Of a DNA stretch of 36,875 nt, positions 1 through 36,875 are shown one piece after another. The DNA is from a virus. Lineage: Duplodnaviria > Caudoviricetes. The notes below the pieces were generated by a model. It saw nothing but the letters and a program-made list of their open reading frames with translations, was not told the DNA's origin and made no database searches. Made by a program: the position numbers and the translations under genes. The number at the start of each line of letters is the position of its first letter. The stretch's first letter is position 1. The stretch is taken from positions 1 to 36,875 of the IMG/VR virus record IMGVR_UViG_3300033485_000049; one strand, written 5' to 3'.

Positions 1-127
1 AGTACACCCTCGAATTAATGTATTAGTAGGTAATGTAGCAACACTTGATAGACCAATTGATAATAGTTATATTATTGGCGATACCATTGAAAAAGCAATT
101 ATTAGTATGAATGTTTTAGGTTCGCTT
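1..127. repeat. Terminal direct repeat, left copy (circularity overlap)
   Basis: 1-127 (agtacaccctcg...ggttcgctt) is identical to 36749-36875. Confidence 0.97.
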
Positions 128-550
128 AATGCTCCTCAATCATTTAAGCTTATCCCAAATATAGGGGAAATTTGGCACATTGAAACTATTACGCTTGATA
201 TGATTCATTCAACGGCAGGAGATAATGGGCTATTTGGTAATTTAGCACCATTGCTCAATGGAGTATGTCTTAGATTTTACAGTGGAACTACTGGCAAGTT
301 TATCACTATTACCAATTGGCACTCAAACAGTGGAATATCCCTTGACATGGGAGGGATTAATTACATAGCACGTTCGGGAGGTGGAGGCTCATACGGCACT
401 AACGCAATAGGTAATTTTAAATTTCAGACGGGTTCGGTAGTTTATATCAATGGAACAGCAGGAGATTATATGGAGTTTCTAATACAAGATAACCTCACTG
501 GGCTTATACAATTCAGGGCTAAGGCTCAGGGTCATACAGAGGGTGCGTAA
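1..550 (+). CDS. 3' part of the junction-spanning putative virion protein
   Basis: ORF 107..550 is the C-terminal 147 aa; Gly/Thr/Asn-rich; lies in the head module. Confidence 0.8.
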   Translation, partial: VHPRINVLVGNVATLDRPIDNSYIIGDTIEKAIISMNVLGSLNAPQSFKLIPNIGEIWHIETITLDMIHSTAGDNGLFGNLAPLLNGVCLRFYSGTTGKFITITNWHSNSGISLDMGGINYIARSGGGGSYGTNAIGNFKFQTGSVVYINGTAGDYMEFLIQDNLTGLIQFRAKAQGHTEGA

Positions 551-1554
551 TGGCTAATATATCAGACGTACTCGCAGACGCTACAATCAGCAGGGCATTA
601 ATATTACAGCGTATAGCGAATGGATTAAGCCGTGACGTAGCGTCACAATACCAGTCTATTATAGACGACATAGTAAAGACCATAAAATCAACCGATAGCG
701 AAATAACCATCCGCAATATGAATAAGCTAATTAAAGAGCTTAAATCAAAAGTAGAAACGGACTTGCCTATCTATCAAGATTTAAACGATTTAGGCATACA
801 AGAAGCAACGTGGGCGGCAACTTCAATTAATACAGCAGTAGGCGTGGATATTGTAAGTAGAATAGCACCCGCATCAGCAATAGAAAAGATCGTCAATACT
901 TCACTTATGGAAGGCGCAACGATTAAATCATGGTTTCAATCACTCGATGCTTCTATGCAAGTTGATTTAGACCGTGCGGTCAAGCTCGGAGTATCTATAG
1001 GTGAAACAACTCCACAAATTGCAAAGCGTGTACAAGATAAGCTATTAATATCAAAGAGTCAAGCGGAAAGCATAACTCGTACTGCTATCGCTACCGTATC
1101 AAATCAGGCACGTGACGCTACTTGGATGGAAAACTCAGAGTTGTTTAAAGGATGGGAGCATTTAAGCGTTTTGGATAATAGAACCTCAACTATATGTGCA
1201 ACTCGTGATGGGGCATATTGGACTTTAGATGGTAAAGGATTAAACGAGAAAGGCAAGAAGTTTAATTTTAGACGACCTCCTTTACATTTTCGTTGTAGAA
1301 GCCTATTATTACCGATACTTAAATCAGGATTAGAGTTAGATATACAAGGAACTCGTGCAACTATGGACGGACAAGTGAGCGCAGATATTACATTCGATAA
1401 GTGGTTTGATAGTAAAGATAAAGCGTTTCAGGAAGAGTTTTTAGGCAAAGGAAGATACAACCTATATAAAAAAGGAACTATCACGTTCAATGATTTAGTA
1501 AATCAAAATGGACGTGAATTAACGCTTAAAGAATTGAAAGAGAAATACTCTTAG
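550..1554 (+). CDS. Minor head / head morphogenesis protein (SPP1 gp7 / Mu F family)
   Basis: Motifs ITRTAIA, HLSVLDNRTSTICATRDG, PPLHFRCRS. Confidence 0.92.
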   Translation: MANISDVLADATISRALILQRIANGLSRDVASQYQSIIDDIVKTIKSTDSEITIRNMNKLIKELKSKVETDLPIYQDLNDLGIQEATWAATSINTAVGVDIVSRIAPASAIEKIVNTSLMEGATIKSWFQSLDASMQVDLDRAVKLGVSIGETTPQIAKRVQDKLLISKSQAESITRTAIATVSNQARDATWMENSELFKGWEHLSVLDNRTSTICATRDGAYWTLDGKGLNEKGKKFNFRRPPLHFRCRSLLLPILKSGLELDIQGTRATMDGQVSADITFDKWFDSKDKAFQEEFLGKGRYNLYKKGTITFNDLVNQNGRELTLKELKEKYS

Positions 1555-1699
1555 CTCTTTCATTCTTATCATGTTGCTTACAGGCATTACAGCAAAACTT
1601 CTGCCCCTTGCGTCCCATTTCAGTTTTGCCACAAATACAAGTGTACTCGTGGGCTTTGGTGTTTTTTGCTTTGCGGGTGTATGTTACTTGTTTGGTCAT
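1526..1699 (-). CDS. Small Cys-rich putative zinc-finger protein
   Basis: MTKQ start overlaps the methylase stop (ATGA); CICG...KFCCNACK motif. Confidence 0.6.
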   Translation of the reverse strand: MTKQVTYTRKAKNTKAHEYTCICGKTEMGRKGQKFCCNACKQHDKNERAKSISLSIL

Positions 1700-2220
1700 T
1701 TTGATAACCAATAATTTTCTAATAAAAAATAATTTCTATCTTTATTTCTTATTCTTCCACCCATACATTTTTCTTTATTACTTCTTCCATCTAAAACTAC
1801 CAACATTGAATCATGCATTCCACATTTGGTAGTGACTTTTTCACCAAATGTATTAATACCTTCAAATTTTACTCTACCCTTCAAGAAACATATCTCTGGG
1901 TTTTGAGGCAATAAAAATTCATGAAATAATTTTGTTGAGGTAGATACGGGAAGAAGAAGTACACATAGCCTACCTTCTTTAGATACTTTGATAGCCTTCT
2001 TTACAAAAGCCTCTTTTACCTTCTTAGAGTATGGGGGGTTTATAAAATTACGATAACCCCATTCTTTTAAAAGACCGTTATTTTCAGGGGTAATTTCTCC
2101 TAATTCAAGAGGGCATGGGTCAAAGTCAAAATTAAACTCACTATCAAGACTTTTGTATAAATATTCTGGTGTAGCCCAGTTGTCGCTATGATCTAAATTT
2201 CTATCCTTCATCTTCTCCAC
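1696..2220 (-). CDS. Phage DNA N6-adenine methyltransferase (phage Dam family)
   Basis: DNWATP, FDFDPCP, NPPY catalytic motif, GRVKF; own TGATATAAT -10 on the minus strand at 2242-2250. Confidence 0.9.
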   Translation of the reverse strand: MEKMKDRNLDHSDNWATPEYLYKSLDSEFNFDFDPCPLELGEITPENNGLLKEWGYRNFINPPYSKKVKEAFVKKAIKVSKEGRLCVLLLPVSTSTKLFHEFLLPQNPEICFLKGRVKFEGINTFGEKVTTKCGMHDSMLVVLDGRSNKEKCMGGRIRNKDRNYFLLENYWLSK

Positions 2221-2305
2221 CTTTTCTTTTTAGATACCGTTATTATATCACGATTTAATTCAAGTGTCAATAGTAAATATACAATTTAGTCAAATTATTT
2301 TTTAG

Positions 2306-2314
2306 TGTTATAAT
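2306..2314 (+). promoter_or_regulatory. Extended -10 promoter (TGTTATAAT) for scaffold/capsid operon
   Basis: Perfect TGnTATAAT with AT-rich upstream region, 54 nt before the scaffold ATG. Confidence 0.7.
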
Positions 2315-2368
2315 TATGCTATGCAATCGTCTGTGACGGTTACAAATTATCCTTTGTGAGGAATACGT

Positions 2369-2953
2369 ATGACACCCGAAGAATTACAAGCGTTGGTCGA
2401 TGAGTTGAAAGCTGAAAAAGAAAGCTTGGCGAATAAAAACAAAGAGCTTTTAAGTGAGGTTAAAAAAGAGCGTACAAAATCGCGTGAGATCGACGCTGAT
2501 AAATACTACGCGATGATTGACGAAGTCGAAAGCGTTAAAGCAGAAAATGCAAAGCTAGTCGGTGAAGTAAAATTGAAGGCTAAAGACTTCGAGAAACTTA
2601 CTGCACAGATTGGCGAGCGTGACGCTTCATTATCCAAACTCTTAATTGAGGATGGTATTACTAATGAATTGGTAAAGTTAAACGTACCAGCACATTATAT
2701 GGATGCGGTCAAAGCGTTACATCGTGGCAGTGCCACACTCAAAGACAATCAAGCTTTCTTAGGTGATAAGCCTTTATCGGAAGCATTGAATGAGTGGGCA
2801 ACTAGCGATGCGGGTAAACCTTTCATCAAAGCCCCTGCCAATTCAGGTGGTGGAGCAGGTGGAAGTAAAGGCGGAGATAACGGTAGCAATATCGATATTA
2901 GTAAAATGACCCCTAACGAAATGATGCGTGCAGGGCGAGAACAAAAAACATAA
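2369..2953 (+). CDS. Capsid scaffolding protein
   Basis: N-terminal coiled coil, Gly-rich SGGGAGGS C-terminal linker, directly upstream of the capsid gene. Confidence 0.85.
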   Translation: MTPEELQALVDELKAEKESLANKNKELLSEVKKERTKSREIDADKYYAMIDEVESVKAENAKLVGEVKLKAKDFEKLTAQIGERDASLSKLLIEDGITNELVKLNVPAHYMDAVKALHRGSATLKDNQAFLGDKPLSEALNEWATSDAGKPFIKAPANSGGGAGGSKGGDNGSNIDISKMTPNEMMRAGREQKT

Positions 2954-2963
2954 GGAGCATTAA

Positions 2964-3869
2964 ATGGCTTTAACTTTACTAGAAGCGGCAAAGCTTAATA
3001 GTGGTGACGTATATAAGGCTGGAGTAATCGCTAAATTCGCTGAAAGTTCAGAGATTTTGCGTATTCTTCCATTTCAAGGTATTCAAGGTAACTCTTTGAA
3101 ATACAACATCGAAGAAACATTGCCAGGCATCGGCTTTCGTGGTGTGAATGGTTCATACACTGAATCAACTGGTATTATCAACCCTAAAACAGAATCGTTG
3201 TCTATCGCAGGTGGAGATTTGGACGTTGATAAATTCATTATCGACACTATGGGTGGTGACCAACGTACAGTACAAGAGGGAATGAAGATTAAAGCCCTTG
3301 CACTTTCATGGACTAAAACATTTGTAAAAGGTGATAGCGAAACTGACCCTACTACATTTGATGGACTTCAAAAACGTCTTACAGGTGATGCGTTGGTGCT
3401 TAACCATGCAAGTGGAGCGGGTCTTTCATTGGCTAAACTCGATGAAGCGATTGATGCAGTAGATGGCGCAAACGCTATTCTTATGAGTAAATCAGTTCGT
3501 CGTCGTTTGACTGTTGCGGCACGTACAACTGCTGTAGGTGGGAACATCACTTACACTATGGATGAGTTCGGTCGCCAAGTGACTATGTATAACGATTTGC
3601 CTATTATCATAGTTGATAAAGATAATACAAACACGGACATTCTTGGATTTACTGAAACTGGTTCAACAACTTCTGTTTATGTAGTTGCTTTCGGCGACGG
3701 TATGGTTCAAGGTCTTGAAAATGGCGGAATGAATGTGCGTGACCTTGGAGAGCTTGATACTAAGCCAGCATTGCGTACTCGTGTTGAGTGGTATAGCGGT
3801 TTTGGTGTATTCGCTCCTCGTTCAGCGGCACGTTTGAAAAACATTACTGACGCAGCAGCGACAGCGTAA
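2964..3869 (+). CDS. Major capsid protein (HK97 fold)
   Basis: MALTLLEAAKL, LPGIGFRGVN, IAGGDLDVDKFI, FDGLQKRL, RTRVEWY; strong AGGAG RBS. Confidence 0.93.
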   Translation: MALTLLEAAKLNSGDVYKAGVIAKFAESSEILRILPFQGIQGNSLKYNIEETLPGIGFRGVNGSYTESTGIINPKTESLSIAGGDLDVDKFIIDTMGGDQRTVQEGMKIKALALSWTKTFVKGDSETDPTTFDGLQKRLTGDALVLNHASGAGLSLAKLDEAIDAVDGANAILMSKSVRRRLTVAARTTAVGGNITYTMDEFGRQVTMYNDLPIIIVDKDNTNTDILGFTETGSTTSVYVVAFGDGMVQGLENGGMNVRDLGELDTKPALRTRVEWYSGFGVFAPRSAARLKNITDAAATA

Positions 3870-3878
3870 GGGGATAAC

Positions 3879-4271
3879 ATGGCAAATAAAACTTATGACA
3901 CTTTAGGTCTAATCGTTTCAGGAGAAGCAGTTACTACAACTGCGTCTTGTACAGGTGCGAATATCGCAGGTCTTAATATTGGTTCAGCTTCTTACGTTGC
4001 TGTAATCAACACTGGTGCTGTAACTGGTACAGTTGATGGTTCAAACTATTACACAGTACAGTTACAAGGTTCTGATTTGGTAGGAGGCACTTACTATAAC
4101 ATTGGTAATGCTGTAACACTTCCTGCAACGGCGGCACAGTTCCAAATCGGGTTTACTTCTGAGCAATTAGAAGATCAACTCGCAGGGATTGATTTCTTCC
4201 GTGTGACTTGTACCAAAACAGGTACAACAGCGGTCGCCACTTCTTACACTGCATTTATCTCTAAGATTTAA
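3879..4271 (+). CDS. Putative capsid decoration / minor virion protein
   Basis: 130 aa, Thr/Ala/Gly-rich, immediately after the capsid gene. Confidence 0.6.
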   Translation: MANKTYDTLGLIVSGEAVTTTASCTGANIAGLNIGSASYVAVINTGAVTGTVDGSNYYTVQLQGSDLVGGTYYNIGNAVTLPATAAQFQIGFTSEQLEDQLAGIDFFRVTCTKTGTTAVATSYTAFISKI

Positions 4272-4275
4272 TCTA

Positions 4276-4295
4276 ATGCCCACTTCGGTGGGTAT
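4276..4295 (+). terminator. Stem-loop with cUUCGg tetraloop after the capsid/decoration genes (terminator-like or stabilising)
   Basis: atgcccac-ttcg-gtgggtat; weak U tract; overlaps a TATAAT at 4293. Confidence 0.55.
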
Positions 4296-4325
4296 AATTA
4301 TCAAATCAAAACATAGGAGCATTAC

Positions 4326-4478
4326 ATGACATTAGTTTACGACGCAACGGGCAAAGAGTTTAAAGTTCCTTACGCTATCGACGTTAAAGGATGGCTTGAC
4401 GCTGGTTACACGCTTGAAAAGCCCGAAGAAAAGAAAACACGTAAGACTAAAGAAGTAACGGATACTGAATTAGTTTAA
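4326..4478 (+). CDS. Small 50-aa head-module protein (absent from ORF track)
   Basis: AGGAGCATTACATG start; MTLVYDATGKEFKVPYAIDVKGWLDAGYTLEKPEEKKTRKTKEVTDTELV. Confidence 0.75.
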   Translation: MTLVYDATGKEFKVPYAIDVKGWLDAGYTLEKPEEKKTRKTKEVTDTELV

Positions 4479-4501
4479 TTATTTATCTACAAGGAATTAC
4501 T

Positions 4502-4609
4502 ATGAATTGGTTAAAAGAAAAACGAGATATTACAAACGCAGAGTTTTATTTTATTCACTTTGCATTATTAGCAACAAATATTATTATTACAATAACAAGA
4601 GGATTATAA
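4502..4609 (+). CDS. 35-aa single-TM peptide
   Basis: AAGGA RBS; MNWLKEKRDITNAEFYFIHFALLATNIIITITRGL; stop abuts the next ATG. Confidence 0.5.
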   Translation: MNWLKEKRDITNAEFYFIHFALLATNIIITITRGL

Positions 4610-4610
4610 T

Positions 4611-5066
4611 ATGATAGTCGTTGAAGATGGTACAGGCTTAAGCACCGCTCAATCATACGTAGATACTACATTTGTTAATGCTTATTTTGCGCTTCGTGGT
4701 GTAACATTTACCTCAACCGATGCAAACATTATCAACGCTATGGATTACTTTGAGGCTACATACTCCCAAAGTTGGAAAGGCGAAAAGCTTGTGTCTACTC
4801 AGGCGTTGTCATTTCCTCGCTTGATTGATGGCGTTAATACGTATCCAGTGCAAGTTAAAAATGCTATTTGTGAATTAGCATACAAAGCTAGTACGGCAAC
4901 ACTTCTGCCTGACCCATCGCAAGCGGTTAAGCGTGAGAAAGTGGACGTTATTGAAGTGGAGTATCAAGACTTTACAAGCGCCACTACAAGCTACTCTCTC
5001 GTTAATGCGATGATTATGCCTTGGTTAAATGCAAGTGGTAGCGTACATACTGTTTTACGTTCGTGA
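4611..5066 (+). CDS. Head-tail adaptor (DnaT-like domain family)
   Basis: IVVEDGTGL..AQSYV, WKG...QALSFPR, VKREKVDVIEVEY motifs. Confidence 0.85.
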   Translation: MIVVEDGTGLSTAQSYVDTTFVNAYFALRGVTFTSTDANIINAMDYFEATYSQSWKGEKLVSTQALSFPRLIDGVNTYPVQVKNAICELAYKASTATLLPDPSQAVKREKVDVIEVEYQDFTSATTSYSLVNAMIMPWLNASGSVHTVLRS

Positions 5067-5104
5067 TATAATCATACTATTAAAAACAACACAAGGAGCA
5101 TTAC

Positions 5105-5455
5105 ATGGCTACGATCGCAGCAACAAATATTAAAGGCGGTGGAGTAAAAACCATTACTGAAACAACACTAACGGGTACACTTGACACGTTCACATATCGC
5201 TCAGGAGTAAGACAAACACTTATTTTTCGTAATGCAACAGCGGGTGCATTAACTCCAGTTATCGATGGGGCAAGTTCTTCAACGGTATCAATTAACGGTA
5301 TTGGTTCAATCGATGTATCGGCTGGTTATGCAATCGGTTCAATCGCAGCGGGAGCAGTTAAGTCAATCAATACAGAGGAAATCTTCGAGTATCTACGTGG
5401 TACTATCGCTATTACAGGTGGAGTCGGACTTGTAGCTACTCTTTTAGAGGCTTAA
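5105..5455 (+). CDS. Virion structural protein of unknown role
   Basis: Strong RBS, own TGATATAAT at 5064-5072, Thr/Gly/Ala-rich. Confidence 0.65.
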   Translation: MATIAATNIKGGGVKTITETTLTGTLDTFTYRSGVRQTLIFRNATAGALTPVIDGASSSTVSINGIGSIDVSAGYAIGSIAAGAVKSINTEEIFEYLRGTIAITGGVGLVATLLEA

Positions 5456-5459
5456 TACT

Positions 5460-5804
5460 ATGGCGGATAAATTCGATTACAGCCGATTATCCGCCACTTC
5501 TGTGCGTTTAATTAATCGTTTTGGTAAAACAATTTCAAAGCGCACTATCACAAATTCAGGCACAGAGTGGAGTCCAACACAGGTTAATGTTGATACTCCT
5601 ATTGATGGGGTAGTAGTGGCGTACGGACTTAATGAAATCGATGGTACTTTGATACTTTCAAGTGATAAGAAATTATTAACAACCTCATTGGTTACCACTG
5701 CTGATAAAATAGTTGATAGCGCAATCGCTTATAGTGTTATTTCTGTATCGGTAGTCGAGCCAGCTAGTACAGCATTATTATATAAAGTACAGTTGCGAGT
5801 ATGA
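5460..5804 (+). CDS. Head-closure (stopper) protein
   Basis: RLINRFG, EIDGTLILSSDKKLL, LYKVQLR motifs; position in module. Confidence 0.75.
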   Translation: MADKFDYSRLSATSVRLINRFGKTISKRTITNSGTEWSPTQVNVDTPIDGVVVAYGLNEIDGTLILSSDKKLLTTSLVTTADKIVDSAIAYSVISVSVVEPASTALLYKVQLRV

Positions 5805-6175
5805 GTTTTGCAAGCGGGATAAGTGGATATGCCAAGCGAACTGGGTTAAGTATTGATAATGCGGTAGTGGCAATTTGTACGCAAGCATCAGTTAATATCA
5901 TTAAGCGTAGCCCTGTAAAAACGGGCAGGTTTAGAGGGGCATGGTTTGCAAGTATTAATGATATATCAACACAAACAAGTGAAACGCGTACAGAGAATGA
6001 AGCTATATCAGATGCAATACTAAAAGCTCAAAAGGCAAGCGGAGCTATTTTTATGCTCACAAACAATCTACCATATGGAAAAAATCTTGAATATGGAAGC
6101 TCAAAACAAGCCCCCGCTGGTATGGTTCGGATTACAGTTGAGGAAATATCAACATCACTAAAGGCTTTTAAATGA
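5801..6175 (+). CDS. HK97 gp10-like neck/tail completion protein
   Basis: SPVKTGRFRGAW, NNLPYGKNLEYGSSKQAPAGMVR. Confidence 0.88.
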   Translation: MSFASGISGYAKRTGLSIDNAVVAICTQASVNIIKRSPVKTGRFRGAWFASINDISTQTSETRTENEAISDAILKAQKASGAIFMLTNNLPYGKNLEYGSSKQAPAGMVRITVEEISTSLKAFK

Positions 6176-6567
6176 CAACCGAAACAATCCTAACAAGCGT
6201 ATTTACCAAACTATCCACAATCAGCGGATTACCTAAAATCTTTTACCCAAATATTACCTATACCACTATTCCCTATGAATACATAGCCGTGTACGTTATT
6301 CCTGCACCCACTGAGAGCATTTCAATCGACGGATGCGAGTATCAGTACGGAATTATCCAAATCGACGCTGTGACGCTTGACGGTATCGGTGCTATCAATG
6401 CTTCAAAGTTAGCAGATAAGATTATCACGGCTTTTAAAGTCGGTACAGTCATTGCAACGGGGTTAACAGTTAATAAGCCAAGCTATGCAAGCGGGGGGAT
6501 GAATGATGGATCGGGTCATTATAAAATAGCTGTCACTATCCGCTATAAATGCTACTCTAAAGATTAG
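6172..6567 (+). CDS. Tail terminator-like protein
   Basis: IFYPN, YGIIQIDAV, ADKIITAF, VTIRY pattern; precedes the tail tube gene. Confidence 0.72.
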   Translation: MTTETILTSVFTKLSTISGLPKIFYPNITYTTIPYEYIAVYVIPAPTESISIDGCEYQYGIIQIDAVTLDGIGAINASKLADKIITAFKVGTVIATGLTVNKPSYASGGMNDGSGHYKIAVTIRYKCYSKD

Positions 6568-7448
6568 ACCGTATATCCTAAAACGTCAATTGAGAAAAGT
6601 TCTGTATTTCCTTTACGGAGTAGCTTTTCCCCTTTATACTTAAACTTCTTATATTCTTTTAATATCCTTCTCTCTTCAATATATGCCTCCAACCCATTTT
6701 CATATTCTTTTATAAAAATAATTTCAACATTATTAAGTTCACTTTTTATATATCTTTCCCCTACACTTCTATTTGTTATTCCTATTTTAAAAGCCTTGCC
6801 ATTACATATGGATAAATAGTATAAATATCCTTTCTTATTTTTATCATATGATCCCTTCTTAGTTGTCATATGTGACATTAATTCTTTATCTAAATTTAGT
6901 CTTAAAATAGCAGAATATGCCTTTTTATTATTTTTATATAATTCTGACTTATCTGTACATTTAGACGATATATCTTTTAATTTATCATATGTCCATTCTT
7001 CATGTTGGTAATTCATATGAGAACATACATCATCTAATATTTTATATCCCCTAGCAGACATATAAGCCTTATTATTTCCTAATTCAAATTCTTTTCTAGT
7101 ATTATATTTTTTTGCTTCACTATATATTTCTTCTTTTGTCCATTTCTTTTTAATAATATCCATATGAACACATATTGAATTTAAAAATTCTTTCCCCCTA
7201 TATTTAGCAGAATAATAAGCATTACTATTTTTTTGAAATTCATATCTACTTTTATATTTTAATGCTTCATTTTTACATTCATCATCGCTCCAAGCTGGTT
7301 TAATACCTGACGCCATATGTAAACATACTTCATCAATTATTTTATGTCTAAGTGCATAGTTATAAGCAGCTCCATCGATTAGTTTAAATTCTGATCTTGT
7401 TTGGTATGATAGTGCCTTATTAGCAACAATTTCATGAGTATTTTTCAT
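6564..7448 (-). CDS. Free-standing GIY-YIG-superfamily endonuclease with N-terminal tandem helical repeats
   Basis: Four ~47-aa repeats (A-K-Y-xxR-xEF...AY...ICxHM) followed by GYLYYL...FKIGIT...ERY...E...GNTELF; very AT-rich; antisense to the late operon. Confidence 0.75.
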   Translation of the reverse strand: MKNTHEIVANKALSYQTRSEFKLIDGAAYNYALRHKIIDEVCLHMASGIKPAWSDDECKNEALKYKSRYEFQKNSNAYYSAKYRGKEFLNSICVHMDIIKKKWTKEEIYSEAKKYNTRKEFELGNNKAYMSARGYKILDDVCSHMNYQHEEWTYDKLKDISSKCTDKSELYKNNKKAYSAILRLNLDKELMSHMTTKKGSYDKNKKGYLYYLSICNGKAFKIGITNRSVGERYIKSELNNVEIIFIKEYENGLEAYIEERRILKEYKKFKYKGEKLLRKGNTELFSIDVLGYTV

Positions 7449-7522
7449 ATGTTATAATTCCTAGTGAGTATAAATTCCAGCGCTGGGATATTATATATCT
7501 ACTATACTTAAAGGAAAATAAT

Positions 7523-8014
7523 ATGATTTCTATCACAGAGTCACAAGGTACAACAGCAACATTAGTCGCTACCACAGTAGCAACAACAACCGCAGCTGAT
7601 ATTCTAACCGCTATCGCAGGTGGTAAATCTATCGGGTGTGTGCAAAATATCGGGGATGTAACTACGTCTCGTAACGTACAGCAATATTCTTGCTTAAGCT
7701 CTTCAGAGGTCGCAAAATCATTAGGTTCATTGCAACTTCCAAGTATTACAATGGATCTATTGTTTGGAGCTGCTGATGCAACTGGACAAGCTGATCTTCG
7801 TTCTATGTATTCAACAAATACACGCCGTAAGTTAATTTTGGCTTTGAATGACAAACCAACGGGTACACTTACAAACCCTACTTACATTACTTTTGAAGTT
7901 GGAGTAAGTACTGACGGAGTATCTATTACAATCGATAATGCTGTAATGTATAAAGCAGTTTTAGAGATTTGTTCTGTACCAGTAATGATTCTTGCGGCTG
8001 TTACGACACCGTAA
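7523..8014 (+). CDS. Major tail (tube) protein
   Basis: IGCVQNIGDV...KSLGS...GQADLR pattern; lies between tail terminator and chaperone genes. Confidence 0.78.
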   Translation: MISITESQGTTATLVATTVATTTAADILTAIAGGKSIGCVQNIGDVTTSRNVQQYSCLSSSEVAKSLGSLQLPSITMDLLFGAADATGQADLRSMYSTNTRRKLILALNDKPTGTLTNPTYITFEVGVSTDGVSITIDNAVMYKAVLEICSVPVMILAAVTTP

Positions 8015-8846
8015 CTATATAGTTTAGAGGCATTGCCTCTTTACTAACTATCCATCCTTTATACTGCTTATTTCTTCCCCTAACCATAGCATTAAAACAG
8101 TTTATATCGAATCTATACATATTACATATTTTAAATTTATCACATATAATAATTTCTCCATTAATATGAATAAATTTATAGATAGAATTATCTTTATTTA
8201 TAGGAGTTCTACCTTGCAATGATTTAGATATATTTGCTTTAGTTTGGTTGCTAAGCTTTTTTCCTATTTGCCAATTACTCATTTTAGCTTTTGTTTCGTC
8301 ACTATGTTTTCTTCCAGTGCTTGCAATAGTAATTTTATCAATAGTTGATTTACTTAATTTCTTTCCTATTTGAGAAGAACCTATCTTTTTATTATGCTCA
8401 TCTGTTCTAATGTGTAATTTTAGAGAATCACTTATTTTTAATCTATATTCATCGGTAAATATTTTATTCCTAGACCCATATAGTAATGCCTTCTTATGAT
8501 CTTCAGTTAATTTTTTACCTTTATGTATAGCACTCATTTTTAGTCTAACTTCTTTAGTAGGGTTATACATTCCGTCCCCGCCATCTGTCATATTGCATAA
8601 TAATATTCCTAATGCTTTATATCTTCTTATTTCCTCTACTTCAATATCATAAGCATCTTTTTCGCATAGAAAATTATGAGTAATATCTATAATTGGATGA
8701 CCATATTTTTCGCATAATCTTTTCCAATATGAATTTCTACTTTTTGATTTATACCTTTTATTTTTACCCTTACCAATATAAATAACACCATTGTTAAATG
8801 TATGTTTATACACATAAAAGATATTATTTGAGTGATTTTCTAACAT
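8001..8846 (-). CDS. Free-standing GIY-YIG homing endonuclease with NUMOD3 repeats
   Basis: FYVYKH...YIGKG...R...E...LCNMTDGGDG followed by NUMOD3-like repeats (GRKHSDETKAKMS). Confidence 0.88.
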   Translation of the reverse strand: MLENHSNNIFYVYKHTFNNGVIYIGKGKNKRYKSKSRNSYWKRLCEKYGHPIIDITHNFLCEKDAYDIEVEEIRRYKALGILLCNMTDGGDGMYNPTKEVRLKMSAIHKGKKLTEDHKKALLYGSRNKIFTDEYRLKISDSLKLHIRTDEHNKKIGSSQIGKKLSKSTIDKITIASTGRKHSDETKAKMSNWQIGKKLSNQTKANISKSLQGRTPINKDNSIYKFIHINGEIIICDKFKICNMYRFDINCFNAMVRGRNKQYKGWIVSKEAMPLNYIVTVS

Positions 8847-8852
8847 TGCAGA

Positions 8853-8923
8853 TCCCCCGATCTATGTGATTATTATTGAGGATACCGATCGGGGGAGATA
8901 AATACCCTCAATAAGTATCACAT
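8853..8923 (-). promoter_or_regulatory. Predicted SD-sequestering pseudoknot leader of the GIY-YIG/NUMOD3 gene
   Basis: Stem arms 8864-8886 / 8901-8923; loop 8887-8896 complementary to SD region 8853-8862; TATAAT at 8931-8936 on the minus strand. Confidence 0.75.
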
Positions 8924-8981
8924 TGTCAATATTATACTATAACCTCGCTATAATTTCCTTATTAACTTTTAAGGAACTCCC

Positions 8982-9383
8982 ATGAACCTATCAACCCTTG
9001 GTCAAGTCGAAGCAAAAGAATTTAACTTTATCGACGAATACACAAACCTTCCTACTGATATTTATGTAACCGTTTACCCTATGAAATCAAAAGTTGGCAA
9101 AAAAGCGGAAAACGATATGCGTCACCGTATTATTGAATTAATGCAAGATGAAAACAATATCATTGAAGTAGACGGGCAAAAGTCTTTAACAGAAAATCTT
9201 GTTAAATTGGAATCAATGCGTAGAGTAGCTGATTGTGTAGTAGGTTGGCGCGGTGTTCAAGATGATAAAGGTAAACAAATTGAGTTTTCACGCGATGAGT
9301 GTGTTAATCAGTTTTTACAATGTGAAGAGTTTGTTAATGCCGTGTTTGAGTTCTCGAATAACTTGGGAAACTTTACAGCGTAG
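8982..9383 (+). CDS. Tail assembly chaperone (lambda G analogue)
   Basis: Between tail tube and tape measure genes; VVGWRGV...IEFS motif; ends with slippery G GGA AAC. Confidence 0.85.
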   Translation: MNLSTLGQVEAKEFNFIDEYTNLPTDIYVTVYPMKSKVGKKAENDMRHRIIELMQDENNIIEVDGQKSLTENLVKLESMRRVADCVVGWRGVQDDKGKQIEFSRDECVNQFLQCEEFVNAVFEFSNNLGNFTA

Positions 9384-9817
9384 AGGATAACCTCCTCCTT
9401 TACGCGAAACAATCGGGGTATTTAGGTTGTATACCTGACAAAGAATATAAAGATAAAAAAGAAACATCACGGCAAGACGTTTTAGACGCAGGCGGTAAAG
9501 AGTACGCACTAGCTAATGTAGAAGGTGGGGAGTATTTATTACAACATTTAAATAACCTTGGATGGTGTAGCTCTAATGGTATGGGATTAAGCCCTATAAG
9601 CTTTACAGAGATAAAAGCATACATTGACACTACCGAAACATATCTAAGCGGTGAAGAGGCTCTATTAGTGCATAGAATGAGCCAATTGTATGTTAATGAG
9701 ATAAATGATAAGAACCCAAATAAAAAAGCTCCGTTTGAAGGGTTAGAAACTCAGCCAATGAGTCCTAATAGTATCATCAACGCGTTCGCCGGAATTGCTA
9801 CAATATCAGAGGCTTAG
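9365..9817 (+). CDS. -1 frameshift extension of the tail chaperone (lambda T analogue)
   Basis: -1 frame is open from 9365 to the 9817 stop and contains GMGLSPISFTEIKAY. Confidence 0.85.
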   Translation, partial: GKLYSVEDNLLLYAKQSGYLGCIPDKEYKDKKETSRQDVLDAGGKEYALANVEGGEYLLQHLNNLGWCSSNGMGLSPISFTEIKAYIDTTETYLSGEEALLVHRMSQLYVNEINDKNPNKKAPFEGLETQPMSPNSIINAFAGIATISEA

Positions 9818-9875
9818 ATAAGCCTCCTCCCCCTATTCGATATAATGTTAATAACATTCCAAAATAGGAAACATT

Positions 9876-12800
9876 ATGGCAGAAGAACATTCTCTGATTC
9901 TCAAAGTAGACTCTAGACAAGTAAAACAAGGCGAAAAAGACCTTAATAGCTTAAGCAACTCAGCTAATAAGACTGAAAAATCAACCAATGGAGTAACATC
10001 CTCTTTTTTATCTTTGGGTCGTGTACTATCTGCAACGGCACTTATAGGAACAACCGCACAATTCATTAAATTAGCCGATACTATGACGGGTATTGAATCT
10101 AAATTAAAGCTCGTTACCAAGTCCACTATGGAGCTAAAAATAGCTCAACAAGAGTTATTTACTATCTCACAAAATACACGCCAATCGTACGATGCAACCG
10201 TATCCACTTATTCAAACTTTGCACTCGCTATGGGAGAAATGGGTAAATCTCAAAAAGATATTTTAAGAGTAACCGAAACAGTAAACAAAGCTATTGCAAT
10301 TTCAGGCGGTACGGCTCAACAAGCGGCAGCGGCTACTATGCAACTCGGACAAGCGTTTGCAAGTGGAACTCTTCGAGGAGATGAACTAAATAGTATTTTA
10401 GAAAACTCCAAGGGACTTGCGAAAGCTATCGCAGACGGAATGGGTGTACCTATCGGTAAGCTTAGAACCCTTGGAAGTGAAGGGAAGATCACCGCTGAGA
10501 TTTTAGCAACAGCATTAGAAAAATCGGCTCAATCAGTCGATGAGAAATTCGGTAAAGTTGGGATTACCGTTGAGGCTTCAATGACAGTTGCCTCAAACTC
10601 TTTAACCAAAATTGTGGGAGAGTTAAATAGTGCTACGGGGGCAACATCATCTTTATCAGAAGAAATAACTGGATTTTCTAAATCAATCGATGATAATACT
10701 GAATCAATAGTTAATTTTGGTCGTTTTTCGGTTGCTACAATTGACCGTACTATCGATATGTTTAAAATGCTTGGAGGCTTTGCGGTTAATACAGCTGAAT
10801 ATGCTTTAGGTGGAATTTCTACTATTTATTATGGGGTAATGTCGCCTATTACAAGTGGATTATTAACAGTTACAGAAGGCTTAAATAGCATAGGATTATC
10901 ATCGGATAAAACGCTAAATAATGCAAAAGTATTAGCTAATAGTATGGATAAAAATCTAAAGCTATCACGTAAATCAATGCTTGATGATGTAGAAGATATG
11001 GATAACTTAATTAATGCAGCTTCCGATACAGTCGAGGAACGCGTCAGTGCTATGATTAAAAGATCGGGCGCAATAAAAGACTTAAAAGGAGGGGTTAATT
11101 CAGGTGGTAAAAAAGGTGTAGGAACTACTGAAACGGAAAAAGAACGTAAAGCACGTTTAAAAGACATTGAAGAAGAAGCAAAAATACAAAAAGGATATTT
11201 AGAGTCCTATGCTGAATTACAAGCCAATCAAGCGTTAGAAGATTATAACAATAAGATAGGTTATCTTGAATCTTATGCGGATATGGAAGCAAAAGCCGCT
11301 ATTGATAAATTTAATGCTCAAGAAGAAATAAGACAAACAACATTAAGTGAAGCTGAAAAAATAAACGAAAAAATGATGGCATTAGCTGAAAGTGGTGGGC
11401 TTGATTTTAATTCTGCTCCTATGATTGCATTTTTTGAAGAGATGAATAAACAGCTTGAAAATGCAGTGGAAAAAGTAAAAGAGTTCGACTCATTCAAACT
11501 AGAATTTGACGCTGAATCATTAGAAGGAACTCCAAAAGCTATCGCGGCCGTTGGAAAATCATTAGACAAATTAGCTCAAGCCGATAAGAAGTACAATGAG
11601 AAAAAAGCACTTTACAAAGAGGGTACGGAAGAGTTTAATAAAAATGAGCAGGAGCATACAAGTAATCAAATTATAGGCTACTCAAACCTTGCAGGTGCAA
11701 TGTCTACTATGTTCCAAGAAGGTAGCAAAGAGGCTCAAGCTATGCAAGCTGTACAAGCAAGCCTAGCAATGGTTGAGGCCACTTTAGCCGTTGTTCATGC
11801 TGGTACAGGTGGTGACGTTTATACTGCTATTCCAAGGATGATAGCAACGGCAGCAGTCGCAGCAAACGCACTATCTAATATAGGTAAGTCATTTAGCGGC
11901 GGAGGTTCTGCCCCTACGCTTCCAAAAAGCACTGTATTAGGCGCAAAAGCTGGAACAGAATCAGAAAGTACAACTAATATCGTTGATATACTAGAAGAGG
12001 CTCATGCTTCCGAATACAGCGAATTACGTGATATTAATAGAGCTGTTACATCAATGGCTCAGGGCATAGAGAGTGCCGTTGCTAATATATTCAAGAGCGG
12101 TATTTTAGATACGAGTGGTATCAAATTAAGTAGCTCAGGTGGAGCTGCTGAATCTACTATGAATTTTTATAGTAATACGCTTGGTAAATTAGTAGATAAA
12201 ACACTTGGAGGGGATAAGCTAACTCAATCTTTAATGGGTGCTACAGCAGGACTTTTAAGTAAAGCGTTTGGTGGTATCTTTGGAGGGTCATCTAAGCAAT
12301 ATATCGCAGGTTCAGGGTTTGATATTGCGGGTGGTAGCCTTGGAAGTAAGGCGGGAGGTAATATCGGTGCTTCGACATACGTAGACGTAGAAACGATGAA
12401 AAAGAAAGCGTGGGGATCTGCTTCATATTCCCATAATATCACTACCACGGCACTAGACGCGGCATCGTCTCAATCTATATCCCTAATCTACAAATCATTT
12501 AGCGATACGATGATGGAAATAAATAAGGGACTTGGAACTTCATTAGCTCCCGCGATCTCAAATTACACCCTTGATGCTATTAAAATAAGCACAGCAGGAC
12601 TTAGTGGTGAAGAAGTAATTAAGACTCTAAACGATAGATTTAGCGCTCTTGGCGACAAGATGACAAATGATATTTTTGGAAGGATACTAAGCCAATATCA
12701 AGACTTAGGGGAAGGACTACTAGAAACAGCAGTTAGGGTTATTACAGAAAAAGCTGTGGTAATGTCAAACCTTAAAGATATTAATAAGTCTATCTACGGT

Positions 12801-13568
12801 GACACTATTGCTATCACCCAAAGCCTTGTAGATTTAGCAGGAGGATTGACAGATTTTAGCGATGATAATGAGTCATACTATGATAAATATTTTAGTGATG
12901 CTGAAAAGCAAGTCAAGTTACAAGCGAAATTATCAGAATCATTTAGCTACTTGGGTGTTCGTATGCCTACTACCATTGAAGGATTTAGAAAGATAGTCGA
13001 AGGCACAGATTTATCAACATTAGCAGGTAGGGAGTTATTTACTGGGTTAATGGGGTTAAGTGAAGGATTTGCAGAACTTCAAGACAATATCAAAAATACT
13101 GATTTAAGTGGACTATTAGATGATATAAAAGCGTTTGTATCTTCGCTTAGAGCCGAAATAGTACCAATGTCTACCTCAACATCGTTTACTACATTTAGTA
13201 AATCATTTAATGATATGATTTCAGCTATTGCAAGTGGTTCAAGTAATTTAAGCGAGATAGGCACTAAAGCTATTGACAATGCAAGGGCATATATCGATAC
13301 TGTTACCGCTACCTCATCAGCAGGGCGCGACATAGCTTTTGCTAAAGCAGTTGTAGCAAATAAGTTTGAGGCAGTCACACTAGCCCCTAATATTACGATG
13401 GGAACGGTAAATGATACTCTTAAATTCTCACTTGGAGAACAAAGTTATATCGTTACCGAGCTAAGAGCTATGCGCCAAGAGTTGATTACAGCGAATCAGT
13501 TAGGGATTACACAGACGGCAAATAGTATTAATCAGTTGAGCGCTACACGAGCACTTTTACCAGCATGA
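9876..13568 (+). CDS. Tail tape measure protein
   Basis: 1230 aa; tape-measure domain QLGQAFASGTLRGDELNSILE; Ala/Gly-rich helical body. Confidence 0.95.
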   Translation: MAEEHSLILKVDSRQVKQGEKDLNSLSNSANKTEKSTNGVTSSFLSLGRVLSATALIGTTAQFIKLADTMTGIESKLKLVTKSTMELKIAQQELFTISQNTRQSYDATVSTYSNFALAMGEMGKSQKDILRVTETVNKAIAISGGTAQQAAAATMQLGQAFASGTLRGDELNSILENSKGLAKAIADGMGVPIGKLRTLGSEGKITAEILATALEKSAQSVDEKFGKVGITVEASMTVASNSLTKIVGELNSATGATSSLSEEITGFSKSIDDNTESIVNFGRFSVATIDRTIDMFKMLGGFAVNTAEYALGGISTIYYGVMSPITSGLLTVTEGLNSIGLSSDKTLNNAKVLANSMDKNLKLSRKSMLDDVEDMDNLINAASDTVEERVSAMIKRSGAIKDLKGGVNSGGKKGVGTTETEKERKARLKDIEEEAKIQKGYLESYAELQANQALEDYNNKIGYLESYADMEAKAAIDKFNAQEEIRQTTLSEAEKINEKMMALAESGGLDFNSAPMIAFFEEMNKQLENAVEKVKEFDSFKLEFDAESLEGTPKAIAAVGKSLDKLAQADKKYNEKKALYKEGTEEFNKNEQEHTSNQIIGYSNLAGAMSTMFQEGSKEAQAMQAVQASLAMVEATLAVVHAGTGGDVYTAIPRMIATAAVAANALSNIGKSFSGGGSAPTLPKSTVLGAKAGTESESTTNIVDILEEAHASEYSELRDINRAVTSMAQGIESAVANIFKSGILDTSGIKLSSSGGAAESTMNFYSNTLGKLVDKTLGGDKLTQSLMGATAGLLSKAFGGIFGGSSKQYIAGSGFDIAGGSLGSKAGGNIGASTYVDVETMKKKAWGSASYSHNITTTALDAASSQSISLIYKSFSDTMMEINKGLGTSLAPAISNYTLDAIKISTAGLSGEEVIKTLNDRFSALGDKMTNDIFGRILSQYQDLGEGLLETAVRVITEKAVVMSNLKDINKSIYGDTIAITQSLVDLAGGLTDFSDDNESYYDKYFSDAEKQVKLQAKLSESFSYLGVRMPTTIEGFRKIVEGTDLSTLAGRELFTGLMGLSEGFAELQDNIKNTDLSGLLDDIKAFVSSLRAEIVPMSTSTSFTTFSKSFNDMISAIASGSSNLSEIGTKAIDNARAYIDTVTATSSAGRDIAFAKAVVANKFEAVTLAPNITMGTVNDTLKFSLGEQSYIVTELRAMRQELITANQLGITQTANSINQLSATRALLPA

Positions 13569-13594
13569 TATAATTACATAAATAAGGATTAAAT

Positions 13595-13885
13595 ATGGCG
13601 CAACCAGTCTCAATTAAATATCTTGGAGCTGTTAGAGTTACCGCTGGATTAACATATCTATCGGCTGATATTATTACAGCATTTACTGGGGCGAATGTAT
13701 TGCAAGCAAAATCGGATATAGATTTAGCTACTGGTAAACTAAAAGATACTTTTATAAACGTTTCAATCAATGGGAGTCCTATGTTTCATTTTTCCGATGG
13801 TGATTATTGCTATATTGCATCAGGTCAATCATTTGTATTTGATAAAGACTTCACCGCAGCCGTCGGAACATACGTGGCTATCTGA
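13595..13885 (+). CDS. Small tail-tip-associated protein
   Basis: AAGGA RBS, TGATATAAT at 13566, position after the tape measure gene. Confidence 0.6.
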   Translation: MAQPVSIKYLGAVRVTAGLTYLSADIITAFTGANVLQAKSDIDLATGKLKDTFINVSINGSPMFHFSDGDYCYIASGQSFVFDKDFTAAVGTYVAI

Positions 13886-14928
13886 TGACATACATAGCGC
13901 AACAAATACCAGAGTTTACATCCTCAAATATTACTGAGACAGCATTAGCGTGGAGCGGTTCAACTTTAACAGCTGGGACTTTTGTAGTTGGTCAAAGATA
14001 TACTATCGTTTCAGTAGGAACAACAAACTTCACTTTAATAGGGGCGGCAAGTAATACTATTGGAGTTGTATTTGTAGCCACTGGGGTAGGAACTGGAACT
14101 GGTACAGCTATTACTACCTATAATGTAGGTGATTATTCATTATTTGGATCATTTGTATATAAAGCAGTATCTAACCATACTAATAAATCTCCAGATACTT
14201 ATGAGGGCGTATACTGGGTTAAATGGCAAATAAGTAATAAGTGGGCGATGTTAGATTTATCGGCTCAAAGTAAAAGCTATGTCAATGCTGGTAATCTAAC
14301 AGTCGAGTTTTTGCAAAATCGTATGAGCACTTTAGCTATTGGAAACTACGAAGCTGAATATGTGACAATTTCAATTTTAGATACCGATGGTACTACTATT
14401 TTATGGACGTATAATAACGAATCAGCATTAAATGAAAATGTAATTGATTACTACTCATATATTTATGAACCTTATGGGTATCAAGTAGATAGAGCCATTA
14501 AAATAGTCCTTCCATTATGGGGATATAAAGTAAAAGTTGAGTTCCATATTTCAGGCGATGCAACTAGAACAGCGTGTGGGTTCTTAGTTGGAGGTGATGA
14601 GGTAAATATGGGTGATACACTATGGGGAGTAAATTTCCGCTATAACTCATATTCAACAAAGACTTATGATGCATTTGGGACATTGACTATTGCAAAAAGA
14701 GCAGTTCAAGATTTAGTCGATTTTAATACTATTATCCCAACTGATGAGATAATGAATATGAAGAGAAATATCAAGGCTGTTTACAATGATATAATTGTAT
14801 TCATAATCAACGATAAGTCTACAGATTATGAGAATTTAATCACACTTGGAACTATTGAAAACGCATCGGTAGTATTATCACAAGCACAAATTACAACTAT
14901 GACATTTAGTGTCATAGAATCAATTTAA
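13885..14928 (+). CDS. Distal tail / tail-tip protein with possible carbohydrate-binding module
   Basis: YNVGDY...YKAV...P...W...SNKWAMLD and YSTKTYDAFG...KR motifs typical of post-TMP proteins. Confidence 0.65.
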   Translation: MTYIAQQIPEFTSSNITETALAWSGSTLTAGTFVVGQRYTIVSVGTTNFTLIGAASNTIGVVFVATGVGTGTGTAITTYNVGDYSLFGSFVYKAVSNHTNKSPDTYEGVYWVKWQISNKWAMLDLSAQSKSYVNAGNLTVEFLQNRMSTLAIGNYEAEYVTISILDTDGTTILWTYNNESALNENVIDYYSYIYEPYGYQVDRAIKIVLPLWGYKVKVEFHISGDATRTACGFLVGGDEVNMGDTLWGVNFRYNSYSTKTYDAFGTLTIAKRAVQDLVDFNTIIPTDEIMNMKRNIKAVYNDIIVFIINDKSTDYENLITLGTIENASVVLSQAQITTMTFSVIESI

Positions 14929-14937
14929 GGAGTATTT

Positions 14938-16215
14938 ATGCCTATAAGTCAAACAATAACAGCTATACCACGTGCAGGGCGTAGGGGAGTTGATGCTAGA
15001 ACCCCATTTGTTATTAACCAAGAAGCATTCCAAGGTGCTTTAGAGACCGTTACAGTACCTGAATTAAATAATTTTGCTACACAAGCTAATCTATTAGAGA
15101 CAAATGTAAATGCAAAAGAAGCAAGTGCGGTATTAGCCGAAGCAAGTGCGGTGGCGGCCGCAAACTTTAAAGGTACATGGACTAATCAAACAACAGCTAT
15201 TGGCGAGTCTTGGCTATATAATGGGGTTATTTATGGTGTCTTAATCGCTGGCAATACCTCCCCCATAGCGTCTCCATCTAATTGGTTTGCTTTATCATTG
15301 GCAAAACAGATAAATAACGCTACTTCAAAAACAACTCCCGTAGATGCAGACGAATTTGGAATTTGGGATAGTATTAGTGGTTTACTCAATAAAGTTACTT
15401 GGGCTAATATAAAGGCTACCATATCGTCGCATTTAGCATCAAATGGACAGCTCGGACGTAAAAACTACCTAATCAACGGTAACTTCAAAATCAATGAACG
15501 CGCTTACGTAAGTGGAGCTGCAACAGTTGGAGCGAACCAATATATCTTCGACAGATGGTATATCCCTACAACTGGACAAAGTGCAACATTCACAACTACA
15601 AATGGAATTGTAACTGTAACAGCTCCTGCAAGTGGTATTGTTCAAAAAGTGGAGAATATCTCCAATAACGGTGGAGCTATGACTGTATCTTACGTGGGTA
15701 CTGCAACGCTAACCGTAGCTGAATCAACAGATAATATAACCTACACAGCTATAACATTGACTGGTAAAACGTTTACCACAACCGCTGGAAACTATATTAA
15801 AATAACTCTTGCAAGTGGTACAGTATCACTAGTTAAGATTGAAGATGGAAGCGTAGCTACTGATGGTTGGAATCCGTATGACGGAGAGTTAGGTGGAGAA
15901 GTTCAGGCTTGTCAGAGGTATTTGCCTATTGAGTATGGGTATATGTTAGGTCAAGCAGTATCTACCACTCTTGCTTATTTCTTGTGTGTATTTAAAGTTA
16001 GACCAAGAGTAGTTCCTACTGGAGTATCAACAACTGTTGCTGGGGTTATAACTAATGCTTCAGCAGGCGCATTAACTATTACTGGGTTAACATTCTCTGA
16101 CTCAACACTATCTGCGGGGAGAGTTAGTATCACTGTTGCATCTGGACTTGTAGCAGGGGACGTTTCCACTGCCGTGCCTACAAATAAACTTCTATTTACG
16201 GGATGTGAACTATGA
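14938..16215 (+). CDS. Tail fibre / receptor-binding protein
   Basis: ATSKTTPVDADEF...KVTWANIKA linker, RKNYLINGNFKINER, FDRW, CQRY fibre motifs. Confidence 0.82.
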   Translation: MPISQTITAIPRAGRRGVDARTPFVINQEAFQGALETVTVPELNNFATQANLLETNVNAKEASAVLAEASAVAAANFKGTWTNQTTAIGESWLYNGVIYGVLIAGNTSPIASPSNWFALSLAKQINNATSKTTPVDADEFGIWDSISGLLNKVTWANIKATISSHLASNGQLGRKNYLINGNFKINERAYVSGAATVGANQYIFDRWYIPTTGQSATFTTTNGIVTVTAPASGIVQKVENISNNGGAMTVSYVGTATLTVAESTDNITYTAITLTGKTFTTTAGNYIKITLASGTVSLVKIEDGSVATDGWNPYDGELGGEVQACQRYLPIEYGYMLGQAVSTTLAYFLCVFKVRPRVVPTGVSTTVAGVITNASAGALTITGLTFSDSTLSAGRVSITVASGLVAGDVSTAVPTNKLLFTGCEL

Positions 16216-16637
16216 TTTTTAAATTATGTAATAATGGTAAATCCGTTGTAGGAATAAGAGAAGATGGTGCAACTGTTTCGTACTCTATTGAAGCAGAAGA
16301 ATACAAACAATGGCTATCAGTAGGTAATACTCCTGAACCTGAGTTTACACAAGTGGAATTAATGGCTAATGCTATTGTTCATTTTGAAAGCATGACTGAT
16401 ACTTTTATCCAACGTAAGGTCAATGAGTATAACTCTTTAAATGGGGTAAAATTTAAAGACATTGACGCATTCCCAAAATACGCTATGAATACATCAAGCG
16501 CACATTATGCTATTGCTAATAAGTTTATTGCTTATGCCGACAAAGTATGGAGTGCTATACGATTGTATCAATCAACGGCAACAACTATTCCAACCGATGT
16601 TGAATTTCAAACTGTATTGGATGGGGTATTATTCTAA
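16212..16637 (+). CDS. Putative tail fibre assembly protein
   Basis: EYKQWLSVGNTPEPEFT motif typical of post-fibre proteins. Confidence 0.65.
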   Translation: MIFKLCNNGKSVVGIREDGATVSYSIEAEEYKQWLSVGNTPEPEFTQVELMANAIVHFESMTDTFIQRKVNEYNSLNGVKFKDIDAFPKYAMNTSSAHYAIANKFIAYADKVWSAIRLYQSTATTIPTDVEFQTVLDGVLF

Positions 16638-16638
16638 A

Positions 16639-17043
16639 ATGCCTAAATTCATAACCTCATTGGATGTAAGACACATAGGCGATCAGTCGTTTATCTTAAT
16701 CGCTCCTTTGATTTATGAAAATAGACAATTTGAGATTACTGTGTTTCAAAAATTCGATTACGACGGTGCTAGTATTCCCCAATTTTTATGGAGTTGGATA
16801 GGCTGTCCTATGGGTGGATTATATTCCTCGGCTGCTTGTTTACACGACGCTCTTTATGCCTCACGTATATTTGACCGCAAAACGTGCGATAAACTATTCC
16901 ATGAGGCTATGCTATCGAGTGGTGTACGCCAGTCATTAGCCAAAAAAATGTATTTAGCTGTACGTGCTTTTGGTGAGAGTGCTTATAATGAAAGCGATGA
17001 TTTACAGAAATATCGAAACATGATTTCAGTTGTAGTTAAATAA
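16639..17043 (+). CDS. DUF1353-family protein
   Basis: FDYDGASIP...AACLHDALY...D..F..AM...MYLAVRAFG; probable start MPKF at 16639. Confidence 0.85.
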   Translation: MPKFITSLDVRHIGDQSFILIAPLIYENRQFEITVFQKFDYDGASIPQFLWSWIGCPMGGLYSSAACLHDALYASRIFDRKTCDKLFHEAMLSSGVRQSLAKKMYLAVRAFGESAYNESDDLQKYRNMISVVVK

Positions 17044-17083
17044 TATGCTACAATAAACAATAAAAAATAAATCAAGGTTATAA

Positions 17084-17386
17084 ATGGAAATAGAACCAAG
17101 GGTCGCAAAACTTGAAAGTAATCAAGGTCTTTTGCAACAAGAACTTCATCAGATGAATGCTACCCTTGGAAAGATCGAGCAAGCGATAGAAAGGCAGAAT
17201 GAGATTTCAACAGATATAAGACTTTTAAGACAAGAGTTTAAATCGCATATTGAGGTTGAGTCAAACTCAGTAAAGAGACAAAATGAGCGCATTGAAAGCT
17301 TAGAGAACACTCGGTCAAAGATTGGATATACAATTGTTCTTGCTGTTTTAGGAGCTCTTTTAACCTTAGTATTAAGGAGTAACTAA
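17084..17386 (+). CDS. Holin-like protein (coiled coil plus C-terminal TM)
   Basis: Heptad coiled coil followed by IGYTIVLAVLGALLTLVL; first gene of the lysis cluster; TGCTACAAT at 17046. Confidence 0.55.
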   Translation: MEIEPRVAKLESNQGLLQQELHQMNATLGKIEQAIERQNEISTDIRLLRQEFKSHIEVESNSVKRQNERIESLENTRSKIGYTIVLAVLGALLTLVLRSN

Positions 17387-17484
17387 TGATGTGGATTTTA
17401 CATATCTTAGCTGTTATATTTTTCATTCCTGCACTATTTGTCACAATACCTTTACATATTCTTATCACTATTAAAGGTGGGTAA
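17386..17484 (+). CDS. 32-aa hydrophobic peptide in lysis cluster
   Basis: AAGGAG RBS; MMWILHILAVIFFIPALFVTIPLHILITIKGG; TAATG-coupled at both ends. Confidence 0.6.
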   Translation: MMWILHILAVIFFIPALFVTIPLHILITIKGG

Positions 17485-17636
17485 TGAGCCTCAATAGAAT
17501 ACAGCTATTAATAATCACAATCATATTATTATCAATAGGGTATTCGGCAGGGTTTCAAAGTGGAAAATACTATGGTATGAATAAAGAATTAAAAAAGCAT
17601 ATAAGCAAGATTTACAAAAATATGAAGGATAAATAA
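17484..17636 (+). CDS. 50-aa protein with N-terminal TM in lysis cluster
   Basis: MSLNRIQLLIITIILLSIGYSAGFQSG...; TAATG-coupled to the endolysin. Confidence 0.6.
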   Translation: MSLNRIQLLIITIILLSIGYSAGFQSGKYYGMNKELKKHISKIYKNMKDK

Positions 17637-18091
17637 TGGAAAGCTTTAGTAAATATTTCACCCTAAAAGAATTAACTAATAGTGAACATCACCCTGAAAT
17701 GGTTGCACAAAATAGGTTAGACGCTAAACAGTATTTATTAGCAGGGAAGCGGCTCTCTAAGCTCTTAGAGTCAATCCGCCATATCTTAGGTGATAAACCG
17801 ATTAAAGTCACTTCAGGGTATCGAAACGCTCGTTTGAATAAGGCTGTTGGATCGGTTGCTAAAAACTCAGCACATTTACGATTTGAAGCGGCAGACATTA
17901 AGCCTGAAATGAATTTAGAAGAGGCATTTAATACTTTGATTATGGCACATAAAGATGGGTTGCTTTCAGATTTACGTAAAATAATTTTTGAGGGTTCTTG
18001 GCTTCATGTTGAATGTGCCATGAGTATTGATGATTATCGTGGGTTCTTTGTATCACACGACGGAAATAAAACTTTTGAAAAGGTAGCCTAA
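17636..18091 (+). CDS. Endolysin, peptidase M15A-like
   Basis: SKYFTLKELT, VTSGYR, LNKAVGS, SAHLRFEAAD, WLHV zinc-ligand motifs. Confidence 0.88.
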   Translation: MESFSKYFTLKELTNSEHHPEMVAQNRLDAKQYLLAGKRLSKLLESIRHILGDKPIKVTSGYRNARLNKAVGSVAKNSAHLRFEAADIKPEMNLEEAFNTLIMAHKDGLLSDLRKIIFEGSWLHVECAMSIDDYRGFFVSHDGNKTFEKVA

Positions 18092-18232
18092 ATGTGGACA
18101 AAAATTCTAATCGATATAATCGCAAGTAATCTTACTAAAGAAATAGTCGAGCTATTGCTTGATAAAATTGCGGATAGCCTTAAAAACAAAGCTACTCGCG
18201 ACGATGTGGATAAACTAAAGGCTACTTTATAG
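18092..18232 (+). CDS. 46-aa amphipathic protein after the endolysin
   Basis: MWTKILIDIIASNLTKEIVELLLDKIADSLKNKATRDDVDKLKATL; AAGGT RBS. Confidence 0.55.
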   Translation: MWTKILIDIIASNLTKEIVELLLDKIADSLKNKATRDDVDKLKATL

Positions 18233-18502
18233 TCCAAACTCGGTTTTAATATCGAGAATCTTATTGCTTTTTGACTCAATTTTATCGCTGATAATTTTGA
18301 GTAATCTAGCTCTAATTCGTTGCTGTTCATCGGTGATACTACCGCCTAGTCTATATATACCGCTCAAACGATCGTAATTGATACGCAGAACCATCAACTC
18401 CTCTTCTAAGTGTCTCATTAGCTCGAAGTGAGAAATGCCCGTGAGATTACAGTATTGCTCACGTGTAACGCCATATACTTCTTCAATGCTAAACTCTTTC
18501 AT
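18227..18502 (-). CDS. Hypothetical protein, paralogue of 30462..30731
   Basis: FSIEEVYGVTREQY...RARLLK shared with the other copy; probable start MKEF at 18502. Confidence 0.8.
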   Translation of the reverse strand: MKEFSIEEVYGVTREQYCNLTGISHFELMRHLEEELMVLRINYDRLSGIYRLGGSITDEQQRIRARLLKIISDKIESKSNKILDIKTEFGL

Positions 18503-18713
18503 TCTTTGCCTCTTTGTATCCAAGATTAAACCCAAAGTCGATAAGCTCTTTTACAATCGTTTTAATCGAGTCTTTCGCTTTGGGACTCACATCGTATTTA
18601 TCCATCAATTTTCCGACTACTGCCATAGCGTCGTACTCATCTTTTACCTTTGAAAATAGCTCATCAATCTCTTTGTTATCTTCTAATTCTTTATCGGTTC
18701 TTTTTGGTCTCAT
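18489..18713 (-). CDS. Hypothetical protein
   Basis: GGAG RBS before MRPKRTDKEL; overlaps neighbouring ORFs in the operon. Confidence 0.6.
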   Translation of the reverse strand: MRPKRTDKELEDNKEIDELFSKVKDEYDAMAVVGKLMDKYDVSPKAKDSIKTIVKELIDFGFNLGYKEAKNERV

Positions 18714-18885
18714 TATTTCTCCATAAATTACTAGCATTTTTAGCTCTAAGGCATCCGCAGCTCTTAGTTAGTCCATCACGTACCGAATCATCACGACACG
18801 TAAATAAAAGCCCACAGTGGCATTTAAACACGCTCACGTTACGATACTTCTGTCTTTCATAAAACCTTACGAATTCAACTTGCAT
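18691..18885 (-). CDS. Stand-alone CxC...KSCGC zinc-ribbon protein
   Basis: FKCHCG...GLTKSCGC resembles the N-terminal domain of 24396..25049. Confidence 0.7.
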   Translation of the reverse strand: MQVEFVRFYERQKYRNVSVFKCHCGLLFTCRDDSVRDGLTKSCGCLRAKNASNLWRNNETKKNR

Positions 18886-19511
18886 TTTTCAAGCTCTCTT
18901 CGTTGTTTCTTCCACTCTCTCGCACGTTGATTAACGAGTTCACGGTTATCTGCTTGCCATTGGAGCATTTTAGCTTTTAGTGCCTCTTTTTTCTCATCAC
19001 TCAATGACGCTCGATAGTCTTTACGTTTTTGCGTTTGGACTTCTTTATTTTGGTGATAGTATTCACGTGAGTATATTCTAGCCGTTTCAATCTGTTCAGC
19101 AGTTTGGACGTGTAAAATACCAAGCTCTTTACGTTTAGCGTATGACTTCTTTTTAACTTCGTTTTTATGCTTGCGTTTTTCTTCATCACTCATATTTTTA
19201 AGCGATGTTTTATTTATAGGATTGAGTGATTTAGCTCTAGACTTTCGTGGCTTTTTGATTCGATCATCGAGCGTTTTAAGTAGCTCAGTATTTTTTATTT
19301 GAGGTATGGCTTCCTCTTTGGACTTTTTTGTGGTTTCGATATGAGCGTTTAATGTCGGCTTGGTGTTTTTATGACTAGATGATTTACGTGCGATAAATGG
19401 CTCGTGTACCTCTTCATCTTTAATTCCCATTGCTTTTTTCCATTCAATCAATGACATTGGGTTATTATTTTTTATCGCTATTAGATATTTTTCATAACCT
19501 TCGTATTTCAT
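18867..19511 (-). CDS. Basic Lys/Arg-rich hypothetical protein
   Basis: 214-aa ORF coupled to neighbours; YYHQNKE-type helical repeats. Confidence 0.65.
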   Translation of the reverse strand: MKYEGYEKYLIAIKNNNPMSLIEWKKAMGIKDEEVHEPFIARKSSSHKNTKPTLNAHIETTKKSKEEAIPQIKNTELLKTLDDRIKKPRKSRAKSLNPINKTSLKNMSDEEKRKHKNEVKKKSYAKRKELGILHVQTAEQIETARIYSREYYHQNKEVQTQKRKDYRASLSDEKKEALKAKMLQWQADNRELVNQRAREWKKQRRELEKCKLNS

Positions 19512-19855
19512 TTAATAGCCTTTGGCTTGTACATATCAGGATATGATTTAGCTTGATAAATTTTAATACGAATACAAGTATAGTCGCAACTACAAGTTCC
19601 ACACGCACTAATCATTGAATAGCCAGAAAACTCACATCCATCACACGTCTTCGGCTCAGCCATAGCCTCCATAATCGCATCTTTACCTTTAATTATCATT
19701 TCGAGTTCTTCGATTTTTGCTTGTAGTTCTTCGAGTTCTGTAATGGCTTCATTAATTAATTGTAGTGATTCTTCTATTGATCTATTATAAAATACATCTA
19801 TATTATGTGATGATTGCAAAGTTTTTAATATCTCTAATGCTTTTAACTCTTTCAT
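19508..19855 (-). CDS. Hypothetical protein (coiled coil plus Cys cluster)
   Basis: PKTCDGC...C..C.C...C; ATGA overlaps with neighbours. Confidence 0.65.
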   Translation of the reverse strand: MKELKALEILKTLQSSHNIDVFYNRSIEESLQLINEAITELEELQAKIEELEMIIKGKDAIMEAMAEPKTCDGCEFSGYSMISACGTCSCDYTCIRIKIYQAKSYPDMYKPKAIK

Positions 19856-20013
19856 GCCACTTCCTCATATTCAATATTATCAAGCAATAATTTATTCTTG
19901 ATTTTAAGCTTCAAAGATAAAAGCTTATTTGGCTTTGAGGCTTCAGAATGATGAACGTGCCCCATGAGAGTCGCTATCATGGTATGGATTATGTTTGATT
20001 GATGTGGGGTCAT
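19852..20013 (-). CDS. 53-aa hypothetical protein
   Basis: MTPHQSNIIHTMIATLMGHV...; fills the gap with ATGA overlaps at both ends. Confidence 0.5.
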   Translation of the reverse strand: MTPHQSNIIHTMIATLMGHVHHSEASKPNKLLSLKLKIKNKLLLDNIEYEEVA

Positions 20014-20231
20014 TTAACTTCGACCCATGAGCCCATAATATATTCACTTGGTAGCCCATTGCAATCCCATCCATAATCCCATAATCCATTCGTTTTTATT
20101 GAACGATAAAATTTATTATTTTCAACATAAAACTTTTCAACTGGATTTACACCTTGCTTGTATATTCCTAAGCATTTACCTGAATAACGCATTAAATGTA
20201 ATGCCCTTGAAAATGTGTAAGTCTCTTTCAT
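20010..20231 (-). CDS. Hypothetical protein
   Basis: MKETYTFSRAL...IMGSWVEVK; probable start at the second Met. Confidence 0.6.
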   Translation of the reverse strand: MKETYTFSRALHLMRYSGKCLGIYKQGVNPVEKFYVENNKFYRSIKTNGLWDYGWDCNGLPSEYIMGSWVEVK

Positions 20232-20232
20232 C

Positions 20233-20541
20233 TTATTCCACCAACTCAATCGCACGATTCAAGGAGTCGATAGCCTCTTGTAAATCTTGCTTAAAATCTT
20301 TAACGCCTCTTTGCCCTGGTGCTAACATTTTTTTGATAGCGTGTTGTTGAGCAGGGTTTGTGACGTTAAATGATTTGAGAACATCATAAACGTCAATATA
20401 AACTCCTTTACATTCACGTTGGTATTTGTTAGCAGTAGTAACCGCATATTCTTTATCTATGTAAATACGAGCGTTACTGACTTCTTCATATCTCAACTCA
20501 TCTTCCATTTCTTCTAATTGCTCTTTTTTACTTTGACTCAT
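20233..20541 (-). CDS. DUF3310-like phage protein
   Basis: IDVYDVL..F.VTNPAQQHAIKKMLAPGQRGVKD..QDL.EA. Confidence 0.75.
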   Translation of the reverse strand: MSQSKKEQLEEMEDELRYEEVSNARIYIDKEYAVTTANKYQRECKGVYIDVYDVLKSFNVTNPAQQHAIKKMLAPGQRGVKDFKQDLQEAIDSLNRAIELVE

Positions 20542-20677
20542 CTTTTACCCCTTTCAGCTCTTTATATCCCGCCCAAAAATCGGAAGGGGATACGTTGTAT
20601 TTCTGCATTACTTGAAATGCTCCGACGCTCTCGTTTTTCATGTACTCGTTAAGTGCTAGTGCTACTTGGTTGCTCAT
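20528..20677 (-). CDS. 49-aa putative mini-HTH protein
   Basis: AAGGA RBS; MSNQVALALNEYMKNESVGAFQVMQKYNVSPSDFWAGYKELKG... Confidence 0.55.
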   Translation of the reverse strand: MSNQVALALNEYMKNESVGAFQVMQKYNVSPSDFWAGYKELKGVKDESK

Positions 20678-20728
20678 CTAACATCCTTTTAATTTAGGTA
20701 GTGGTGTGTTTTGGCTTGCTTTTCTAAA

Positions 20729-20968
20729 CTATGTAGGATTGCAAACTTTGATTAAAGCCATATTGCTATCACTTAACTCTTCGTTACGCTCACGTAGCTT
20801 AATTAATTCGTGATTGAAATTATTATGCTTTACAATAACATATTTAATTTGAGCCTCTAACGACTCGATGTGAGCGTCTTGTTGATAGCTGATATAAACT
20901 CGAAAACTAATGAATAGCCAAAAACCAATCATTGCTATAAAAGCGATAATAGCTAAAATGTTTTTCAT
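20729..20968 (-). CDS. Protein with N-terminal TM and coiled coil
   Basis: MKNILAIIAFIAMIGFWLFISF followed by heptads; GAGGT RBS. Confidence 0.65.
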   Translation of the reverse strand: MKNILAIIAFIAMIGFWLFISFRVYISYQQDAHIESLEAQIKYVIVKHNNFNHELIKLRERNEELSDSNMALIKVCNPT

Positions 20969-21129
20969 CTCGATACCTCGCAATCATCATAAGTCGGGGT
21001 GAATACAGTTATATTCCCATCGGTAGTTTGCCAAAATGCTTTACCATCACGACAAACTAAATTTGGATTAGACTCGCTACACCCAATCAACGTTGCAATT
21101 AGAATTAGAGTTGCTACAATCTTAATCAT
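20965..21129 (-). CDS. 54-aa predicted lipoprotein
   Basis: GGAGGT RBS; MIKIVATLILIATLIG|CSESNP lipobox; two further Cys. Confidence 0.7.
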   Translation of the reverse strand: MIKIVATLILIATLIGCSESNPNLVCRDGKAFWQTTDGNITVFTPTYDDCEVSR

Positions 21130-21248
21130 CTAACCACCTCCGTTTTTTCATAGTAAATGTCATAGTTTGACATTAAAGCGAATACGCTAAAGTAGCCGAT
21201 AATAATCATAACCGAAATACCGATTTCTGCTAGTTTTTTGCGGGTCAT
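21126..21248 (-). CDS. 40-aa single-TM protein
   Basis: MTRKKLAEIGISVMIIIGYFSVFALMS...; ATGA-coupled. Confidence 0.6.
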   Translation of the reverse strand: MTRKKLAEIGISVMIIIGYFSVFALMSNYDIYYEKTEVVR

Positions 21249-21382
21249 ACTTCAACCTTTCGGCTTGCCTTATATTCATTGAGTAAATCTTGAGCGTTTA
21301 TGCCAAACTTAATAGCTACATGATGGAAGCTGAGAGTATTATTATTTGTGATATAAATCACGGCTTTTTGTAGGTTTGTCAT
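21245..21382 (-). CDS. 45-aa putative mini-HTH protein
   Basis: AAGGA RBS; MTNLQKAVIYITNNNTLSFHHVAIKFGINAQDLLNEYKASRKVEV. Confidence 0.6.
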   Translation of the reverse strand: MTNLQKAVIYITNNNTLSFHHVAIKFGINAQDLLNEYKASRKVEV

Positions 21383-21487
21383 TTAGTTTCCTTTTTTGTT
21401 TTTGTATCTTCGTATGGCTTATCCATCACATCCACCCCTTACTTTCCAAAAAATTAACCGCTTTATCAAACCATGATTCAATTTTGT

Positions 21488-22105
21488 TCATACTTCTTCC
21501 TTTTCAACATATCCAGTCGGTTCAGCTGGTGACATTTCAATAATTTTAAAGATGATTGTTTTCCATTTATCCCACCACTCTAGCGCACCACCATCCATGC
21601 TTTTAATTTTCTCATAGTCAAAGTTTTTCCATTCTTCAATCTCATAAGACTGGCAACCGATGTTTAAAATAGAATCAGTATATGAAACCATATATTTTTC
21701 AATTTGGAACGATCGTAATGATCTCATCTCTCCAATTGCATAGCGCAGGTCGGCAGAGCGCAGGTCGGCAGAGCTCAGGTTGGCAGAGCGCAGGTCGGCA
21801 GAGCTCAGGTCGGCAGAGCTCAGGTCAGCAGAGCTCAGGTCGGCAGAGCGCAGGTCGGCAGAGCTCAGGTCGGCAGAGCTCAGGTCAGCAGAGCTCAGGT
21901 CGGCAGAGCGCAGGTCGGCAGAGCTCAGGTCGGCAGAGCGCAGGTTGGCAGAGCGCAGGTCGGCAGAGCGCAGGTCGGCAGAGCTCAGGTCGGCAGAGCG
22001 CAGGTTGGCAGAGCGCAGGTCGGCTCTAACACCACCATCATTATTTAACCACTTCCTATGAAGCTCTAAAATTTCTTTTAGTTCTTCTGCTGTGTATTTT
22101 TTCAT
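21488..22105 (-). CDS. Pentapeptide repeat protein
   Basis: 19 A(D/N)L(R/S)S units flanked by ILELHRKWL and LNIGCQ...EW domains. Confidence 0.92.
   Translation of the reverse strand: MKKYTAEELKEILELHRKWLNNDGGVRADLRSANLRSADLSSADLRSADLRSANLRSADLSSADLRSADLSSADLSSADLSSADLRSADLSSADLSSADLSSADLRSANLSSADLRSADLRYAIGEMRSLRSFQIEKYMVSYTDSILNIGCQSYEIEEWKNFDYEKIKSMDGGALEWWDKWKTIIFKIIEMSPAEPTGYVEKEEV
21740..22024. repeat. 15-bp GC-rich tandem repeat (19 units) encoding the pentapeptides
   Basis: Unit ag(c)(g/t)caggt(c/t)ggcag-like repeats directly visible. Confidence 0.95.
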
Positions 22106-22125
22106 ATTTTCACCTCTTTTTATTT

Positions 22126-22495
22126 AAAGTTAGTTGCAAGCGTCGCCAGATGTTCGTTATGGCTGCGACCAATGATCTGTTAATCCAGTATTCCTTGCTT
22201 AAACTTTTAACCAAACTCATACCGCTTGACTACACCACGTTGTCATTCTCTTTGGTTTAAGATAGCTCGGCATGAGTTTGGTTAAAAACTCTTTGTAGTA
22301 ATATAAGTACGTCTAAATACACAATGATTTACTGTAACTTATATCACTATTAAAAGCTTTCGGTGAAGTACACAACACAATGGTAGTGTATCCTTTAACT
22401 GGATTTTAACACTTTCTAGCCCTCGTAATAACCAATGTGTACTTCATATAAAGCTTTTCTACTCGACAATGATAATTCAAATAACCTTTTTCGTA
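22126..22495 (-). ncRNA. Candidate structured ncRNA or long leader (four tandem hairpins)
   Basis: ORF-free; stems 22126-22207, 22205-22287, 22296-22349, 22352-22458; TGTTACAAT -10 at 22501-22509 on the minus strand. Confidence 0.55.
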
Positions 22496-22567
22496 GTGTC
22501 ATTGTAACACACAATTCTTTAATATTTATTAAATAACCTTACATATTATAAAGAAATGATACAAAAA

Positions 22568-22993
22568 CTATTTTGAAGCTTCATTCCATAAATCTCTCGA
22601 AGGAAATGGTGGGATTTTAATACCCTTCTTTTCGCCAAAGATTAATACTATGTAATCGATCAGCATATCGAGTTGTTTACGTTTTAATTTAGTAGTGCTA
22701 TCAATACTAAAAAGCGTTTTAATTAATCCTTTTATGATCTGCTCTTTTACTAAAGACATACTCCAACCAATATCATTTTGAAAAATTCCAGTCATATAGA
22801 GATTGTTCGCATTTAGAACCGTTGCGATTTGAGTACACCACAAATGCAAAGCGTTGTTTTGTGCGAGTGTTCGACTATCCATGTTTTTAATGTCGATCAC
22901 GTAAATAGCGTCCGATAGCGTTGCCAGTTGTTCTGCATCGGCTTCGCTATTTGGGGTTAGCGTGCCGTATTGCTTACGTAGGGTTATTTTCAT
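22568..22993 (-). CDS. NinB/Orf-like recombination accessory protein
   Basis: RTLAQNNALHLWCTQIA and STTKL...LIDYI motifs; adjacent to the exonuclease. Confidence 0.6.
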   Translation of the reverse strand: MKITLRKQYGTLTPNSEADAEQLATLSDAIYVIDIKNMDSRTLAQNNALHLWCTQIATVLNANNLYMTGIFQNDIGWSMSLVKEQIIKGLIKTLFSIDSTTKLKRKQLDMLIDYIVLIFGEKKGIKIPPFPSRDLWNEASK

Positions 22994-23592
22994 TTCTTTA
23001 ATTTACTATAATTTAATTCTAGCTCATTAACAAAATCATTTAAATGAGTTTCCATCTTTTTAATATACTCTTCATCACGATAAACTCTAATTTCATAAAA
23101 GTCCATAGATGGATGAAATGCAAGAAAATCCCACCACTCACGCCCACTTATCATTAAGCTACCCATCACTTGTGGTTTATACTCCAAAGGAAGCCCACCG
23201 TCGAGCATATATTTAACAACCGTACTGGCTTTAGGACTTTTAATCTCTAACCCACCGTTATCGCCTATAAGACCATCAGGGCTAATTCCTATTGTCATTT
23301 CGTCATTAAAAATCATTCCTACTTGTTGCACTTCTACTTCGTGCATAAATTCATACGAAGCTCTCGCTAAAGGTTCAATCTCATTGCCACGATCCATCCA
23401 TTCAGACTTAAAAAATCCTTCTCGATCTTTAGTGAGTCTTTCCGCTATAAGCTCATACATATAAGCCTTATAGCTTGTTGATTTATCCCCCTTCAATGGC
23501 GTGATAATATCTTTAAATCTTGACGCAGTCGGAACACCTAAGCGAAGTGCGTGCCACTCATCACTCCCCTGCTCAAGATTTAGGATTTTCAT
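22990..23592 (-). CDS. YqaJ / lambda-exonuclease-like recombinase
   Basis: QGSDEWHALRLG.PTAS, RGNEIEPLAR, SPDGL, LEIKSP, PQV. Confidence 0.93.
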   Translation of the reverse strand: MKILNLEQGSDEWHALRLGVPTASRFKDIITPLKGDKSTSYKAYMYELIAERLTKDREGFFKSEWMDRGNEIEPLARASYEFMHEVEVQQVGMIFNDEMTIGISPDGLIGDNGGLEIKSPKASTVVKYMLDGGLPLEYKPQVMGSLMISGREWWDFLAFHPSMDFYEIRVYRDEEYIKKMETHLNDFVNELELNYSKLKK

Positions 23593-24178
23593 CTTTTTTA
23601 GCCTTTTGAGTTAATAGGTTAATAACGTGCTTCAATTGAACGCCCGATAAATCTGCAACTGCTCCTACTTTGTAATTCTTTAAAATCCAAGTAGTTGTGG
23701 CATCTGAATCTGACGTATTTTTTATTAATACCGAAAGCTCCTCTCTCATTTCAATAGTGTCATCGGTCATATCGCTCGGACGGTTATTCATATCTTCAGG
23801 GTCAATATCACTTAATCCCAAAATACGAATAGTTAAAATTCTGCTCCAATAACCAAATTGCTTACCTCTTTCAATTTCTGCATCAAGATACATTTCATTA
23901 CCGTTTTTATCTTTACGTGGAGCAACAGTAGGTAATTTAATACATGATTCTATACTATCCCCACTTCCAACGTGCCAAAGGGTAACAACTACACTATCAT
24001 CTTTCATGGTAGAAATTATCTCTAAGCCACATTCGATTAACGGCTGTTGGATTGTCTTGATAACATTATCCTCTCCTGCAAACTTCCAAGAACCACCCCC
24101 CCCGTCTTTTTGCTTATCTGCTACAAGAGTAACGCCTTTTTTTCTAAAATCTGATTTAGCTTTTAACAATTCTTTCAT
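23573..24178 (-). CDS. ERF-like ssDNA-annealing protein
   Basis: PLIECGL, TLWH.GSG..IE, G...Y..R....ILGL...D is a divergent ERF signature; adjacent to the exonuclease. Confidence 0.65.
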   Translation of the reverse strand: MKELLKAKSDFRKKGVTLVADKQKDGGGGSWKFAGEDNVIKTIQQPLIECGLEIISTMKDDSVVVTLWHVGSGDSIESCIKLPTVAPRKDKNGNEMYLDAEIERGKQFGYWSRILTIRILGLSDIDPEDMNNRPSDMTDDTIEMREELSVLIKNTSDSDATTTWILKNYKVGAVADLSGVQLKHVINLLTQKAKKDENPKS

Positions 24179-24399
24179 ACAAAATCCTTCACATTAATAT
24201 CAAAATCAATCATTTCGCCAGTTTCTTGGCACTCAATTTGGATAACAATATTATCGCTATCCTCTCCGTCTTCGATAGCCTCTTTTATTTGTCGAACTAT
24301 CTCAGGCTCATCGCTTTTTTCCAACTCGTAAAACTCCATACGGATACCACGGTTTCCGTCAATATCCGAGCCGTAGTTTTTTTCAATTATTCTAATCAT
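24175..24399 (-). CDS. Acidic hypothetical protein
   Basis: NYGSDIDGNRG motif; ATGA-coupled. Confidence 0.65.
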   Translation of the reverse strand: MIRIIEKNYGSDIDGNRGIRMEFYELEKSDEPEIVRQIKEAIEDGEDSDNIVIQIECQETGEMIDFDINVKDFV

Positions 24400-25049
24400 C
24401 TTATTACCACCTTGTTTAATGTATGCTCAAGATTATTCTCTAAAACATAATTATCATAAGCTTTTGCAGCATCTATTGCGTGTGCAAAAGTTCCTATATA
24501 CTTTTTATTTCCATTTATGCCTACTACCGCCCTCCATCTTTTTGTTAATTTATGGAAACTTACTCCTCTATACCCACTTGTATTATTTGATTGGAGTAAA
24601 CGTTTATTTCTTGATTGCATTGTTTTTGTAGCCCATCTACAATTATTAGGTTCATAATTACCATTATTGTCTATCCTGTCAATACTTAAATCTTTTTGAT
24701 AGCTTGGATACATATCTTCAATGAATTTATTAATATCCATCCATCTTTCACAAACCTCGATACCTCTTCCGCCATACTTATCAAAATGTTTTACTTTTGG
24801 ATTGTTAGTTCTCCTTATCATATTATCCCATGTATGGTATAGTGGATGGTTAGACAGCCCATGTTTTTTATAACAACCGCATGATTTAGTATTTCCCCGT
24901 TGTACATTATCAGTTCTTGTTTTAAATTCAACCCCACAACTACACCTATAAATACCATAGCTAGATTTTTGTTTAGATGTAGCAGTAGGGTATGAATACC
25001 CCAGATCTTCAATTAAAACTAGCATTGTTGTATTAATTATTTCTAACAT
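24396..25049 (-). CDS. HNH homing endonuclease with N-terminal zinc ribbon and C-terminal AP2 domain
   Basis: CSCG..KSCGC, YGGRGIEVCERW, SIDRIDNNGNYEPNNCRWAT, NTSGYRGV...AAKAYD. Confidence 0.9.
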   Translation of the reverse strand: MLEIINTTMLVLIEDLGYSYPTATSKQKSSYGIYRCSCGVEFKTRTDNVQRGNTKSCGCYKKHGLSNHPLYHTWDNMIRRTNNPKVKHFDKYGGRGIEVCERWMDINKFIEDMYPSYQKDLSIDRIDNNGNYEPNNCRWATKTMQSRNKRLLQSNNTSGYRGVSFHKLTKRWRAVVGINGNKKYIGTFAHAIDAAKAYDNYVLENNLEHTLNKVVIR

Positions 25050-25055
25050 TAAAGT

Positions 25056-25126
25056 CCTCCACGACTTAAAAATTTATGAGAGAGGTAAATGCGTGGAGGC
25101 AGTAGATTACCTCTCGAATAAACTTT
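25056..25126 (-). promoter_or_regulatory. Predicted SD-sequestering pseudoknot leader of the HNH-AP2 gene
   Basis: Arms 25069-25088 / 25107-25126; loop 25092-25099 complementary to 25056-25063 (GGAGG SD); TATACT at 25137-25142 on the minus strand. Confidence 0.75.
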
Positions 25127-25136
25127 CTACTTTAAA

Positions 25137-25207
25137 AGTATAACGAAACAATTATTAATTTAGTATTAATTTAACCTCTTGACAATAAATATTATAACGT
25201 GTATAAT
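25137..25207. promoter_or_regulatory. Divergent early promoter region
   Basis: Leftward TATACT at 25137-25142; rightward TTGACA at 25179 and TATAAT at 25202 (17-bp spacing). Confidence 0.7.
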
Positions 25208-25233
25208 TTCGTAATACATAAAAAAGGAATGAA

Positions 25234-25419
25234 ATGAGTGATACAAATTTGTTTAAATCCTATGAGATTGCAGAGCGTTTTGGTATTCCGAAACAAACTG
25301 CTTCGAATTGGGCAAAAGAAGATAAAACATGGAGAAAACAACTCTATACACAATTAGAGAAGTTTTTAGCAAGAGAGTTAGCTGAGAAGGCTATTAAGAT
25401 GGGAGATAAAAATGTTTAA
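25234..25419 (+). CDS. Cro-like HTH transcription regulator
   Basis: EIAERFGIPKQTASNW helix-turn-helix; first rightward gene. Confidence 0.75.
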   Translation: MSDTNLFKSYEIAERFGIPKQTASNWAKEDKTWRKQLYTQLEKFLARELAEKAIKMGDKNV

Positions 25420-25867
25420 CCAATTAACGCTACTTGGAAATTTAACACGTGACATCGAGCTAAAATACACTCAATCAGGAATCGCAGTTGCATCGACTGG
25501 AATTGCAACATCACATAAATTCAAAGTGAACGAAGAGCAGCGAGAAGAGGTTATGTTTATTGACTTAACTTTTTTTGGTCGTAGCGGTGAAATTGCAAAC
25601 CAATATTTACGTAAAGGGTCAAAAGTATTCATTACTGGACGATTAAAACTTGACCAATGGGATGATAAAGAGACAGGCGTAAAACGCTCAAAGCATACGG
25701 TAATTGTTGAAACTATGAAAATGCTGGACTCAAAACCAACAGATGGACAGCAAGAACAAAAACCATACACGCCACCTACTCCACAGTATGAGAGAGCACC
25801 CGCTCAACCTATGCCTGAAAATACGCTTCCATCAATCGACATCGACATGGAGACAATCCCATTTTAA
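25412..25867 (+). CDS. ssb: Single-stranded DNA-binding protein
   Basis: LLGNLTRDIELKY, YLRKGSKV, acidic C-terminus ending IPF. Confidence 0.96.
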   Translation: MFNQLTLLGNLTRDIELKYTQSGIAVASTGIATSHKFKVNEEQREEVMFIDLTFFGRSGEIANQYLRKGSKVFITGRLKLDQWDDKETGVKRSKHTVIVETMKMLDSKPTDGQQEQKPYTPPTPQYERAPAQPMPENTLPSIDIDMETIPF

Positions 25868-25903
25868 TCTGCATTTTTTGCAGGTTATGATATAATACTG
25901 ATA

Positions 25904-26005
25904 AACTTTTAGAGGACTACCAATTCCGTGGACGATTTGATCGTCCTCTAAGAGTTAAGCTTTAAGCGTGTGATGGAATTGGTAGTTCCCCTCACTCCTC
26001 TTAAA
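25904..26005 (+). promoter_or_regulatory. Two-hairpin leader with complementary loops upstream of rha
   Basis: actaccaattcc (25916-25927) is complementary to ggaattggtagt (25975-25986); TGATATAAT at 25888. Confidence 0.65.
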
Positions 26006-26029
26006 ATAATCATACCGAAAGAATAAACA

Positions 26030-26689
26030 ATGTCAAACGTAATCATCAACAATGTTGAGGTTCATTTAGTTTCCCGTGATGGGTCAATATTTGCAAACAG
26101 TTTAGAATTAGCCGCAGTTTTTCAAAAACTACATAAAGACGTAATCAGAAAAATACATGATTTAAACGATAGAGCAAAGCGTAATTTTACGCTTAAGTAT
26201 TATCAAAGTAATGGAAAAGAATTTCCTATGTATGAAATGAACCGTGATGGGTTTATGTTTTTGGCTATGGGATTCACTGGTTCGGAAGCTGAGAGTTTTA
26301 AACTAGATTTGATTGACGCTTTTAATGAAATGGAACGACAAGTTAAAGAAACTCCAAAACTACCAACTAACCCGATGGAAATCCTACAACTCGTTTTCGA
26401 TGCTCAAAAAGCAACTAATATTGAATTGATTGAAATTAAGGATGATCTCGAAGGACTTAAAAATGATATTGTACTAACTCCGGCACAAAAACGCATCTTG
26501 CAAAAATCGGTAAGCTCAAAAGTTTACAGCTTCAATGCTCCATCCGAATCAAATAAAAAGCTATTTAGTAAAATATATTCAAAACTAAAAGACCGATATT
26601 TTATTAGCAGTTATATGGAAATCCAACGCCTACAATTTAACGAAGCAAAAAGTATGGTTGATAATATCACGCTTATTGATTTGGTTTGA
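26030..26689 (+). CDS. rha: Rha-family phage regulatory protein (possible ORF6C-like C-terminus)
   Basis: SLELAAVFQKLHKDVIRKI, PMYEMNRDGFMFLAMGFTG..A..FK...IDAFNEME. Confidence 0.9.
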   Translation: MSNVIINNVEVHLVSRDGSIFANSLELAAVFQKLHKDVIRKIHDLNDRAKRNFTLKYYQSNGKEFPMYEMNRDGFMFLAMGFTGSEAESFKLDLIDAFNEMERQVKETPKLPTNPMEILQLVFDAQKATNIELIEIKDDLEGLKNDIVLTPAQKRILQKSVSSKVYSFNAPSESNKKLFSKIYSKLKDRYFISSYMEIQRLQFNEAKSMVDNITLIDLV

Positions 26690-26699
26690 GGGGGATGGC

Positions 26700-26897
26700 A
26701 TGAAAGATATATCTATTTTACAAGATGAGTATAAAGATTTATTTATTAAAACTATTGCTTATGAAGCTATGCTTGACCCAAATGATATGTGGATGGCTTA
26801 TAATGAGTTTGATGCACATAAAGAAATGGTTGGAGATGATTTTATTGGAAACCCACAATTTGAAGCAAAAGAGTGTTTGAGTTATTGGATTGACTAA
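26700..26897 (+). CDS. Acidic hypothetical protein
   Basis: GAGGGGG RBS before MKDISILQDEY. Confidence 0.6.
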   Translation: MKDISILQDEYKDLFIKTIAYEAMLDPNDMWMAYNEFDAHKEMVGDDFIGNPQFEAKECLSYWID

Positions 26898-26926
26898 TTT
26901 TAACAAAATAACGCTATAATACCTAA

Positions 26927-27085
26927 GCCAAACTTCGGTTTGGTGGACAAAAGCTTTTAAATAAGAGCCGTTTCTCCTTTGGTCGGGTTGGCGGTTCTGA
27001 TTTAAGTGCTTTGGAGAGAAACCCGACCGCATATCTCTCACTTAAAACAATCACTTAAATTTAAAATAGCGGTATCTAAGGATAC
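26927..27085 (+). promoter_or_regulatory. Structured leader with complementary loops upstream of the replication initiator
   Basis: TATAAT at 26915; cUUCGg hairpin 26927-26944; ggtcgggtt (26981-26989) complementary to aacccgacc (27020-27028). Confidence 0.65.
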
Positions 27086-27087
27086 AA

Positions 27088-27867
27088 ATGAGATGGACGT
27101 TAAACGTAAATCAAAAACAATCTTTATGTCTTGGCATTAAAAACATAAATCAGTCCATTATTTTAGGGCTTATTTGTGAATGTCATTCGTGGGCTGAAGC
27201 TGTCTTAATTGACGGACAAGTATTCTATTGGACTTCAAGACAATCGTTCTCTAAAGAGCTTCCTTTGCTAGATTTAAAAGCAGATACAATCTACCGTCAT
27301 TTAAAAACTCTCGAACAATTAGGGCTTATTGAGTATAAAAAAGACGGTAAAAAAGACTGTGTTAGATTAACTAAATTAGGTAAAAGTTACTATGTCGGAA
27401 ATGAATCCGAATTTAGTGAAAACTCGGAAATGAATCCAACTAAACTCGGAAATGAATCCGAAAATAACTCGGAAATGAATCCGACATATCCTAATACTAT
27501 ATCTAATCATAATACTAATAAAATAATATATAGTGATTTTGTTAAAATATTTTCATTCGTTGATGAGGACAGTTTTATAAAAATGATTTCTCACTTAAAA
27601 ACAAAACATTATAACCTTACTAAACATAGAGTTAAAAATAATATTAACAAGCTAATAAACAATCCTGATTTATTTAAACTTGCAGTTGATAAAATGATTG
27701 AGCTTGATTACAGCGGTTTATTTATACCATCTTTAACTCCAATTAAAAAACAGTATGAACCGACTAAAAGCAAAATGGATGTAACAATGGAAACTTACGA
27801 AAGAGTCCAAGAGATGAAGCGACAACAAGCTGGAAAGCAAAATGTGATTGATGGGGAGATAGTATGA
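27088..27867 (+). CDS. Replication initiator (lambda O-like, winged HTH)
   Basis: N-terminal wHTH (TIYRHLKTLEQLGLIEY) and internal iteron array. Confidence 0.8.
   Translation: MRWTLNVNQKQSLCLGIKNINQSIILGLICECHSWAEAVLIDGQVFYWTSRQSFSKELPLLDLKADTIYRHLKTLEQLGLIEYKKDGKKDCVRLTKLGKSYYVGNESEFSENSEMNPTKLGNESENNSEMNPTYPNTISNHNTNKIIYSDFVKIFSFVDEDSFIKMISHLKTKHYNLTKHRVKNNINKLINNPDLFKLAVDKMIELDYSGLFIPSLTPIKKQYEPTKSKMDVTMETYERVQEMKRQQAGKQNVIDGEIV
27395..27484. repeat. Four iterons (TCGGAAATGAATCCGA), probable replication origin
   Basis: Copies begin at 27395, 27424, 27446 and 27469 and are followed by an AT-rich tract. Confidence 0.85.
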
Positions 27868-28520
27868 AAGATTCAATGACCGACAAAATGAACAAGATAC
27901 ACAACATAGACTGCTTAGAGTTTATGAAGCAAGTACCTGATAAATACTTTGATTTGGTGCTAACTGACCCACCGTATGGGATAGATTTAGCGAATATGAA
28001 TATGGGAGCTGGTAAATCAGCAAAGTGTTCGAGGATAGAAAATCGTAAATGGGAAGCAAAAGACTGGGATAAAAAAACTCCAGATCAAGAAATATTTAAT
28101 GAAATATTTAGAATTTCAAAGCATCAAATTATATGGGGAGGTAATTATTTTGATTTACCGCCATATAAATTTTATATCTTATGGGATAAAGAAATACCAA
28201 ACGGATTGAGTTTTGCAGACTGTGAAATTGCGTGGACTTCTTACAATAAAGCACCTCGTATTTTTAGATATTCAGCATATCAGGATAAAAATAATAAGTT
28301 TCATCCAACTCAAAAGCCGTTGAAGCTATTTGATTATTGCCTAAGAACTGCAAATGACAAACAAGAGATTAAAACCATATTTGACCCATTTATGGGAAGC
28401 GGAACAACTGCCGTAGCGTGTCAATCGCTAGGGTTAGAGTGGTGTGGATGTGAACTCGAAGCCGATTATGTAGCAATAGCAAATAAACGCTTAGAAGCTG
28501 TGCAGGGGAGTTTGTTTTGA
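27864..28520 (+). CDS. DNA N6-adenine/N4-cytosine methyltransferase (beta class)
   Basis: DPPY precedes HPTQKP and DPFMGSGTT. Confidence 0.93.
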   Translation: MKDSMTDKMNKIHNIDCLEFMKQVPDKYFDLVLTDPPYGIDLANMNMGAGKSAKCSRIENRKWEAKDWDKKTPDQEIFNEIFRISKHQIIWGGNYFDLPPYKFYILWDKEIPNGLSFADCEIAWTSYNKAPRIFRYSAYQDKNNKFHPTQKPLKLFDYCLRTANDKQEIKTIFDPFMGSGTTAVACQSLGLEWCGCELEADYVAIANKRLEAVQGSLF

Positions 28521-29119
28521 AAGACCTAATAGACTACATAGCACAACTCTTCGGGCTAGAAATGAAAAGCACTATCAGTATCATGGATATGGAGCAAGAT
28601 ATAGGTGAAATACAAAACCACGCTGAATACGTCCGATACCTAAAAAATGGATTTAACCTCGATGATATTAAGTTTCTAACAGCTTATCAAAAGTTTCTCA
28701 CACTCACGAAGCGGTATAAGGCTATTGAAGCGGAAACTATCAATAAGCACCGCATTGAAATGATGGGGTCACTTGCAGAGAAGCTATCTGAGAAGGTTAA
28801 GCAATTCGACGTATCTATTCTGAACCATCCATATAAAGATAAGCTAAAATGGGAAAATATCAAAAGTGTAGACGATGTTGAGGTAAACTTTTTCAGCCAT
28901 AAGGAAATTTTGGCATTGAGTACAATAGGACAACCGCTACACTGCATTGAGATTCAACGTGCTATAAGTGGTCGTGATTGTCTAACAGAACGTCTTGAAG
29001 AGATTTTTATATCAAAAGTTACTCAAGGTATTGCTATTGAAAATAAAAGCCATACAGATGATATTAGAGCTAATACCGACGTAATGCAATTAGCAAAAAA
29101 TTTAGTGAATAGAGGGTGA
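28517..29119 (+). CDS. Hypothetical protein (possible helicase loader, by position only)
   Basis: 200-aa ORF in the replication module; no recognised motif. Confidence 0.55.
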   Translation: MKDLIDYIAQLFGLEMKSTISIMDMEQDIGEIQNHAEYVRYLKNGFNLDDIKFLTAYQKFLTLTKRYKAIEAETINKHRIEMMGSLAEKLSEKVKQFDVSILNHPYKDKLKWENIKSVDDVEVNFFSHKEILALSTIGQPLHCIEIQRAISGRDCLTERLEEIFISKVTQGIAIENKSHTDDIRANTDVMQLAKNLVNRG

Positions 29120-29126
29120 AATAAAA

Positions 29127-29402
29127 ATGATAACCTCTCATTTCCTGCAACAAAAAGGCTATACTCCAAAACAAAGCACAAGCATAATGCGAAAGCTAAA
29201 ATCTCTAAACTGTGAAGTAAAAGAGATTAAAATATGTTCTGAGTACGTCAGAAACGGTACTACGTGCAATTATCTACGGTTTAGTAATGGAATCGGTCAC
29301 ATTGAAGCTTTAAACGCTTTAAGACGCTACAATGATAATATGGCAAAAAACGCTGATAAAAAGTTTTGGACGTTGGTTTTACAAAATATGGAGGCGATGT
29401 GA
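29127..29402 (+). CDS. Hypothetical protein
   Basis: GAGGGT RBS; coupled to the ninG-like gene. Confidence 0.6.
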   Translation: MITSHFLQQKGYTPKQSTSIMRKLKSLNCEVKEIKICSEYVRNGTTCNYLRFSNGIGHIEALNALRRYNDNMAKNADKKFWTLVLQNMEAM

Positions 29403-29944
29403 TGAGAACTTGCAAAATATGCAAAGATAAGTTTGAGCCAAGCCCTAATATGTTTTGCCCCCCAACTTGTGAAAAGTTCGAGTGTAGAAACGAATACGTT
29501 ATGAAGCATTTAAACAAAAAAAAGCGTGAAGTAAACAAAGAAAATGCAAAAGCAAAAAAAGAGTTTAACGAGAATGATCGCAAGTTCCTTTTAGAGTTAG
29601 CACAAAAAACTGTTAATACTTTTATCCGTATGCGTGACGGTAAGTACTGCATATCTTGTGAATCAAGTGGGGAAGGTAGACAATATCAGGCGGGGCATTA
29701 CAAGTCGCAAGGCGGTAACAGCGCATTACGATTTGATGAAAATAATCTGAATGTACAATGCGTATACTGCAATATGCATCAAAGCGGAAACCTTGCAAAA
29801 TATCGAATAAACCTGATTAAAAAAATAGGAATTGATGAGGTAATATATTTGGAAACCACAAAAAATACAAAGCTTTGGACGGTGGACGAATTGAAAGGTA
29901 TTATTAAGATTTATAAGCAGAAAATAAAGGAATTACAGGTATAA
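29402..29944 (+). CDS. ninG: NinG/Rap-like HNH resolvase
   Basis: CKIC, AQKTVNTFIRMRD, CISC, AGHY, LRFDENNLNVQCVYCN...GN...YRINLIKKIG; GGAGG RBS before MRTC. Confidence 0.88.
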   Translation: MRTCKICKDKFEPSPNMFCPPTCEKFECRNEYVMKHLNKKKREVNKENAKAKKEFNENDRKFLLELAQKTVNTFIRMRDGKYCISCESSGEGRQYQAGHYKSQGGNSALRFDENNLNVQCVYCNMHQSGNLAKYRINLIKKIGIDEVIYLETTKNTKLWTVDELKGIIKIYKQKIKELQV

Positions 29945-30064
29945 TAACACAATCGATGAACTTGGTAATAAGATTCATGTCTCTTAAGCAATTAATCGGT
30001 GTTTATCATAACTGAGTATTTGGGTATGATTTATTGACAAACTCCCATTTGGGAGCGTCGTATG

Positions 30065-30141
30065 TTTGATTTTAAATAGGCACTTGAAGAGTTTTTCACC
30101 TTCTCGCTTTGAGTGTCCATTTAAAATCAAAAAAAGGTGAA
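30065..30141 (+). promoter_or_regulatory. Predicted SD-sequestering pseudoknot leader
   Basis: Arms 30065-30089 / 30107-30131; loop ttcacctt (30095-30102) complementary to aaggtgaa (30134-30141). Confidence 0.72.
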
Positions 30142-30144
30142 TAC

Positions 30145-30459
30145 ATGAGTAAAAAACAAAAGCTACGTGATGATATTGAGCTCTTAGAGATTTATGCCGA
30201 AGCATTAGAGATTGAGTTGAAGTTAGCACACGATGATAACGAGGACGTGAACCGACGTTTGGGTATTGCCAACTCAACGGTATGCAAACAAATTGATGAG
30301 ATTACACAACTTACTGATATTATTCAAAGCTATGTAAAACACATCGAAATGATTAATAGACAGTTAGAGCAACAAGACAAAGCAATCGAACGAAAAGACT
30401 CTCAATGGTTGGGCTTACGTATGGCGTTTCAAGATGCGCTAATAAATAATCAGGTTTAA
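30145..30459 (+). CDS. Coiled-coil hypothetical protein
   Basis: AAGGTG RBS before MSKKQKL at 30145; heptad pattern. Confidence 0.7.
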   Translation: MSKKQKLRDDIELLEIYAEALEIELKLAHDDNEDVNRRLGIANSTVCKQIDEITQLTDIIQSYVKHIEMINRQLEQQDKAIERKDSQWLGLRMAFQDALINNQV

Positions 30460-30461
30460 TC

Positions 30462-30731
30462 ATGTTTTCCCTCGAAGAACTTTACGGCATGAGTCGTGAG
30501 GAATATTTAACTACGACTGGTATTACTCGAAACGAATTACTTTGCCACTTAATCGCTGAGGTGTCGATACTTCAAGCGAATTATGAACGGATGCAAGTTG
30601 AGTTTACACATGGTGGTATGATTACTTGCGATGACCAACGGTATCGGGCGAGACTCTTAAAAGAGATTAATGGGAAGATTGAGCGCAAGAGCTTGAAGAT
30701 TAGAGATTTAAAGAAAAATGTTGTAAACTAG
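30462..30731 (+). CDS. Hypothetical protein, paralogue of 18227..18502
   Basis: FSLEELYGMSREEY...RARLLKEI. Confidence 0.8.
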   Translation: MFSLEELYGMSREEYLTTTGITRNELLCHLIAEVSILQANYERMQVEFTHGGMITCDDQRYRARLLKEINGKIERKSLKIRDLKKNVVN

Positions 30732-30735
30732 CGAT

Positions 30736-31086
30736 ATGAGCAACGTAACATCTAAATATTATCAACTTAGCGAATACCTACAAGATGATATTTATTTAGT
30801 ATGCCATGTAATACGTTCTTATTGTAAGACGGATGTATCGTTTAAATGCGTTTTTAAAGCAGTAGAGAGCTTAAATCTTGATGAGTACGAAGATTGCATT
30901 GACGATGCACTTGATTCAGGCAGAGAGGCTATAATAGCTTCTAGTATTGGATTGACATTCAGGAGTGAAAAAGAGTATATTAATTACTTAGTTCTACTAC
31001 TCGAAAGTAATGCGGTAGGATATGCTCCGTTTCATTTAGCAAGTAGTAGTATCGATAAATTCCAAGGAGGGTTATTTAATGCCTAA
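30736..31086 (+). CDS. Hypothetical protein
   Basis: 116-aa ORF within the operon. Confidence 0.6.
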   Translation: MSNVTSKYYQLSEYLQDDIYLVCHVIRSYCKTDVSFKCVFKAVESLNLDEYEDCIDDALDSGREAIIASSIGLTFRSEKEYINYLVLLLESNAVGYAPFHLASSSIDKFQGGLFNA

Positions 31087-31204
31087 AGCAACCAAGAAAG
31101 ACCGATGCGTTTCAGCAGTAAAGAAACAAGGTAAGAGTGAGTCTAGCGCATACGCTATTTGTACGGATTCACTTGGTAAGACTAAAAGCAAAAAGAAGAA
31201 ATAA
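31079..31204 (+). CDS. 41-aa basic protein with DRCV...SAYAICT motif
   Basis: Perfect AAGGAGG RBS; MPKATKKDRCVSAVKKQGKSESSAYAICTDSLGKTKSKKKK. Confidence 0.75.
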   Translation: MPKATKKDRCVSAVKKQGKSESSAYAICTDSLGKTKSKKKK

Positions 31205-31449
31205 TGATTGATATAATTAAAGATTTTTGGGTAAATATGCTTTTATTAGCAGAGTTTAGCGCAATACGTTTATTTATTCATTATGTAATTATTTGGTTTA
31301 TTATTGAGGTGATAGCATACAACATTGAAAAAATGATAGGAGTTCCAACTATTTACCGATGGTATGACATGGTAATCACATTTACTTTAATTTGGATATA
31401 TCTATACAATATCCAATATTTATTAGATACAATTAAAAGTAGAATATAA
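31204..31449 (+). CDS. Small membrane protein
   Basis: Two hydrophobic segments; TAATG-coupled at both ends. Confidence 0.6.
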   Translation: MIDIIKDFWVNMLLLAEFSAIRLFIHYVIIWFIIEVIAYNIEKMIGVPTIYRWYDMVITFTLIWIYLYNIQYLLDTIKSRI

Positions 31450-32069
31450 TGGCATATAGCCAAACGCAATGGGATCGTGCTAAGTTCTTATTTGAGCTTG
31501 GGTACTCACTAAGAGATATTGAGGAAGATTGTAGTATCTCACACGTACAAATAAGCCGTAAAGCAAAGAAAGAACAATGGCAAAAGGTAACAGAGAAGCA
31601 ATCTATTAAAGCCGACGTTATCGCACTTGAAAAAGAAAATGTAACACTTTCGGACAAAAAGGTAACAGTATCGCAACGGGTTGCAACATTATCGGACTTT
31701 GAGATAACTATTTTGAGTGAAAAGATTACCGAAGAGATAGGGATTAAAAGCCTGATAACTAATACGCAAGCCCTTGCAGTGATACGAGCTAATGAGCAAT
31801 TAACGCGTAACACAAAGACTGTTATGTTAAAAGAGAGACAATACAGCAGTGAAGGCGTACCTATTGGAGAAGAATATACCCCTTATGAAGTGCCACTCGA
31901 TTCAACTGATATAAAAAATAATGTTGATTCAGTTGATAAAGCGTCTATCACTCTCAAAGTATCAGACCGTCATGCTCCAAAGATCGAAGTAAACACGCAA
32001 AATAATCAAATAACGCACTTATCAGTAGACGAAATAAGCAAAGCAATAGCAAATGGATTACCAGATTAA
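31449..32069 (+). CDS. terS: Terminase small subunit
   Basis: N-terminal HTH (GYSLRDIEEDCSISHVQISRKAKKEQW) directly upstream of terL. Confidence 0.8.
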   Translation: MAYSQTQWDRAKFLFELGYSLRDIEEDCSISHVQISRKAKKEQWQKVTEKQSIKADVIALEKENVTLSDKKVTVSQRVATLSDFEITILSEKITEEIGIKSLITNTQALAVIRANEQLTRNTKTVMLKERQYSSEGVPIGEEYTPYEVPLDSTDIKNNVDSVDKASITLKVSDRHAPKIEVNTQNNQITHLSVDEISKAIANGLPD

Positions 32070-33370
32070 TGGATTATCTTTCAGATATCAACAAGAAACG
32101 ATGGTATAAGCTTATCGATCACCCTATACAATTAGACCTAGTTAATGACGATGTACGTTTTAAAGTAGTCCCAGCAGGTCGTCGTAGCGGAAAGACTGAA
32201 AGAGCTAAACGCTACATAATCAAACAAGCACTTAAAAACCCAAACGAACAGTATTTCGTTGCAGCACCTACACGCGACCAAGTTAAAAAGATTTACTGGA
32301 ATGACCTGAAAAGGCTTATGCCTGAATCGCAAAAGATGAAGCCACCAAGTGAAACAGAATTAACACTACATTTCAAAAATGGAACTATTATTGTATTGAT
32401 CGGACTTGATAAACCTGAACGTATCGAGGGGACATTTTGGAGCGGTGGTATCATTGACGAAATAGCCGACATTAAAGAGGGAGCATGGGAGGCTAATATA
32501 TCCCCTGCCCTTGATACATTCAACCCGTCACGACCTGATTATTTAGCGTGGTGTTGGCTTATTGGTGTACCTGATGGATTAAACTTTTATTACGACATGG
32601 CAACATACGCAGAAACAGCAAACGATCCACAGTGGAAGTTATATCACTGGAAGTCAGCCGACATCCTACCAGCTAAGACAATCGAGGCGGCAAAGCGACG
32701 GATGAGCCGTAAACAATACTTGCAAGAGTATGAAGCAAGCTTTGAGACTGCAACAGGGCGTATTTACGAAGATTACTCCAAGGCAAACCATAGCGATAAG
32801 ACATACGATGAAAACCGACCTATTATTTGGACGCACGACTTTAACTATACTCCTATGAGTTCCGCCATCATTCAAGAGTACGATAATGTTTCCTATGTAG
32901 TGGACGAGATCATCTTAGAAAGCGCAGTAGCAAAGAATGCCGCTATGGAGTTTGTGGAACGATACAAGAACTCAAAGATCAAACAAGTGTTTCTATATGG
33001 CGATCCAGCAGGACGAGCAGGAGAAAAACATAGTCAAGAATCATCATGGAGCTCAATTAAAGAAATATTGAAAGCCGACGGATGGACGGTAACGGACAGA
33101 ATACCATACTCAACTAAGTCAATCATGGACGGGCAAAACAGTTTACGGGCTAGGATATTAAACGCACTTGATGAGATCAACTTTTATGTGAACCCGTCAA
33201 TTTGTAAATATACAGATAAGGGATTATCAACAACTCAATTAAAAGACGGTTCAAGCTTTCAAGAAAAAGACAGTCAATATCAGCATATTACGACAGCACT
33301 AAGATATTACACAAATGTTCGCTTCCCTATTATTCCTCAATACGGCTCAACTAAAATAGGTGGGTTATGA
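32069..33370 (+). CDS. terL: Terminase large subunit
   Basis: Walker A AGRRSGKT, APTRDQ, Walker B GIIDE, QEYEASF, DFN and YGDPAG nuclease motifs. Confidence 0.95.
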   Translation: MDYLSDINKKRWYKLIDHPIQLDLVNDDVRFKVVPAGRRSGKTERAKRYIIKQALKNPNEQYFVAAPTRDQVKKIYWNDLKRLMPESQKMKPPSETELTLHFKNGTIIVLIGLDKPERIEGTFWSGGIIDEIADIKEGAWEANISPALDTFNPSRPDYLAWCWLIGVPDGLNFYYDMATYAETANDPQWKLYHWKSADILPAKTIEAAKRRMSRKQYLQEYEASFETATGRIYEDYSKANHSDKTYDENRPIIWTHDFNYTPMSSAIIQEYDNVSYVVDEIILESAVAKNAAMEFVERYKNSKIKQVFLYGDPAGRAGEKHSQESSWSSIKEILKADGWTVTDRIPYSTKSIMDGQNSLRARILNALDEINFYVNPSICKYTDKGLSTTQLKDGSSFQEKDSQYQHITTALRYYTNVRFPIIPQYGSTKIGGL

Positions 33371-33413
33371 TTATTCGTTATAATATTGACAATATTACCC
33401 ACAAAGGGAACAA

Positions 33414-34871
33414 ATGAGCGTAGATACCAAACATAAGCAGTTTGACGAATTTATTACACAAAACCAAACTATGCGAGATGCAATAGCTGGCGATGACGCT
33501 ATCAAAGCTAACTCTAAAACATACGTTGCAATGCTTGACGGTCAAGACGCTACACAATACAGCGCATACGTAAATCGTGCAGTATTTGAAAATTTTACTG
33601 CTCGCACGCTCGATGGCGTTTCGGGGCTGATTTTTTCGAAAGCTCCACAGATTGAATTAGGAACACAGCTCACAGCATATTCAGATAATATCGACCTTGA
33701 TAGCTCAACACTTACCGACTTAGCGCAAGTAGTAGTCGCAGAAGTTGCAACGGTTGGACGATGTGGACTATTGGTTGATATGCCAAATATTAATACCGAA
33801 GGTATGACACAAGCAGACGTTGATAAGCTTAACATTCGCCCTTACATGAAGATTTATAAATCAGAGTCTATCATCAACTGGCGTACTGAAACCATTAACA
33901 ATGTCACCGCTTTATCAATGGTAGTTTTATACGAAACTTACGATAAATGGCTTAATGAGTTTGAGTCTGAATCAATGGGTCGTTATCGTGTTTACTCGCT
34001 GCAAAGTGGGGCGTGTACCGTAAGAACATTTGAAAAAAGTAACGATAATTTTATAATGACATCAGACGTCCCATTGATTATGAACGGAAAGCAATTAGAC
34101 TTTATCCCTTTTGTATCTATTACTCCCGATAATCTGACAATTACACCTGCTAAATCTCCATTGTATGACTTGGCAAAGGTAAATATTAACTACTTTGCCA
34201 CAGCGGTTGATTACGGACATGGAGCGCATTACACCGCATTACCTACGGCATACGTAGCAGGGCATCAGATGGGTCAAGGTGAATCTATAAAATTAGGCTC
34301 AACATCAGCGCACGTATTCCAAAACCCGCAAGCACGAATGGAGTTCTTAGAGTTTAAAGGTGATGGGCTACAAACATTAGAGCGCAAGATGCAATCCGCT
34401 AAACAATCAATGGCGGTACTAGGCGCACGTATGCTACAGCCTGAAACGGCACAGATAGCAGAGAACACAATGGCTATGCGTACAAGCGGAGAACGAGCTA
34501 TTATTATATCAATAGCGGATACTTGTTCTCGTGGTATCAAAAAAGCATTAGAGATTATGGCTATGTGGTCAAACGATAACGGAACTGTTGAGTTTAAACT
34601 AAACACCGATTACAATCTAACCACTATGGACGCTCAAACATTAACCGCCCTTGTAACATCATGGCAAATGGGCGCATTAAGTGAGCGTGAATTATTTATC
34701 AATATGCAAAAAGGCGAATTGATTGGCGAAGAGGTGACGTTTGAAGAACATCAAGGCGAGATTGAGGAAGCAACACCATCGATGAGCGTAACACCTACAA
34801 AAGAACCTAAGCAAAACAGTGAAGGCGATACGTCATTAATTGAAACATTACGCACTAAGCTTGGGTTATAG
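33414..34871 (+). CDS. Portal protein (DUF4055 type)
   Basis: YVNRAVFENFTARTL, GRCGLLVD, IIN WR, IPF, PLYDLA..N, LGARML. Confidence 0.9.
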   Translation: MSVDTKHKQFDEFITQNQTMRDAIAGDDAIKANSKTYVAMLDGQDATQYSAYVNRAVFENFTARTLDGVSGLIFSKAPQIELGTQLTAYSDNIDLDSSTLTDLAQVVVAEVATVGRCGLLVDMPNINTEGMTQADVDKLNIRPYMKIYKSESIINWRTETINNVTALSMVVLYETYDKWLNEFESESMGRYRVYSLQSGACTVRTFEKSNDNFIMTSDVPLIMNGKQLDFIPFVSITPDNLTITPAKSPLYDLAKVNINYFATAVDYGHGAHYTALPTAYVAGHQMGQGESIKLGSTSAHVFQNPQARMEFLEFKGDGLQTLERKMQSAKQSMAVLGARMLQPETAQIAENTMAMRTSGERAIIISIADTCSRGIKKALEIMAMWSNDNGTVEFKLNTDYNLTTMDAQTLTALVTSWQMGALSERELFINMQKGELIGEEVTFEEHQGEIEEATPSMSVTPTKEPKQNSEGDTSLIETLRTKLGL

Positions 34872-35255
34872 ATGAAAATTAAAAAACTAAAAATAAAACT
34901 TGATTTTGTTCCTACTGATATTATTTTTCTTGTAGGTGATGAAAACATATCTAAATACATAGATAAAATGGCAATCGGTGATATTTTTAAGTTAAACGGA
35001 AGCGATGCTAAAACAATTGATATGACACACAGCAAAAAAGGTCATAGAATAATTATAGGAATAGAGCCACAACAATATTGCACTTATCAAGTAAAAGGGC
35101 TTATAGTACACGAAATAGCTCACACAGTAGATTTTATTATTGAGCGTCACGGATTTGAAGGGTATGAGTTTAGAGCATATTTACAACAGCACTTATATAT
35201 CCAAATTATGAAATATTATGATAAGGAATTTATAAATGAAAGCAATGCCAGTTAA
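34872..35255 (+). CDS. Putative HExxH metalloprotein
   Basis: IVHEIAH...E.RAY motif. Confidence 0.6.
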   Translation: MKIKKLKIKLDFVPTDIIFLVGDENISKYIDKMAIGDIFKLNGSDAKTIDMTHSKKGHRIIIGIEPQQYCTYQVKGLIVHEIAHTVDFIIERHGFEGYEFRAYLQQHLYIQIMKYYDKEFINESNAS

Positions 35256-35616
35256 ATTAATAAATAGTCAATGGGTAGAAGTCCCAAAAGAGGAAGGGAC
35301 ACACGTATACCTACTGTTCCCATTAGACATTGTTATCACTGTGGATATTACCCCTCCTCTATCCTACCATATATTGCGTGATCGATATATTCCATACCAA
35401 TTAAATGGCAGTCGAGAACATACAGGAAATTGGTCTTGGAATGGAGATACAGAAAAACCAACATTGCACCCTAGTATTTTAACAACAAGTAAACAAGGCG
35501 ATATTAATCATATATGCCATTCGTTTGTAAATGATGGAATAATTGAGTTTTTATCAGATTGCACACACGAATTAGTAAATACAAAACGTGAATTATTAGA
35601 AGTAAAAAATGATTGA
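35236..35616 (+). CDS. DUF6527-like protein
   Basis: WSWNGDTEKPTLHPSIL...CHSFVNDGIIEFLSDCTHEL. Confidence 0.7.
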   Translation: MKAMPVKLINSQWVEVPKEEGTHVYLLFPLDIVITVDITPPLSYHILRDRYIPYQLNGSREHTGNWSWNGDTEKPTLHPSILTTSKQGDINHICHSFVNDGIIEFLSDCTHELVNTKRELLEVKND

Positions 35617-36499
35617 AGAAGTATTTACCTCAGCACTCGAAGCAATAGCGAAGGCTAAACAACGCCTTGATGGATTAGATGAACAATTGTCAAGCCTGAC
35701 CAATGAGGTTAACACGTTTGAGGGCGAATACGCAAAAGAGGTTCAATTACTTCAAGAACAAATAGATAATCAAACACTGCTCATTGACCGATTAGTAAAA
35801 GAAGCTATCGACAAAATACCTATTCCTAAAGATGGTGAGAATGGAATAGACGGTAAAGACGCTGTTATAGATTATAAATACATCATAAGCCAACTACCTA
35901 TTCCTAAGGATGGAATAGATGGGCAAGACGGTAAAAGCATCAAGGGCGATAAGGGCGACAAAGGAGAGGACGCTATCGTAGATTATGAGCTGTTAAAAGA
36001 GTTCATAATGTCTAACCTTCCAAAAGCAATAAAAGGCGATAATGGAGAGAATGGCAAAGATGGAACGGATGGCGTAGGAATTGAAAGTGTTACCGATAAT
36101 TTAGGTGACATTGTAATAACCCTAAGCGATGGTACGATACACCGCATTAAAATCCCTAAGTTTATCTCACACGGTAATAACATCATAAAGCCATCAGACG
36201 CAACAGAGCTAATCTATGACGTTAGCACACACTCAACACTTAAGCCTGAGTCGCAAGTTGTCCTAGTCAATGCAGTAGGTGGTAATATTAACATAACTCT
36301 TCCCGAGCCATCACTATGCTTCAATAGCAACCGTTCATATCGTATTGCAGTAAATAAAGTAGACACTTCAACAAATACGGTTACAATACTACCATTCAGC
36401 GGTGAATTAATATGCGGTGATGTTAATCAGCAACTACTCTTTCAAAGCGAAGTTTTAAACTTCATTACAAACGGTACATCATGGTACTTGGGGGCATAA
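35609..36499 (+). CDS. Coiled-coil plus collagen-like fibre protein (putative head fibre)
   Basis: N-terminal heptads, three Gly-X-Y blocks (KDGENGIDGKD, KGDKGDKGED), C-terminal beta domain (ITLP...VNKVD...NTVTI...W). Confidence 0.7.
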   Translation: MIEEVFTSALEAIAKAKQRLDGLDEQLSSLTNEVNTFEGEYAKEVQLLQEQIDNQTLLIDRLVKEAIDKIPIPKDGENGIDGKDAVIDYKYIISQLPIPKDGIDGQDGKSIKGDKGDKGEDAIVDYELLKEFIMSNLPKAIKGDNGENGKDGTDGVGIESVTDNLGDIVITLSDGTIHRIKIPKFISHGNNIIKPSDATELIYDVSTHSTLKPESQVVLVNAVGGNINITLPEPSLCFNSNRSYRIAVNKVDTSTNTVTILPFSGELICGDVNQQLLFQSEVLNFITNGTSWYLGA

Positions 36500-36500
36500 T

Positions 36501-36875
36501 ATGAGTCACTTACGAAAAACATCATTAATCGGCACAAATAATGAGGACATTGCTTCATTTCGTGGGGCGTTAAATATCCATGACGCAGATGTTCACCATT
36601 CATTTGTAAATAATCACTTTCATCAACACACGACAGCCACAACATTTGCGGCAAACGCTCCAGCTGGAAGCACACAAATAACCCTAACAAGTGCAGTTGG
36701 GTTTGCTGTAAATGATTTTCTTCATATTCAAGATGGTAGCTATGAAATAGTACACCCTCGAATTAATGTATTAGTAGGTAATGTAGCAACACTTGATAGA
36801 CCAATTGATAATAGTTATATTATTGGCGATACCATTGAAAAAGCAATTATTAGTATGAATGTTTTAGGTTCGCTT
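36501..36875 (+). CDS. 5' part of a ~265-aa putative virion structural protein spanning the contig join (continues 128..550)
   Basis: ATG at 36501 directly after the stop of 35609..36499; open frame MSHLRKTSLIGTNNEDIASFRGALNIHDADVH... runs in frame into ORF 107..550. Confidence 0.85.
   Translation, partial: MSHLRKTSLIGTNNEDIASFRGALNIHDADVHHSFVNNHFHQHTTATTFAANAPAGSTQITLTSAVGFAVNDFLHIQDGSYEIVHPRINVLVGNVATLDRPIDNSYIIGDTIEKAIISMNVLGSL
36749..36875. repeat. Terminal direct repeat, right copy
   Basis: Identical to 1-127; 127 nt equals a common assembler k-mer length. Confidence 0.97.

Follow-up and report, generated by a model that had tools for sequence, protein, structure and literature searches.

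Almost all that is known of translational control of homing endonucleases comes from T-even phages, where it depends on a shift of promoter. For I-TevI, I-TevII, I-TevIII, segB and Aeh1 mobE the Shine-Dalgarno (SD) sequence lies in the stem of one hairpin, which is released by a late promoter whose transcripts omit part of the hairpin (PMC2988022, PMC3014915). In seg43(25) of Aeromonas phage 25 a stable hairpin sits just upstream of the ribosome-binding site (RBS) with a stem that does not cover it, and as in the leaders described below it precedes a free-standing endonuclease; in the account given by the review its function is left open (PMC2988022). Beyond endonucleases, the leaders of H. 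pylori aapA3 and of the MS2 maturation gene form transient SD hairpins that give way to more stable anti-SD pairing, and in MS2 the folding delay provides a window for translation (PMC6733600). The timP 5' UTR of Salmonella and other enterobacteria carries a purely structural pseudoknot switch on a harmful protein, operating without processing (PMC13000454). Candidate structured RNAs of IMG/VR phages (79-105 nt; DNAVirus_8080, _8377 and _1290 among them) have been listed computationally ≤25 bp upstream of several nuclease families with HNH, GIY-YIG or AP2 domains (PMC10690425).

Here we describe three leaders (S1, S2 and S3) in a 36,875-nucleotide Caudoviricetes sequence, IMG/VR record IMGVR_UViG_3300033485_000049 (the window), in which the loop of a long hairpin (P1) is complementary to the SD of the gene behind it. 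S1 and S2 are likely to be copies of a portable 5' leader RNA carried by unrelated free-standing nuclease genes. Like the T-even hairpins, these leaders stand directly upstream of a homing-endonuclease gene (S1, S2 and 14 further copies; not S3). They differ in that the SD lies outside P1 and is paired with its loop, in that there are two hairpins, and in that the promoter predicted for 15 of the 16 leaders precedes the entire structure. Going by predicted start sites, the leader would work like the T-even endonuclease hairpins yet lack their defining features. The seg43(25) hairpin, read from its genome, has about 9 bp, and its 6-nt loop (GAUAAA) shows no complementarity to the AGGAG site of its RBS, for which reason we rejected it as the same design. 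The aapA3 mRNA differs in that its 5' and 3' ends interact over a long range and that 3' processing and an antisense RNA take part, and neither it nor the MS2 leader is described as a compact pseudoknot module moving between genes (PMC6733600). In timP the pseudoknot switches translation on and involves no pairing with the SD (PMC13000454), whereas SD burial is predicted here.

The leader is not a new class of system, since masking of the RBS of nuclease genes is already known, and candidate RNAs upstream of HNH, GIY-YIG and AP2 genes are already present in a published supplement (PMC10690425). Those RNAs, which may or may not include the present family, were compared with it by description, and the description proposes no mechanism for them (PMC10690425). 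Searches with short motifs and contig names in the supplement files that could be read gave no match. A literature search that covered few subscription papers found no description of a two-hairpin design with loop-to-SD pairing.

Results

Three leaders in the window

The leaders and the genes behind them comprise the following features.

8931-8936, minus: predicted -10 box of S1 (TATAAT), from sequence and from spacing in homologues
8924, minus: predicted transcription start of S1, 1 base ahead of the stem
8864-8923, minus: S1 hairpin P1, 21 bp (outer stem 7 bp, 2x2 internal loop, inner stem 14 bp) with a 14-nt loop
8887-8896, minus: S1 anti-SD segment UCCCCCGAUC, within the P1 loop
8850-8863, minus: S1 hairpin P2, 5-6 bp, containing the SD
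8853-8862, minus: S1 loop-complementary segment (10-bp match), in P2
8001-8846, minus: S1 gene (ATG at 8846), GIY-YIG/NUMOD3 homing endonuclease, 281 aa, antisense inside a tail-gene operon
25137-25142, minus: predicted -10 box of S2 (TATACT), from sequence and from spacing in homologues
25130, minus: predicted transcription start of S2
25068-25127, minus: S2 hairpin P1, 19 bp (AU-rich outer stem 10 bp, 2x2 internal loop, inner stem 9 bp) with an 18-nt loop
25092-25099, minus: S2 anti-SD segment CCUCCACG, within the P1 loop
25056-25063, minus: S2 segment complementary to the P1 loop (8-bp match)
25052-25067, minus: S2 hairpin P2, 5 bp, with the SD in a 6-nt loop
24396-25049, minus: S2 gene (ATG at 25049), HNH-AP2 endonuclease, 217 aa, heading a leftward run of recombination genes
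ending at 30030, plus: candidate -10 of S3 (TATGAT)
30042-30055, plus: small GC hairpin 5' of S3
30065-30131, plus: S3 long hairpin, 25 bp with a 13-nt loop, without P2
30095-30102, plus: S3 anti-SD
30134-30141, plus: S3 SD segment AAGGUGAA (8-bp match)
30145-30459, plus: S3 gene (ATG at 30145), 104-aa protein of no known family, heading a run that leads to terminase-like genes

At all three sites the initial annotation had correctly placed the hairpin, the loop and SD segments and the start codon. It had also given each site an upstream -10 box and a loop of 14-18 nt, which is correct for S1 (14 nt) and S2 (18 nt) but not for S3, where the loop has 13 nt and no -10 hexamer adjoins the stem. 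The S1 product matches Pfam NUMOD3 and the homing-endonuclease family phrog_314 (E 3e-30), with a GIY-YIG motif identified by reading the sequence, and the S2 product matches Pfam AP2 and phrog_374 (HNH, E 2e-62). For the S3 product (19 database matches, itself included) there was no Pfam family and no nuclease match, only one weak PHROG of unknown function. A fourth nuclease gene of the window (6564-7448) has no leader.

The detector for such leaders was written after S1-S3 had been seen. With a 3.0 kcal cost cut-off it was positive at 2 of 322 starts in the window (S2 and S3, with S1 excluded at 4.4), and with a cut-off of 4.5 it returned exactly S1, S2 and S3. Against the 2 of 322 starts, shuffled upstream regions were positive in 34 of 523,872 cases, a rate on which we rejected a chance origin: the three hairpins and their loop/SD matches are real.

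A leader family on nuclease genes

S1 and S2 likely belong to one RNA family of ~85 nt. The window and its related contigs have 2,636 ORFs, for which the detector gave 19 matches; 16 of these (15 of them distinct) are nuclease leaders, and the phages that bear them are probably Campylobacterota phages. Every one of the 16 copies precedes a nuclease gene, by sequence comparison of the HNH-AP2, GIY-YIG or endonuclease-VII type, so that the proposed tie to nucleases is borne out for free-standing nucleases of the S1 and S2 family, though not for S3. The leader is present on 14 of 20 HNH-AP2 ORFs (window and related contigs) and missing from the other six; in a wider set the detector was positive for 7/255 HNH ORFs vs 5/7,962 other ORFs. 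The sample is small and related, and its members were partly picked by a detector that requires the loop/SD match. An unbiased test was provided by a pattern for the P1 stem that leaves the loop/SD match unspecified: it gave seven matches in IMG/VR (five distinct leaders), and all seven had both loop/SD complementarity and an HNH-AP2-type gene.

When a family model (R2) was built without S1 and S2, its two best matches in the window were S2, at 31.9 bits (E 1.4e-5), and S1, at 21.7 bits (E 0.005), whereas S3 was not matched (11.2 bits, E 2.3); these E-values are rough. The earlier view of one architecture with no shared sequence was therefore too strong. S1 is tied to the family with moderate strength, by model R2 but not by model R1, which missed it.

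The leader appears to travel independently of the gene behind it. Two leaders (L167 and L428b) are 95% identical while their proteins are 5% identical, and an assembly contig is identical to window positions 8841-8925 but carries another promoter and another ORF, with the conserved block beginning about at the predicted RNA 5' end. That contig is the only S1 homologue seen; single-protein searches with the S1 gene gave one distant locus, which has no leader. In 15 of 16 leaders TATAAT or TATACT occurs ≤22 nt upstream (background about 0.9%), placing a predicted -10 hexamer ahead of the entire structure, and 5 of 16 cassettes are antisense to both neighbouring genes. Riboswitches of the preQ1 and SAM-II type also bury an SD in a pseudoknot, with conserved ligand-pocket nucleotides and metabolic genes downstream. 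The leader alignment has 5 invariant columns (a rough count on 12 sequences) and the downstream genes are nucleases, and we rejected a metabolite riboswitch of this type.

Searches beyond the close relatives

The initial annotation had allowed for a match to a described motif; no Rfam 15 family, including c4, c4-a1b1 and the pseudoknot riboswitches, reached its gathering threshold in the window, and E-value scans there gave only noise (E > 0.3). At gathering score eight related loci yielded a tRNA only, and int-alpA (RF02996; threshold 35.8 bits) had no match in the genome even at E 10. Loose DNA patterns returned mostly chance matches, with the architecture in 5/96 unique matches among those listed for one pattern and in 2/38 for a second. 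In cultured phages the S2 leader had no DNA match except one of 30 nt at the coding end, and the best protein matches were about 40%. In Campylobacteria genomes the HNH-AP2 profile gave 1/401, the seed itself, and model R2 gave 1/151, a match that on reading lacks the leader architecture. Model R1, run over 100 of 238 HNH loci, found two already known members and nothing further; the rest of these loci were covered by the detector and partly by family-model searches.

Covariation, polarity and geometry of the loop/SD helix

The loop/SD helix is 100% paired in seven aligned leaders, with 6 of its 8 pairs altered on both sides in about three independent events, so that the covariation proposed from the three window sites is true covariation among homologues. 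The 15 leaders contain 12 different perfect loop/SD helices; for 11 of the loops the best partner among the tails is their own, and for the other 4 it ranks second or third. G-U pairs on the coding strand outnumber A-C pairs by 33 to 1, confirming the reading of the wobbles as a sign of RNA rather than DNA structure. This polarity led us to reject a DNA cruciform. Hairpins at the 5' end stabilise mRNA, and a leader that protects the 5' end, or a DNA hairpin that serves mobility, with the loop/SD match incidental, would fit the start of P1 near the predicted RNA 5' end, about where the conserved block starts. We consider this highly improbable: the G-U excess excludes a strand-symmetric structure, and the compensatory loop/SD changes, together with the chance rate of 34 in 523,872, exclude an incidental match.

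A second hairpin over the SD (P2), overlooked in the initial single-hairpin picture, is present in all 15 distinct nuclease leaders. Its stability is low, at -2.3 to -5.9 kcal/mol, and the core of the SD often stays unpaired in its loop; P2 also showed low covariation in the single alignment counted (1 of 5 pairs; 268/500 shuffles equally high). P1 itself is divided, with a G-C content of 6% in the outer 8 pairs and 40% in the inner part and a first stem break after outer pair 7-10 in 11/15 leaders. The outer stem likewise covaries, suggesting that both folding states are selected.

The helix order of an H-type pseudoknot (in pseudoknot notation S1-L1-S2-S1'-loop-S2') is present and both helices are conserved, in agreement with the fold first proposed; the full stem of ~20 bp, however, is sterically impossible in it. 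The linker, which has to cross stem 1 on its minor-groove side (for loop roles see PMC3835772), has 0-6 nt, whereas by a simple rise-per-base estimate at least 7-9 nt are needed to cross 18-22 bp. By the same estimate the linker suffices once 3-8 outer P1 pairs open, so the AU-rich outer pairs must open in an H-type pseudoknot. On geometric grounds we rejected a loop-loop kiss within one molecule that would keep both stems intact. In a crude energy model, with an assumed pseudoknot penalty, the partly melted pseudoknot beats P1+P2 in 15/15 leaders by 1.2-10 kcal/mol, the margin for S1 and S2 being only 1.5-1.7 kcal/mol. A loop/SD helix might instead replace the whole of P1 as an ordinary fold-back hairpin, with no pseudoknot. 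Such a fold-back is the nested minimum-energy fold for two leaders (L405 and L407), but in the remaining 13/15, S1 and S2 included, P1+P2 is the better fold by 5.8-15.2 kcal/mol, making plain refolding a very improbable account of the family.

A predicted translational lock in cis

The leader likely holds nuclease translation down by pairing of its loop with the ribosome-binding site. We put at about two in three the probability that it acts as a translational lock in cis, the SD being buried by the pseudoknot so that translation is only brief or leaky. The cassette promoter would start the RNA 1-7 nt ahead of P1, which would fold first, and the weak P2 would then cover the emerging SD. On contact of the P1 loop with the SD, P2 would open together with 3-8 AU-rich pairs at the outer end of P1, and the H-type pseudoknot (a 13-16-bp stem and an 8-11-bp loop/SD helix) would form as the more stable OFF state. 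Ribosome loading would be limited to the folding delay or to breathing, giving little nuclease per transcript, and the lock would require neither ligand nor protein.

Pseudoknot leaders of the IncI/IncB repZ type have a dedicated antisense RNA against the loop. Relief by an antisense RNA or a protein had been suggested for the present leaders as well; no relief factor was found, and nowhere else in the window is the target of the S1 or S2 loop repeated, either as an SD-like site or in antisense. Read-through cis-antisense of S1, which lies against tail genes, is possible. Autoregulation by the nuclease itself appears unlikely, since one and the same leader occurs on nucleases that are not related to each other.

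Relief might also come from cleavage, if RNase III cut the 3' strand of the full 18-22-bp P1, detaching the anti-SD loop and turning translation on. In its length and its small internal loops P1 appears to resemble substrates of RNase III, and such a switch would account for the conservation of an outer stem that is incompatible with the pseudoknot. Against it, S2 heads a run of recombination genes that cleavage could destabilise, and melting without an enzyme fits both the AU-richness of the outer stem and the point where the stem breaks; we regard the RNase III switch as unlikely. A literature search on RNase III activation returned general reviews only.

The loop could in principle pair with the SD of another copy of the transcript while P1 stays intact, so that translation falls as transcripts rise. 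The loop/SD helix (-11 to -21 kcal/mol) abuts P1 on both sides in 8/15 leaders (loop side 0 nt, tail side 0-1 nt), and abutting helices could stack coaxially between molecules, which is impossible within one intact molecule. Transcripts joined head to tail in this manner into dimers or chains, sealing each other's ribosome sites, would form an RNA-only copy-number sensor, and nuclease synthesis would then be confined to the earliest few transcripts and cease with replication of the phage genome. Local concentration, however, strongly favours pairing in cis, and the cis form has to open just 3-8 weak pairs at a cost of a few kcal/mol. Both the intermolecular lock and the sensor built on it are long shots compared with the lock in cis.

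The purpose of the predicted cis lock is assumed to be limitation of nuclease toxicity. Deletion of the I-TevI hairpin from T4 did not reduce viability through nuclease damage (PMC2988022), so that this role can only be assumed.

S3, a separate and weaker type

S3 had been counted as a third case of one family, a grouping at odds with its family-model score (E 2.3), the lack of P2 and of an adjacent -10, and a gene without a nuclease match. More likely than not, S3 arose independently as a weaker leader that follows this design and heads the late genes; in the crude energy model its pseudoknot lies 2 kcal/mol above the open state. Possibly, though doubtfully, S3 is instead the left-over leader of a lost gene, or its pyrimidine loop acts in trans on other messages that have the common AGGUGA SD, in place of regulating the 104-aa gene. 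Homologues of the 104-aa gene lack such a leader in L006 and in the contig of a relative, where the start of the gene has a -10 box of its own and no hairpin ahead of it; L006/L007 have, between a tRNA-Ser and a different gene, a similar-looking hairpin that shares the helix core; and an AGGUGA SD also stands in front of an ORF whose leader ends at 22115 (minus). Against this, in all three S3-type cases (the window, L006/L007 and L417) the complement 1-4 nt past the stem is the SD of the next gene, which points to action in cis.

Discussion

The leader is short, has 12 natural loop/SD variants and can be tested with reporters, and is thereby well suited as a model in which to compare kinetic with equilibrium control by a pseudoknot at the 5' end. 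It may also serve as a small tunable part for expression of harmful proteins in laboratory strains. Beside the promoter-dependent hairpins of T-even phages, these leaders suggest a second solution to endonuclease control, a self-contained module of ~85 nt with two mutually exclusive folds that appears to move among HNH, GIY-YIG and endonuclease-VII-type genes and may function in any transcription unit.

Three leaders in the window and their relatives

The leaders compared lie at:

8853-8923, minus strand: S1, before a GIY-YIG/NUMOD3 homing endonuclease gene
25056-25126, minus strand: S2, before an HNH-AP2 endonuclease gene
30065-30141, plus strand: S3, before a gene whose 104-aa product falls in no known family

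The hairpins, loop segments and Shine-Dalgarno (SD) segments lie where the initial annotation placed them, and an Rfam search of the window returned no family for the leaders. A detector requiring a long hairpin (P1) whose loop is perfectly complementary, for 7 nt or more, to a closely following segment that contains the SD, and then a start codon, returned S2 and S3 among 322 window starts; on shuffled upstream regions it scored 34 times in 523,872. Only the cost cut-off excluded S1, and a slightly looser one yields exactly S1, S2 and S3 in the window. Because the detector was designed post hoc, with the sites already known, homologues are the stronger test.

The closest HNH-AP2 relative in IMG/VR (L003, 61% identity) also has the S2 leader, in which the helix between loop and SD segment differs from that of S2 by a compensatory change (CCUUCACG/CGUGAAGG against CCUCCACG/CGUGGAGG). 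In a first set of loci the architecture precedes 7 of 255 HNH ORFs versus 5 of 7,962 others; five of these HNH leaders belong to the S2 family, and those of L129 and L204 are unrelated in sequence. A pattern for the P1 stem alone gave seven matches (five distinct leaders), all with a loop/SD match and an HNH-AP2-type gene. Across the window and related contigs, 19 matches of the detector in 2,636 ORFs include 16 before nucleases (14 HNH-AP2, one GIY-YIG (S1) and one endonuclease-VII type) and three before other genes, and 6 of 20 HNH-AP2 ORFs lack the architecture. Covariance models built from two subgroups each recover members of the other, and a model made without S1 and S2 gives S2 and then S1 as its best scores in the window, S3 scoring no better than noise. 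By this ranking S1 and S2 likely belong to one family, the membership of S1 having moderate support, and S3 is not placed there.

Other structured leaders were seen among these loci. Two HNH-AP2 genes of the same phage group that lack the S1/S2-type leader (L427, ~1730-1840, plus strand; L438, leader end near 10805, minus strand) have in common another leader, which closely follows a -10 box and has the core GAG[A/C]GGATTAATTACCC; it may represent a further family that masks the RBS. The Clostridiales MAG contig L204 has two mutually related hairpin leaders with loop/SD matches (~1855-1940 and ~4350-4425, plus strand), unrelated in sequence to the S1/S2 family and with no match in Rfam; one of the genes behind them encodes an HNH protein and the other is a 450-aa ORF. 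In L003 a ~95-nt insert between -10 box and leader (~440-533, plus strand) contains complementary segments whose pairings would cross, so that a further pseudoknot is conceivable; it has neither an Rfam nor a tRNA match.

Covariation and energetics

On the coding strand, P1 of the 15 distinct nuclease leaders contains 33 G-U pairs and one A-C mismatch, bearing out the wobble pairs first noted in the stem. In the loop/SD helix every cell is paired in seven aligned members and six of eight pairs have changed on both sides, which relatedness of the sequences cuts to ~3 independent events; the loop does change with the SD as covariation, as had been suspected. The 15 leaders, most of them picked for having a loop/SD match, hold 12 different perfect helices of 8-11 bp. 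Judged from these comparisons the structure acts as RNA and the loop/SD pairing is under selection; an incidental match is scarcely probable. The outer P1 stem also covaries, so both folds, full P1 and loop/SD pseudoknot, appear to matter.

In 15/15 leaders P1 is adjoined by another, small hairpin, P2, which contains the SD segment (4-6 bp; -2.3 to -5.9 kcal/mol) and covaries weakly in the one alignment counted; the initial drawing, with the long P1 as sole hairpin, lacked it. H-type pseudoknots have a last loop that passes across the minor groove of their stem 1 (PMC3835772). By a simple estimate an 18-22 bp stem requires at least 7-9 stretched nucleotides, and since the linker is 0-6 nt, the full P1 stem and the loop/SD helix are predicted to be unable to coexist in one molecule. 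Of the H-type pseudoknot proposed for the leaders, the covarying helix stands and the intact ~20-bp stem does not. G-C content is 6% in the outer eight pairs of P1 and 40% inside, and the first break follows outer pair 7-10 in 11/15, near the number of pairs needing to open. In a crude model that sums nearest-neighbour stacks and charges 9.6 kcal/mol for a pseudoknot, the partly melted pseudoknot is preferred to P1+P2 in 15/15 leaders, by only 1.5-1.7 kcal/mol at S1 and S2. A plain fold-back without P1 is very unlikely, its energy in this model being clearly worse than that of P1+P2 in 13/15.

S3 has neither P2 nor an adjacent -10 box, its loop/SD helix is weak (-8.9 kcal/mol) and its pseudoknot is slightly disfavoured by the crude model. 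Similar long hairpins stand in front of other small genes that encode no nuclease and lie before the terminase-like genes: in L006/L007, directly 3' of tRNA-Ser, and in L417, with a loop/SD match of 7 bp only. The homologue of the S3 gene in L006 has no such leader, and in a relative's contig that gene starts behind its own -10 box, the hairpin being absent. Less certainly, S3 is a separate leader of the same design.

A putative translational lock

The comparisons strongly suggest a regulatory function, and we favour a cis translational lock for the S1/S2-type leader (probability about 0.68), inferring every step beyond the sequence facts. P1 would fold before the other elements and P2 would then mask the SD as it emerges from transcription; loop and SD would pair next, opening P2 and the AU-rich outer P1 pairs, so that the pseudoknot ends as the OFF state and ribosome loading is limited to delay or breathing. 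Staged SD masking and a kinetic window both have precedents, the MS2 maturation leader and aapA3 (PMC6733600).

Release by RNase III is an unlikely alternative and pairing between transcripts a still less likely one. The loop targets of S1 and S2 have no second copy elsewhere in the window, hence no sign of a dedicated trans antisense RNA.

A portable cassette

A TATAAT/TATACT hexamer stands just upstream of 15/16 nuclease leaders (background near 0.9%) and predicts that the RNA begins with a purine lying 1-7 nt 5' of P1; of the -10 boxes first noted for every leader, that of S3 is not adjacent. Five of the 16 cassettes, S1 included, lie antisense to both neighbours and so probably bring their own promoter. 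The leaders of L167 (HNH-AP2) and L428 (endonuclease-VII type) are 95% identical and their proteins 5% identical, and window 8841-8925 recurs without a single difference in a contig of another study, flanked there by another promoter region and another ORF. On these alignments the leader is portable across unrelated nucleases, a reuse that argues against autoregulation and hence against relief by a protein, if that protein is the nuclease itself.

Nucleases of different families behind the leader (window 8846, 25049 and related loci) often start MLEN/MLNNQ/MLEK, a sign that their first codons may travel as part of the module. A relative's assembly contig departs from the window at ~8949, exactly upstream of the S1 promoter, and its next tail gene matches, consistent with insertion of the GIY-YIG cassette.

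Genome context

The window is a complete virus record (36,875 bases, direct terminal repeats, 36.6% G+C) from, by best DNA match, a wetland metagenome. The host phylum is probably Campylobacterota, since the best 10 plasmid matches of the virus's SSB all come from there. Other features are:

6564-7448, minus strand: further nuclease gene (weak T5orf172, phrog_681), antisense among tail genes; its short leader lacks the architecture
18691-18885, minus strand: 64-aa ORF that resembles the zinc-binding N terminus of HNH-AP2 family proteins and overlaps the upstream gene's end; a similar ORF occurs in L427
30462-30731, plus strand, and 18227-18535, minus strand: small ORFs, both near FS.EE.YG..RE.Y, that look by eye like paralogues; no PHROG family
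27406-27484: short repeated and inverted segments clustered within a winged-helix gene (27088-27867), as would be expected of an origin of replication that lies within its initiator gene
34872-35255, plus strand: 127-aa ORF with a HEIAH motif; its sole Pfam match (PF07737, E 4e-4, below the curated cut-off) is probably a generic zinc-peptidase motif

Comparison with known control

The leader would work like the T-even endonuclease hairpins, but two of the features defining those hairpins (PMC2988022, PMC3014915), SD within the stem and a promoter shift, have no counterpart here. One T-even case, seg43(25), has a hairpin beside a free RBS; it was rejected as the same design, its loop/RBS complementarity being absent. 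The tables of a viral survey include candidate RNAs located 5' of genes of mixed HNH/GIY-YIG/AP2 type (PMC10690425). The full-text literature search found no description of the loop/SD two-hairpin design. The leader family is real, and it would be a variation on an already known kind of control.
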